NCBI GenBank assembly: GCA_964187785.1
Contig: OZ076409.1
Location: 72,542,001-72,606,000, forward strand
Length of the DNA stretch: 64,000 bases
DNA from: Amphiscolops sp. MND2022
Taxonomy: Eukaryota
Reading direction: 5' to 3'
Part shown: positions 1-64,000 of the stretch, piece after piece
Position numbering within the stretch: position 1 is the first letter of the stretch
How the letters are laid out: every line of letters starts with the position of its first letter
Program-made: the position numbers and the translations under genes
Notes under the pieces: generated by a model
The model's database searches: none
What the model saw: the letters and a program-made list of their open reading frames with translations, nothing else
What the model was told of the DNA's origin: nothing

Positions 1-449
1 AGTAGTCATGTACCACAACATTTGCTAATCGATAGCAACTTTTGTTGAAAATTGATACAACATCACATTTTTGGTGAACTCGAAATGACAAAATGGAGCT
101 TTACCAGAAACTATTGGCTTTTAGTACAACTCACTGGCACTGTAAGTTACGAAAATACGGTTTACAGTAGTTTCATGCTACTTTTTCAGAATCTGAGGTA
201 CATAAAAATATCATACTGAATAGACAAATAACTTCAACATCGGAATTTTTCCGGATGTGTCACCACCTTTTTGGTATCAGCGGTCCTACCAACACTGCTT
301 TTGGTCTAACACTAAACCCAAGGATCAACCAAGATGTATATCAGACTTGTAAAATCAATGCAAGGTCTTTCGACATGTCAAAAGTACTGATAAGATGAGA
401 ATCTTCTCAAAAATTCATGTTATGTGTCATATTCCATTCCACGTTTTTT

Positions 450-1570
450 AATCGGTGCTTGTCGGTTATAGTATTAACGCTCAACAACGAGCTTACTGAC
501 AAGAAACAACTTGTTAACAGTTATTAAAAGTATGTATAATTCCACCATGCTCGGTCTTGGCAGATTTTTCATCCCATTAGTTCTTAACGTGTAAATTTTA
601 CTTCCCAAAAACCCTATTTTTGTCAGGTCGAAATTCGAATTTTCGTGTTTTGATCAATATTATTGTGTCTGACGTAACCCGTGGCCTCCAAAATACTCAA
701 AAACAATAGTATGACTGCTATCAAATGCTTCAGTGACATGTGGGGCACGTTAACACGTTTTGGTAAGAAAAATTCCACTTCGAAGTGAAAATTTGGAAGA
801 CACATTGTGTCAATAAAAACTGAATACATGAAAAACGTACCTAACTCCCGTCAATTAGTATTGACGTAGTAACTGTGTTGCGAATTAGAGGTCTATAGAG
901 TGGTGTATGGGAAAACTGTGGCGCATAAAGCGTTGTTCATAACAAAGTTCTTCCAATAACTACAATTGTGTTTTCAAAAGTTTCACTATATTTCACATAT
1001 TCACAGAATGTGATTGATGCTACCTAGTAATGGAAAACCACTGTCGAATGTTCTTTAGTGGACTCAACAGTCCTGAAAATCACAGACATACATCACGATT
1101 CATAATTATACACTCGAGGCTACACAGTAATTTATTTCCGCTAGTTGCTGATAACTGAATTTCCTGATAGCCTTCCAAGTTGGCCTTGTGTCAACCTGGG
1201 AAGGCTATCAGTACAAAACACAAAGAACACAGCTTGTTGTTGCCTCTAATTTGCTGTTGTTTTCGTTAAGATTTTATGGTACCGTTTCTTTATAACATGT
1301 GGTTAACATAAGACAATTTCTCTCTGTATGGAACGACATCCATTGATAAGAAAGATTACAGTTTTTTAGTTGAAAAAGACCTTGAAACTACTGCGCAATC
1401 CATGCAATTTATCCAAAACGTTCATTCATTTCAATAATTTGCGTCCCATTGAGCGTCACAAACCACTATACCTCCTTTAACTGACAGTACAAAGACACAT
1501 CATCCTTTGACCGTCCACAGACCGAAGGCGTGGCGAGGCACGCCTTGCGAAGACCTTTGGCAAAACAGTA
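450..1570 (+). repeat. Highly diverged relic of a ~2-kb-family unit that lacks its own terminal hairpin/GCTAG
   Basis: Colinear matches to unit bodies: GCTTGTCGGTTATAG (~457), TTTTGTCAGGTCGAAATTCGAA...TCTGACGTAACC...ATACTCAAAAAC (618-704), internal hairpin type I (1164-1211), and a degenerate tail GTACAAAGACACAT...AAGGCGTGGCGAGGCACGCCTT-GCGAAGACC (1487-1555). The left boundary is approximate. Confidence 0.8.
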
Positions 1571-3731
1571 CTAACGTCCGTTCGTGACGCATACGAAAAA
1601 CTATTTTATTTTCAACAATCGTCATAAAGCATATTTGTTATATCGGCCTTTCGTTACATTTGTGCAATGATACCTTTATCAGTGAAATATTAAGTTATAC
1701 ATAGGTAACTGCAGTAACTTCGTGATAACCAAAGTGATATCAAAATGTTGTTACATAAATATTTCTGACACAGCGGAATTCCGAAGTGTCATTAGGCACT
1801 TTTTCAGTGCTCGTTAGGAAAGCGAGCACTTTTGCTTGGACCAAACATGCTCGTATCAGACTGGTCATGTGAAGGCAAGTAACGGAATCGAAACAATGTT
1901 CCTCATCAACTTTTTGGTAGCGTCAGAAACACAATGTTTCCTTTTTAATGTCCCCCAGTTGTTTGTTAGCTTCTGTTCATAGAGAATTGTTTCTGCGCAG
2001 ACCAAAATATAGCAAGTTATCCAATACGCCTAATAACGGATTTGCCCCACACAGAACTATCACTTAACATTTTTGTATGTTGACATCTTTTTACCCCGTT
2101 GTTCAACAACTCATGCACCTTCATTTCTTCTTCAACAACTAACTCGCCACCTCCTTGTCGTCTCGTGGTTTGTTTAGCCTCCAGCGCTAGGTGGGCGGGG
2201 GTAATTCCCCAACAAAAATTACGGCCGGCGGGTTGGGTCCTGCCGGACGTTCAAATAGCGCGAAGCATCTAGTAGAAAACAAGGAGTCCTGAAACAGCGA
2301 TTTTAAAATTGAACCGTTAGAATTTGGTTTTAGATTGCATGCGGCCCTAAAATCCCCATACGAATGGAAGTTCCTGCTGGCGTTAAGCGATTGAAATAAT
2401 ATATAAAAAGTTATGGCCCATTTTTGGGTCACCGAGAAGGTCAAAATGAAGAAAATTTTAACTAAGATGCTGATAACTCAAAATGTGTTAATTTTTGGAC
2501 TTTGACTGTGAAACAAGCTTGGAACCTTCATTTCGTGGCTGTGGCATTGCACTGAACACAAAAGATGTAAAGTTTTCACATTTTTTGAAAATTCGACATT
2601 TTTGAATTTTTTTTCACTACTATCAGTACACTATATGTCAAAAACACCTCTGAAAAATTTTTTTATTTGCTTAAATTTAGAAACCTCGGTATCCATGGTT
2701 TCCGTCAGTACCTACTCGCTGCCAAACACTCAACAGTTTGCATCCAATGTGAAAATAAAATTTTTTTCGTGGTCTTAGGTATTTCACAAGGATTTCTCAA
2801 CTTAGTATCAATTTACAAATTGGTCATTTTGAACACATTATTTTCATCGAAGCGTGTCATATACCGCCCTAATGCTCACGAACGGGCCTACTGGCAACGT
2901 TGGAACCATTTATAGTAATAAAAAGTTTTAAAAAAACTTTTTCACCCCGTCTTCAGTCATTTTACACACTTTCGGAACTTAACTTAGAAAAATTTCAACC
3001 AAAAACCCATTTTTTGTCAAGTCGAAAATTCAAATTCAGCTTTTTAAGCAAAATAAATAAATCTGACATAACCAGTGGGGCCCATGAAACTCAAAACCAC
3101 GATTGAGACTGGTATCAATGGCTCCAATAACATATGAGTCGCGATAAGACGCTATTTTGAGCAAAACATATCAATTGAGGTAAAGATCTCGCAAGCCAGC
3201 GATCACTGTGAAATGTGATTTCATCAAAAATTTACTCTTTTTTGTCAATCACTATGTGCACAGAATGCGTAGGGTGCGTTTCAGCACTATAATGAGGTTT
3301 TTGAAGGCATCGAGTTGCTCAAGGGGTGGTATGAGACATTTTTGTCCCATATACTACTGTAGTTTCCAAAATTTTTACCCCAATATCTGGAAATACAAAC
3401 TTGACAAAATACTTTCAACAACTTTATTCAAAGGTTACAATATAGATGAACACTGTGGTTGATAAGAAACTTTCATCTCTTTCGTTTTCGGAAATATTTC
3501 CGTTCGCATGTGTTACATTCATAGCAGAAAAAAAAATCGAAACTGAAAAATACGCTATTTTGCTGATATAGAATCGCAATGATTGTGCCTAAAAACTCTT
3601 TAAACACTTCTAACGCAACCTTACGCACCCAAAATGATCGAAAATGCTATTCACAATGGTGACATGTGCTCTTTCTACGATCCTGGCTGGACAAGGTTTG
3701 CATATTTTTCAAGTACCTGTCAGCTAAATCT

Positions 3732-3781
3732 TGTGATAGCCTTTTCAGTTGGCCTTGTGTCAACTTGGGAAGGCTATCACA
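3732..3781 (+). other. Internal hairpin type I (representative copy)
   Basis: TGTGATAGCCTTTTCAGTTGGC-CTTGT-GTCAACTTGGGAAGGCTATCACA; also at 1164-1211, 6487-6531, 63349-63392 and in every 2-kb unit. Confidence 0.85.
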
Positions 3782-4105
3782 TCACAAAACCATCAACAAA
3801 GATAATTTTTGTTTATTGGATCTTACAGTCGATACTTTTTTTCGTGATTCTATACTACCGTTAGTATATTTCATCAGGTCACCTTACGATTGCATTCAGT
3901 CTTTGATAAAAACCTATGAACTCAAAGTCACATTTATATATTTTTTTGCCAGAAAATAACATCAAAAATATCTAAAATATATAAAATAGAGTCTTTAACA
4001 TTTTTACGTTTCAAGTTTTTGCCGTTATTAGGCCAATCAACGTCCTAGAGCCACATCCTGTCATACTGTACAACGCCACATAGTGTTGCGACGTTCACGG
4101 TCTGT

Positions 4106-4125
4106 GGGCATGCCGAGGCATGCCC
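4106..4125. promoter_or_regulatory. 20-bp palindrome matching the p53-family response element (representative copy; one per unit)
   Basis: GGGCATGCCG+AGGCATGCCC matches 2x RRRCWWGYYY at 19 of 20 positions with no spacer. It is present in all 25 complete units, 52-58 bp before the junction in the copies measured. Binding is not shown. Confidence 0.5.
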
Positions 4126-4177
4126 TTCGACGACGTATGCCGAATACCGCGGGCCTACGCCCGCGCTCCCCGGCTAG

Positions 4178-5451
4178 GTGGTCGTTAGCATGGGATTTTC
4201 TTTATGAGCGTAGTCCACTTTTTTTAGGCCGGGGTAGGGTCCCGGGCCGTTACCAATTTCTTACGGAGGAAAAATGTGAAAATCTGCGAGTTTAAAAAAT
4301 TGGCCCGTACGATTTGGCTGAAAATTGGCATACAGCATCGTCTTGGGAAACAAATGACTTTGTCCTAGTGTCATTTTGCCCAGAAAATTCAAAAAGTTGG
4401 TCAAATTGAAAATTTTTTGTCCGTCCAAGGCAAAAATTTGACTTTTTCGCTTTTTTTGGCCAATTTTCTCAGAATTGGTTGATTTTGGTGCAGTGAGTCA
4501 TAAGAGGTTATGAGGTCTGCAAGTAGCCATCAATCGGCTTGCATAATCAGATTTTGTCAAAAGTGTTTAGTTTTTTCAAAAATTCACACTTTTTTTTATT
4601 TCAATGTTTTTTGATACACTTTATTGAATTTTTTCTAAGTTTCACTAAATTTTTTAAAAATGTTTTAAAACACTATTTTTGCACGTTTTTGATGTTTTAC
4701 GCTCTCCCATATAGGTTTTCGCATACGGGGAACCTGAATCTGGCAACGAAATAACTATTTTCTGCAGTTCAACTTTCGCCATTTTTAATGGTTGAAAAAT
4801 CACTCATTTTCAACCTAACGAGTGAAAATATCAGAATTTAAAAACATAAAGTTGAGTTTAAGGAGACTTACAGGTGGAAACAAATGCTCAGAAACAAATA
4901 GATTTCTTGTATTAGCCAAAGAAAGCCTTTAAAATTCTTTTTACTTTCTTTAAATCAAAATTCAACTATTTTTAGGAAATTTGGCAGTGAAAAAAATTTA
5001 TAATTTTTAAATAAAAAACTTGCTTTGTTGGTCATTTGAGTTTGTCATTATTATCTGTGTAATTCACCAACACGTTTCAATTATTTTGACCCAATTTGAA
5101 AATTTTTGATACTGCATAATCTATCCGAGAGAACGAAACAGTTGTGTACATTCCATCTCCCTCCTGGGGGAGATGAGAATGTACTTGCCAAAGTCCAGGT
5201 ACTACAGACCATATTTGTTTTTATGCGACGCCGTCTATACTTGTGCACATGAATACAAATTGTTTGTCTGAATTTTACTTCTGACTTGACGTATGCTGTA
5301 CGTTTGGTACTGACAATACCCATCATATACATAACAAGCGTCAACGCCACATACCCTTACCAACGCCCATAGTCCGTAGGCATGCCGAGGCATGCCTTTC
5401 GACGACGCGCGCCAAACACAAGCGCGCCCGCACTTTTGCGGTAGCGGCTAG
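4178..5451 (+). mobile_element. Unit 2, unique body (1274 bp)
   Basis: Body not alignable by eye to the 2-kb family. It keeps head stem GGCCGGGG-TAGGGT-CCCGGGCC (4227-4248), type II hairpin (5146-5184), variant palindrome AGGCATGCCGAGGCATGCCT (5378-5397) and tail CCGCA-CTTT-TGCGG-TAGCGGCTAG. Confidence 0.6.
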
Positions 5452-6839
5452 GTGGTTGGGGCGGTCCCCAGAACGCACAAGGAGGCGCGGGGAGGGTCCT
5501 GCGCCGACATAGAATAATTTCATATAATACTAGTATCCTACATGGGTGTTTTAGAGGCGATTTTGGAATCTAACCGTAGGATTTGGATAATTTTTTGCAT
5601 GCGGCCATAACTCGAAATTCTAAGAACTTTTTCCTACTGTCATTTTCCCCGCAAATTGTTTTTTGTTGACTTATGGCCGAAAAACCGGAAATAACGTCCT
5701 TTTTAGACGTTATATCCGAAGTGTCGTCATAACTTTTTTCCAGGGCATGCTAGCGTTCTCGTTCACTTTTACACTTAGTTGCAGCATCTCAAAATACAAC
5801 TGGTGGAAAATTTTGGTTGCATTCGGATCACCCCCCATCGAGATAGAAGGGTTCCCCCCTCCAATTTTACCCCCCAAATTTGCAAAAGAGCCAATTTTGA
5901 GCATGAAGCCGAGGATTTAGCGTACCCGCACCCTCCTGATGTTTTGCTGTACGTATTGGGGTCAATCTGACGACATGTGTGGTTTTCACCCCCAACCCCC
6001 CCTTGGACCGGAAATGACACTTTTTTGTGTTTTTGGCAGAATTTAGCCTTTTTCATTATTAGGCAGTCGTTTTAGGGACTCCTAGCAGGATATCGAAATT
6101 GAAATACAACCTGATCACAACCCAGTTACAACATGTTGGCCACTTGGAGGTATCATCATGACCGGAAGTGGGGTCAACCCCCCTTTTTGTGACCGCTTTT
6201 TGACCTTGTGCCCCAAAATGCCAACATCTTGAGGCCTAATGAGGCATTCAAATCTGTACAAAGATAAAATGTTAGACAACCGAAGTCCCGGAAGATCTTT
6301 AGCATATACCGGAAGTTACCCCCCATGACCGGAAGTTACCCAATGTGACCGGAAATGGTCCAAAAAATAATGTAAAGTTGAATTTTTCACTATTTCAAGA
6401 CCACTTAATTGAAACTTTTCAATCTCAAAACTAGCGTACTGGCTTGTTTTGCTGAATTTATGGAAATTGGTGAGCTCTATCGCCCCCGATAGCCTTCGAA
6501 GTTGACCTTGCGTCAACTTTGGAGGCTATCGATAAAGAAAAATGAACAACAAAGTACATTGTTGCTCTCGTTTTTTTCCCGTTGTTTTTCCTCAAACATT
6601 CTTGAGACATATACATGGCCGTTAGTTGAAATCAATATTTAGCCCATGTTATAGCTGGAGCAGCGAAGCGTTACACAGACTAGTGTGGTTTTGAAATCAC
6701 ACTATTTAAATTAACAACTGACCGTCTTAGTCAACTCCACACATTCATACCAACGCCCACCGTCTGTGGGCATGCCGAGGCATGCCCTTCGACGACGTAT
6801 GACGAATCCACTCCAACGACACCCGCAGTCCTCAGCTAG
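5452..6839 (+). mobile_element. Unit 3, 1.39-kb family (1388 bp); near-identical to unit 15
   Basis: Distinct body with CCGGAAG/A motifs; head GGGG-CGGT-CCCC and GGCGCGGG-GAGGGT-CCTGCGCC; type I hairpin 6487-6531; conserved tail palindrome 6768-6787. Confidence 0.6.
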
Positions 6840-8821
6840 GTGGGCGGGGGTAATTCCCCTTCAAAAAATTCGGCCGGCGGGTTGGGTCCTGCCGGACGTC
6901 AAATAGTGTGAAACATCCAGTAGGAAACGGCGACATTTATCAGCGATTTTAAAATTTAACCGTTAGAATTCGGACTTGGAGTGCATGCGGCCCCAAAATG
7001 CCCATACGAATGGAAGTTCCTGCTGACGTTAAGCGACAAAAACACTTTATAAAAAGTTATGGCCCATTTTACGTTCACTTAGAGAGGTAAAATGAGGAAA
7101 ATTTTAACAAAGTTGCTGATAACTCAAAATACATTAATTTTTGGACTTTGACTGTGAAACAAGCTTGGAACCTTCATTTCGTGGCTGTGGCATTGCACTG
7201 AACACAAAAGATGTAAAGTTTTCACATTTTTTGAAAATTCGACATTTTTGAATTTTTTTCACTACTATCAGTACACTATATGTCAAAAACACCTCTGAAA
7301 AAATTTTTTGTTTGCTTAAATTTAGAAACCTCGGTATCCATGGTTTCTGTCGGAACCTACTCGCAGCCAAACACTCAACAGTTTGCATCCAATGTGAAAA
7401 TAAAATTTTTTTTGGGGTCATAAGCGTTTCACAAGGATTTCTCAACTTAGTATTAATTTACAAAATGGTCATTTTGAACACAATATTTTCATCGAGGCTT
7501 GTCGGCTATAGCCTTAATGTTCTAGAACGGTCCTACTGGCAACGTAGGAACCATTTATAGTAATAGAAAGTTTTAAAAAAATTTTTTCATCCGGTCTTCA
7601 GTCATTTTTCAGTCATTCGGAACTTAACTTAGAAAAATTTCGACCAAAATACCCATTTTTTGTCAGGTCGAAAATTCAAATTCAGATTTTTAAGCAAAAT
7701 TATTAACTCTGACGTAACCCATGGGGCCCATGATACTCAAAACAACGATTGACACTGGTATCAATGGCTCCAATAACATATGAGTCGCGATAAGACGTTA
7801 TTTTGAACAATACGTCTCAATTGAGGTAAAGATCTCGCAAGCCAGCGATCACTGTGAAATGTGATTTCATCAAAAATTTACTCATTTTTGTCAATCACTA
7901 TGTGCACAGAATGCGTAGGGTGCGTTTCAGCACTATAATGAGGTTTTTGAATGCATCGAGTAGCTCAAGGGGTGGTATGAGACATTTTTGTCCCATATAC
8001 TTCTGTATTTTCCAAAATTTTTAGCCCAATATCTGGAAATACAAACATGACAAACAACTTTCAACTACTTTATTCAAAGGTTACAATATAGATGAACACT
8101 GTGGTTGATCAGAAACTTTCATCTCTTTCGTTTTCCGAAATATTTCCCTTCGCATGTGTTACATTTGTAGCAGAAAAAAAATCGATACTGAAAAATACGC
8201 TATTTTGCTAATATAGAATCGCAATGATTGTGCCTAAAAACTCTTTCAACACTTCTAGCGCGACCTTACGCACCCAAAATTATCGAAAATGCTATTCACA
8301 ATGGTGACATGTGCTCTTTCAACGATCCTGACTGAACAATTTTCGCAAATTATTCAAGTACCTGTTAACTGAATCTCGTGATAGCCTTTTAAGTTGGCCT
8401 TGCGTCAACTTGGGAAGGCTATCACATCAAAAAATTTCCAACAAAAATACTTTTTGTTTATTGGAAATGACAGTCGATATATAATTTCGTGATTCTATAC
8501 TACCGTTAGTACCTTCCATTAAGTCACCTGACGATTGCATTCAGTCTTTGATAAATACCTATGAACTCGAAGTCATATTTATAAATTTTTTGCCAAAAAT
8601 AAACATCAAAATTATCCAAATTAATTAAAAATGAGTCTTTAAAGTTTTTGTTTTTCTTTTTTTACTGTTATTAGGCCCATCAACTTCCTACAGCCACGCT
8701 CTCTGTCATTAGTACAACACCACATAGTGTAGCGACGTTCATGGTCTGTGGGCATGCCGAGGCATGCCCTTCGACGACGTATGCCGAATACCGCGGGCCT
8801 ACGCCCGCGCTCCCCGGCTAG
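6840..8821 (+). mobile_element. Unit 4, ~2-kb family (1982 bp)
   Basis: Junction to junction and colinear with unit 1; head variant ...CCCCTTCAAAAAATTCGG shared with units 8 and 14. Confidence 0.6.
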
Positions 8822-10802
8822 GTGGGCGGGGGTAATTCCCCAACAAAAATTACGGCCGGCGGGTTGGGTCCTGCCGGACGTCAAATAGCAAAGAATATCT
8901 AGTAGGAAACGGCGACACAGAATCGCGATTTTTAAATCTAACCACAATTTTTTGGACTTGGAGTGCATGCGGCCCTGAAATGCCCATACGAATCGAAGTT
9001 CCTGCTGACGTTAAGCGATTGAAATAATATATAAAAAGTTATGGCCCATTTTTCACTCACATAGAAGGGTAAAATGAGGAAATTTTTAACAAAGTCGCTG
9101 ATAACTCAAAATGTGTTAATTTTTGGACATTGACTGTGAAACAAGCTTGGAACCTTCATTTCGTGGCTGTGGCATTGCACTGAACACAAAAGATGTAAAG
9201 TTTTTACATTTTTTGAAAATTCGACATTTTTGAAATTTTTTTCACTACTATCAGTACCCCATATGTCAAAAACGCTTCAGAAAAAATTTTTTATTTGCTT
9301 TAAATTGGAAACCTTGGTATCCATGATTTCTGTCGGAACCTACTCGCAGCCAAACACTCAACAGTTTGCATCCAATGTGAAAATTAAATTTTTTTCGGGG
9401 TCATAAGCGTTTCACAAGGATTTCTCAACTTAGTATTAATTTACAAAATGGTCATTTTGAACACAAGATTTTCATCAAGGCTTGTCGGCTATAGCCTTAA
9501 TGTTCTAGAACGGTCCCACTGGCAACGTAGGAACCATTTATAGTAATAGAAATTTTTAAAAATTTTTTTCACCCGTTCTTCCATCATTTTTCAGTCATTC
9601 GGAACTTATCTTAGAAAAATTTCGACCAAAATACCCATTTTTTGTCAGGTCGAAAATTCAAATTCAGCTTTTTAAGCAAAATTATTAACTCTGACGTAAC
9701 CCATGGGGCCCATGATACTCAAAACAACGATTGACACTGGTATCAATGGCTCCAATAACATATGAGTCGCGATAAGACGTTATTTTGAGCAATACGTCTC
9801 AATTGAGGTAAACATCTCGCAAGCCTGGGATCACAGTGAAATGTAAATTCATCAAAAATTTACTCATTTTTGTCAATCACTATGTGCACAGAGTGCGTAG
9901 GGTGAGTTCCAGCACTATAATGAGATTTTTGAAGGCATCGGGTTGCTCAAGGGGTGGTATGAGACATTTTTTTCTATATACTACTGTATTTTCCAAAACT
10001 TTTAGCCCATTATCTGGAAAAACTAACTTGACAAAATACTTTCAATGATTTTATTCAAAGGCTACAATGTAGATGAACCCAGTGGTTGATCAGAATCTTT
10101 CATCTCTTTCGTTTTCCGAAATATTTCCCTTCGCATGTGTTACATTTGTAGCAGAAAAAAATCGAAACTGAAAAATACGCTATTTTGCTTATATAGAATC
10201 GCAATGATTGTGCCTAAAAACTCTTTAAACACTTCTAACGCGACCTTACGCACCCAAAATGATCAAAAATGCTATTCACAATGGTGACATGTGCTCTTTC
10301 AACGATCCTGACTGAACAATTTTCGCAAATTATTCAAGTACCTGTTAACTGAATCTCGTGATAGCCTTTTAAGTTGGCCTTGTGTCAACTTGGGAAGGCT
10401 ATCACATCAAAAAATTTTCAACAAAAATACTTTTTGTTTATTGGAAATGACAGTCGATATATAATTTCGTGATTCTATACTACCGTTAGTACCTTCCATT
10501 AAGTCACCTGACGATTGCTTTCAGTCTTTGATAAATACCTATGAACTCGAAGTCTTATTTATTAATTTTGTGCTAAAAATAAACATCAAAACTATCCAAA
10601 TTATTTAAAATTGAGTCTTTACCGTTTTTGTTTTTCTTTTTCTACTGTTATTAGGCTCATCAACTTCCTACAGCCACGCTCTCTGTCATACTGTACAACG
10701 CCACATAGTGTTGCGACGTGCACAGTCTGTGGGCATGCCGAGGCATGCCCTTCGACGACGTATGCCGAATACCGCGGGCATACGCCCGCGCTCCCCGGCT
10801 AG
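8822..10802 (+). mobile_element. Unit 5, ~2-kb family (1981 bp)
   Basis: Junction to junction; head variant ...GTCAAATAGCAAAGAATATC shared with units 6, 10, 18, 22, 23. Confidence 0.6.
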
Positions 10803-12787
10803 GTGGGCGGGGGTAATTCCCCAACAAAAATTACGGCCGGCGGGTTGGGTCCTGCCGGACGTCAAATAGCAAAGAATATCTAGTAGGAAACGGCGACACA
10901 GAATCGCGATTTTTAAATCTAACCACAATTTTTTGGACTTGGAGTGCATGCGGCCCTGAAATGCCCATACGAATCGAAGTTCCTGCTGACGTTAAGCGAT
11001 TGAAATAATATATAAAAAGTTATGGCCCATTTTTCGCTCACAAAGAAGGGTAAAATGAGGAAATTTTTAACAAAGTCGCTGATAACTCAAAATGTGTTAA
11101 TTTTTGGACATTGACGGTGAAACAAGCTCGGAACCTTCATTTCGTGGCTGTGGCATTGCACTGAACACAAAAGATGTAAAGTTTTTACATTTTTTGAAAA
11201 TTCGAAATTTTTGAAATTTTTTTCACTACTATCAGTACCCCATATGTCAAAAACGCCTCAGAAAAATTTTTTTATTTGCTTTAAATTGGAAACCTTGGTA
11301 TCCATGGTTTCTGTCGGATCCTACTCGCAGTCAAACACCCAACAGTTTGCATCCAATGTGGAAATAAAAAATTTTTCGGGGTCATAAGCGTTTCACAAGG
11401 ATTTCTCAACTTAGTTTCAATTTACAAATTGGTCACATTGAACACATTATTTTCATCGAAGCGCGTCAGATACCGCCCTAAAGCTCACGAACGGTCCTAC
11501 TGGCAACGTAGCAACCATTTATAGTAATATAAAAGATTAAAAAAATTTTTTCACCCGGTCTTCAGTCATTTTTCAGTCATTCGGAACTTAACTTAGAAAA
11601 ATTTCGACCGAAATATCCATTTTTTGTCAGGTCGAAAAATCAAATTCAGATTTTTAAGCAAAATTATTAACTCTGACGTAACTCATGGGGCCCATGATAC
11701 TCAAAACAACGATTGACACTGGTATCAATGGCTCCAATAACATATGAGCCGCGATCGGACGTTATTTTGAGCAATACGTCTCAATTGAGGTAAAGATCTC
11801 GCAAGCCAGCGATCACTGTCAAATGTGATTTCATCAAAAATTTACTCATTTTTGTCAATCATTATGTGCACAGAATGCGTAGGGTGCGTTTCAGCACTAT
11901 AATGAGATTTTTCAATGCATCGAGTTGCTCAAGGGGTGGTACGAGACATTTTTGTCCCATATACTACTGTATTTTCCAAAATTTTTAGCCCAATATCTGG
12001 AAATACAAACTTGACAAAATACTTTCAACTACTTTATTCAAAGGTTACAATATAGATGAACACTGTGGTTGATCAGAAACTTTCATCTCTTTCGTTTTCC
12101 GAAATATTTTCCTTCGCATGTGTTATATTTGTATCAGAAAAAAAATCGAAACTGAAAAATACGCTATTTTGCTAATATAGAATCGCAATGATTGTGCCTA
12201 AAAACTCCTTAAACACTTCTAACGCAACCTTACGCACCCAAAATGATCGAAAATGCTATTCACAATGGTGACATGTGCTCTTTCAACGATCCTGGCTGGA
12301 CAAGGTTTGCATATTTTTCAAGTACCTGTCAGCTGAATCTTGTGATAGCCTTTTAAGTTGGCCTTGTGTCAACTTGGGAAGGCTATCACATCAAACAACC
12401 ATCAACAAAAACAATTTTTGTTTATTGGATATTACAGTTGATACCTTATTTCGTGATTCTATACTACCGTTAGTATATTCCATGAGGTCACCTTACGATT
12501 GCATTCAGACTTTGATGAAAACCTATGAACTCAAAGTCACATTTATATATTTTTTGCCCAAAAAAATCATCAAAAACATCTAATATATATAAAATTGAGT
12601 CTTTAACTTTTTTACGTTTCAAGTTTCGGCCGTTATTAGGCCAATCAACTTCCTACAGCCACGCTCTCTGTCATACTGTACAACGCCACATAGTGTTGCG
12701 ACGTGCACGGTCTGTGGGCATGCCGAGGCATGCCCTTCGACGACGTATGCCGAATACCGCGGGCCTACGCCCGCGCTCCCCGGCTAG
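10803..12787 (+). mobile_element. Unit 6, ~2-kb family (1985 bp); near-identical to unit 18
   Basis: Shares diagnostic variants with 42365-44349 (AAGCTCGGAACC, GGATCCTACTCGCAGTC, GCGCGTCAGATAC, GCGATCGGACG). Confidence 0.6.
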
Positions 12788-15023
12788 GTGGGCGGGGGTA
12801 ATTCCCCAACTAAAAAATCGGCCGGCGGGTAGGGTCCTGCCGGCCGTCCAAAATCAAAAATATACTAGTAGAAAACGGCCGGTCAAACGAGCTATTTTTT
12901 TATTTAACCGTTAGAATTTGGGTTTAGATTGCATGCGGCCATGAAATGGCCATACGAATCGAAGTTCCTGCTGACGTTTTGCGATTGAAACACTTTATAA
13001 AAAGTTATGGCCAATTTGTCATTCACCTAGAAGGGCAAAATGAGGAAAATTTTAACAAAGTCACTGATAACTCAAAATGTAATAATTTTTGGACTTTGAC
13101 AGTGATACAAGCTTGGAACTGTCATTTCGTGGCTGTGGCATTGCACTGAACACAAAAGATGTAAAGTTTTCACATTTTTTGAAAATTCGACATTTTTGAA
13201 TTTTTTTTCACTACTATCAGTACACTATATGTCAAAAACGCCTCTGAAAAAAATTTTTATTTGCTTAAAATTAGAAACCTTGGTATCCATGGTTTCCGTC
13301 AGTACCTACTCGCCGCCAAACGCTCAACAGTTTGCATTCAATGTGAAAATATAATTTTTTTCGAGGTCATAGGTGTTTCACAAGGATTTCTCAACTTAGT
13401 ATCTATTTACAAATTGGTCATTTTGAACACATTATTTTCATCGAAGCGTGTCAGATACCACCCTAATGCTCACGAATGGGCCTACTGGCAACGTTGGAAC
13501 CATTTTTAGTAATAGAAAGTATTAAAAAAATATTTTCACCCGGTCTTCAGTCATTTTTCAGACATTCGGTACTTAACTTAGAAAAATTTCGCATCAAAAA
13601 CCCATATTTGGTAGGGTCGAAATTTGAAATTCAGTTTTTTATGCAAAATTATTAACTCTGACGTAACCAGTGGAGCCCATGATACTCAAAAACACGATTG
13701 GGACTGGTATCAGTGGCTCCAATAACATATGAGCCGCGATAAGACGTTATTCAGAGCAAACGCTCTAAATCGAAGTAAACATCTCTGAAGCCTGGGATCA
13801 CAGTGAAATGTGATATCACCAAAAGTTTACTCTTTTTTGTCAATCACTATGTACACAGAGTGCGTAGGGTGAGTTTCAGGACTATAATGAGGTTTTTGAA
13901 GTAATCGCGCTGCTCAAGGGGTGGTATGAGACTATTTTTTCCCATATACTACTACATTTCCATAAATTTGCAGTCCATTGTCCTGGAAAGATAACTTCAC
14001 AAAAACAATTTTTCTACTCTATTCAGTTATTAGAATAAAGTTGAACACTGTGGTTGATCAGAAATGCTCAATTCTTTTGGTTTTTAAAAAAATTCCTTCG
14101 CATTCGTTACATTTGTGGAAGGAAGGTTATCAGTAGCTCCAAAAAAAAACGAAATTTAGCACGAACAGACATGCAACGATGCAAAGCAAAAACGTTTTTA
14201 CAACTTCCGACGTCATTATTTTACCCAAGAAGTTCGAAAATATCATTCGCAATGCTGTCATTCGCTATATATACGATCGCGGTCTATTTACAAACATTTA
14301 GATTTCATTGTTCTGCTTGAAAACCAATTTTTGTCAGGTCGAAATTTTAAATTTTGCCTGGGGAGCAATACCCTTCACGCTGAAGTAAACAGTGGGGCCC
14401 AAGTTACTCAAAAACAAGAAAGAGACTGCTACAATATGTCCTAATAACATATGGACCACGATAGTACGTTTTTCACACAAAAAACTCTCATCCGAAGTAA
14501 ATATGTTGAAAGCTTTTAATCACCGTGAGAAGTGATTTCATCAAAAAATAACTCTTTTTTGTCAATCACTATTTACACAGAATTTGTAAAGTTAGTTTGA
14601 GTCATGAAATGAGGCTTTACCGTAATATGGGTTGCTCAAGGTGTTATATAAGACAAAAACTTCCTCTTTTCTACTAGCTTCTTCAAATATTTCAACCCTT
14701 TGTCACAATAAGTTAATATTCAAAATCTCTTTGAAATGTATCTTTATGTTGGGGTGAAGTCTAAGAACAATAACTATGATCGAAGAATGCTAGTACTGGT
14801 GTTTGAACCATGTCCGGATGAACAAATCACAAAATCATCAAAAAATTGTTCCCTTTTTTGGTTATTTTGGCAGTACTAAAAATGTTAGCCGATAAATAAT
14901 TTTTTCGATGGCACCATTGGATTCCTCTCAAAAAGTTGGTTATATGACCTGTGTAATAACCCCGTATCTTTTCAATTTAAATATATTTAAAAAGCCAACT
15001 ATTTTGACCAAAATCCTAAAAAT

Positions 15024-16365
15024 CATACCATTTCCTAAAAATTTTCAAATGCACCCCATTTGACGTATAAGATAAGCACAGAAAACTATCATATACCGAT
15101 CAACTCTACTCCTATTGTAGATTATTAGAATTTTGTTAAGAATGAATTTTGATGAATATTAAAAAAATTTTGAACCCTCCAAAAATGGGCCAAAATTACA
15201 CGAAAAAATTGACCTTAAAATACCAAAATGTCAAAAAATCATCAAAACCCAGGCTTCTTGGGGTTCTATCAACTCCGCGTGGTCCACAGAGTATGCTAAA
15301 ACAGGTTTTACCCGTTTTTGAGCAATATGTGAAAAAGCCGACATTTTTGGGAAAGAAAAACATACCATTTCCTAAAAAAATTCAAATGCACGTCATTTGC
15401 CGTATTAGAATAGCACAGAAAACTATCACATACCAATCAACTCTACTTTTATTGCAGATGAACAGAATTTTGTTTAGAATAAATTTTACCGGATAATAAA
15501 AAAATTTGAATCCTTCAAAAATGGGCCAAAAATACACGAAAAAATGGACCTTAAAAATTTAAAATGTCAAAAAATCATCAAAACAACAGCTTCTTGGGGT
15601 TCTATCAACTCCACGAGGTCCACAGAGTATGCTAAAACAGGTTTTACCCGTTTTTGAGCAATATGTGAAAAAGCCGACATTTTTGGGAAAGAAAAACATA
15701 CCATTTCCTAAAAAAATTCAAATGCACGCCATTTGCCGTATGAAAATAGCACAGAAAACTATCACATACCAATCAACTCTACTTTCATTGCAGATGAACA
15801 GAATTTTGTTTAGAATAAACTTTACCGGATAATAAAAAAATTTGATTCCTTCTAAAATGGGCCAAAATTACACGAAAAAATGGACCTTAAAATTTTAAAA
15901 TGTCAAAAAATCATCAAAACCACGGCTTCTTGGGGTTCTATCAACTCCACGTGGTCCACAGAGTATGCTTAACCCGGTTTTACCCATCTTTGAGCAAAAT
16001 GTGAAAATACCGACATTTTTGGAAAAGAAAAACATGCCATTTTCTAATAAATTTCAAATGCACGCCATTTGCTGTATGAGAATTACACAGAAAGCTGTCA
16101 CATACCGATCAACTCTACTTCCATTGTAGATTATCAGAAGTTTGTTTAGAATAAATTTTGAAGGATAATAAAAAAATTTGAATCCATCAAAAATGGGCCA
16201 AAATTACACGAAAAAATTGACCTTAAAATATCAAAATGTCAAAAAATCATCAAAACCACAATTTCTTGGCGTTCTATCAACTCCATATGATACCAAACCA
16301 GGTACTGCCAATCGTTTGAGTTATAATAAAAAAACGTCTTTTTTGGCAAGAATTCCATACCATAA
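15024..16365 (+). repeat. Internal tandem repeat, ~4 x 336 bp (unit 7)
   Basis: CATACCATTTCCTAAAA anchor at 15024, 15361, 15697 and 16033; last copy degenerate. Confidence 0.9.
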
Positions 16366-16574
16366 ATAATAATCATGTTCCATATAAGAAGCGAATCATT
16401 TCAGATATATACCCTGTTCATTTTTTTAATATTACCGATTATTAATTTAATAGATGTTTTGAATGTGAGCTTCCTAAAAGGTTTAGGTGTGATGATACGT
16501 AAATAGAACCTTAGTTTCATCGAAATCTCAATTGAATATGTCCAATCTTAACCATCAGATAACAAGAAACACTT

Positions 16575-16617
16575 AAGTACATTCCATCTCCCCATCGGGG
16601 GAGATGAGAATGTACTT
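16575..16617 (+). other. Internal hairpin type II (representative copy)
   Basis: AAGTACATTC-CATCTCCCC-ATCG-GGGGAGATG-A-GAATGTACTT with one bulged A; also at 5146, 29279, 34049, 48142 and 52913. Confidence 0.85.
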
Positions 16618-17549
16618 TCGAGAAGCCAAATACGTCCAACATTCAAACTTTTGTAACTTTGTATGTAACTCCTGAAACGAAGAAGGAATAAAATTGTTTC
16701 TGGTACATACATGAGTCTTTACTTCAGCTTCTATTTCTGCTGAACAAAACCATTCGACTCTTTTGCCGGAGTTAAGATCGATTGTATTACCCAGTGAACA
16801 AAGGCATGACTGAAAACGTTTACTACTTTGTTCATAATTTTCCGGCCTTCCGAAATGATGAAACGTCCACATAACTAAGATAGCAAGTGAATGACTGCGA
16901 AATGCACCTTATTAGATGAGGTAAATAACGTGTAAAACTCTCCTTTATCCTAACATGAGGTTGAGTAATGATCATTTGAGAATAGTTTGATATGTGAATA
17001 CAATAGTATAAAACAAGTACATTTTATATGAATAACGCCGTGGAAAGCGTTCAGAAAGGACATTAGGCTTGTTTGGAACATGTATGTGTGGTGTCCCTTG
17101 GTGGCGTTCGCTTAGTGTATATGTCGAGGGGTATTCGAGTTGTTATGATAGAATTTACACACAAGTCTTTTGTTTTTTGGTTTTTTTAAAATGTCGTTAA
17201 GTACCTGCATTCTATCCCCTTCTCAGAGATGACGTGAAGTTACGTTTGCTAAATAAATGTCATCGAAAGATCACACTCCCGACGAAATTAACTATCTTAA
17301 CACGTGTTTAGAATTTTAAATAAACAACCGTATAAGATTTTTATATTTCATTGAGTTTGATGAAGTCTTTTGTTCTTCTCACTACTATTTCAACCAATAC
17401 ACATATCCGTTACCATATCACATGTCTCCATTAGTACAACGCCACATAGCGTTCCGACGCCCACAGTCTGTGGGCATGCCGAGGCATGCCCTTCGACGAC
17501 GTATGGCAAATGGAGCCATGCCCGCCGTCTTTACGGCGGTAGCGGCTAG

Positions 17550-19530
17550 GTGGGCGGGGGTAATTCCCCTTCAAAAAATTCGGCCGGCGGGTTGGGTCCT
17601 GCCGGACGTCAAATAGTGTGAAACATCCAGTAGGAAACGGCGACATAAATCAGCGATTTTAAAATTTAACCGTTAGAATTCGGACTTGGAGTGCATACGG
17701 CCCCAAAATACCCATACGAATCGAAGTTCCTGCTGACGTTAAGCGATAAAAACACTTTATAAAAAGTTATGGCCCATTTTACGTTCACTTAGAGAGGTAA
17801 AATGAGGAAAATTTTAACAAAGTTGCTGATAACTCAAAATACATTAATTTTTGGACATTGACTGTGAAACAAGCTTGGAACCTTCATTTCGTGACTGTGG
17901 CATTACACTGAACACAGAAGATGTAAAGTTTTTACATTTTTTGAAAATTCGACATTTTTCAAATTTTTTTCACTACTATCAGTACCCCATATGTCAAAAA
18001 CACCTCAGAAAAAATTTTTTATTTGCTTTAAATTGGAAACCTTGGTATCCATGGTTTCTGTCGGAACCTACTCGCAGCCAAACACCCAACAGTTTGCATC
18101 AAATGTGAATTAAAAATTTTTTTCGAGGTCATAAGGGTTTCACAAGGTTTTCATAACTTAGTATTAAACTACAAACTGGTCATTTTCAACATAATATCTT
18201 TGTCGAGGCATGTCGGATATAGTCCTATTGCTCACGAACGGTCCTACTGGCAACGTAATAACCATTTATAGAAATGTAAAGTTATAAAAAAAATTTTCAC
18301 CCGGTCTTCAGTCATTTTTCAGTCATTCGGAACTTAACTTAGAAAAATTTCGACCAAAATATCCATTTTTTGTCAGGTCGAAAAATCAAATTCAGATTTT
18401 TTAGCAAAATTATTAACTCTGACGTAACCCATGGTGCCCATGATACTCAAAACAACGATTGACACTGGTATCAATGGCTCCAATAACATATGAGTCGCGA
18501 TAAGACGTTATTTTGAGCATTACGTCTCAATTGAGGTAAAGATCTCGCAAGCCAGCGATCACTGTGAAATGTGATTTCATCAAAAATTTACTCTTTTTTG
18601 TCAATCACTATGTGCACAGATTGCGTAGGGTGCGTTTCAGCACTATAATGAGGTTTTTGAAGGCATCGAGTTGCTCAAGGGGTGGTATGAGACATTTTTG
18701 TCCCATATACTACTGTATTTTCCAAAATTTTTAGCCCAATATCTGGAAATACAAACTTGACAAAATACTTTCAACTACTTTATTCAAAGGTTACAATATA
18801 GATGAACACTGTGGTTGATCAGAAACTTTCATCTCTTTCGTTTTCCGAAATATTTCCCTTCGCATGTGTTACATTCGTAGCAGAAAAAAAATCGAAACTG
18901 AAAAATACGCAATTTTGCTAATATAGAATCGCAATGATTGTGCCTAAAAACTCTTTAAACACTTCTAACGCAACCTTACGCACCCAAAATGATCGAAAAT
19001 GCTATTCACAATGGTGACATGTGCTCTTTCTACGATCCTGGCTGGACAAGGTTTGCATATTTTTCAAGTACCTGTCAGCTAAATCTTGTGATAGCCTTTT
19101 CAGTTGGCCTTGTGTCAACTTGGGAAGGCTATCACATCAAAAAACCATCAACAAAAGTAATTTTTGTTTATTGGATCTTACAGTCGATACTTTTTTTCGT
19201 GATTCTATACTACCGTTAGTATATTTCCTCAGGTCACCTTACAATTGCATTCAGTCTTTGATAAAAACCTATGAACTCAAAGTCACATTTATATATTTTT
19301 TTGCCAAAAAAAACATCAAAAACATCTAAAATATATAAAATAGAGTCTTTAACATTTTTACGTTTCAAGTTTCTGCCGTTATTAGGCCAATCAACGTCCT
19401 AGAGCCCATCCTGTCATACTGTACAACGCCACATAGTGTTGCGACGTGCACAGTCTGTGGGCATGCCGAGGCATGCCCTTCGACGACGTATGCCGAATAC
19501 CGCGGGCCTACGCCCGCGCTCCCCGGCTAG
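17550..19530 (+). mobile_element. Unit 8, ~2-kb family (1981 bp)
   Basis: Junction to junction; head like units 4/14, 3' part like units 1/10. Confidence 0.6.
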
Positions 19531-21522
19531 GTGGGCGGGGGTAATTCCCCAACAAAAAAATCGGCCGGCGGGTCGGGTCCTGCCGGCCGTCCAAAATCAA
19601 AATCCTCCTAGTAGAAAACGGCATGTCAAACGAGCTATTTTTTTATTTAACCATACGAATTTCACCATTTTTTGCATGCGGCCCTGAAATGGCCATACGA
19701 GACGAAGTTCCTGCTGACGTTTTGCGATGTAAATGTTTTATATAAAGTTGTGGCCGATTTGTCACTTACCTAGAAGGGCAAAATGAGGAAAATTTTTACA
19801 AAGTCGCTGATAACTCAAAATGTGGTAATTTTTGGACTTTGACTGTGAAACAAGCTTGGAACCTTCATTTCGTGGCTGTGGCATTGCATTGAACACAAAA
19901 GATGTAAGGTTTTTACATTTTTTGAAAATTCGACATTTTTGAAAATTTTTTCACTACTATCAGTACCCCATATGTCAAAAACACCTCAGAAAAAAATTTT
20001 TATTTGCTTTAAATTGAAAACCTTGGTAGCCATGGTTTCTGTCGGAACATACTCGCTGCCAAACACCCAACAGTTTGCATCCAGTGTGAATTTAAAAATT
20101 TTTTCGAGGTCTTAGGTGTTTCACAAGGATTTCTCAACTTAGTATCAAATTACAAATTGGTCATTTTAAACACATTATTTTCATCGAAGCGTGTCAGATA
20201 CCGCCCTAATGCTCACGAACGGGCCTACTGGCAACGTTGAAACAATTTATCGTAATAGAAAGTTTTGAAAAAAATTTTTCACCCGGTCTTCAGTCATTTT
20301 TCACACATTCGGAACTTAACTTAGAAAAATTTCAACCGAAAAACCCATTTTTTGTCAGGTCGAAAATTCGAAGTCAGATTTTTAAGCAAAATTATCAACT
20401 CTGACGTAACCAGTGGGGCCCATGATACTCAAAACAACGATTGGGGTTGGTACCAATGGCTCCAATAACATATGAGTCGCGATAAGACGTTATTTTGAGC
20501 AATATGTCTCAATTGAGTTAAAGATCTCGCCAACCAGTGATCACTGTGAAATGTAAATTCATTAAAAATTTACTCATTTTCGTCAATCACCATGTGCACA
20601 GAGTGCGTAGGGTGAGTTCCAGCACTATAATGAGGTTTTTGAAGGCATCGGGTTGCTCAAGGGGTGGTATGAGACATTTTTTTCCTATATACTACTGTAT
20701 TTTCCAAAAGTTTTAGCCCATTATCTGGAAAAACTAACTTGACAAAATACTTTCAATAACTTTATTCAAAGGTTACAATGTAGATGAACCCAGTGGTTGA
20801 TCAAAAATTTTCATCTCTTTCGGTTTCCGAAATAATTCCCTTCGAATGTGTTACATTTGTAGCAGGAAAAAAACCGAAACTAAAAAATACGCGATTTTGC
20901 TGAGATAGAATCGCAATGGTTGCCCCTAAAATCTCTTTAAATACTTCTAACGCGACCTTATGGACCCAAAATGATTGAAAATGCCATTCACAATGCTGAC
21001 ATGTGCTCTTTCGACGATCCTGGCTAGACAAGTTTTGCATATTTTTCAAGTACCTGTTAACTGAATTTTGTGATAGCCTTTTAAGTTGGCCTTGTGTCAA
21101 CTTGGGAAGGCTATCACATCAAAAAACTTTCATCAAAAAGACTTTTTGTTTTTACAATAATGTAGTCGATAGTTATTTTCGTGATTTTACAATACCGTTA
21201 GTACCTTCCGCCAGGTCAGCTGACGATTGCATGCTGTCTTTGATAAAAACGTATGAACACCAAGAAAATTTTGTTGTATTTTTGTTGAAGAAAAGTATTA
21301 ATAAATAATAAAAATATAATTCTAACCTTAAACAACTATAAATTTGCTTAACCGTTATTAGTCCTACCATCTATCATCAGCCTATGCCATGGCCCGGTGA
21401 TTAGTAGTACAACGCCACATAAAGTAGCGACGCCCACAGTCTGTGGGCATGCCGAGGCATGCCCTTCGACGACGTATGGCAATTTTAGCGTAGCCCGCGG
21501 TCACTACCGCGGTAGCAGCTAG
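19531..21522 (+). mobile_element. Unit 9, ~2-kb family (1992 bp)
   Basis: Head like units 16/20; tail CCGCGGT-CACT-ACCGCGG-TAGCAGCTAG like unit 22. Confidence 0.6.
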
Positions 21523-23506
21523 GTGGGCGGGGGTAATTCCCCAACAAAAATTACGGCCGGCGGGTTGGGTCCTGCCGGACGTCAAATAGCAAAGAATATC
21601 TAGTAGGAAACGGCGACACAGAATCGCGATTTTTAAATCTAACCACAATTTTTTGGACTTGGAGTGCATGCGGCCCTGAAATGTCCATACGAATCGAAGT
21701 TCCTGCTGACGTTAAGCGATTGAAATAATATATAAAAAGTTATGGCCCATTTTTCACTCACATAGAAGGGTAAAATGAGGAAATTTTTAACAAAGTCGCT
21801 GATAACTCAAAATGTGTTAATTTTTGGACATTGACTGTGAAACAAGCTTGGAACCTTCATTTCGTGGCGGTGGCATTGCACTAAACACAAAAGATGTAAA
21901 GTTTTTACATTTTTTGAAAATTCGACTTTTTTGAAATTTTTTTCACTACTATCAGTACCCCATATGTCAAAAACGCCTCAGAAAAAAATTTTTATTTGCT
22001 TTAAATTGGAAACCTTGGTATTCATGGTTTCTGTCGGAACCTACTCGCAGCCAAACACCCAACAGTTTGCATCCAAAGTGAAAATAAAATTTTTTTCGGG
22101 GTCATAAGCGTTTCACAAGGATTTCTCAACTTAGTATTAATTTACAAAATGGTCATTTTGAACACAATATTTTCATCGAGGCATGTCGGCTATAGTCCTA
22201 TTGCTCACGAACGGTCCTACTGGCAACGTAATAACCATTTATAGAAATGTAAAGTTATAAAAAAAATTTTTCACCCGGTCTTCAGTCATTTTTCAGTCAT
22301 TCGGAACTTAACTTAGAAAAATTTCGACCAAAATATCCATTTTTTGTCAGGTCGAAAAATCAAATTCAGATTTTTAAGCAAAATTATTAACTCTGACGTA
22401 ACCCATGGGGCCCATGATACTCAAAACAACGATTGACACTGGTATCAATGGCTCCAATAACATATGAGTCGCGATAAGACGTTATTTTGAGCATTACGTC
22501 TCAATTGAGGTAAAGATCTCGCAAGCCAGCGATCACTGTGAAATGTGATTTCATCAAAAATTTACTCTTTTTTGTCAATCACTATGTGCACAGAATGCGT
22601 AGGGTGCGTTTCAGCACTATAATGAGGTTTTTGAAGGCATCGAGTTGCTCAAGGGGTGGTATGAGACATATTTGTCCCATATACTACTGTATTTTCCAAA
22701 ATTTTTAACCCAATATCTGGAAATACCAACTTGACAAAATACTTTCAACTACTTTATTCAAAGGTTACAATATGGATGAACACTGTGGTTGATCAGAAAC
22801 TTTCATCTCTTTCGTTTTCCGAAATATTTCCTTTCGCATGTGTTACATTCGTAGCAGAAAAAAAAATCGAAACTGAAAAATACGCAATTTTGCTAATATA
22901 GAATCGCAATGATTGTGCCTAAAAACTCTTTAAACACTTCTAACGCAACCTTACGCACCCAAAATGATCGAAAATGCTATTCACAATGGTGACATGTGCT
23001 CTTTCTACGATCCTGGCTGGACAAGGTTTGCATATTTTTCAAGTACCTGTCAGCTAAATCTTGTGATAGCCTTTTCAGTTGGCCTTGTGTCAACTTGGGA
23101 AGGCTATCACATCAAAAAACCATCAACGAAAATAATTTTTGTCTATTGGATCTTACAGTCGATACTTTTTTTCGTGATTTTATACTACCGTTAGTATATT
23201 TCATCAGGTCACCTTACGATTGCATTCAGTCTTTGATAAAAACCTATGAACTCAAAGTCACATTTATATATTTTTTTGCCAAAAAAAACATCCAAAATAT
23301 CTAAAATATATAAAATAGAATCATTAACATTTTTACAGTTCAAGTTTCTGCCGTTATTAGGCCAATCAACGTCCTAGAGCCACATCCTGTCATACTGTAC
23401 AACGCCACAAAGTGTTGCGACGTGCACAGTCTGTGGGCATGCCGAGGCATGCCCTTCGACGACGTATGCCGAATACCGCGGGCCTACGCCCGCGCTCCCC
23501 GGCTAG
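21523..23506 (+). mobile_element. Unit 10, ~2-kb family (1984 bp)
   Basis: Junction to junction; colinear with the family. Confidence 0.6.
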
Positions 23507-25493
23507 GTGGGCGGGGGTAATTCCCCAACAAAAATTACGGCCGGCGGGTTGGGTCCTGCCGGACGTTCAAATAGCGCGAAGCATCTAGTAGAAAACAAGG
23601 AGTCCTGAAACAGCGATTTTAAAATTGAACCGTTAGAATTTGGTTTTAGATTGCATGCGGCCCTAAAATCCCCTTACGAATGGAAGTTCCTGCTGGCGTT
23701 AAGCGATTGAAATAATATATAAAAAGTTATGGCCCATTTTTGGGTCACCGAGAAGGTCAAAATGAAGAAAATTTAAACTAAGTTGCTGATAACTCAAAAT
23801 GTGTTAATTTTTGGACTTTGACTGTGAAACAAGCTTGGAACCTTCATTTCGTGGCTGTGGCATTGCACTGAACACAAAAGATGTAAAGTTTTCACATTTT
23901 TTGAAAATTCGACATTTTTGAATTTTTTTTCACTACTATCAGTACACTATATGTCAAAAACACCTCTGAAAAATTTTTTTATTTGCTTAAATTTAGAAAC
24001 CTCGGTATCCATGGTTTCCGTCAGTACCTACTCGCTGCGAAACACTCAACAGTTTGCATCCAATGTGAAAATAAAATTTTTTTCGAGGTCTTAGGTGTTT
24101 CACAAGGATTTCTCAACTTAGTATCAATTTACAAATTGGTCATTTTGAACACATTATTTTCATCGAAGCGTGTCATATACCGCCCTAATGCTCACGAACG
24201 GGCCTACTGGCAACGTTGGAACCATTTATAGTAATAAAAAGTTTTAAAAAAATTTTTTCACCCCGTCTTCAGTCATTTTACACACTTTCGGAACTTAACT
24301 TAGAAAAATTTCAACCAAAAACCCATTTTTTGTCAAGTCGAAAATTCATATTCAGCTTTTTAAGCAAAATAAATAAATCTGACATAACCAGTGGGGCCCA
24401 TGAAACTCAAAACCACGATTGAGACTGGTATCAATGGCTCCAATAACATATGAGTCGCGATAAGACGCTATTTTGAGCAAAACATCTCAATTGAGGTAAA
24501 GATCTCGCAAGCCAGCGATCACTGTGAAATGTGATTTCATCAAAAATTTACTCTTTTTTGTCAATCACTATGTGCACAGAATGCGTAGGGTGCGTTTCAG
24601 CACTATAATGAGGTTTTTGAAGGCATCGAGTTGCTCAAGGGGTGGTATGAGACATTTTTGTCCCATATACTACTGTAGTTTCCAAAATTTTAACCCCAAT
24701 ATCTGGAAATACAAACTTGACAAAATACTTTCAACTACTTTATTCAAAGGTTACAATATAGATGAACACTGTGGTTGATAAGAAACTTTCATCTCTTTCG
24801 TTTTCGGAAATATTTCCGTTCGCATGTGTTACATTCATAGCAGAAAAAAAAATCGAAACTGAAAAATACGCTATTTTGCTGATATAGAATCGCAATGATT
24901 GTGCCTAAAAACTCTTTAAACACTTCTAACGCAACCTTACGCACCCAAAATGATCGAAAATGCTATTCACAATGGTGACATGTGCTCTTTCTACGATCCT
25001 GGCTTGACAAGGTTTGCATATTTTTCAAGTACCTGTCAGCTAAATCTTGTGATAGCCTTTTCAGTTGGCCTTGTGTCAACTTGGGAAGGCTATCACATCA
25101 AAAAACCATCAACAAAAATAATTTTTGTTTATTGGATCTTACAGTCGATACTTTTTTTCGTGATTCTATACTACCGTTAGTATATTTCATCAGGTCACCT
25201 TACGATTGCATTCAGTCTTTGATAAAAACCTATGAACTCAAAGTCACATTTATATATTTTTTTGCCAAAAAAACATCAAAAATATCTAAATTATATAAAA
25301 TAGAGTCTTTAACATTTTTACGTTTCAAGTTTTTGCCGTTATTAGGCCAATCAACGTCCTAGAGCCACATCCTGCCACATACTGTACAACGCCACATAGT
25401 GTTGCGACGTGCACAGTCTGTGGGCATGCCGAGGCATGCCCTTCGACGACGTATGCCGAATACCGCGGGCCTACGCCCGCGCTCCCCGGCTAG
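23507..25493 (+). mobile_element. Unit 11, ~2-kb family (1987 bp); near-identical to unit 1
   Basis: Same head (GGACGTTCAAATAGCGCGAAGC) and body variants as 2191-4177. Confidence 0.6.
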
Positions 25494-28400
25494 GTGGGCG
25501 GGGGTAATTCCCCAACAAAAAAATCGGCCGGCGGGTCGGGTCCTGCCGGCCGTCCAAAATCAAAATCCTCCTAGTAGAAAACGGCCGGTCAAACGAGCTA
25601 TTTTTTTATTTAACCGTTAGAATTTGGGTTTAGATTGCATGCGGCCATGAAATGGCCATACGAATGGAAGTTCCTGCTGACGTTTTGCGATTGAAACACT
25701 TTATAAAAAGTTATGGCCAATTTGTCATTCACCTAGAAGGGCAAAATGAGGAAAATTTTAACAAAGTCGCTGATAACTCAAAATGTAATAATTTTTGGAC
25801 TTTGACAGTGAAACAAGCTTGGAACTGTCATTTCGTGGCTGTGGCATTGCACTGAACACAAAAGATGTAAAGTTTTCACATTTTTTGAAAATTCGACATT
25901 TTTGAATTTTTTTTCACTACTATCAGTACACTATATGTCAAAAACGCCTCTGAAAAAAATTTTTATTTGCTTAAAATTAGAAACCTTGGTATCCATGGTT
26001 TCCGTCAGTACCTACTCGCTGCCAAACGCTCAACAGTTTGCATCCAATGTGAAAATATAATTTTTTTCGAGGTCATAGGTGTTTCACAAGGATTTCTCAA
26101 CTTAGTATCTATTTACAAATTGGTCATTTTGAACACATTATTTTCATCGAAGCGTGTCAGATACCACCCTAATGCTCACGAATGGGCCTACTGGCAACGT
26201 TGGAACCATTTTTAGCAATAGAAAGTATTAAAAAAATATTTTCACCCGGTCTTCAGTCATTTTTCAGACATTCGGTACTTAACTTAGAAAAATTTCGCAT
26301 CAAAAACCCATATTTGGTAGGGTCGAAATTTGAAATTCAGTTTTTTATGCAAAATTATTAACTCTGACGTAACCAGTGGAGCCCATGATACTCAAAAACA
26401 CGATTGGGACTGGTATCAGTGGCTCCAATAACATATGAGCCGCGATAAGACGTTATTCAGAGCAAACGCTCTAAATCGAAGTAAACATCTCTGAAGCCTG
26501 GGATCACAGTGAAATGTGATATCACCAAAAGTTTACTCTTTTTTGTCAATCACTATGTACACAGAGTGCGTAGGGTGAGTTTCAGGACTATAATGAGGTT
26601 TTTGAAGTAATCGCGCTGCTCAAGGTGTGGTATGAGACTATTTTTTCCCATATACTACTACATTTCCATAAATTTGCAGTCCATTGTCTTGGAAAGATAA
26701 CTTCACAAAAACAATTTTTCTACTCTATTCAGTTATTAGAATAAAGTTGAACACTGTGGTTGATCAGAAATGCTCAATTCTTTTGGTTTTTAAAAAAATT
26801 CCTTCGCATTCGTTACATTTGTGGAAGGAAGGTTATCAGTAGCTCCAAAAAAACGAAATTTAGCACGAACAGACATGCAACGATGCAAAGCAAAAACGTT
26901 TTTACAACTTCCGACGTCATTATTTTACCCAAGAAGTTCGAAAATATCATTCGCAATGCTGTCATTCGCTATATATACGATCGCGGTCAATTTACAAACA
27001 TTTAGATTTCATTGTTCTGCTTGAAAACCAATTTTTGTCAGGTCGAAATTTTAAATTTTGCCTGGGGAGCAATACCCTTCACGCTGAAGTAAACAGTGGG
27101 GCCCAAGTTACTCAAAAACAAGAAAGAGACTGCTACAATATGTCCTAATAACATATGGACCACGATATTACGTTTTTCACACAAAAAACTCTCATCCGAA
27201 GTAAATATGTTGAAAGCTTTTAATCACCGTGAGAAGTGATTTCATCAAAAAATAACTCTTTTTTGTCAATCACTGTTTACACAGAATTTGTAAAGTTAGT
27301 TTGAGTCATGAAATGAGGCTTTACCGTAATATGGGTTGCTCAAGGTGTTATATAAGACAAAAACTTCCTCTTTTCTACTAGCTTCTTCAAATATTTCAAC
27401 CCTTTGTCACAATAAGTTAATATTCAAAATCTCTTTGAAATGTATCTTTATGTTGGGGTGAAGTCTAAGAACAATAACTATGATCGAAGAATGCTAGTAC
27501 TGGTGTTTGAACCATGTCCGGATGAACAAATCACAAAATCATCAAAAAATTGTTCCCTTTTTTGGTTATTTTGGCAGTACTAAAAATGTTAGCCGATAAA
27601 TAATTTTTTCGATGGCACCATTGGATTCCTCTCAAAAAGTTGGTTATATGACCTGTGTAATAACCCCGTATCTTTTCAATTTAAATATATTTAAAAAGCC
27701 AACTATTTTGACCAAAATCCTAAAAATCATACCATTTCCTAAAAATTTTCAAATGCACCCCATTTGACGTATAAGATAAGCACAGAAAACTATCATATAC
27801 CGATCAACTCTACTCCTATTGTAGATTATTAGAATTTTGTTTAGAATGAATTTTGATGAATATTAAAAAAATTTTGAACCCTCCAAAAATGGGCCAAAAT
27901 TACACGAAAAAATTGACCTTAAAATACCAAAATGTCAAAAAATCATCAAAACCCAGGCTTCTTGGGGTTCTATCAACTCCGCGTGGTCCACAGAGTATGC
28001 TAAAACAGGTTTTACCCGTTTTTGAGCAATATGTGAAAAAACCGACATTTTTGGGAAAGAAAAACGTACCATTTCCTAAAAAAATTCAAATGCACGTCAT
28101 TTGCCGTATTAGAATAGCACAGAAAACTATCACATACCAATCAACTCTACTTTCATTGCAGATGAACAGAATTTTGTTTAGAATAAATTTTACCGGATAA
28201 TAAAAAAATTTGAATACTTCAAAAATGGGCCAAAAATACACGAAAAAATGGACCTTAAAAATTTAAAATGTCAAAAAATCATCAAAACAACAGCTTCTTG
28301 GGGTTCTATCAACTCCACGAGGTCCACAGAGTATGCTAAAACAGGTTTTACCCGTTTTTGAGCAATATGTGAAAAAGCCGACATTTTTGGGAAAGAAAAA

Positions 28401-30253
28401 CATACCATTTCCTAAAAAAATTCAAATGCACGCCATTTGCCGTATGAAAATAGCACAGAAAACTATCACATACCAATCAACTCTACTTTCATTGCAGATG
28501 AACAGAATTTTGTTTAGAATAAACTTTACCGGATAATAAAAAAATTTGATTCCTTCTAAAATGGGCCAAAATTACACGAAAAAATGGACCTTAAAATTTT
28601 AAAATGTCAAAAAATCATCAAAACCACGGCTTCTTGGGGTTCTATCAACTCCACGTGGTCCACAGAGTATGCTTAACCCGGTTTTACCCATCTTTGAGCA
28701 AAATGTGAAAATACCGACATTTTTGGAAAAGAAAAACATGCCATTTTCTAATAAATTTCAAATGCACGCCATTTGCTGTATGAGAATAACACAGAAAGCT
28801 GTCACATACCGATCAACTCTACTTCCATTGTAGATTATCAGAAGTTTGTTTAGAATAAATTTTGAAGGATAATAAAAAAATTTGAATCCATCAAAAATGG
28901 GCCAAAATTACACGAAAAAATTGACCTTAAAATATCAAAATGTCAAAAAATCATCAAAACCACAATTTCTTGGCGTTCTATCAACTCCATATGATACCAA
29001 ACCAGGTACTGCCAATCGTTTGAGTTATAATAAAAAAACTTCTTTTTTGGCAAGAATTCCATACCATAAATAATAATCATGTTCCACATAAGAAGCGAAT
29101 CATTTCAGATATATACCCTGTTCATTTTTTTAATATTACCGATTATTAATTTAATAGATGTTTTGAATGTGAGCTTCCTAAAAGGTTCAGGTGTGATGAT
29201 ACGTAAATAGAACCTTAGTTTCATCGAAATCTCAATTGAATATGTCCAATCTTAACCATCAGATAACAAGAAACACTTAAGTACATTCCATCTCCCCATC
29301 GGGGGAGATGAGAATGTACTTTCGAGAAGCCAAATACGTCCAACATTCAAACTTTTGTAAGTTTGTATGTAACTCCTGAAACGAAGAAGGAATAAAATTG
29401 TTTCTGGTACATACATGAGTCTTTACTTCAGCTTCTATTTCTGCTGAACAAAACCATTCGACTCTTTTGCCGGAGTTAAGATCGATTGTATTACCCAGTG
29501 AACAAAGGCATGACTGAAAACGTTTACTACTTTGTTCATAATTTTCCGGCCTTCCGAAATGATGAAACGTCCACATAACTAAGATAGCAAGTGAATGACT
29601 GCGAAATGCACCTTATTAGATGAGGTAAATAACGTGTAAAACTCTCCTTTATCCTAACATGAGGTTGAGTAATGATCATTTGAGAATAGTTTGATATGTG
29701 AATACAATAGTATAAAACAAGTACATTTTATATGAATAACGCCGTGGAAAGCGTTCAGAAAGGACAGTAGGCTTGTTTGGAACATGTATGTGTGGTGTCC
29801 CTTGGTGGCGTTCGCTTAGTGTATATGTCGAGGGGTATTCGAGTTGTTATGATAGAATTTACACACAAGTCTTTTGTTTTTTGGTTTTTTTAAAATGTCG
29901 TTAAGTACCTGCATTCTATCCCCTTCTCAGAGATGACGTGAAGTTACGTTTGCTAAATAAATGTCATCGAAAGATCACACTCCCGACGAAATTAACTATC
30001 TTAACACGTGTTTAGAATTTTAAATAAACAACCGTATAAGATTTTTTTATTTCATTGAGTTTGATGAAGTCTTTTGTTCTTCTCACTACTATTTCAACCG
30101 ATACACATATCCGTTACCATATCACATGTCTCCATTAGTACAACGCCACATAGCGTTCCGACGCCCACAGTCTGTGGGCATGCCGAGGCATGCCCTTCGA
30201 CGACGTATGGCAAATGGAGCCATGCCCGCCGTCTTTACGGCGGTAGCGGCTAG
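25494..30253 (+). mobile_element. Unit 12, long family subtype L1 (4760 bp)
   Basis: Near copy of unit 7 (the ORF track shows the same spurious ORFs offset by ~12.7 kb); type II hairpin 29279-29321. Confidence 0.6.
27728..29070 (+). repeat. Internal tandem repeat, ~4 x 336 bp (unit 12)
   Basis: Same monomer as 15024-16365. Confidence 0.9.
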
Positions 30254-33200
30254 GTGGGCGGGGGTAATTCCCCAACTAAAAAATCGGCCGGCGGGTAGGG
30301 TCCTGCCGGCCGTCCAAAATCAAAAATATACTAGTAGAAAACGGCCGGTCAAACGAGCTATTTTTTTATTTAACCGTTAGAATTTGGGTTTAGATTGCAT
30401 GCGGCCATGAAATGGCCATACGAATCGAAGTTCCTGCTGACGTTTTGCGATTGAAACACTTTATAAAAAGTTATGGCCAATTTGTCAGTCACCTAGAAGG
30501 GCAAAATGAGGAAAATTTTAACAAAGTCGCTAATAACTCAAAATGTGTTATTTTTTGGACTTTGACTGTGAAACAAGCTTGGAACCTTCATTTCGTGGCT
30601 GTGGCATTGCACTGAACCCAAAAGATGTAAAGTTTTTACATTTTTTGAAAATTTGACATTTTTGAAATTTTTTTCACTACTATCAGTACCATATATGTCA
30701 AAAACACCTCAGAAAAAAAATTTTATTTGCTTTAACTTGGAAACCTTGGTATCCATGGTTTCTGTCGGAACCTACTCGCAACCAAACAACCAACAGTTTG
30801 CATCCAATGTGAAAATAAAAAATTTTTCTGGGTCATAAGCGTTTCACAAGGATTTCTCAACTTAGTATTAATTTACAAAATGGTCATTTTGAACACAATA
30901 TTTTCATCGAGGCTTGTCGGCTATAGCCTTAATGTTCTAGAACGGTCCCACTGGCAACGTAGGAACCATTTATAGTAATAGAAAGTTTAAAAAAAATATT
31001 TTCACCCTGTCTTCAGTCATTTTTCAGTCATTCGGAACTTAACTTAGAAAAATTTCGACCAAAATACCCATTTTTTGACAGATCGAAAATTCAAATTCAA
31101 CTTTTTAAGCAAAATTAGTAACTCTGACGTAACCAGTGGGGCTCATGATACTCAAAAACACGATTGGGACTGGTACCAATGGCTCCAATATCATATGAGC
31201 CGCGATAAGACGTTATTTTGAGCAATACGTCTCAATTGAGGGAAACATCTCGCAAGCCTGGGATCACAGTTAAAAGTGATTTCGTCAAAAATTTACTCTT
31301 TTTCGTCAATCACTATGTACACAGAGTGCGTAGGGTGAGTTTCAGCACTATAATGCGGTTTTTGAAGGAATCGGTCTGCTCAAGGGGTGGTATGAGACAT
31401 TTTTTTTGCATGTAGTACTATATTTCTCAAAACTTTTAGCCCAATATCTCGAAAAGCTCACTTCGCAAATTACTTTCAGTTACTCTATTCGAAGCTTAGA
31501 ATTTATATGAACACTGTGGTTGATCAGAAACTCTTGACTATTTTGTTTTTGGAAAAAAACTGCCTTGCATGTGTTACATTAGTGGCAGGAAAAATACCAG
31601 TAGCTCCAAAAATCACAATTTTGGACGGACAGACCTGCAATGATGCAAAGCAAAAACGTTTCAACAACTTCTGGCGCCACTTTTTTTACCCAAGAGGTTC
31701 GAAATTACTATTAACAATGCTGACATTCGCTATAAATAAGATCGAGGTCAATTTACTAACACTTAGGTTATACATTTATATCTGAGAAACCATTCTTTGT
31801 CAGGTCGCAATTTTAAATTTAGTTTGGGAAGCAATACTTTTCACTCTGAAGCAAACCGTTGGGCCCAAATTACTCAAAAACTACAAAAAGACTGTCACCA
31901 TATGCCCTAATAGCATATGAGATTCGACCGTATGTTTTTAACACAAAAACTCTCATCCGAAGTAAACATGTTGAAAGCCTTGAATCACCGTGAGAAATGA
32001 TTTCATCAAAAAATATTCCTTTTTCGTCAATCTTTATCTACACAGAACACGTTGTGTCATTTTCAGCCGTGAAATGAGCTTCTACCGTAATATGGGTTGC
32101 TCAAGGTGTTGTATAAGACAAAAACTTCCTCTTTTCTACTATCTTCTTCAAATATTTCAACCCTTTGTCACAAGAAGTTAATATTCAAAATCTCTTTGAA
32201 ATGTTTCTTTAGGTTGGGGTGAAGTGTTAGAACAATAATTATGATCGAAGAATGATAGTATTGGTGTTTGGACCATGTCCGGATGAACAAATTGCAAAAT
32301 CATGAAAAATTTCTTACCATTTTTGGTCATTTTGTCAGTACTAAAAATGTTAGCTGAAAAAGAATTTTTTGATGGCACCATTGGATTCCTCTCAAAAAGT
32401 TAGCTATATGAACTGTGTAATAACCCCGTATCTTTTCAATTTAAATAATTTTAAAAAGCAAACTTTTTTGACTAAAATCCTAAAAATCATACCATTTCCT
32501 AAAAAATTTCAAATGCCCCCCATTTGACGTATAAGAATAGCACAGAAAACTATCACATACCGATCGACTCTACTTCCATTGTAGATTACCAGAATTTTGT
32601 TTAGAACAATTTTTGACGGATGCAAAAAAAATTTAAACCCTCCAAAAAAGGGCCAAAATTACACGAAAAAATTGACCTTAAAATTTTAAAATGTCGAAAA
32701 ATCATCAAAACCACAGCTTCTTGGGGTTCTATCAACTACACGTGGTCCACAGAGTATGTTAAAACAAGTTTTACCCGTATTTGAGCAATATGTGAAAAAG
32801 CCGACTTTTTTGGGAATGAAAAACATACCATTTCCTAAAAAATTTCAAACGCACCCCATTTGACGTATAAGAATAGCACAGAAAACTATCACATACCGAT
32901 CGACTCTACTTCCATTGTAGGTTACCAGAATCTTGTTTAGAACAATTGTTGACGGATGCAAAAAAAAATTAAACCCTCCAAAAATGGGCCAAAATTACAC
33001 GAAAAAATTGACCTTAAAATTTTAAAATGTCAAAAAATCATCAAAACCACAGCTTCTTGGGGTTCTATCAACTCCACGTGGTCCACAGAGTATGCTAAAA
33101 CAGGTTTTACATGTTTCTGAGCTATATGTGAAAAAACCGACATTTTGGGGAAGAAAAACATACCATTTCTTAAAAAATTTCAAATGCACGCCATTTGCCG

Positions 33201-35015
33201 TATGAGAATAGCACAGAAAACTATCACATACCGATCAACTCTACTTCTATTGTAGATTATCAGATTTTTGTTTAGAACAAATTTTTATGGATATAAAAAA
33301 TTTTTAAACCCTCCAAAAATGAGCCAAAATAACACGAAAAAATGGACCCTAAATTTTTAAAATGTCAAAAAATTATCCAAACCACAGCTTCTTGGGGTTC
33401 TATCAGCTCCACGTGGTCCACAGAGTATGCTAAAACAGGTTTTGCCCGTTTTTGAGCAGTATATGAAAAAGCCGACATTTTTGGGGAAGAAAAACATACC
33501 ATTTCCTAAATAATTTCAAATGCAGGCAATTTGCCATATGAGAGTAGCACAGAAAACTATCACACACCGATCAACTCTACTTCTTTTGTAGATTATCAGA
33601 ATTATGTTTAGAGTAAAGTTTTATGGATATGAAAAATTTTTATACCCTCCAAAAATGGGCCAAAATGACACGAAAAAATTGACCTCAAATTTTTAAAATG
33701 TCAAAAAATTATCCAAACCACAGCGTCTTGGCGTTCTATCAACTCCAAATGACCTTCAGAGTATACCAAACCAGGTATTGCCAATCTTTTGAGCAATATT
33801 TAAAAACACCGACTATTTGGCAAGAACACCATAATATGTTCCATATAAGAAGTGAATCATTCCACATATATACCCGGTCTAATATTTCCAAATTAGCGAT
33901 AACATTTATACATGATGGTTTTTGAAAGTGAGCTTCATAAGAGGTTGAGATGTAATAATACGTAAATGGACCCTAAGTTTCATTGAAATCTCAATGGAAT
34001 ACGTCCAATCAACTTCAATCCTAACTATTATATAACAAAAAACACTTGAGTACATTCCATCTCCCCATCGGGGGAGATGAGAATGTACTTTTCAAAAGCC
34101 AAAAACTTCGAATTTTAAATCTTTTGTAACATTGTATGTAACTGTTGAAACGATGAACGAATGAAAATGCTTCTAGTACCTTCATCAATTTTTGCTTCAG
34201 CTCCTATTTCTGCAGAACAAAACCAAAAGACACACTTACAGCAGTTAAGTTCGATTGTATAACTCAGTGAGTAAAGGTATGACTGAGGAAGTTCACAAGT
34301 TGTTTCAAAAGTTTCCGGCCTTCCAAAATCATGAAACGTCCACACAACCAAGATAGCAAGTGAAAGAATGCTGAATGCACCTTATTAGATGAGATAAATA
34401 ATGTGTGGAACTTGCCATTATCTCAAGATGACGTTGATTTATGATCTTTTAAGGATAGTTCGATATGTGACCACAATAGTGGAAAACTTATTACTATTTG
34501 AAGAACACCGTGGAAAGCGTTCAGAAAGGACAGTATATTTGTTTCGAGCATGCATGCGTGTGTTCCTTTGGTGACGTTAGCTTAGTGTACATGACGGAGG
34601 TATTCGAGAGATTATGATAGAGTTTACTCACAAGTCTTTGTTTTTTTAAACTTTCTATGCCGTTGAGTACATTCGTAAGGTACATCCATCCCCTTCTCTG
34701 GGAATGTACGTTTGCCAAATGACTGTCATCCAAAATTCGTAATCCGGACGAGTTTAACTACATAAACATGTGATGAGCGTTTTCAATTCACAACCGAATA
34801 ACATTTTTTTTCTCGAAAATGATGATGGTTTTGATTTTGATGTCTTCTACTTTTATCATCATGCAAACGACCTTACCATGTCTCTCTTCTGTCGTCATTT
34901 GTACAACGCCACATAGCGTTCCGACGCCCACCGTCTGTGGGCATGCCGAGGCATGCCCTTCGACGACGTATGCCAAATGAGCCATACCCGCACTCTGGAG
35001 TGCGGTAGCGGCTAG
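30254..35015 (+). mobile_element. Unit 13, long family subtype L2 (4762 bp)
   Basis: Same architecture as L1 but visibly diverged; type II hairpin 34049-34089; tail CCGCACTC-TG-GAGTGCGG-TAGCGGCTAG. Confidence 0.6.
32488..33830 (+). repeat. Internal tandem repeat, ~4 x 336 bp (unit 13)
   Basis: Anchor at 32488, 32824, 33159 and 33495. Confidence 0.9.
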
Positions 35016-36998
35016 GTGGGCGGGGGTAATTCCCCTTCAAAAAATTCGGCCGGCGGGTTGGGTCCTGCCGGACGTCAAATAGTGTGAAACATCCAGTAGG
35101 AAACGGCGACATAAATCAGCGATTTTAAAATTTAACCGTTAGAATTCGGACTTGGAGTGCATGCGGCCCCAAAATGCCCATACGAATCGAAGTTCCTGCT
35201 GACGTTAAGCGATAAAAACACTTTATAAAAAGTTATGGCCCATTTTACGTTCACTTAGAGAGGTAAAATGAGGAAAATTTTAACAAAGTTGCTGATAACT
35301 CAAAATACATTAATTTTTGGACTTTGACTGTGAAACAAGCTTGGAACCTTCATTTCGTGGCTGTGGCATTGCACTGAACACAAAAGATGTAAAGTTTTCA
35401 CATTTTTTGAAAATTCGACATTTTTGATTTTTTTTTCACTACTCTCAGTACACTATATGTCAAAAACACCTCTGAAAAAATTTTTATTTGCTCAAATTTA
35501 GAAACCTCGGTATCCATGGTTTCCGTCAGTACCTACTCGCTGCAAAACGCTCAACAGTTTGCATCCAATGTGAAAATAAATTTTTTTTGGAGGTCTTAGG
35601 TGTTTCACAAGGATTTCTCAACTTAGTATCAATTTACAAATTGGTCATTTTGAACACATTATTTCCATCGAAGCTTGTCGGCTATAGCCTTAATGTTCTA
35701 GAACGGTCTCACTGGCAACGTAGGAACCATTTATAGTAATAGAAAGTTTTAAAAAAATTTTTTCACCCGGTCTTCAGTCATTTTTCAGTCATTCGGAACT
35801 TAACTTAGAAAAATTTCGACCAAAATACCCATTTTTTGTCAGGTCGAAAAATCAAATTCAGCTTTTTAAGCAAAATTATTAACTCTGACGTAACCCATGG
35901 GGCCCATGATACTCAAAACAACGATTGACACTGGTATCAGTGGCTCCAATAACATTTGAGTCGCGATAAGACGTTACTTTGAGCAATACGTCTCAATTGA
36001 GGTAAAGATCTCGCAAGCCAGCGATCACTGTGAAATGTGATTTCATCAAAAATTTACTCATTTTTGTCAATCACTATGTGCACAGAATGCGTAGGGTGCG
36101 TTTCAGCACTATAATGAGGTTTTTGAAGGTATCGAGTTGCTCAAGGGGTGGTATGAGACATTTTTGTCCCATATACTACTGTATTTTCCAAAATTTTTAG
36201 CCCAATATCTGGAAATACAAACTTGACAAAATACTTTCAACTACTTTATTCAAAGGTTACATTATAGATGAACACTGTGAATGATCAGAAACTTTCATCT
36301 CTTTCGTTTTCCGAAATATTTCCCTTCGCATGTGTTACATTTGTAGCAGAAAAAAAAATCGAAACTGAAAAATACGCTTTTTTGCTAATATAGAATCGCA
36401 ATGATTGTGTCTAAAAACTCTTTAAACACTTCTAACGCAACCTTACGCACCCAAAATGATCAAAACTGCTATTCACAATGGTGACATGTGCTCTTTCAAC
36501 GATCCTGACTGAACAATTTTCGCAAATTATTCAAGTACCTGTTAACTGAATCTCGTGATAGCCTTTTCAGTTGGCCTTGTGTCAACTTGGGAAGGCTATC
36601 ACATCAAAAAATTTTCAACAAAAATTTTTTTTGTTCATTGGAAATGACAGTCGATATATAATTTCGTGATTCTATACTACCGTTAGTACCTTCCATTAAG
36701 TCACCTGACGATTGCATTCAGTCTTTGATAAATACCTATGAACTCGAATTCATATTTATTAATTTTGTGCTAAAAATAAACATCAAAATTATCCAAATTA
36801 TTCAAAATTGAGTCTTTACCGTTTTTGTTTTTCTTTTTCTACTGTTATTAGGCCCATCAACTTCCTACAGCCACGCTCTCTGTCATTAGTACAACGCCAC
36901 ATAGTGTTGCGACGTGCACAGTCTGTGGGCATGCCGAGGCATGCCCTTCGACGACGTATGCCGAATACCGCGGGCCTACGCCCGCGCTCCCCGGCTAG
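35016..36998 (+). mobile_element. Unit 14, ~2-kb family (1983 bp)
   Basis: Junction to junction; head like units 4/8. Confidence 0.6.
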
Positions 36999-38385
36999 GT
37001 GGTTGGGGCGGTCCCCAGAACGCACAAGGAGGCGCGGGGAGGGTCCTGCGCCGACGTAGAATAATTTCATATAATACTAGTATCCTACATGGGTGTTTTA
37101 GAAGCGATTTTGGAATCTAACCGTAGGATTTGGATAATTTTTTGCATGCGGCCATAACTCGAAATTCTAAGAACTTTTTCCTACTGTCATTTTCACCGCA
37201 AATTGTTTTTTGTTGACTTATGGCCAAAAAACCGGAAATAACGTCCTTTTTAGACGTTATATCCGAAGTGTCGTCATAACTTTTTTCCAGGGCATGCTAG
37301 CGTTCTCGTTCACTTTTACACTTAATTGCAGCATCTCAAAATACAACTGGTGGAAAATTTTGGTTGCATTCGGATCACCCCCCACCGAGATAGAAGGGTT
37401 CCCCCCTCCAGTTTTACCCCCCAAATTTGCCAAAAAGCCAATTTTGAGCATGAAGCCGAGGGTTTAGCGTACCCGCACCCTGTTGATGTTTTGTTGTACG
37501 TTTTGAGGTCAATCTGACGACATGTGAGGTTTTCACCCCCAACCCCCCCTGGGACCGGAAATGACACTTTTTTGTGTTTTTCGGCAGAATTTAGCCTGTT
37601 TCATTATTAGGCAGTCGTTTTAGGGACTCGTAGCAGGATATCGAAAGTGAAATACAACCTTATCACAACCCAGTGACAACATGTTGGCCACTTGGAGGTA
37701 TCATCATGACCGGAAGTGGGGTCAACCCCCCTTTTTGTGACCGCTTTTTGACCTTGTGCACCAAAATGCCAACAACTTGAGGCCTAATGACGCATTCAAA
37801 TCTGTACAAAGATAGAATGTTAGACAACCGAAGTCCCGGAAGATCTTTAGCATATACCGGAAGTTACCCCCCATGACCGGAAGTTACCCAATGTGACCGG
37901 AAATGGTCCAAAAATTAATGTAAAGTTAATTTTTTCACCATTTCAAGACCACTTCGTTGAACATTTTCATTCCCAAAACTAGCGTACTGGCTTGTTTTGC
38001 TGAAATTATGGAAATTGATGAGCTCTATCACCCCCGATAGCCTTCGAAGTTGACCTTGCGTCAACTTTGGAGGCTATCGATTCTGAAAATGAACAACAGA
38101 GTTCATTGTTGCTCTCGTTTTTTTCCGTTGTTTTTCCTCAAACATTCTTGAGACATAAAAATGGCCGTTAGTTGAAATCAATATTTAGCCCATGTTATAG
38201 CTGGAGCAGCGAAGCGTTACACAGACTAGTGTGGTTTTGAAATTACATTATTTGAATTAACAACTGACCGTCTTAGTCAACTCCACACATTCATACCAAC
38301 GCCCACCGTCTGTGGGCATGCCGAGGCATGCCCTTCGACGACGTATGACGAATCCACTCCAACGACACCCGCAGTCCTCAGCTAG
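36999..38385 (+). mobile_element. Unit 15, 1.39-kb family (1387 bp)
   Basis: Near copy of unit 3 with different neighbours on both sides. Confidence 0.6.
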
Positions 38386-40375
38386 GTGGGCGGGGGTAAT
38401 TCCCCAACAAAAAAATCGGCCGGCGGGTCGGGTCCTGCCGGCCGTCCAAAATCAAAATCCTCCTAGTAGAAAACGGCATGTCAAACGAGCTATTTTTTTA
38501 TTTAACCATACGAATTTCACCATTTTTTGCATGCGGCCCTGGAATGGCCATACGAGACGAAGTTCCTGCTGACGTTTTGCGATGTAAATGTTTTATATAA
38601 AGTTGTGGCCGATTTGTCACTTACCTAGAAGGGCAAAATGAGGAAAATTTTTACAAAGTCGCTGATAACTCAAAATGTGGTAATTTTTGGACTTTGACTG
38701 TGAAACAAGCTTGGAACCTTCATTTCGTGGCTGGGGCATTGGACTGAACACAAAAGATGTAAGGTTTTTACATTTTTTGAAAATTCGACATTTTTGAAAA
38801 TTTTTTCACTACTATCAGTACCCCATATGTCAAAAACACCTCAGAAAAAAATTTTTATTTGCTTTAAATTGAAAACCTTGGTAGCCATGGTTTCTGTCGG
38901 AACATACTCGCTGCCAAACACCCAACAGTTTGCATCCAGTGTGAATTTAAAAATTTTTTCGAGGTCTTAGGTGTTTCACAAGGATTTCTCAACTTAGTAT
39001 CAAATTACAAATTGGTCATTTTAAACACATTATTTTCATCGAAGCGTGTCAGATACCGCCCTAATGCTCACGAACGGGCCTACTGGCAACGTTGGAACAA
39101 TTTATAGTAATATAAAAGGTTAAAAAAATTTTTTCACCCGGTCTTCAGTCATTTTTCAGACATTCGGAACATAACTTAGAAAATTTTCGACCCAAATACC
39201 CATTTTTTGTCAGGTCGAAAATTAAAATTCAGCTATTAAAGCAAAATTATTTACTCTGACGTAACCAGTGGGGCCCATGATACTCAAAAACACCATTGGC
39301 ACTGGTACCAATGGCTCCAATAACATATGAGTCGCGATAAGACGTTATTTTGAGCAATACGTCTCAATTGAGGTAAAGATCTCGCAAGCCAGCGATCACT
39401 GTGAAATGTGATTTCATCAAAAATTTACTCATTTTTGTCAATAACTATGTGCACAGAGTGTGTAGGGTGAGTTCCAGCACTATAATGAGGTTTTTGAAGG
39501 CATCGGGTTGCTCAAGGGTTGGTATGAGACATTTTTTTCCTATATACTACTGTGTTTTCCAAAACTTTTAGCCCATTATCAGGAAAAAATAATTTGACAA
39601 AATACTTTCAACTACTTTATTCAAAGGTTACAATATAGATGAACACTGTGGTTGATCAGAAACTTTCATCTCTTTCGTTTTCCGAAATAATTCCCTTCGA
39701 ATGTGTTACATTTGTAGCCGGAAAAAAAAACCGAAACTAAAAAATACGCGATTTTGCTGAGATAGAACCGGGATAATTGTGTCTAAATTCTCTTTAAATA
39801 CTTCTAACGCGACCTTACGGACCCAAAAGGATTAAAAAGGCCACTCACAATGCTGACATGTGCTCTTTCGACGATCCTGGCTGGACAAGTTTTGCAAATT
39901 TTTCAAGTACCTGTTAACTGAATTTTGTGATAGCCTTTTAAGTTGGCCTTGTGTCAACTTGGGAAGGCTATCACATCAAAAAACTTTCAACAAAAATACT
40001 TTTTGTTTATTGGATATTGCTGTCGATACCTTTTTTTGTGATTCTATACTACCGTTAGTATATTCCATCAGGTCACCAGACGATTGTATTCAGTATTTGA
40101 TAAAAACTTATGAACTCGAAGTCTTTTTCATATGTTTCTTGTTCAAAAAAATTATCAAAAAAATTTATATTATAAACAATTGAGTCTTTAACTTTTTTAT
40201 TTCCCAATTTTCCAGTGTTATTCGGCTCATCAACTTCCTACTGCCACATCCAGACATTAGTACAACGCCACAAAGTGTTGCGACGTCCACCGTCTGTGGG
40301 CATGCCGAGGCATGCCCTTCGACGACGTATGCCAAAAATAGCGCCATCCGCGGTCACTACCGCGGTAGCAGCTAG
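38386..40375 (+). mobile_element. Unit 16, ~2-kb family (1990 bp)
   Basis: Head like units 9/20; tail hairpin CCGCGGT-CACT-ACCGCGG. Confidence 0.6.
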
Positions 40376-42364
40376 GTGGGCGGGGGTAATTCCCCAACAA
40401 AAATTACGGCCGGCGGGTTGGGTCCTGCCGGACGTTCAAATAGCGCGAAGCATCTAGTAGAAAACAAGGAGTCCTGAAACAGCGATTTTAAAATTGAACC
40501 GTTAGAATTTGGTTTTAGATTGCATGCGGCCCTAAAATCCCCATACGAATGGAAGTTCCTGCTGGCGTTAAGCGATTGAAATAATATATAAAAAGTTATG
40601 GCCCATTTTTGGGTCACCGAGAAGGTCAAAATGAGGAAAATTTTAACTAAGTTGCTGATAACTCAAAATGTGTTAAATTTTGGACTTTGACTGTGAAACA
40701 AGCTTGGAACCTTCATTTCGTGGCTGTGGCATTGCACTGAACACAAAAGATGTAAAGGTTTCACATTTTTTGAAAATTCGACATTTTTGAATTTTTTTTC
40801 ACTACTATCAGTACACTATATGTCAAAAACACCTCTGAAAAATTTTTTTATTTGCTTAAATTAAGAAACCTCGGTATCCATGGTTTCCGTCAGTACCTAC
40901 TCGCTGCCAAACACTCAACAGTTTGCATCCAATGTGAAAATAAATTTTTTTTCGAGGTCTTAGGTGTTTCACAAGGATTTCTCAACTTAGTATCAATTTA
41001 CAAATTGGTCATTTTGAACACATTATTTTCATCGAAGCGTGTCATATACCGCCCTAATGCTCACGAACGGGCCTACTGGCAACGTTGGAACCATTTATAG
41101 TAATAAAAAGTTTTAAAAAAAATTTTTCACCCCGTCTTCAGTCATTTTACACACTTTCGGAACTTAACTTAGAAAAATTTCAACCAAAAACCCATTTTTT
41201 GTCAAGTCGAAAATTCAAATTCAGCTTTTTAAGCAAAATAAATAAATCTGACATAACCAGTGGGGCCCATGAAACTCAAAACCACGATTGAGACTGGTAT
41301 CAATGGCTCCAATAACATATGAGTCGCGATAAGACGCTATTTTGAGCAAAACATCTCAATTGAGGTAAAGATCTCGCAAGCCAGCGATCACTGTGAAATG
41401 TGATTTCATCAAAAATTTACTCTTTTTTGTCAATCACTATGTGCACAGAATGCGTAGGGTGCGTTTCAGCACTATAATGAGGTTTTTGAAGGCATCGAGT
41501 TGCTCAAGGGGTGGTATGAGACATTTTTGTCCCATATACTACTGTAGTTTCCAAAATTTTTACCCCAGTGTCTGGAAATACAAACTTGACAAAATACTTT
41601 CAACTACTTTATTCAAAGGTTACAATATAGATGAACACTGTGGTTGATAAGAAACTTTCATCTCTTTCGTTTTCGGAAATATTTCCGTTCGCATGTGTTA
41701 CATTCATAGCAGAAAAAAAAATCGAAACTGAAAAATACGCTATTTTGCTGATATAGAATCGCAATGATTGTGCCTAAAAACTCTTTAAACACTTCTAACG
41801 CAACCTTACGCACCCAAAATGATCGAAAATGCTATTCACAATGGTGACATGTGCTCTTTCTACGATCCTGGCTGGACAAGGTTTGCATATTTTTCAAGTA
41901 CCTGTCAGCTAAATCTTGTGATAGCCTTTTCAGTTGGCCTTGTGTCAACTTGGGAAGGCTATCACATCAAAAAACCATCAACAAAAATAATTATTGTTTA
42001 TTGGATCTTACAGTCGATACTTTTTTTCGTGATTCTATACTACCGTTAGTATATTTCATCAGGTCACCTTATGATTGCATTCAGTCTTTGATAAAAACCT
42101 ATGAACTCAAAGTCACATTTATATATTTTTTTGCCAAAAAATAACATCAAAAATATCTAAAATATATAAAATAGAGTCTTTAACATTTTTACGTTTCAAG
42201 TTTTTGCCGTTATTAGGCCAATCAACGTCCTAGAGCCACATCCTGCTACATACTGTACAACGCCACATAGTGTTGTGACGTGCACAGTCTGTGGGCATGC
42301 CGAGGCATGCCCTTCGACGACGCATGCCGAATACCGCGGGCCTACGCCCGCGCTCCCCGGCTAG
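40376..42364 (+). mobile_element. Unit 17, ~2-kb family (1989 bp); near-identical to unit 1
   Basis: Same diagnostic head and body as units 1/11/21. Confidence 0.6.
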
Positions 42365-44349
42365 GTGGGCGGGGGTAATTCCCCAACAAAAATTACGGCC
42401 GGCGGGTTGGGTCCTGCCGGACGTCAAATAGCAAAAAATATCTAGTAGGAAACGGCGACACAGAATCGCGATTTTTAAATCTAACCACAATTTTTTGGAC
42501 TTGGAGTGCATGCGGCCCTGAAATGCCCATACGAATCGAAGTTCCTGCTGACATTAAGCGATTGAAATAATATATAAAAAGTTATAGCCCATTTTTCACT
42601 CACAAAGAAGGGTAAAATGAGGAAATTTTTAACAAAGTCGCTGATAACTCAAAATAAGTTAATTTTTGGACATTGACTGTGAAACAAGCTCGGAACCTTC
42701 ATTTCGTGGCTGTGGCATTGCACTGAACACAAAAGATGTAAAGTTTTTACTTTTTTTGAAAATTCGAAATTTTTGAAATTTTTTTCACTACTATCAGTAC
42801 CCCATATGTCAAAAACGCCTCAGAAAATATTTTTTATTTGCTTTAAATTGGAAACCTTGGTATCCATGGTTTCTGTCGGATCCTACTCGCAGTCAAACAC
42901 CCAACAGTTTGCATCCAATGTGGGAATAAAAATTTTTTCGGGGTCATAAGCGTTTCACAAGGATTTCTCAACTTAGTTTCAATTTACAAATTGGTCACAT
43001 TGAACACATTATTTTCATCGAAGCGCGTCAGATACCACCCTAAAGCTCACGAACGGTCCTACTGGCAACGTAGCAACCATTTATAGTAATATAAAAGATA
43101 AAAAAATTTTTTTCACCCGGTCTTCAGTCATTTTTCAGTCATTCGGAACCTAACTTAGAAAAATTTCGAACAAAATACCCATTTTTTGTCAGGTCGAAAA
43201 ATCAAATTCAGATTTTTAAGCAAAATTATTAACTCTGACGTAACTCATGGGGCCCATGATACTCAAAACAACGATTGACACTGGTATCAATGGCTCCAAT
43301 AACATATGAGTCGCGATCGGACGTTATTTTGAGCAATACGTCTCAATTGAGGTAAAGATCTCGCAAGCCAGCGATCACTGTCAAATGTGATTTCATCAAA
43401 AATTTACTCATTTTTGTCAATCATTATGTGCACAGAATGCGTAGGGTGCGTTTCAGCACTATAATGAGATTTTTGAATGCATCGAGTTGCTCAAGGGGTG
43501 GTACGAGACATTTTTGTCCCATATACTACTGTATTTTCCAAAATTTTTAGCCCAATATCTGGAAATACAAACTTGACAAAATACTTTCAACTACTTTATT
43601 CAAAGGTTACAATATAGATGAACACTGTGGTTGATCAGAAACTTTCATCTCTTTCGTTTTCCGAAATATTTTCCTTCGCATGTGTTATATTTGTATCAGA
43701 AAAAAAATCGAAACTGAAAAATACGCTATTTTGGTAATATAGAATCGCAATGATTGTGCCTAAAAACTCTTTAAACACTTCTAACGCGACCTTACGCACC
43801 CAAAATGATCGAAAATGCTTTTCACAATGGTGACATGTGCTCTTTCAACGATCCTGGCTGGACAAGGTTTGCATATTTTTCAAGTACCTGTCAGCTGAAT
43901 CTTGTGATAGCCTTTTAAGTTGGCCTTGTGTCAACTTGGGAAGGCTATCACATCAAACAACCATCAACAAAAATAATTTTTGTTTATTGGATTTTACAGT
44001 TGATACCTTATTTCGTGATTCTATACTACCGTTAGTATATTCCATGAGGTCACCTTACGATTGCATTCAGACTTTGATGAAAACCTATGAACTCAAAGTC
44101 ACATTTATATATTTTTTGCCCAAAAAAATCATCAAAAACATCTAATATATATAAAATAGAGTCTTTAACTTTTTTACGTTTCAAGTTTCTGCCGTTATTA
44201 GGCCAATCAACTTCCTACAGCCACGCTCTCTGTCATACTGTACAACGCCACATAGTGTTGCGACGTGCACGGTCTGTGGGCATGCCGAGGCATGCCCTTC
44301 GACGACGTATGCCGAATACCGCGGGCCTACGCCCGCGCTCCCCGGCTAG
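42365..44349 (+). mobile_element. Unit 18, ~2-kb family (1985 bp); near-identical to unit 6
   Basis: Shares diagnostic variants with 10803-12787. Confidence 0.6.
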
Positions 44350-47300
44350 GTGGGGGGGATATATCTCCACTTTTTTTGCGACCGCGGGTAGGGTCCTGTC
44401 GGGAGCTTCTATTTACCAAGCTTACGGCGCTATATACTAGAGAAAATTTTTCCGGCACCGAACTTTTTTTTGAACCATAGGATTTGTACCATTTTTTGCA
44501 TGCGGCAATTATTTGGGCATACAAGACGAAGTTCCTGCTGACGTTAAGCGATGGTTTCATTGTGTAACGAGATATAGCCACTTTTTGGTGCGAATTTTGA
44601 GGTATTTTTGAGAAAAATTTTACAAACAGCTCGAATGCAAAAAATTGAAAAACTTGTGACAATCGACCTATCACTGGTTTAAACCTTCGATTCTTTGCCC
44701 TAGCAATGCACTAGACCCAAAAGATCTAAAACTTTTACATTTTCCAAAAATTTGACCAAATTGACTCGGGTTTCACTACTATATGTAACCAATGTGACAA
44801 AAACACCTCAGAAAAAAAATTTTATTTGCTTAAATTTAGAAACCTTGGTATCCATGGTTTCTGTCGGAACCTACTCGCAGCCAAACACTCAACAGTTTGC
44901 ATCCAATGTGAATTTAAATTTTTTTTCGAGGTCATAGGTGTTTCACAAGGATTTCACAACTTAGTTTCATATTACAAATTGGTCATTTTCAACATCATAT
45001 TTCCATCGAGGCATGTCGGATAGAGTCTTATTGCTTACGAACGGTCCTACTGGCAACGTGTTAACCATTTATAGAAATACAAAGTTATAAAAAAATTTTT
45101 CACCCGTTCCTCCATCATTTTTCAGACATTCGGAACTTATCTTAGAAAAATTTCGTCTCAAAAACCCATTTTTTGTCAGGTCGAAAACTCAAATTCAGCT
45201 TTTTAAGCACAATTATTAACTCTGACGTAACCAGTGGGGCCCATGATACTCAAAACAACGATTGGGGTTGGTACCATTGGCTCAAATAACATATGAGTCG
45301 CGATAAGACGTTATTTGTAGCCATACGTCTCAATTGATGTAAACATCTCGCAAGCCAGGGATCTCTGTGAAATGTGATTTCATCAAAAAGTTACCCATTT
45401 TCGCCAATTACTATGTGCACAGAGTGCGTAGGGTGAGTTTCAGCACTATAATGAGGTTTTTGAAGGATTCGGGTTGCTCAAAGTGTGGTATGAGACATTT
45501 TTTTCCCATATACTACTGTATTTTCCAAAAATTTTAGCCCATTATCTGGAAAAACTAACTTGACAAAATACTTTCAGTTACTCTATTCGAAGCTTAGAAT
45601 ATAGATGAACACTGTGGTTGATCAGAAACTATTAACTATTTTGTTTTTAGAAAAAAACTGCCTTGCATGTGTTACATTAGTGGCAGGAAAAATACCAGTA
45701 GCTCCAAAAATCAAAAATTTGGACGGACAGACTTCCAATGATGCGAAACAAAAACGTTTCAACAACTTCTGACGCCACTTTTTTTACCCAAGAGGTTCGA
45801 AAACACCATTAACAATGCTGACATTCGCAATAAATAAGATCGAGGTCTATTTACTAACACTTAGGTTTTAAATTTTTTTCTCGGAAACCCATTATTGTCA
45901 GGTCGCAAATTCAAATTTGGTTTTGGAAGCAATACTTTTCACTCTGAAGCAAACCGTTGGGCCCAAAATACTCAACAACAACAAAAAGACTATCACCATA
46001 TGCTCTAATAACATATGAGATGCGACTGTATGTTTTTAACACAATAACTCTCATTCTGAAGTAAACATGTTGAAAGCCTTGCATCACCGTGAGAAAAGAT
46101 TTCATCAAAAAATATTTCTTTTTCGTCAATCACTAAATACACAGAACCCGTTGTGTTAGTTTCAGTCGTGAAATGAGGTTCTACCGTAATATCGGTTGCT
46201 CAAGGTGTTGTATAAGGCAAAAACTTCCTCTTTTCTACTAACTTCTTCAAATATTTCAACTCTTTGTCACACGAAGTTAATATTCAAAATCTCTTTGAAT
46301 TGTTTCTTAAGGTTGTGGTGAATTGTTAGAACAATTACTATGATCGAAGAATGCTAGTATTGGTGTTTGGACCATGTCCGGATGAACAAATCGCAAAATC
46401 AAGAAAAAATTGTTTCCTTTTTTGGTTATTTTGGCAGTACTAAAAATGTTAGCTGATAAATAATTTTTTCGAAGGCACCATTGGATTCCGCTCAAAAAGT
46501 TGATTATAAGACTTGTGTAATAACCCCGTATCTTTTCAATTTAAATAAATTTAAAAAGCAAACTTTTTTGACGAAAATCCTAAAAATCATACCATTTCCT
46601 AAAAAATTTCAAATGCACTCCATTTGACGTATAAGAATAGCACAGAAAACTATCATATACCGATCAACTCTACTCCCATTGTAGACTATTAGAATTTTGT
46701 TTTAATTGAATTTTGAAGAATAATAAAAAATTTTGAACCCTCCAAAAATGGACCAAAATTACACGAAAAAATTGACCTTAAAATTTTAAAATGTCAAAAA
46801 ATCATCAAAACCACAGCTTCTTGGGGTTCTATCAACTCCACGTGGTCCACAGAGTACGCTAAAACAGGTTTTACCCGTTTTTGAGCAATATGTGAAAAAG
46901 CCGACATTTTTGGGAGAGAAAAACATACCATTTCCTAAAATATTTCAAATGCACGCCATTTGCCGTATGAGAATAGCACAGAAAACTATCACATACCGAT
47001 CAACTCTACTTTCATTGTAGATGATTAGAAGTTAGTTTAAATAAAAATTAGACGGATAATAAAAAAATATAAATCCTCCAAAAGTGGGCAAAAATTACAC
47101 GAAAAAATTGTCCTTAAAATATTAAAATGTCGAAAAATCATCAAAACCACAGCTTCTTGGGGTTCTATCAACTCCACGTGGTCCACAGAGTACGCTAAAA
47201 CAGGTTTTACCCGTTTTTGAGCAATATGTGAAAAAGCCGACATTTTTGGGAAAGAAAAACATACCATTTCCTAAAATATTTCAAATGCACGCCATTTGGC

Positions 47301-49115
47301 GTATAAGAATAGCACAGAAAACTACCATATACCGATCAACTCTACTCCTATTGTAGATTATTAGAACTTTGTTTTGAATGAATTTTGATGGATAATAAAA
47401 AATTTTGAACCCTCCGAAAATGGGCTAAAATTACACGAAAAAATTGACCCTAAAATTTTAAAATGTCTAAAAATCATCAAAACCACAGCTTCTTGAGGTT
47501 CTATCAACTCCACATGGCCCACAGAGTATGCCAAACCAGGTTTTGCGCGTTTTTGAGCAAAATTTAGGAAAGCCGATTTTTTTGAGGAAGAAAAACATAT
47601 CATTTCCTAAAAAACTTCAAATGCACGCCATTTGGCGTATAACAATAGCACAGAAAACTATCACATACCAATCAACTCTACTCTTTTTGTAGATTACCAG
47701 AAGTTTGCTTAGAATAACTTTTGATGAATATTTATAAATTTTAAACCCTCCTAATATGGGCCAAAATCACACGGAAAAATTGACCCTAAGTATTAAAATG
47801 TCAGATATTCATCAAAACCCCAGCTTCTTGGGGTTCTATCATTCCCATATGACTTTCAGAGTATACCAAACAAGTTATTAACATTGGGCGATAATTAAAA
47901 AGACCAATTTTATTCTGAAGAAAACCATAACATGTTCAATATAAGAAGTGAATCATTCCACATATATACCCTGTCTAATATTCTAAATTAGCAAAAAAAA
48001 TATACTTGATGTTTTTTTAATGTGAGCTTCATAAAAGGTTGAGATGTGATAATACGTAAATGGATTCCAAGTTTCATCGAAAAGTCAATGGAATACGTCC
48101 AATCAACTTCAATCTTAACAATTCGATAACAAAAAACACTTAAGTACATTCCATCTCCCTATCGGGGAGATGAGAATGTACTTTTCAAAAACTAAAAACT
48201 TAGATCTTTCTATCTTTTGTAACACTTACTGTAACAGCTGAACTGATGAAAGAAGAATTATTCTTCTAATAACTTCAAGATTTTTTGCTTCACCTTTTAT
48301 TTCTGCAGAACATAACCATAAGACATACATATTTTTCGCAGTTAAGTTCGACTGTATTACCCAGTGAACAAAGGTATGACAGGAAGATTACAAGTTGTCT
48401 CAAAACTTTCCCGCCTTCCAATATCATGAAACGTCTACACAACCAAGATAGTAAAGGAATGAATGTGGAATGCATCATTTTAGTTAAAATAAATAACGTG
48501 TAGAACTTACCTTTATCTGAAGATGACGTTGATTTATGATCTTTAGAGGATAGTTCAATTTTTGACCATAATAGTGCGAAACTAATTATTATACGAATAA
48601 TGGCGTGGAAAGCGTTCAGAAATTGCAGTATTTTCGATTCGAGCATGTATGCGTGGGTTCCTTTGGTGGCATTAGCTTAGTGTACATGATGGAAGTTTTC
48701 GATCTATTATGATAAAATTTACTCACAAGTCTTTCTTTTTCCTATTTTTTTATGCCATTAAGTACATTCATTCTATCCCCTTCTCTGGGAATGTACGTTT
48801 GCCAAATGACTGTCATCCAAATTTTGCATTCGCGAAGAGTTTAAATACATAAACACGTCTTTAGCGTTTCCAAATCACAACCGATTAACACTTTTAAATT
48901 TTTTTTTATGAAAAATGATAATTTGTTTTGATTTTGGTATCTTCTACTTTTATCATCCATCATAACAAGCACCTTACCATGTCTCTCGCTTGTCTTCATT
49001 TTACAACGCCACATAGCGTTCCGACTCCCACCGTCTGTGGGCATGCCGAGGCATGCCCTTCGACGACGTATGCCAACTACTTTTTATATCTACACCCGAT
49101 TGCGGTAGCGGCTAG
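44350..49115 (+). mobile_element. Unit 19, long family subtype L3 (4766 bp) with a divergent head
   Basis: Head GTGGGGGGGATATATCTCCAC...CCGCGGG-TAGGGT-CCTGTCGG; 336-bp repeats from 46588; type II hairpin 48142-48183. Confidence 0.6.
46588..47930 (+). repeat. Internal tandem repeat, ~4 x 336 bp (unit 19)
   Basis: Anchor at 46588, 46924, 47260 and 47596. Confidence 0.9.
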
Positions 49116-52100
49116 GTGGGCGGGGGTAATTCCCCAACAAAAAAATCGGCCGGCGGGTCGGGTCCTGCAGGCCGTCCAAAATCAAAATCCTCCTAGTAGA
49201 AAACGGCATGTCAAACGAGCTATTTTTTTATTTAACCATACGAATTTCACCATTTTTTGCATGCGGCCCTGAAATGGCCATACGAGACGAAGTTCCTGCT
49301 GACGTTTTGCGATGTAAATGTTTTATATAAAGTTGTGGCCGATTTGTCACTTACCTAGAAGGGCAAAATGAGGAAAATTTTTACAAAGTCGCTGATAACT
49401 CAAAATGTGGTAATTTTTGGACTTTGACTGTGAAACAAGCTTGGAACCTTCATTTCGTGGCTGTGGCATTGCATTGAACACAAAAGATCTAAGGTTTTTA
49501 CATTTTTTGAAAATTCGACATTTTTGAAAATTTTTTCACTACTATCAGTACCCCATATGTCAAAAACACCTCAGAAAAAAATTTTTATTTGCTTTAAATT
49601 GAAAACCTTGGTAGCCATGGTTTCTGTCGGAACATACTCGCTGCCAAACACCCAACAGTTTGCATCCAGTGTGAATTTAAAAATTTTTTCGAGGTCTTAG
49701 GTGTTTCACAAGGATTTCTCAACTTAGTATCAAATTACAAATTGGTCATTTTAAACACATTATTTTCATCGAAGCGTGTCAGATACCGCCCTAATGCTCA
49801 CGAACGGGCCTACTGGCAACGTTGGAACAATTTATAGTAATATAAAAGGTTTAAAAAATTTTTTTCACCCGGTCTTCAGTCATTTTTCAGACATTCGGAA
49901 CATAACTTAGAAAATTTTCGACCCAAATACCCATTTTTTGTCAGGTCGAAAATTAAAATTCAGCTATTAAAGCAAAATTATTTACTCTGACGTAACCAGT
50001 GGGGCCCATGATACTCAAAAACACCATTGGCACTGGTACCAATGGCTCCAATAACATATGAGTCGCGATAAGACGTTATTTTGAGCAATACGTCTCAATT
50101 GAGGTAAAGATCTCTCAAGCCTGGGATCACAGTTAAAAGTGATTTCGTCACAAATTTACTCTTTTTCGTCAATCACTATGTACACAGAGTGCGTAGGGTG
50201 AGTTTCAGCACTATAATGCGGTTTTTGAAGGAATCGGTCTGCTCAAGGGGTGGTATGAGACATTTTTTTTGCATGTAGTACTATATTTCTCAAAACTTTT
50301 AGCCCAATATCTCGAAAAGCTCACTTCGCAAATTACTTTCAGTTACTCTATTCGAAGCTTAGAATATACATGAACACTGTGGTTGATCAGAAACTCTTGA
50401 CTATTTTGTTTTTGGAAAAAAACTGCCTTGCATGTGTTACATTAGTGGCAGGAAAAATACCAGTAGCTCCAAAAATCACAATTTTGGACGGACAGACCTG
50501 CAATGATGCAAAGCAAAAACGTTTCAACAACTTCTGGCGCCACTTTTTTTACCCAAGAGGTTCGAAATTACTATTAACAATGCTGACATTCGCTATAAAT
50601 AAGATCGAGGTCAATTTACTAACACTTAGGTTATACATTTATATCTGAGAAACCATTCTTTGTCAGGTCGCAATTTTAAATTTAGTTTGGGAAGCAATAC
50701 TTTTCACTCTGAAGCAAACCGTTGGGCCCAAATTACTCAAAAACTACAAAAAGACTGTCACCATATGCCCTAATAGCATATGAGATTCGACCGTATGTTT
50801 TTAACACAAAAACTCTCATCCGAAGTAAACATGTTGAAAGCCTTGAATCACCGTGAGAAATGATTTCATCAAAAAATATTCCTTTTTCGTCAATCTTTAT
50901 CTACACAGAACACGTTGTGTCATTTTCAGCCGTGAAATGAGCTTCTACCGTAATATGGGTTGCTCAAGGTGTTGTATAAGACAAAAACTTCCTCTTTTCT
51001 ACTATCTTCTTCAAATATTTCAACCCTTTGTCACAAGAAGTTAATATTCAAAATCTCTTTGAAATGTTTCTTTAGGTTGGGGTGAAGTGTTAGAACAATA
51101 ATTATGATCGAAGAATGATAGTATTGGTGTTTGGACCATGTCCGGATGAACAAATTGCAATATCATGAAAAATTTCTTACCATTTTTGGTCATTTTGTCA
51201 GTACTAAAAATGTTAGCTGAAAAAGAATTTTTTTGATGGCACCATTGGATTCCTCTCAAAAAGTTAGCTATATGAACTGTGTAATAACCCCGTATCTTTT
51301 CAATTTAAATAATTTTAAATAGCAAACTTTTTTGACTAAAATCCTAAAAATCATACCATTTCCTAAAAAATTTCAAATGCCCCCCATTTGACGTATAAGA
51401 ATAGCACAGAAAACTATCACAAACCGATCGACTCTACTTCCATTGTAGATTACCAGAATTTTGTTTAGAACAATTTTTGACGGATGCAAAAAAAATTTAA
51501 ACCCTCCAAAAAAGGGCCAAAATTACACGAAAAAATTGACCTTAAAATTTTAAAATGTCGAAAAATCATCAAAACCACAGCTTCTTGGGGTTCTATCAAC
51601 TCCACGTGGTCCACAGAGTATGTTAAAACAAGTTTTACCCGTATTTTAGCAATATGTGAAAAAGCCGACTTTTTTGGGAATGAAAAACATACCATTTCCT
51701 AAAAAATTTCAAACGCACCCCATTTGACGTATAAGAATAGCACAGAAAACTATCACATACCGATCGACTCTACTTCTATTGTAGGTTACCAGAATCTTGT
51801 TTAGAACAATTGTTGACGGATGCAAAAAAAAATTAAACCCTCCAAAAATGGGCCAAAATTACACGAAAAAATTGACCTTAAATTTTTAAAATGTCAAAAA
51901 ATCATCAAAACCACAGCTTCTTGGGGTTCTATCAACTCCACGTGGTCCACAGAGTATGCTAAAACAGGTTTTACATGTTTCTGAGCTATATGTGAAAAAA
52001 CCGACATTTTGGGGAAGAAAAACATACCATTTCTTTAAAAATTTCAAATGCACGCCATTTGCCGTATGAGAATAGCACAGAAAACTATCACATACCGATC

Positions 52101-53879
52101 AACTCTACTTCTATTGTAGATTATCAGATTTTTGTTTAGAACAAACTTTTATGGATATAAAAAATTTTTAAACCCTCCAAAAATGAGCCAAAATAACACG
52201 AAAAAATGGACCCTAAATTTTTAAAATGTCAAAAAATTATCCAAACCACAGCTTCTTGGGGTTCTATCAGCTCCACATGGTCCACAGAGTATGCTAAAAC
52301 AGGTTTTGCCCGTTTTTGAGCAGTATATGAAAAAGCCGACATTTTTGGGGAAGAAAAACATACCATTTCCTAAATAATTTCAAATGCAGGCAATTTGCCG
52401 TATGAGAGTAGCACAGAAAACTATCACACACCGATCAACTCTACTTCTTTTGTAGATTATCAGAATTATGTTTAGAGTAAAGTTTTATGGATATGAAAAA
52501 TTTTTATACCCTCCAAAAATGGGCCAAAATGACACGAAAAAATTGACCTCAAATTTTTAAAATGTCAAAAAATTATCCAAACCACAGCGTCTTGGCGTTC
52601 TATCAACTCCAAATGACCTTCAGAGTATACCAAACCAGGTATTGCCAATCTTTTGAGCAATATTTAAAAACACCGACTATTTGGCAAGAACACCATAATA
52701 TGTTCCATATAAGAAGTGAATCATTCCACATATATACCCGGTCTAATATTTCCAAATTAGCGATAACATTTATACATGATGGTTTTTGAAAGTGAGCTTC
52801 ATAAGAGGTTGAGATGTAATAATACGTAAATGGACCCTAAGTTTCATTGAAATCTCAATGGAATACGTCCAATCAACTTCAATCCTAACTATTATATAAC
52901 AAAAAACACTTGAGTACATTCCATCTCCCCATCGGGGGAGATGAGAATGTACTTTTCAAAAGCCAAAAACTTCGAATTTTAAATCTTTTGTAACATTGTA
53001 TGTGACTGTTGAAACGATGAACGAATGAAAATGCTTCTAGTACCTTCATCAATTTTTGCTTCAGCTCCTATTTCTGCAGAACAAAACCAAAAGACACACT
53101 TACAGCAGTTAAGTTCGATTGTATAACTCAGTGAGTAAAGGTATGACTGAGGAAGTTCACAAGTTGTTTCAAAAGTTTCCGGCCTTCCAAAATCATGAAA
53201 CGTCCACACAACCAAGATAGCAAGTGAAAGAATGCTGAATGCACCTTATTAGATGAGATAAATAATGTGTGGAACTTGCCATTATCTCAAGATGACGTTG
53301 ATTTATGATCTTTTAAGGATAGTTCGATATGTGACCACAATAGTGGAAAACTTATTACTATTTGAAGAACACCGTGGAAAGCGTTCAGAAAGGACAGTAT
53401 ATTTGTTTCGAGCATGCATGCGTGTGTTCCTTTGGTGACGTTAGCTTAGTGTACATGACGGAGGTATTCGAGAGATTATGATAGAGTTTACTCACAAGTC
53501 TTTGTTTTTTTAAACTTTCTATGCCGTTGAGTACATTCGTAAGGTACATCCATCCCCTTCTCTGGGAATGTACGTTTGCCAAATGACTGTCATCCAAAAT
53601 TCGTAATCCGGACGAGTTTAACTACATAAACATGTGATGAGCGTTTTCAATTCACAACCGAATAACATTTTTTTTCTCGAAAATGATGATGGTTTTGATT
53701 TTGATGTCTTCTACTTTTATCATCATGCAAACGACCTTACCATGTCTCTCTTCTGTCGTCATTTGTACAACGCCACATAGCGTTCCGACGCCCACCGTCT
53801 GTGGGCATGCCGAGGCATGCCCTTCGACGACGTATGCCAAATGAGCCATACCCGCACTCTGGAGTGCGGTAGCGGCTAG
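49116..53879 (+). mobile_element. Unit 20, long family, chimeric (4764 bp): unit-16-like 5' kb plus L2 body
   Basis: Matches unit 16 up to ~50110, then unit 13; type II hairpin 52913-52953. Confidence 0.6.
51352..52695 (+). repeat. Internal tandem repeat, ~4 x 336 bp (unit 20)
   Basis: Same monomer series as unit 13. Confidence 0.9.
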
Positions 53880-55867
53880 GTGGGCGGGGGTAATTCCCCA
53901 ACAAAAATTACGGCCGGCGGGTTGGGTCCTGCCGGACGTTCAAATAGCGCGAAGCATCTAGTAGAAAACAAGGAGTCCTGAAACAGCGATTTTAAAATTG
54001 AACCGTTAGAATTTGGTTTTAGATTGCATGCGGCCCTGAAATCCCCATACGAATGGAAGTTCCTGCTGGCGTTAAGCGATTGAAATAATATATAAAAAGT
54101 TATGGCCCATTTTTGGGTCACCGAGAAGGTCAAAATGAAGAAAATTTTAACTAAGTTGCTGATAACTCAAAATGTGTTAATTTTTGGACTTTGACTGTGA
54201 AACAAGCTTGGAACCTTCATTTCGTGGCTGTGGCATTGCACTGAACACAAAAGATGTAAAGTTTTCACATTTTTTGAAAATTCGACATTTTTGAATTTTT
54301 TTTCACTACTATCAGTACACTATATGTCAAAAACACCTCTGAAAAATTTTTTTATTTGCTTAAATTTAGAAACCTCGGTATCCATGGTTTCCGTCAGTAC
54401 CTACTCGCTGCCAAACACTCAACAGTTTGCATCCAATGTGAAAATAAATTTTTTTTCGAGGTCTTAGGTGTTTCACAAGGATTTCTCAACTTAGTATCAA
54501 TTTACAAATTGGTCATTTTGAACACATTATTTTCATCGAAGCGTGTCATATACCGCCCTAATGCTCACGAACGGGCCTACTGGCAACGTTGGAACCATTT
54601 ATAGTAATAAAAAGTTTTAAAAAATTTTTTTCACCCCGTCTTCAGTCATTTTACACACTTTCGGAACTTAACTTAGAAAAATTTCAACCAAAAACCCATT
54701 TTTTGTCAAGTCGAAAATTCAAATTCAGCTTTTTAAGCAAAATAAATAAATCTGACATAACCAGTGGGGCCCATGAAACTCAAAACCACGATTGAGACTG
54801 GTATCAATGGCTCCAATAACATATGAGTCGCGATAAGACGCTATTTTGAGCAAAACATCTCAATTGAGGTAAAGATCTCGCAAGCCAGCGATCACTGTGA
54901 AATGTGATTTCATCAAAAATTTACTCTTTTTTGTCAATCACTATGTGCACAGAATGCGTAGGGTGCGTTTCAGCACTATAATGAGGTTTTTGAAGGCATC
55001 GAGTTGCTCAAGGGGTGGTATGAGACATTTTTGTCCCATATACTACTGTAGTTTCCAAAATTTTTACCCCATTATCTGGAAATACAAACTTGACAAAATA
55101 CTTTCAACTACTTTATTCCAAGGTTACAATATAGATGAACACTGTGGTTGATAAGAAACTTTCATCTCTTTCGTTTTCGGAAATATTTCCGTTCGCATGT
55201 GTTACATTCATAGCAGAAAAAAAATCGAAACTGAAAAATACGCTATTTTGCTGATATAGAATCGCAATGATTGTGCCTAAAAACTCTTTAAACACTTCTA
55301 ACGCAACCTTACGCACCAAAAATGATCGAAAATGCTATTCACAATGGTGACATGTGCTCTTTCTACGATCCTGGCTGGACAAGGTTTGCATATTTTTCAA
55401 GTACCTGTCAGCTAAATCTTGTGATAGCCTTTTCAGTTGGCCTTGTGTCAACTTGGGAAGGCTATCACATCAAAAAACCATCAACAAAAATAATTTTTGT
55501 TTATTGGATCTTACAGTCGATACTTTTTTTCGTGATTCTATACTACCGTTAGTATATTTCATCATGTCACCTTACGATTGCATTCAGTCTTTGATAAAAA
55601 CCTATGAACTCAAAGTCACATTTATATATTTTTTTGCCAGAAAATAACATCAAAAATATATAAAATATATAAAATAGAGTCTTTAACATTTTTACGTTTC
55701 AAGTTTTTGCCGTTATTAGGCCAATCAACGTCCTAGAGCCACATCCTGCCACATACTGTACAACGCCACATAGTGTTGCGACGTGCACAGTCTGTGGGCA
55801 TGCCGAGGCATGCCCTTCGACGACGTATGCCGAATACCGCGGGCCTACGCCCGCGCTCCCCGGCTAG
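53880..55867 (+). mobile_element. Unit 21, ~2-kb family (1988 bp); near-identical to unit 1
   Basis: Same diagnostic head and body as units 1/11/17. Confidence 0.6.
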
Positions 55868-57861
55868 GTGGGCGGGGGTAATTCCCCAACAAAAATTACG
55901 GCCGGCGGGTTGGGTCCTGCCGGACGTCAAATAGCAAAGAATATCTAGTAGGAAACGGCGACACAGAATCGCGATTTTTAAATCTAACCACAATTTTTTG
56001 GACTTGGAGTGCATGCGGCCCTGAAATGCCTATACGAATCGAAGTTCCTGCTGACGTTAAGCGATTGAAACAATATATAAAAAGTTATGGCCCATTTTTC
56101 ACTCACATAGAAGGGTAAAATGAGGAAATTTTTAACAAAGTCGCTGATAACTCAAAATGTGTTAATTTTTGGACATTGACTGTGAAACAAGCTTGGAACC
56201 TTCATTTCGTGGCTGTGGCATTGCACTGAACACAAAAGATGTAAAGTTTTTACATTTTTTGAAAATTCGACATTTTTGAAATTTTTTTCACTACTATCAG
56301 TACCCCATATGTCAAAAACGCCTCAGAAAAAAATTTTTCTTTGCTCAAATTTAGAAACCTCGGTATCCATGGTTTCTGTCGGAACCTACTCGCAGCCAAA
56401 CACTCACTAGTTTGCATCCAATGTGAAAATAAAATTTTTTTCGGGGTCATAAGCGTTTCACAAGGATTTCTCAACTTAGTATTATTTTACAAAATGGTCA
56501 TTTTGAACACAATATTTTCATCGAGGCTTGTCGGCTATAGCCTTAATGTTCTAGAACGGTCCCACTGGCAACGTAGGAACCATTTATAGAAATGGAAAGT
56601 AATAAAAAAATATTTTCACCCGGTCTTCAGTCATTTTTCAGTCATTAGGAACTTAACTTAGAAAAATTTCGACCAAAATACCCATTTTTTGTCAGGTCGA
56701 AAATTCAAATTCAGATTTTTAAGCAAAATTATTAACTCTGACGTAACCCATGGGGCCCATGATACTCAAAACAACGATTGACACTGGTATCAATGGCTCC
56801 AATAACATATGAGTCGCGATAAGACGTTATTTTGAGCAATACGTCTCAATTGAGGTAAAGATCTCGCAAGCCAGCGATCACTGTGAAATGTGATTTCATA
56901 AAAAATTTACTCATTTTTGTCAATCACTATGTGCACAGAATGCGTAGGGTGAGTTCCAGCACTATAATGAGGTTTTTGAAGGCATCGAGTTGCTCAAGGG
57001 GTGGTATGAGACATTTTTTCCCTATATACTACTGTATTTTCCAAAACTTTTACCCCATTATCTGGAGAAACTAACTTGACAAAATACTTGCAATAACTTT
57101 ATTTACAGGTTACAATGTAGATGAACCCTGTGGTTGATCAGAAACTCTCATCTCATTCGTTTTCCTGAATAATTCCCTTCGAATGTGTTACATTTGTAGC
57201 AGAAAAAAAACCGAACAAAAAAAATACGCGATTTTGCTGAGATAGAATCGCAATGGTTACGCCTAAAGTCTCTTTAAATACTTCTAACGCAACCTTACGG
57301 ACCCAAAAAGATTGAAAATGCCATTCACAATGCTGACATGTGCTCTTTCTACGATCCTGGCTTGACAAGTTTTGCATATTATTCAAGTACCTGTTAACTG
57401 AATTTTGTGATAGCCTTTCAAGTTGGCCTTGTGTCAACTTGGGAAGGCTATCACATCAAAAAACTTTCATCAAAAATACTTTTCGTTTAAACGATATTGT
57501 ATTCGATATTTATTTTCGTGATTTTACACTACCGCTAGTACCTTCCGCCAGGTCAGCTGACGATTGCAAGCAGCCTTTGTTAAAAACCTATGAACACCAA
57601 TATTTTTTCTCATACTTTTGTTGAAGAAAAGTACAAATAAACAATAAAAATATAATTTTTACCTTTAACAACACTAATTTGTCTTTATCGTTATCAGTCC
57701 TACCACCCATACCCATCATCATCCTATGCCATGGCCCGGTGATTAGTACAACGCCACATAGTGTAGCGACGCCCACAGTCTGTGGGCATGCCGAGGCATG
57801 CCCTTCGACGACGTATGCCAATTTTAGCGTAGCCCGCGGTCACTACCGCGGTAGCAGCTAG
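55868..57861 (+). mobile_element. Unit 22, ~2-kb family (1994 bp)
   Basis: Head like unit 5; tail like unit 9. Confidence 0.6.
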
Positions 57862-59846
57862 GTGGGCGGGGGTAATTCCCCAACAAAAATTACGGCCGGC
57901 GGGTTGGGTCCTGCCGGACGTCAAATAGCAAAGAATATCTAGTAGGAAACGGCGACACAGAATCGCGATTTTTAAATCTAACCACAATTTTTTGGACTTG
58001 GAGTGCATGCGGTCCTGAAATGCCCATACGAATCGAAGTTCCTGCTGACGTTAAGCGATTGAAATAATATATAAAAAGTTATGGCCCATTTTTCACTCAC
58101 ATAGAAGGGTAAAATGAGGAAATTTTTAACAAAGTCGTTGATAACTCAAAATGTGTTAATTTTTGGACATTGACTGTGAAACAAGCTTGGAACCTTCATT
58201 TCGTGGCTGTGGCATTGCACTGAACACAAAACATGTAAAGTTTTTACATTTTTTGAAAATTCGACATTTTTGAAATTTTTTTCACTACTATCGGTACCCC
58301 ATATGTCAAAAACGCCTCAGAAAATAATTTTTATTTGCTTTAAATTGGAAACCTTGGTATCCATGGTTTCTGTCGGAACCTACTCGCAGCCAAACACCCA
58401 ACAGTTTGCATCCAATGTGAAAATAAAAATTTTTTCGGGGTCATAAGCGTTTCACAAGGATTTCTCAACTTAGTATTAATTTAAAAAATGGTCATTTTGA
58501 ACACAATATTTTCATCGAGGCTTGTCGGCTATAGCCTTAATGTTCTAGAACAGTCCCACTGGCAACGTAGGAACCATTTATAGTAATAGCAAGTTTTAAA
58601 AAAATATTTTCACCCGGTCTTCAGTCATTTTTCAGTCATTCGGAACTTAACTTAGAAAAATTTCGACCAAAATACCCATTTTTTGTCAGGTCGAAAAATC
58701 AAATTCACATTTTTAAGCAAAATTATTAACTCTGACGTAACCCATGAGGCCCATAATACTCAAAACAACGATTGACACTGGTATCAATGGCTCCAATAAC
58801 ATATGAGTCGCGATAAGACGTTATTTTGAGCAATACGTCTCAATTGAGGTAAAGATCTCGCAAGCCAGCGATCACTGTGAAATGTGATTTCATCAAAAAT
58901 TTACTCATTTTTGTCAATCACTATGTGCAGAGAATGCGTAGGGTGCGTTTCAGCACTATAATGAGGTTTTTGAAGGCATCGAGTTGCTCAAGGGGTGGTA
59001 TGAGACACTTTTGTCCCATATACTACTGTATTTTCCAAATTTTTTAGCCCAATATCTGGAAATACAAATTAGACAAAATACTTTCAACTACTTTATTCAG
59101 AGGTTACAATATAGATGAACACTGTGGTTGATCAGAAACTTTCATCTCTTTCGTTTTCCGAAATTTTTCTCTTCGCATGTGTTACATTTGTAGCAGAAAA
59201 AAAAATCGATACTGAAAAATACGCTATTTTGCTAATATAGAATCGCAATGATTGTGTCTAAAAACTCTTTAAACACTTCTAACGCAACCTTACGCACCCA
59301 AAATGATCGAAAATGCTATTCACAATGGTGACATGTGCTCTTTCAACGATCCTGACTGAACAATTTTCGCAAATTATTCAAGTACCTGTTAACTGAATCT
59401 CGTGATAGCCTTTTAAGTTGGCCTTGTGTCAACTTTGGAAGGCTATCACATCAAAAAATTTGCAACAAAAATACATTTTGTTTATTGGAAATGACAGTCG
59501 ATGTATAATTTTGTGATTCTATACTACCGTTAGTACCTTCCATTAAGTCACCTGACGATTGCATTCAGTCTTTGATAAATACCTATGAACTCGAAGTCAT
59601 ATTTATAAATTTTGTGCTAAAAATAAACATAAAAATTATCCAAATTATTTAAAATTGAGTCTTTACCGTTTTTGTTTTTATTTTTCTACTGTTATTAGGC
59701 CCATCAACTTCCTACAGCCACGCTCTCTGTCATACCGTACAACGCCACATAGTGTTGCGACGTGCACAGTCTGTGGGCATGCCGAGGCATGCCCTTCGAC
59801 GACGTATGCCGAATACCGCGGGCCTACGCCCGCGCTCCCCGGCTAG
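57862..59846 (+). mobile_element. Unit 23, ~2-kb family (1985 bp)
   Basis: Junction to junction; 3' part like units 4/5/14. Confidence 0.6.
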
Positions 59847-61836
59847 GTGGGCGGGGGTAATTCCCCAACTAAAAAATCGGCCGGCGGGTCGGGTCCTGCC
59901 GGCCGTCCAAAATCAAAATCCTCCTAGTAGAAAACGGCCGGTCAAACGAGCTATTTTTTTATTTAACCGTTAGAATTTGGGTTTAGATTGCATGCGGCCA
60001 TGAAATGGCCATACGAATCGAAGTTCCTGCTGACGTTTTGCGATTGAAACACTTTATAAAAAGTTATGGCCAATTTGTCAGTCACCTAGAAGGGCAAAAT
60101 GAGGAAAATTTTAACAAAGTCGCTGATAACTCAAAATGTGATAATTTTTGGACTTTGACAGTGAAACAAGCTTGGAACTGTCATTTCGTGGCTGTGGCAT
60201 TGCACTGAACACAAAAGATGTAAAGTTTTCACATTTTTTGAAAATTCGACATTTTTGAAATTTTTTTCACTACTATCAGTACCCCATATGTCAAAAACAC
60301 CTCCGAAAAAAATTTTTATTTGCTTTAAATTGGAAACCTTGGTATCCATGGTTTCTGTCGGAACCTACTCGCAGCCAAACACCCAACAGTTTGCATCCAA
60401 TGTGAAATAAAAAATTTTTTCGAGGTCATAAGCGTTTCACAAGGTTTTCATGATTTAGTATTAAATTACATAGTGGTCATTTTAAACATAAAATTTTGGT
60501 CCAGGCATGTCGGATATAGTCTGAATGCTCACGAACGGTCCTACTGGCAACGTAGGAACCATTTATAGTAATAAAAAGTATTAAAAAATTTTTTTCACCC
60601 GGTCTCCAGTCATTTTTCAGACATTCGGAACTTAACTTAGAAAAATTTCGACCAAAATACCCATTTTTGTCAGGTCGAAAATTCAAATTCAGCTTTTTAG
60701 GCAAAATTATTAAATCTGACGTAACCAGTGGGGCCAATGAAACTCAAAACCGCAATAGACACTGGTATCAATGGCTCCAATAACATATGAGTCGCGATAA
60801 GACGTTATTTTGAGCAATACGTCTCAATTGAGGTAAACATCTCGCAAGCCTGGGATCACAGTGAAATGTAATTTCATCAAAAAATTACTCATTTTCGTCA
60901 ATCACTATGTGCATAGAGTGGGTAGGGTGAGTTCCAACACTATAATGAGGTTTTTGAAGGCATCGGGTTGCTCAAGGGGTGGTATGAGTCATTACTTTCC
61001 TATATACAACTGTATTTTCAAAAACTTTTAGCCCATTATCTGGAAAAACTAACTTGACAAAAGACTTTCAATTACTTTATTCAAAGGTTACAATATAGAT
61101 GAACACTGTGGTTGATCAGAAACTTTCATCTCTTTCGTTTTCCGAAATAACTCCTTTCAAATGTGTTACATTTGTAGCAGGAAAAAAAAACTGAAACTAA
61201 AAAATACGCGATTTTGCTGAGATAGAATCGCAATGGTTGGGCCTAAAATCTCTTTAAATACTTCTAACGCAACCTTACGGACCCAAAATGATTGAAAATG
61301 CCATTCACAATGCTGACATGTGCTCTTTCTACGATCCTGGCTGGACAAGTTTTGCATTTTTTTCAAGTACCTGTTAACTGAACATTGTGATAGCCTTTCA
61401 AGTTGGCCTTGTGTCAACTTGGGAAGGCTGTCACATCAAAAAACTGTCAACAAAAATACCATTTGTTTATAGGATATTGCTGTCGATGCTTCACTTCGTG
61501 ATTCGATCATGTCGTGAGTTCCTTCCATCAGGTCAGCTAACATTTGGATTCAGTGTTGGATAAGAACCTATGATTTTCATGACAATTTTAGTTCTTTTTT
61601 GCTAACAAAAAGTACGAATAAATGATATAAAACATATTTGTAACCTTTAGGAAGTTTAACTTTACCTTTATTTACCGTTACCATCGCCACCCACCCCCTA
61701 CGACCTCGCAGTGTCCTCATTACAACGCCACATAGTGTAGCGACGCCCACAGTCTGTGGGCATGCCGAGGCATGCCCTTCGACGACGTATGGCAAATATA
61801 GCGTTAGCCCGCGGTCACTACCGCGGTAGCAGCTAG
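59847..61836 (+). mobile_element. Unit 24, ~2-kb family (1990 bp) with a divergent 3' part
   Basis: Head like units 7/12/13; tail hairpin CCGCGGT-CACT-ACCGCGG. Confidence 0.6.
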
Positions 61837-63809
61837 GTGCGGGGGGGTAACCCCAACAAAAATTTTGGAGGATTCGGGTAGGGTCCTGAATCCGATTTTA
61901 ACTCTAATAGCTATCGATAGGAAATCTTGCAAAAATTTCGGGATCTCGTGATCTAACCATAGGATTTTAAAGTTGGAGCGGCCCCCACCAGATTTTCCGA
62001 AAATTAGCGCCCCCCACCGGGTTCCATACCCCGGAAAATTTTTTTCTGGCCACACGGGCGACCGTTAGGGGGTCATTTTAGGGGTAAAATTCATATTGGG
62101 CCACATAACTTTTTTTCTGTTGATTTAAAACTTTGGGACCCTGCTAAAAGTTTCTTGACCGTGTTGCAGGGGCCCCGGAGGTCCAAACCAAATTTTTCTA
62201 TCTTGAAGCTATCTCCAAGTACCCCCCCGCTCAAACCGTTATTTTCCCGGAAACGCAGGTTTTTGACCCGGAAGGAGTCGTCTGAGCGCGGGGTCGTTAG
62301 GTGATGTATTGGGGACGGCCTTGAGACGAAGTGGGGGACATGTAGTTTGCCAACCTCAATTTACCCCCCGGACGGGAAATGACCGTTATATGAGCGGGAA
62401 AAATGCCCCCCTCCACGTTTTACCGCTATTTCCGGTGTGAAGGAGTGGGAGTAGCGCGTCGGGTGCCATATATCAAAAGTAGGTTTAAACAAGGACCTAT
62501 CGGAAACATGTGGTTTGGGACCCCCTGGACCAACCCGTAAGCAGGAAATGGGGCTTCCGGCCCGTTTTTTTTACGGTTAAAAACGGAAAATGGGCATTGA
62601 GGGGTAAATATCTCGTGAACGCGTGGAGCTACGGTGTCCTTCACTACTACAAGGTTTCATACCCATGATATGGTGCCTTCAGGGGGGCAAACAGATTTCC
62701 GCTATCTATCACCGTTACCGACTTGGCCCCCCAGCCTAACCGCTATTTGACCGGAAATGTCAGTTTTTGAGCCCTAAGGGTCGGTCCGAGCGTGGCATCG
62801 TTAGGTAACTTATTGTATTACTCAATGAGACTAGTTGGGGGATATAGTTTCAGTCACCCCCCGTTACCCCTTGGGACCGGAAATGACCGTTATGTGGGTA
62901 AAATTGCAATTTTTGTACTTTTTGAAGGGCAATTAGGTGCGGAAGGAGTGGTAATAGGTGCTTGGACACTATTTGAGGTAAGGGAGGACGTGAGGCGAGC
63001 ATTCAGAAATAACCGTTATGATGACCCCAAAGTCCCCCTGGTACCGTAAACGACCGGAAATGGTCGAATTTTGTGTCTATTGAGTACAAATGTTTGGTGT
63101 TTTATGAATAAAAGTACCTATTAGGTGTTTCGACGGTTTGCAGTAGTGAACATAGTCATGAAACCTTGTGGGGGGTAACGGTATATAGCACCGGAATTCC
63201 GAACCGTTGGAGACAGGATATGTTTTTTGGTCTTAAAATGTCTTTCGGCGTACTTTTGTCGACTATTATGGACTATTTTTCAAAAATAAAGTTTTTCCAT
63301 ATAGTTTCAGAGACTCCGAAACCTCAAACAACATAACCGTTACCTTATGATAGCCTTTCAAGTTGGCCTGGTGTCAACTTGGAAGGGCTATCCTTCAAAA
63401 ATCGTTAATCAAGTGTGTTTTTGGGTATGTTTTTATCATTTTAGAATCAATTAGAGCTCCAAGAAAAGTTTGCCAACGACAAAAACTATGTCGTGATGAT
63501 TCCGTTATTAGAACGATGGTTAACAAAATGTTGATAAAGTTGATTTTTTACATTTCAAATGTGTCCTAAAAGCCAGAAAACCTCTTTACCAAAAAAATGG
63601 TATTGATTGAATTGTATATAACAGGTAATAAAAGTTCAAATTGATTATTACGTTTCATTATTCAAGCTAAAAATTCATAACATAGTTTAATTAACGTCAA
63701 CGCCACATACTTTACATCAACGCCCACTGTCTGTGGGCATGCCGAGGCATGCCCTTCGACGACGTATACCAAATACATACCCAAACGACGCCCGTACATG
63801 CCGGGCTAG
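61837..63809 (+). mobile_element. Unit 25, unrelated GC-richer body (1973 bp)
   Basis: Head GGGG-TAA-CCCC and GGATTCGGG-TAGGGT-CCTGAATCC; type I hairpin 63349-63392; invariant palindrome 63735-63754; ends GGGCTAG. Confidence 0.6.
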
Positions 63810-64000
63810 GTGCGGGGGGAAACCCCATCCCTTATCTTGGAGGATTCGGGTAGGGTCCTGAATCCGAGTTCAGTGCCGCCAGCTCTCAGTAGAAATCTGG
63901 GAAATTTTTTGCGATCTCGTGATCTAACCATAGGATTTTAAAGTTGGAGCGGCCCCCACCAGATTTTCCAAAGTTATTCGCCCCCCACCGGGTTCCAGCG
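63810..64000 (+). mobile_element. Unit 26 (partial, runs off the window), related to unit 25
   Basis: GTGCGGGGGGAAACCCC...GGATTCGGGTAGGGTCCTGAATCC...GATCTAACCATAGGATTTTAAAGTTGGAGCGGCCCCCACC shared with 61837-62030. Confidence 0.55.

Follow-up and report, generated by a model that had tools for sequence, protein, structure and literature searches.

What is a small hairpin for when its apex is invariant and its outer stem is exchanged from one repeat unit to the next but still pairs? The question is raised by a tandem array in Amphiscolops sp. MND2022, in which such a hairpin, here called HP2, stands close to the start of every unit. The analysis concerned the whole 64,000-nt stretch of contig OZ076409.1 (the window), and all positions refer to it. 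HP2 is real and selected, and it is probably a transposon end signal. On balance, the reading that we favour is that of a left-end (origin) binding signal, folded on the displaced plus strand, of non-autonomous rolling-circle (HUH-nuclease, Helitron-like) transposons. The behaviour by which the array was built is more noteworthy than the hairpin alone.

The head hairpin HP2

2225..2246 (plus strand): HP2 of unit 1, the finding itself, with a variable outer stem and the invariant apex CGGG-NNGGGT-CCTG containing a G-T pair
4227..4248 (plus strand): HP2 of unit 2, in which G-C replaces G-T and one G.G mismatch occurs
5484..5505 (plus strand): HP2 of unit 3, with the same stem as the metagenome relative L007
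44382..44402 (plus strand): HP2 of unit 19, bulged and the weakest
61870..61893 (plus strand): HP2 of unit 25, with an A-T-rich outer stem, the same in unit 26

These five hairpins, quoted in the first-pass annotation of this DNA, all lie where it placed them. The core SGGG-NNGGGT-CCYG matches 26 times in the 64 kb, always on the plus strand and once for each of the 26 CTAGGTG junctions, whereas 0.01 matches are expected by chance and none of 100 shuffles reaches the observed count; HP2 is present in all 26 unit heads. Its distance from the junction had been put at 40-60 bp, which is roughly right, as the core starts 36-39 nt past the junction (54 nt in unit 2). The inner CGGG/CCTG stem with its G-T pair was said to be kept in all heads except that of unit 2, and this is the case in 25 of the 26, the G-C of unit 2 having the G.G mismatch beside it. 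The outer stems, described as still pairing, do so for the most part: by a strict no-gap rule, at least four contiguous outer pairs occur in 23 of the 26 heads, but not in unit 19, which needs a bulge, in unit 20, which has a point G.A mismatch, or in unit 2, where the stem is broken inside. As a control, the core was matched by chance at 57 places in viral contigs, of which 4 have at least four outer pairs. The closing mismatches on the plus strand are G.A or tandem GA/GA (units 2, 3, 19, 25 and 26, and L007).

Is this stem selected for pairing, or is it inherited as a block? The 26 head copies are non-independent and reduce to five head types in the window. Across these five independent types the matched outer arms form 19 Watson-Crick pairs out of 25, against a mean of 8.6 for permuted arms, and 2 of 120 permutations equal this number. 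The covariation alignment is a small sample of ten ungapped heads (nine distinct, several related), in which 84% of the cells are paired, versus 66% in shuffles (0/500), two-sided changes occupy 14 cells versus 5.9 (0/500), and the covariation score reaches 0.42, whereas sliding the partners gives no more than 0.20. Four outer pairs show a two-sided change, a count not above that of shuffles (293/500). From the matched arms and the covariation it follows that the outer stem of HP2 is held by pairing and its apex by sequence; outer arms that covary without sequence conservation imply, in turn, that intrastrand pairing is needed. For the first-pass proposal of a protein-recognised stem-loop, the selected pairing is thereby supported, and the part played by a protein is plausible, as suggested by an invariant apex atop a freely varying stem.

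A related question is which strand folds. The first-pass annotation held that the plus strand probably does, on the strength of the G-T pair, and that G-T should outnumber A-C mismatches on it. The pair by itself says little, since it was inherited from a single event and lies in an invariant block of 12 nt, so that sequence conservation explains it equally well; its only change, T to C in unit 2, restores pairing on both strands. Modest independent support comes from the remaining hairpins of these units: when five hairpin kinds are compared in a strand-neutral alignment of their arms, the plus strand has nine distinct G-T against two A-C mismatches (one-sided p=0.033), six of the nine coming from the internal hairpin A described below, in which one position alternates between G-T and A-T. 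With DNA parameters, HP2 alone is more stable on the plus strand by 1.6-3.8 kcal/mol in all eight heads tested, a gap that largely restates the G-T; the HP2 of unit 19 is as stable as its shuffles (z 0.0) and that of unit 2 is marginal. With RNA parameters the plus fold is the more stable in 14 of 14 distinct heads. The tails (last 125 nt) show no preference for the plus strand: the minus strand is the more stable in 9 of 9, with similar z-scores on both strands. The bulk composition is free of G+T skew on the plus strand (ratio 0.90-1.11). Folding of HP2 on the plus strand has, overall, modest support, and the context favours single-stranded DNA rather than RNA.

Across head types the commonest HP2 loop is TAGGGT (for example at 4235-4240), which we take to be a permutation of the animal telomere repeat; the variants TT, TC and GA break it. 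Other likenesses were considered and not adopted: a tRNA T-loop or B-box, as the loop has 6 nt and the key bases vary; a G-quadruplex in the heads, as the G-runs are not kept in unit 2; and a k-turn, for which inspection found no matching C-stem.

Heads, bodies and tails of the array units

HP2 is one part of a conserved head of about 200 bp, carried by non-coding units that abut at a short junction core.

2186..2193 (plus strand): first junction core, GCTAG/GTG, the slash marking the tail-head boundary; to its left a non-repeat flank without tail motifs (candidate target site)
2191..2440 (plus strand): conserved head of unit 1, with HP1, HP2 and, about 120-200 nt in, another conserved block; common to all head types and L007
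2198..2210 (plus strand): HP1, a small head hairpin GGGG-N3-5-CCCC, in 24 of the 26 heads
2191..64000 (plus strand): the whole array, in one orientation, with 25 units in full and a 26th represented by its head, running off the window
2191..4177 (plus strand): unit 1, of the family of about 2 kb, with mosaic subfamilies
4178..5451 (plus strand): unit 2, 1.27 kb, unrelated body
5452..6839 (plus strand): unit 3, 1.39 kb, unrelated body; unit 15 is a 96% copy
12788..17549 (plus strand): unit 7, of the 4.76-kb family; in its centre, four tandem repeats of 336 bp (15019-16285)
61837..63809 (plus strand): unit 25, 1.97 kb, unrelated body
440..1604 (plus strand, the orientation of the array): an older, diverged solitary relative, about 70% identical to the 2-kb body

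HP1 had been noticed in most heads; it is found in 24 and in L007 as well, and in units 2 and 19, which lack it, the terminal GTGG can pair with a downstream CCAC instead. All 26 heads and L007 start with GTG (TG if the cut is one base later), and the units end in CTAG at 26 of 26 window junctions. The junction core measures 8 nt, of which L007 shares AGGTG only, and the cut may lie anywhere within it. Left of the first head there are 580 bp that contain no tail motif and have no relative in the window; this flank is GC-rich and ends in GCTAG. The presence of GCTAG both there and at the unit tails hints, from a single flank, at a sequence-specific target. Four minus-strand CTAGGTG matches were rejected as junctions because they are internal to one head subfamily.

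The window has 37% G+C, is filled with repeats and contains no ORF longer than 129 codons. Unit lengths are 1.27, 1.39, about 1.98 and 4.76 kb, and the bodies are mosaics. The 2-kb and 4.76-kb families have their first 1.3-1.5 kb in common, and units 2, 3/15 and 25 share only the ends and the internal hairpin with other units. Of the 64 kb, 13.8 (1-6839, unit 7 and 61837-64000) were read through in six frames, and no Pfam family came out above cutoff; three sub-cutoff matches in the repeats of unit 7 were dismissed. The central 336-bp repeats (about four copies, 87-90% alike) occur in unit 7 and in four other 4.76-kb units, and a separate stretch of about 335 bp is found twice in the 4.76-kb family (about 70% alike) and once in the 2-kb family. 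CCGGAAR motifs, presumably ETS-like, number seven in the body of unit 3 (5452-6839) and eight in that of unit 25 (61837-63809), against none or one in the other representatives; they are possibly a cargo of transcription-factor sites.

Further inside and at the right end of the units, the following elements recur:

3733..3780 (plus strand): internal long hairpin of type A, G-T-rich on the plus strand, in 19 of the 25 complete units
5146..5184 (plus strand): internal long hairpin of type B, with a one-base bulge, in 6 of 25 units and in L007 (L007:567-605)
4071..4098 (plus strand): two imperfect direct repeats of the tail (AACGCC(C)AC-like), of which the second weakly repeats the 5' GTGGGCG in inverted form
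4106..4125 (plus strand): tail palindrome GGGCATGC-CGAG-GCATGCCC; unit 2, L007 and the old copy show compensatory changes in it
4148..4177 (plus strand): terminal hairpin, 12 nt from the end, and the closing GCTAG, resembling a Helitron right end

In all 25 complete units a single long hairpin of this kind is found, either A or B. Its orientation is constant and its distance from the 3' end is 306-448 nt (966-973 nt in the 4.76-kb family), and both types are conserved between otherwise unrelated bodies. This one-per-unit rule and fixed orientation, together with the analogy to plasmid single-strand origins as portrayed in a portion of PMC5714925, make A and B candidates for a second-strand origin; an RNA signal is the other candidate function. 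The solitary relative has hairpin A (1164-1211) and a compensated tail palindrome (1527-1544); its putative end is near CTAT (1601-1604), followed by T and by no head.

The tail has a constant order: the two short direct repeats, the palindrome, a conserved 10-mer, CCCG, often a hairpin, and GCTAG. The terminal hairpin lies 10-12 nt from the end in units 1, 13, 16 and 19 and, by inspection, in units 2, 7 and 9; it is 3 nt from the end in unit 25 and absent or very weak in unit 3 and L007. The CCCG is nearly invariant 18-29 nt before the tail end (for example at 4160-4163) and is an inverted copy of the CGGG arm of HP2. It could allow the two ends to pair, tail RCCCG with head CGGG(T), but such pairing spans only 4-5 nt and, by inspection, shows no compensatory change in units 19 and 25.

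How was this array built? The type of head predicts the tail of its own unit (0 of 5000 shuffles as extreme), but the head that comes next cannot be predicted from the tail (p=0.35) or the head (p=0.83) before it. Copies that are 96-99% alike (units 1/11/17/21, 7/12, 6/18, 13/20, 3/15 and 4/14) are never adjacent, and the closest neighbours, of those alignable end to end, are 93% alike. Conserved heads and tails surround unrelated, gene-less bodies, and the units are reshuffled exactly at GCTAG/GTG. Because shuffling at the junction is independent and near-identical copies are never neighbours, the array fits the addition of single monomers, one at a time, at existing junctions, and not concatemers or unequal crossing-over. 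Profile searches with heads and tails found none nested inside any unit.

A rolling-circle reading and its rivals

What kind of element could add itself in this way? Under the rolling-circle reading that we favour, a transposase supplied in trans would read the HP2 apex, that is, the loop and the G-T-containing inner stem, as both shape and sequence, and the outer stem would serve it only as a scaffold. It would nick in the upstream core and peel off the plus strand, and the peeling would terminate at the tail hairpin and CTAG, giving a circle. Each chromosomal joint copies the tail-head junction of such a circle with a full head behind it, so that joints, which offer a nickable core and then a full head, would be preferred targets; single monomers of any family would then be added there, and a shuffled, one-directional array would grow. 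The enzyme class, the binding of HP2 and the position of the nick within the core are what we infer here; Pfam searches in six frames found no transposase in the 13.8 kb of unit representatives and flank. Should junction targeting hold, the partner would act as a sequence-specific integrase that is non-disruptive and piles up kilobase cargo in a single place.

Several precedents are consistent with such a scheme. In vitro, according to passages of PMC5876387, Helraiser cuts a precise tail-head junction on its plus strand only but needs double-stranded donors, and the same passages mention tandem Helitron arrays for plants and bats. For TnpA(REP), an HUH enzyme, an account in part of PMC3333891 has binding require a stem mismatch. 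How a eukaryotic rolling-circle transposase reads its left end, how it chooses targets and how the second strand of the single-stranded circle is made are unsettled points of the model as presented in sections of PMC5876387, and the natural variation seen here allows the parts to be told apart, with an apex that stays invariant while its stem is exchanged, a junction core of 8 nt that has one variant outside the window, and a single obligatory internal hairpin in each unit.

To which known group do the units belong? Those of the non-autonomous Helitron1/HLE1 type (Helraiser/Helibat) are similarly gene-less, with conserved ends and precise head-to-tail junctions, and they act on the plus strand, as is predicted here; their right end, as outlined in a part of PMC5148889, has a hairpin 10-12 nt before CTRR, and many units here have one about 10-12 nt before CTAG. 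Unlike Helitron1, the units start with GTG (or TG) rather than TC, have two 5' hairpins and, in L007, end in CGAG rather than CTRR, and they form a mixed, apparently junction-targeted array whereas Helitron1 inserts between A and T or makes same-family concatemers. With regard to the A and T, the single left flank ends in G, and the old solitary copy is followed by T.

In Helitron2/Helentron/HINE/DINE-1 (HLE2) elements both ends carry hairpins, and the inverted repeats are short and asymmetric (portions of PMC3627910 and PMC11417382); their non-autonomous forms have central tandem repeats (portions of PMC4067079). The units resemble them in having hairpins at both ends and a conserved 5' core, in the central tandem repeats (336 bp here) and in a possible short asymmetric inverted repeat upstream of the 3' palindrome; at the 5' end, HP1 or the GTGG/CCAC stem accompanies HP2 in 26 of 26 heads. 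They differ in showing no significant ATIR of 8-15 bp (the best match between the ends is 6-7/9, p 0.29-0.87 versus shuffled tails, and in 6 of 10 units it immediately precedes the palindrome, 90-95 nt from the end), in termini and flanks that are not T-rich, with a junction core GCTAGGTG that lacks TT, and in a 3' palindrome about 50-60 nt from the end. As neither the 5' TC of Helitron1 nor the T flank of Helitron2 is found, the units are filed under neither.

More distant comparisons are also instructive. The ends of IS200/IS605 and REP/TnpA(REP) elements (prokaryotic Y1 HUH) have a subterminal imperfect hairpin with a conserved mismatch, as here, together with cleavage at some distance and a short target motif that also ends the element, as is proposed here. 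In contrast, the hairpins of the head are unrelated here to those of the tail (the head profile finds no tail and the tail profile no head, the motif being confined to heads), no TnpA is seen in the 13.8 kb read through, and the host is a eukaryote. The telomere-targeting Helitrons of Paramecium, as far as they are characterized in excerpts of PMC13085455, combine non-canonical ends with sequence-specific targeting, one orientation and several alternative right ends, as the units here seem to do; they differ in having telomeric repeats between elements and CCAA ends, whereas the present units abut without a spacer. Replitrons, eukaryotic HUH elements introduced in part of PMC10288648, would be an alternative with direct repeats: short terminal direct repeats and a possible end hairpin are shared, but Replitrons come from plants, algae and protists, their termini differ, and no transposase is at hand here for comparison.

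A bolder version of the rolling-circle reading is conceivable and, in our estimate, doubtful: the units could be undescribed eukaryotic single-strand elements with integron-like cassette arrays, in which a junction-seeking HUH transposase would read a REP-like, strand-discriminating head hairpin and insert monomers of many families only at tail-head joints, with one of the interchangeable hairpins A and B obligatory as the second-strand origin of the circle.

Could the units instead be cassettes of site-specific recombination? A tyrosine (Crypton-like) or serine recombinase would act on circles with a crossover in the shared GCTAGGTG core, and HP2 would be an accessory or attC-like folded site. 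A core crossover accounts for exact, full-length, shuffled units in one direction no less well than HUH targeting does, the GCTAG that the left flank shares with the unit ends approximates a 5-bp terminal direct repeat, and hairpin B keeps a one-base bulge. Cryptons, which are tyrosine recombinase DNA transposons with direct repeats of 4-6 bp (in passages of PMC3212892), are also without terminal inverted repeats, have a circular intermediate proposed for them and show a short sequence shared by flank and end, here GCTAG in a single flank. Inspection of the junction, however, reveals no inverted arms of 11-13 bp around a spacer of 6-8 bp and hence no recombinase-type core, the elaborate covarying hairpins are foreign to Cryptons, the hairpin-plus-CTAG tail and the 5' hairpins match HUH elements better, and Pfam found no recombinase in 13.8 kb. 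We regard this explanation as rather unlikely, though it fares best among the rivals.

Less probable again is an RNA signal, whereby the units would be transcribed and copied through RNA in a retrozyme- or SINE-like manner, with HP2 as a 5' RNA stem-loop for reverse transcriptase or a host protein. The G-U-rich hairpin A and the preference for the plus strand suit RNA, the RNA-parameter folds of the distinct heads (14 of 14) pointing the same way. Telomeric retrotransposons form mixed one-directional arrays according to excerpts of 10.1101/445429, the telomeric Helitrons of that study being randomly oriented. Against copying through RNA, the 25 units include no poly(A) tails and no 5' truncations. 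The Rfam search named at first pass gives no match at gathering score in the 64 kb and none credible at E<5 in 1-7000, the four sub-threshold matches all lying away from junctions, and ARAGORN counts no tRNA. The Pol III B-box contains TTC, and the corresponding positions of the HP2 loop vary.

About equally improbable is that the mobile elements are the same but HP2 is read in double-stranded DNA, as an imperfect inverted-repeat site or a cruciform, with the G-T a conserved position without strand meaning. A G-T that arose once, inside an invariant block, would suit this, as would the perfect, strand-neutral palindrome of the tail and the double-stranded donors of Helraiser (the same part of PMC5876387). 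It is opposed by outer arms that covary without sequence conservation, by the G.A or tandem GA/GA closing mismatches on the plus strand and by the 9:2 excess of G-T. That unequal crossing-over shaped the array as a complex satellite or segmental duplication, the hairpins being by-products, is highly improbable: the tandem layout and mosaic bodies, which show recombination between units, speak for it, but unrelated bodies share ends only, the closest relatives never lie side by side, no repeat of higher order is seen, and three hairpins show compensatory changes.

Relatives outside the window

Do such units exist elsewhere? A search of metagenomes with the tail palindrome returned nine matches, one of them real (L007); the other eight, which have the palindrome alone, were dropped. 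L007 presents the whole anatomy: hairpin B, the tail, a junction GCGAG/GTG (L007:879-886), HP1 and the HP2 stem of unit 3, with 69% identity across 211 nt of head. Its junction means that the T of CTAG is not invariant in the group. In the sequencing run X1, which contains a tenth of the words, a contig of low depth has a new variant of the tail joined at 2186 to the head, and a second contig begins exactly there. The run may be of the same species and these contigs are weak support; parts of 1-6839 that it leaves uncovered are uninformative.

The tail palindrome has no match in viral contigs, where 56, 7, 11 and 17 loci found with other patterns were set aside as chance matches without the architecture. 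Prokaryote genomes gave 0 and 1 match, the latter by chance, and plasmid and phage collections none; no autonomous partner was found in the viral, prokaryote, plasmid, phage and metagenome collections scanned. Five exact element motifs appear in no paper of the literature searched, a body of text that stops short of Repbase, most subscription papers and supplements. Nor do titles or abstracts there describe mixed, junction-targeted Helitron arrays, although the families may be catalogued in those other sources.

A last observation concerns five phage contigs (L073, L074, L078, L081 and L083), in which the apical stem-loop of hairpin A lies inside terminator-like hairpins accompanied by T runs, a sharing that is likely a convergence on a stable loop.

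Follow-up and report, generated by a model that had tools for sequence, protein, structure and literature searches.

The bacterial IS91 elements, which use a Y2 transposase, leave no TSD, carry palindromes at both ends and have related target and terminal tetranucleotides; only a single-stranded circle is reported to be inserted (PMC13181058, section 11). Among eukaryotic elements, Helraiser requires double-stranded circles, the priming of which was left open (PMC5876387), and Helentrons and HINEs are described with subTIRs of 12–15 bp, T-rich ends and a TT target (PMC4067079). The Replitrons are HUH elements reported from plants, algae and stramenopiles, with short direct terminal repeats and a target preference; Replitron-1 has fuzzy right ends and variable TSDs (PMC10288648). 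The Cryptons lack TIRs and have terminal direct repeats of 4–6 bp, the animal ones being reported without terminal repeats (PMC3212892), and some CryptonV families are target-specific (PMC8869645). Finally, single-strand origins are orientation-specific and lie mostly upstream of the double-strand origin (PMC4595007), and the primers of BBTV start in its CR-M (PMC10653810).

The DNA analysed here is a stretch of 64 kb (the window), which contains a mixed head-to-tail array (2187..64000, + strand) of 25 complete units, U1 to U25, delimited by 26 junctions and followed by the start of U26. Sixteen units are of ~2 kb and five of ~4.76 kb; the lengths of the others are 1274 (U2), 1388 and 1387 (U3 and U15) and 1973 (U25). 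The units are gene-less and non-coding, and no truncated end was found among them (0/25). Near-identical copies (97–99%) are U1/11/17/21, U6/18, U7/12 and U13/20; each of these copies has different neighbours, the families being mixed in scrambled order, which fits unit-by-unit insertion. The units entered the array one at a time, and they reduce to about six lineages. Their ends are asymmetric and structured. The best explanation is that they are non-autonomous DNA elements without TIRs, mobilised by an enzyme whose gene lies outside them. No transposase was found: 110 reading frames (52 aa or more, from U0–U3, U7, U19 and U25–U26) gave a single Pfam match, to a DUF, with a score under the cut-off of that family. 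No strand bias was seen in the substitutions. Contigs of one sequencing run, X1, which has a small share (0.10), gave 51 pieces, 33 of them only partly on the window; these thin data include one piece that covers the type I hairpin of U3 and shows 8 differences in 151 bases.

All 26 junctions share an identical, asymmetric core of 8 bases, GCTAGGTG, which is found for the first time at 2186..2193 (+). The left flank of the array has only GCTAG in common with the right ends, and this word, which that flank shares with all right ends, could be a repeat or a target. In U1, taken as an example, the left end (2191..2261, +) consists of a G-run/C-run hairpin followed by a second hairpin, in which the top is conserved and the outer stem differs from family to family, while the right end (4061..4177, +) comprises two short direct motifs, an 8-bp palindrome, a variable terminal hairpin and CTAG. 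The left-end hairpin retains + strand G-T in 7 of 8 variants, a count limited to the 4 top pairs; compensation in the outer stem was read from the folds.

These ends can be compared with those of the described families. As in canonical Helitrons (PMC5876387, PMC12001565), a hairpin stands a few bases before CTAG, there is no TIR and no apparent TSD, and junctions are head-to-tail. On the + strand, 6–8 nt separate this hairpin from CTAG in the 2-kb units and in most of the long ones; in U3 and U19 the hairpin is weak. The arrangement of a 3′ CTRR preceded by a hairpin occurs on the + strand and, read from the left end, also on the − strand; for right ends, the − strand often gives the better fold. 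Unlike canonical Helitrons, however, the units have no TC at the other end (at each of the 25 internal junctions, CTAG is followed on the + strand by GTG and on the − strand by CC or CT), neither any junction nor the single outer flank reads as an insertion between A and T, and different families are mixed in scrambled order. Likeness to Helentrons or HINEs is also lacking, the junctions being G-rich with no T run and no 12-bp subTIR in the end alignments inspected by eye. As in IS91/ISCR elements, imperfect palindromes, different from each other, lie near both ends; a target tetranucleotide resembling the terminal one, with no TSD, would fit the pattern of the 26 junctions and the one flank. 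Circular intermediates are likewise an IS91 feature (PMC13181058). The short direct terminal repeats and target preference of Replitrons (PMC10288648) may have a counterpart in GCTAG, but the fuzzy right ends and variable TSDs of Replitron-1 contrast with the exact junctions found here (26/26). Cryptons, too, lack TIRs, and their short terminal direct repeats are compatible with the junctions; however, no recombinase was found here, no constant inverted arms of 11–13 bp flank the core in the end alignments (by eye), and the core is not among the repeats listed in supplement 1 of PMC3212892. Two further ideas were set aside. Mollusc Fanzor2 elements, considered for a Fanzor/IS607 origin, have TIRs and TSDs (PMC10711439), whereas the array units have neither; and an intron reading, suggested by units that run GT...AG, is disfavoured by an outside homolog ending in GAG and finds no clear splice consensus by eye.

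Inside the units, two quasi-palindromes were identified. The type I hairpin is found on the + strand in 19 of the 25 complete units and in a relic (U0) upstream of the array, that is 20 loci by pattern search against none in 100 shuffles. It is located at 1166..1209 in the relic, and then at 3735..3778 (U1), 6488..6530 (U3), 8380..8423 (U4), 10360..10403 (U5), 12344..12387 (U6), 19090..19133 (U8), 21072..21115 (U9), 23065..23108 (U10), 25051..25094 (U11), 36557..36600 (U14), 38036..38078 (U15), 39929..39972 (U16), 41920..41963 (U17), 43906..43949 (U18), 55423..55466 (U21), 57409..57452 (U22), 59404..59447 (U23), 61389..61432 (U24) and 63349..63392 (U25). The U3 copy has no bulge and is fully paired with two G-T pairs. 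With profile models built from some of the scored copies, type I reaches 47–64 bits on the + strand and only 12–18 in the reverse reading, the best of 30 shuffled windows scoring 14.2 (type I) and 7.9 (type II); the orientation is thus fixed. In the 5′ arm the first 9 bases are invariant and positions 10–12 vary, the partner arm taking wobble changes; the variable triplet is paired in all 9 variants, mostly through G-T. Overall, 12 of 19 pairs are invariant, non-Watson-Crick states on the + strand are 7 G-T against 1 A-C (p = 0.07), and covariation is no better than in shuffles (120/500). The hairpin forms a local peak of identity (mean 97%) as compared to 64–87% in most of the downstream stretch. 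Between U1 and U25 there is a weak similarity (61%) from the hairpin through the right end.

Type II is intact in 6 of the 25 units, all on the + strand and with profile scores of 51–56 bits: U2 (5146..5184, 306 nt before the right end), U7 (16577..16615, 973 nt before it), U12 (29281..29319), U13 (34050..34088), U19 (48144..48181) and U20 (52914..52952). Its outer-arm pattern matches 9 loci (0 in 100 shuffles), namely the 6 intact copies and 3 decayed extra ones. Indeed, all 5 long units hold a second, decayed type II copy 353–358 nt before the right end: those at 34667..34709 (U13, with both outer 8-mers kept), 48762..48796 (U19) and 53531..53573 (U20), together with 17197..17239 (U7) and 29901..29943 (U12), which the profile model missed and which were placed by alignment to U13/U19 (all +). 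The surplus copy has lost its folding, the z value being −0.18 in U13 as compared to −6.07 for an intact copy. The flanks of the two copies are not significantly alike (p 0.11–0.26), so that no duplicated segment was detected around them. Type II folds about equally on the + and − strands, with almost no strand preference; its central spacer is of 5 or 6 bases, 16 of its 17 pairs never vary, and covariation does not exceed shuffles (93/500).

The sequence-only reading had placed both motifs correctly, as pattern searches and profile models against shuffles show, and had rightly described the copy at 6488–6530 as fully paired. Its proposal that each unit carries exactly one of two mutually exclusive hairpins is borne out for intact copies, with no unit holding both types (0/25) or neither (0/25), but has to be restricted to these in view of the decayed second copies in the long units. 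Hairpins occurring mainly outside units would have spoken against that proposal, and no copy was found outside a unit or the relic in the window. All unit hairpins share one orientation and are placed towards the right of their unit; for the intact ones, the distance to the right end is 306–461 nt in the four lineages of short units in the window, and 966–973 nt in the long units. Each element has one intact internal quasi-palindrome, in fixed orientation and inherited with the right end.

Two further corrections concern the unit bodies and the relic. The unit bodies had been called non-alignable; over its left 1.49 kb (12788..14278, +), the long unit U7 is collinear with the type I family of 2-kb units (83% against U1). 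The collinearity of the two families extends to about base 1490, similarity ending ~50 nt before the type I site, which is best explained as a natural hairpin swap. The upstream relic is not an unrelated sequence: it aligns to the 2-kb family at 61–68% and is a diverged sibling of it. Its right end (1484..1583, +) is 72% identical to that of the long units and retains the palindrome through two-sided change, with no CTAG terminus seen, while its hairpin is 91% conserved; a hairpin can evolve more slowly than the ends of the element that carries it.

A metagenome scan with the 18-base palindrome gave 76 loci, of which 75 match at the word only and one, L054, is a true homolog on an independent contig. 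L054 has type II about 317 nt before its right end (567 to 883), similar to the short-unit lineages, with the same right end as window units and a similar junction, the terminus being CGAG/CTCG in place of CTAG; CTCG, on the − strand, is the IS91 terIS word (PMC13181058). The bulged A of type II, described as kept, is a T in L054, where the one-base offset of the 3′ arm is preserved in spite of the changed letter. Two GTDB scans gave 0 and 0 matches; three viral scans gave 0, 0 and 0, others giving 43, 3, 7 and 4 loci with the searched word only and without the full hairpin or ends; plasmid and phage collections gave no match. An autonomous partner was found in none of the metagenome, GTDB, viral, plasmid and phage collections. 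Rfam returned no match better than E 0.4 (window 1–18000) or E 0.28 (L054). Motif and topic searches of the literature found no description of the family, although an "unclassified repeat" entry is possible in Repbase/Dfam, which lay beyond these searches.

The reading we prefer, with a probability of about one in three, is that the hairpin is a signal acting in cis, specific to one strand and present once per element, and that the elements are of rolling-circle type and target their own junctions in an IS91-like way; the signal may be a site where the second strand is primed. The enzyme would be a nuclease of the rolling-circle (HUH) type that follows the logic of IS91; as the target tetranucleotide would resemble the terminal one, every resident junction would become a target and mixed arrays would accumulate. 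The internal hairpin would fold on the + strand and be required in cis, read by a factor which is probably not family-specific, because the hairpin can outlast the right end. Its most plausible function would be to signal complementary-strand synthesis on a displaced + strand circle, as do single-strand origins and the babuvirus CR-M, types I and II being two unrelated solutions of which one may suffice. The likeness to those signals lies in an orientation-fixed conserved island away from the nick site, common to otherwise unrelated circles (PMC4595007, PMC10653810); in position it holds only if the + strand is displaced, the hairpin then being upstream of the nick site. ICEBs1 sso1, on the other hand, is ~200 bp long with three stem-loops (PMC4595007), as compared to one predicted hairpin of 39–44 nt here. 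An internal conserved module is not described for Helitrons in the available text of PMC5876387 and PMC12001565, and an internal hairpin is not mentioned for IS91 in that of PMC13181058.

Several observations do not sit well with a priming signal. The 7:1 wobble bias reaches p = 0.07 only, and type II has almost no strand preference. Since CTAG is palindromic, the nicked strand could be the − strand, a possibility to which CTCG in L054 and the better folding of right ends on − also point; the + strand wobble bias would then be on the wrong strand for priming. For IS91, only the single-stranded circle is reported to have inserted (PMC13181058), so that an element of this kind could do without a second strand. 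The missing substitution asymmetry and the 966–973 nt between hairpin and end in long units also count against it.

The hairpins may instead act as RNA on a + strand transcript, as a short-hairpin small-RNA precursor or as a processing, localisation or termination signal, a possibility that we regard as open to doubt and that would fit best with nicking of the − strand and with the + strand as sense, as in IS91. Stems of 17–22 bp with G-U pairs on the + strand, and the conservation of the primary sequence of both arms across two assemblies, are in line with it. A guide and passenger pair has an invariant guide arm and a wobble-tolerant partner, which the type I arms recall; a canonical microRNA precursor, or Drosha substrate, however, has a long basal stem below its ~22-bp duplex, whereas continuous stems end here at 17–23 bp, making them poor substrates. 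The Rfam result does not favour an RNA either, and a small RNA acting in trans need not be kept in every gene-less family. Alternatively, the hairpins could be duplex-DNA sites, two inverted box pairs bound by a protein that acts as a dimer or tetramer (the transposase itself or a factor of the host), forming an internal transposition enhancer for which folding is not needed. The conservation of sequence, not just pairing, and the about equal folding of type II on both strands agree with this; we consider it unlikely, given that the one-base 3′-arm offset outlasts the change from A to T, that the type II spacer varies in length, and that the variable type I triplet stays paired.

The invariant asymmetric core could also be the strand-exchange region of a Crypton-like tyrosine recombinase, the hairpin being an accessory or attC-like folded site; the absence of TIRs, the terminal direct repeats of Cryptons (PMC3212892) and the target specificity of some CryptonV families (PMC8869645) would suit it. 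Without constant arms at the core, with hairpins 306–973 nt from the crossover and with animal Cryptons reported to lack terminal repeats (PMC3212892), such an origin is improbable. The same distance from the joining point makes the attC and IS200/IS605 analogies, drawn in the sequence-only reading, a poor fit. In attC and at IS200/IS605 ends, the hairpin is at or next to the strand-exchange site. Least probable, in our opinion, is that the hairpins are passengers with no role in mobility, an old MITE fragment or a palindrome kept by conversion, their exclusivity reflecting two ancestral right-hand modules. That the hairpin type travels with the right module, the small number of lineages and the weak U1–U25 similarity are compatible with passengers. 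Arm-to-arm conversion, however, maintains symmetry and not sequence, and a passenger would hardly account for a peak of identity that exceeds the right end in the relic, for fixed position and orientation with no copy outside a unit or the relic, or for the decay of the surplus type II copy and not of the other.

As to the earlier idea of an interchangeable cis-module, the natural swap, the surplus-copy decay and the presence of type II in an independent element, equally far from its right end, argue for it, but exclusivity rests on about six lineages and folding is not proven, covariation not exceeding shuffles. More tentatively than the cis signal itself, we propose that the elements belong to an undescribed eukaryotic single-strand transposon class, with IS91-like targeting of its own junctions, cassette-like mixed arrays and an exchangeable second-strand signal (or sequence-specific small RNA) that a conserved factor of the host would recognise.

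The hairpins point to an internal signal, not described so far, on which the spread of the elements would depend. The Helraiser work (PMC5876387) left open how a eukaryotic rolling-circle transposon turns its displaced single strand into duplex DNA, and two short, defined and naturally swapped modules offer a direct experimental handle on this question. The motifs of the two ends and of the two hairpin types, four in all, also allow a precise search for the missing autonomous element. Its enzyme would place the family, which fails both the Helitron and the Helentron terminal tests. If the hairpins work as RNA, it would also be unusual for transposons of one family to carry two alternative small hairpins of fixed sequence; if they are a second-strand module, no internal cis-module would, as far as literature searches show, have been defined earlier in a rolling-circle transposon of eukaryotes.

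The window (GC content, 37%), which we take to be eukaryotic and probably invertebrate DNA, contains 26 CTAG^GTG(G/C) junctions, which bound 25 complete units (U1 to U25) and the beginning of a 26th; the eight bases GCTAGGTG are invariant in 26/26. The units fall into a family of sixteen members of about 2 kb (83–99% identity), a second of five long units (about 4.76 kb each) and three more, represented by U2, U3/U15 and U25. All have in common a left end (about 70 nt) and a right end (about 120 nt). Near-identical copies (U1/U11/U17/U21, U6/U18, U7/U12 and U13/U20) have different neighbours, which suggests growth of the array by single insertions rather than by block duplication. No reading frame longer than 129 amino acids from a start codon occurs in the window, and a Pfam search with 110 reading frames of representative units gave one DUF match below the cut-off and none for the others. 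Over the whole window, the CpG observed/expected ratio is 1.0, and the 89 CTAG sites, of which 26 are at junctions, compare with an expectation of 217. All long units contain a 336-bp repeat in 3.8 copies about 90% alike (15019–16285 in U7). The word CCGTTA, which we take to be a candidate Myb-type site, recurs some 120 nt inside left ends, a short way ahead of right ends and throughout U25 (for example at 2311–2320, 4021–4027 and 61675–61682).

The type I hairpin pattern was found at 20 loci in the window and the type II outer-arm pattern at nine; neither occurred in 100 shuffles. Profile models detect type I in 19 of the 25 complete units (47–64 bits) and intact type II in 6 (51–56 bits), the maxima in shuffled windows being 14.2 and 7.9 bits, respectively. 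All copies share one orientation, and the models find not even a faint type II in type I units, nor the reverse. The statement of the sequence-only reading that a unit never has both or neither therefore holds; its stronger form, exactly one hairpin per unit, stands for intact copies only, since each long unit holds a second, decayed type II copy 353–358 nt before the right end. Those of U13, U19 and U20 retain both outer 8-mers and score only 7.7–9.6 bits, that of U13 having lost its folding (z −0.18), and those of U7 and U12 are undetected by the profile model. The independent sample amounts to about six lineages, not 25 units. Type I belongs to the 2-kb family (counting the diverged upstream relic), to U3/U15 and to U25, and type II to the long family, to U2 and to the metagenome contig OBOP01004400.1 (L054). 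Exactly one type in six lineages would be expected about once in 64 if each type were independently present half the time.

L054 is the one true relative among 76 metagenome loci matching the right-end palindrome. Downstream of its type II hairpin (567–605) come a right end, a CGAG^GTGC junction (position 883) and the next unit's left end; thus, the anatomy is present in a second assembly. Beyond hairpin and right end, its upstream body does not align with the window, save for one marginal match (E 0.014). The stem equals that of the window at all 16 core pairs, and one pair at its base is changed on both sides. The bulged A described as kept in type II is so within the window, but is a T in L054. 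U2, the long units and L054 also have in common a short motif, AAACA(G/C)T, which lies unpaired immediately before type II (5135–5145 and 16566–16576; L054 556–566), and the type II module may be longer than its stem. The loop of the right-end palindrome (4114–4118) reads CGAGG, identical to five bases at the L054 junction (880–884) and one base off the CTAGG of the window junctions.

Within the 2-kb family, mean identity over the hairpin segment is 97%, compared with 64–87% for most of the stretch on to the right end; the upstream body reaches 95–97% in places, so that the peak is local. The relic is a diverged sibling of this family: its hairpin is 91% identical to that of U1, compared with 72% identity for its right end (to that of the long units) and 61–68% for its body. 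About 600 bases between the relic right end and the first junction (1590–2185) match neither end models nor hairpins. Nor are all bodies non-alignable, as had been claimed, since the long and 2-kb families are collinear over about the first 1490 bases, starting at the left end. They switch about 50 nt before type I, and the long-family right part past this point carries type II; hence, the same left end works with either hairpin. Of the two type II copies coexisting in long units, one decayed. We read this decay, the switch, the local identity peak and the relic comparison as signs of selection in cis. Long units contain two copies, about 70% alike, of a body segment of about 335 bp that is also present in the relic (14320–14655 versus 3003–3338 and 446–759); this indicates a distant relative of the 2-kb family as the source of the type II right part. 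The hairpin is a real and constrained feature, present in a second assembly, and we put the probability that it is of some importance to the element at about 0.9; that it has no function is very improbable.

As RNA, both types fold on the + strand well above shuffles (z −2.5 to −7.4), as expected of any palindrome. Covariation is not significant for type I (12/19 pairs invariant; 120/500 shuffles match the observed score) or type II (16/17 invariant; 93/500). Among nine type I variants, the distinct non-Watson-Crick states are seven G-T versus one A-C (two-sided p = 0.07). The left-end hairpin retains G-T in 7/8 variants, and its outer stem is rewritten in sequence with pairing retained in four families. 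These indirect signs favour a + strand fold. Type II is nearly strand-neutral in folding, for right ends the − strand often gives the better fold, and the substitutions of the shared body are without strand bias.

The hairpins of attC and IS200/IS605 work at the exchange point; those of the window lie 306–973 nt from it, and this analogy fits poorly. A recombinase system is quite improbable, and Crypton membership would be compatible with the data. The unit ends lack inverted terminal repeats and duplication, have palindromes near both and a tetranucleotide at the joint, and by analogy resemble rolling-circle elements. In how the ends work, they are like IS91 and Helitrons; however, the units belong neither to the canonical Helitrons, whose 5′ TC and A^T they lack, nor to the Helentrons, whose subTIRs or TT target they lack (PMC4067079), and the ends are exact, unlike the fuzzy ends noted for Replitron-1 in part of PMC10288648. 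Literature searches by literal motif and topic, with Repbase and Dfam outside their scope, found no such family described.

Because CTAG is a palindrome, two strand readings arise. In reading A, the + strand would be displaced, and the right end would terminate in CTAG. On the circle, the internal hairpin would then lie immediately upstream of the nick, as do most plasmid single-strand origins (passages of PMC4595007), and would be on the strand with the wobble bias; it would also recall BBTV, whose primers begin in the CR-M region (PMC10653810, in part). For the role of the hairpin, a priming-type signal is our tentative choice, held at clearly less than even odds; that exact role and the enzyme are inferred. 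Helraiser requires double-stranded circles, their priming being left unsettled in the relevant section of PMC5876387. In reading B, the − strand would be nicked, the tetranucleotide would be part of the left end, and that of L054 would become CTCG, as in IS91 terIS; IS91 inserts as a single-stranded circle (part of PMC13181058), so priming would not be needed. The + strand would then be the sense strand and therefore suited to a hairpin acting as RNA, which we consider possible but doubtful; a duplex binding site is unlikely.

The sole outer flank within the window (2179–2193) has GCTAG in common with right ends, target and terminus being indistinguishable there because the other boundary of the array lies beyond the window. 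The tetranucleotide beside which IS91 inserts is related to that at its own terminus (passages of PMC13181058). Under a rule of this type, every resident junction would serve as a target, and the scrambled order of the array would be accounted for.

Follow-up and report, generated by a model that had tools for sequence, protein, structure and literature searches.

The question raised by this locus is what reads a 20-bp dyad that recurs in every unit of a long tandem array and resembles a p53-family response element. The window, by which we mean the whole 64,000-nucleotide stretch that was analysed, contains ends of non-autonomous DNA elements in an unusual cassette-like array, for which a p53 interpretation is possible and not preferred. 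The coordinates of the features are shown in Table 1.

Table 1. Positions in the window of the array, its junction core and the recurrent features of its units
Feature	Position	Strand	Remarks
Head-to-tail array, 25 complete non-coding units	2186..63812	+	26th unit runs past the window end
Junction core GCTAGGTG (8 bp)	4173..4180	+	exact occurrences
36-bp invariant block (GTCTGT + dyad + TTCGACGACG)	4100..4135	+	alignment of sixteen 2-kb units
20-bp dyad, unit 1	4106..4125	.	p53 consensus scan
Further dyad starts	5378 (A..T variant), 6768, 8750, 10731, 12716, 17472, 19459, 21445		
Further dyad starts, continued	23435, 25422, 30176, 34939, 36927, 38314, 40298, 42293		
Further dyad starts, rest	44278, 49039, 53803, 55796, 57784, 59775, 61758, 63735		
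Diverged dyad homologue AGGCGTGGCGAGGCACGCCT	1526..1545	.	in sibling element, end block 1484-1566
Terminal GC-rich hairpin, unit 1	4148..4165	+	7-bp stem, 4-nt loop; 7 nt before core
Left-end stem-loop, unit 4	6874..6895	+	covarying stem, conserved loop GGG(T/G)NGGGTCC
Internal dyad GATAGCC...GGCTATC	3735..3778	.	19 copies, that at 1166 belonging to the diverged element
Second internal dyad CATTCCATCTCCC...GGGAGATGAGAATG	5149..5185	.	6 copies: unit 2 and five 4.76-kb units
Central 336-bp tandem repeat, about 4 copies	15019..16285	+	in each 4.76-kb unit; also 27723, 32483, 46583, 51347

A shuffled array joined at an 8-bp core

The units are 1.3-4.8 kb long and have several unrelated bodies. Sixteen are about 1.98 kb and five about 4.76 kb; the others are unit 2 (1274 bp), units 3 and 15 (1388 bp) and unit 25 (1973 bp), whose bodies matched the 2-kb family only at the right end (longest blastn matches, 50-115 bp). 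The core GCTAGGTG occurred 26 times, always at a unit border (first at 2186, last at 63805), and was absent from the opposite strand.

Coding capacity was negligible by the searches made. The window had seven stop-to-stop frames of at least 120 aa (123-131 aa), none of which looks coding, and among 75 shorter frames (at least 50 aa, below the 120-aa class) from six representative bodies none reached the Pfam cut-off and six gave weak scores. No autonomous element or enzyme (RepHel, Rep, or YR) was found within the window by the ORF and Pfam scans. There were no tRNA genes in the window, and an Rfam scan of positions 1-20000 gave three sub-threshold matches (E 0.45-1), none at the dyad; an RNA gene or ribozyme was rejected on these two results.

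None of the 12 pairs with more than 95.5% similarity were neighbours, and neighbour similarity was 0.505 against 0.461 in random order (P 0.18). Since the core lies only at junctions and near-identical units are never adjacent, the units seem to enter one by one at the core. Tracts of 99% identity between unit 1 and units 11, 17, and 21 extend from core to core. Other tracts of 97%-99% cross junctions, and some high-identity tracts begin within units, so homologous recombination or conversion is at work in the array as well. Mosaic units (U7/U12, U13/U20, and U9/U16/U20) have near-identical bodies with different left segments of 80-750 bp, indicating exchange between subfamilies.

At the first junction (2186) the core is present and the upstream block is absent. 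The sequence at 1600-2190, which ends in this full core, resembled none of the units clearly (best E 0.03) and contains a dyad of its own, AGTGCTCG...CGAGCACT, near 1807-1831. It is either the genomic target that the founding element used or a right end from an unrelated, dyad-less family.

The dyad lies inside a longer invariant block

A scan for two RRRCWWGYYY half-sites with at most one mismatch gave 25 matches in the window, all on the plus strand; shuffled windows gave 0.12 ± 0.36 expected matches, with a largest value of two. The copy was identical, GGGCATGCCGAGGCATGCCC, in 24 of the 25 units, unrelated bodies included, and read AGGCATGCCGAGGCATGCCT in unit 2 (5378), all as the initial annotation had described and located them. 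Its description of a near-perfect p53-family element was also borne out: each array copy matches the consensus at 19/20 positions, the sole mismatch being G at position 10 every time, the cores are CATG, the half-sites have zero spacer, and the published binding data make such a site near optimal. As a dyad, the motif has 9-bp arms with a GA spacer between them, and inside each arm is the self-palindrome GGCATGCC, repeated with a period of 10 bp. All 25 copies go back to one ancestral end and so do not count as 25 independent observations.

The dyad ends 52 bp before the end of CTAG in 14 units, 54 or 55 bp in one each, 57 bp in three, 58 bp in five, and 59 bp in one. The 52-58 bp given earlier is hereby corrected to a measured range of 52-59 bp; the accompanying "about 5 helical turns" was not upheld, because a spread of 7 bp gives no support for helical phasing between dyad and junction, which we rejected.

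The dyad had further been called the most invariant motif of the units, and this did not stand. It sits in an invariant run of 36 bp, and its own positions 1 and 20 vary across the array; the ten bases flanking it on the 3' side are fixed in 25/25 units, and the junction core is fixed at 26/26 junctions. Among the sixteen 2-kb units, the bodies averaged 0.60 parsimony steps per column and had no invariant window of 20 columns; the longest invariant run of these units was the block, 36 columns with zero changes. Its edges are sharp, with 19 steps in the 30 columns upstream and 11 in the 15 downstream.

The way in which the block is conserved was compared with the p53 binding profile, in which the core is fixed and the outer positions and flanks are free, and did not match it. 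The eight positions at which p53-family proteins are tolerant (1, 2, 9, 10, and their mirrors) are invariant in the 2-kb units (P ~0.03 at body rates), as are 16 bases flanking the dyad (P ~0.001 at body rates); both values assume independent columns. The constraint on the block is wider than a p53 footprint. The core positions C4, G7, C14, and G17, whose free loss had been proposed as an argument against p53, were retained in 27/27 copies (25 in the array, the diverged homologue, and one metagenome relative). On either side of the dyad stand CRACG pentamers, four in all, whose near-constant positions (about -110, -90, -50, and -47 from the junction) recall iterons. CpG observed/expected in unit bodies was 0.72-0.97, and biallelic columns had 257 transitions against 319 transversions; this points to little methylation-driven decay, so that an origin of the CATG cores by plain decay of CpG is unlikely in this array.

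Two relatives from outside the array extend the comparison. The first, a 26th dyad in the window that the initial annotation had missed, belongs to a sibling element at 1-1600 that is ~68%-72% identical to the 2-kb family in alignable parts and has a small hairpin near 1575-1590. Its end block was recovered with an nhmmer E value of 2.2e-7 and has no core after it; the GATAGCC dyad is collinear in this element, which supports homology. AGGCGTGGCGAGGCACGCCT differs from the unit 2 type of dyad at positions 5, 8, and 16, none of which is among the eight p53-tolerant positions. Positions 5 and 16 changed as mirror partners and still pair, the change at position 8 is unpaired, and the match to the p53 consensus falls to 16/20, position 8 being among the four mismatches. 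The element may come from a family with another terminus or target.

The second relative is a metagenome contig (L001) with a complete head-to-tail junction (E 4.6e-32), the A..T variant dyad (19/20), the same flanks, and the left stem-loop. Its core variant, GCGAGGTG (878-890 of the contig), has CGAG in place of CTAG; seen in a single copy, it may be a family variant or a private mutation. L001 was the sole match of a metagenome scan whose pattern required the flanks, GG/CC, and the CGAG loop of the dyad, so relatives that differ there were beyond its reach. No matches came from prokaryote genomes (two scans), phages, or plasmids, and together with the absence of genes this makes the window look eukaryotic. 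Four viral-contig scans were empty, and one viral contig (L002) has no blastn match to the units. All 26 viral loci picked out with a left-end pattern were judged chance (26/26; best nhmmer E 0.013, stems of at most 3 bp). At least three public sequencing runs share 7%-9% of the window's words, in short and shallow contigs; none of the listed runs was RNA, none of the listed alignment rows covered the dyad, and the runs contributed no usable variation.

With the relatives included, dyad positions 1/20 and 5/16 are seen to change as mirror pairs (diverged homologue and L001). These are two events among related sequences and are modest evidence; the A..T variant is common to unit 2, L001, and the diverged copy and may be one ancestral state. 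Of the 64 stem cells in eight representative ends, 63 are paired; two pairs are altered on both sides, five of the eight pairs never vary, and the CGAG loop is kept in 8/8.

It could be argued that the block is under no selection, that gene conversion or unequal exchange keeps its copies uniform as in a satellite, and that palindrome self-repair produces the mirror changes. The mosaic units and the 97%-99% tracts that span junctions are in keeping with this. Homogenisation does not account for conservation that ends sharply at both edges of 36 bp, for bodies that switch exactly at the 8-bp core while the terminal hairpin type goes with the upstream body, for neighbours no more alike than random, or for the retention of the block in L001, which comes from another data set. 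We consider this explanation highly improbable.

Hairpins at the ends and the case for a fixed sequence

All 25 right ends have CTAG, and a right-end hairpin of 5-7 bp precedes it in 21/25 units; in 20/25 it has one of four different, fully paired 7-bp stems. The best right-end stem was 3 bp or less in units 3, 15, 19, and 25 and in L001. The type of terminal hairpin tracks the upstream body, and unrelated bodies switch exactly at the core. Every unit has a left stem-loop ~40-55 bp after the core, in which three unrelated paired sequences surround a fixed loop. The left ends (e.g., 6835-6895) are G-rich with several G tracts, and in form they are like a rolling-circle origin hairpin, yet they lie 40-55 bp away from the crossover core. 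Long-range pairing of the left end with the right block did not rise above shuffles, nor did a near-copy of the core that some unit types carry in inverted orientation ~95 bp upstream.

Farther inside, the array units have the GATAGCC dyad at a distance of 300-420 bp from the junction that follows, and a dyad related to CATTCCATCTCCC...GGGAGATGAGAATG is also present in L001. The two internal dyads are mutually exclusive per unit type, lie 270-940 bp before the junction, and have outer bases that covary. They may represent another cis-element that the units require, or what is left of elements once captured.

A purely structural role for the 20-bp dyad was weighed against these neighbours: a single-strand hairpin, formed in a DNA intermediate or a small end-encoded RNA, whose sequence is fixed by recent descent. 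The dyad can form an 8-bp stem on either strand (~-10 kcal/mol, z ~-3.3), the diverged copy still folds (-9.5), and the two compensated pairs and the CGAG loop kept in all representatives agree with folding. Five of the eight pairs never vary, however, while the neighbouring terminal and left stems have swapped whole sequences; the outer GTC/GAC extension is uncompensated in the diverged copy, and no Rfam family (1-20000 scanned) or tRNA was found. The other end stems covary freely and the dyad stem keeps its letters, so the dyad is a fixed sequence and not mere structure. We regard the purely structural explanation as very unlikely. Retention of sequence in the dyad stem points most simply to recognition by a protein.

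A site for the elements' own enzyme or for p53

Two kinds of protein come into question. We think it probable, from the pattern of conservation, that the dyad is a cis-site for the elements' own mobilising enzyme, of a rolling-circle/HUH type or a tyrosine recombinase. A palindrome of the mobilising enzyme had been offered as an alternative in the initial annotation, and it is favoured over p53 here because the tolerant positions and the 16 flanking bases are fixed and changes occur in mirror pairs. As to the class of enzyme, a rolling-circle HUH (Helitron-like) protein has about an even chance, a tyrosine recombinase of the Crypton kind is a tentative second candidate, and some other class is unlikely.

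The dyad would then lie in the middle of a 36-bp recognition block that a family of non-autonomous DNA elements carries close to the right end, kept because the mobilising protein reads a fixed, two-fold-symmetric sequence as duplex or extruded hairpin. The enzyme would be supplied by an autonomous partner elsewhere. It would bind the block together with the two covarying end hairpins and cut within GCTAGGTG, and one unit would be released or copied as a circle. From the order of the units and the ends of the tracts, we infer that monomers would rejoin at an existing core, regenerating the junction and giving a shuffled, cassette-like array. The resemblance to p53 sites would then be incidental or a secondary use. 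This leaves the p53 match, which arises in ~3 in 10,000 random dyads, to chance.

It is this match that gives weight to the other candidate, in which the dyad is a selected p53/p63/p73 response element and a host tetramer at each unit end would license mobilisation, or else transcription of the autonomous parent through the circle junction. The licence would be given in the germline or upon DNA damage, and the sites of the enzyme would lie in the flanks. p53-family genes are present across animals and in choanoflagellates, in the parts of the survey cited (PMC8901663). The dyad has the 19/20 consensus match, CATG cores, and a spacer of 0, and random dyads of the same geometry fit the consensus with at most one mismatch at a rate of ~3e-4; self-palindromic arms occur in only 0.4%-0.6% of random dyads. 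The tightest half-site of zebrafish p53 is GGGCATGCCC (Brandt et al. 2009, PMC2807882); by the binding values excerpted from that study, the half-sites of the array equal or are near the tightest measured binders, and a G in position 10 does little harm (PMC2807882, Table 1). The retention of C4, G7, C14, and G17 in every copy agrees with this, and the CGTG/CACG cores of the diverged copy are of a type that p63, p73, and Drosophila p53 tolerate in the same excerpts (PMC2807882).

The initial annotation had also stated that some transposons carry p53 sites, and published cases exist (PMC3308033, PMC3485254). LTR10, MER61, L1, and Alu elements carry them (PMC3308033), and the zebrafish element EnSpm-N6_DR is a precedent with working p53 sites (cited part of PMC3485254). 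The EnSpm sites are, in the same part, specific to one family and barely more conserved than the element itself (93% vs. 90%; PMC3485254), and as a precedent this counts against selection for p53 binding.

Other results also tell against p53. Positions 1, 2, 9, and 10 of a half-site hardly affect the binding of any p53-family protein tested, in the data excerpted from PMC2807882, and in the array these positions and the 16 flanks are equally fixed, so another constraint covers the block anyway. The joint change of A1 and T20 is not required by p53, the 52-59 bp spacing has no phasing, and the diverged copy has four consensus mismatches, position 8 included. A host site required in cis by several families has a low prior, and the units contain several dyads each; set against the strength of the match, these considerations make a selected p53 element unlikely. 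A host p53/p63 protein, if present, would probably bind the dyad in vitro, and control of the elements by p53 is possible. Somewhat more doubtful is an integron-like eukaryotic cassette array in which each cassette is gated by a p53/p63 tetramer 50-60 bp from the cut site. Unrelated non-coding elements would there enter one at a time at an 8-bp core that restores itself, with germline or DNA-damage signalling in control of excision or insertion.

What would follow differs between the two proteins. If the dyad is a site of the elements' own enzyme, the block marks the binding site of a eukaryotic enzyme that puts kilobase cassettes into a short core, which is regenerated; the block would help to trace the autonomous element and might yield a tool for site-specific integration. 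It would also be a warning that transcription-factor look-alikes in element ends call for a position-by-position test of conservation. If the dyad serves p53, a DNA element uses the genome's damage sensor as a mobilisation factor required in cis, which goes beyond bringing along a site for later co-option by the host.

The array was compared with known element classes. Canonical Helitrons (HLE1/Helitron1) and their non-autonomous derivatives, as set out in the excerpts cited, share with it the lack of terminal inverted repeats (TIRs) and unrelated bodies between shared ends (PMC11417382, PMC3627910, PMC4588551). Further likenesses are a short hairpin, rich in GC, that closely precedes CTAG (21/25 units) and the central satellite of the long units. 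A hairpin followed by CTAG at the right end of the units would work like a Helitron terminator. The differences are that GTG and not TC follows CTAG at 26/26 junctions, with the opposite strand also lacking TC; that there is no target between A and T; that the first unit is preceded by a full core; that L001 has CGAG and lacks CTRR; and that a fixed 36-bp dyad block lies 50 bp inside the end of units in a shuffled single-unit array. A canonical Helitron was rejected on the absence of the 5' TC start and of the site between A and T.

Helitron2/Helentron elements (HLE2), in the sections cited, share hairpins at both ends with compensatory changes (PMC3627910, PMC11417382). Their asymmetric terminal inverted repeat of 8-15 bp was not found above shuffles in the array (best, 7-9 bp with one mismatch, 12 units, shuffle P 0.12-0.91), the core has no TT and there is no junction between T and T; this class was rejected as well. 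Subtelomeric Helitron-derived arrays are satellite-rich, and the passages cited do not describe them as single units in shuffled order joined at one fixed core (PMC11934779, PMC13085455).

Cryptons, in the portions cited, likewise lack TIRs and have n+1 short direct repeats around n units (PMC3212892, PMC8869645), and in the array the 8-bp core flanks every unit. The direct repeats of the array would work like Crypton recombination sites (PMC3212892). The circle-and-reintegrate logic of Cryptons fits the array, and some families, e.g., CryptonV, are target-specific, as described in part of PMC8869645. The repeats reported in these portions are 4-6 bp, in contrast with 8 bp here, and animal CryptonA/I are reported there without terminal repeats, unlike the array units. 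Inverted arms of 11-13 bp around a core of 6-8 bp were not found, with 0-7 of 15 positions paired in register in 13 junction types.

Replitrons share a short direct terminal repeat, a right-end palindrome, and HUH logic, and HUH enzymes often read hairpins (excerpts of PMC10288648). They are known in those excerpts from plants, algae, and protists, and the array shows neither their fuzzy right ends nor their variable duplications. The direct repeat and the right-end palindrome are present in form, but the core does not allow the exact termini to be placed within it.

The right end of the array presumably resembles that of IS607/Fanzor2 elements. Mollusc Fanzor2 elements have TIRs and TTAN duplications in the cited section of their description (bioRxiv 10.1101/2023.08.09.552727); both are absent in the array, and this identity was dropped. 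The literature covered gave no account of elements of this group, nor of ends like these with a p53-like dyad; Repbase and Dfam lay outside this coverage, so the families may already be catalogued.

Finally, EnSpm-N6_DR (PMC3485254) and the LTR10, MER61, L1, and Alu sites (PMC3308033) have in common with the array a consensus-type p53 element on a mobile element, and in the parts cited they were shown to be p53-responsive or were cloned as bound, whereas the present dyad is known from sequence alone. Unlike those known transposon sites, it is common to several unrelated non-coding bodies and lies within a longer invariant block.
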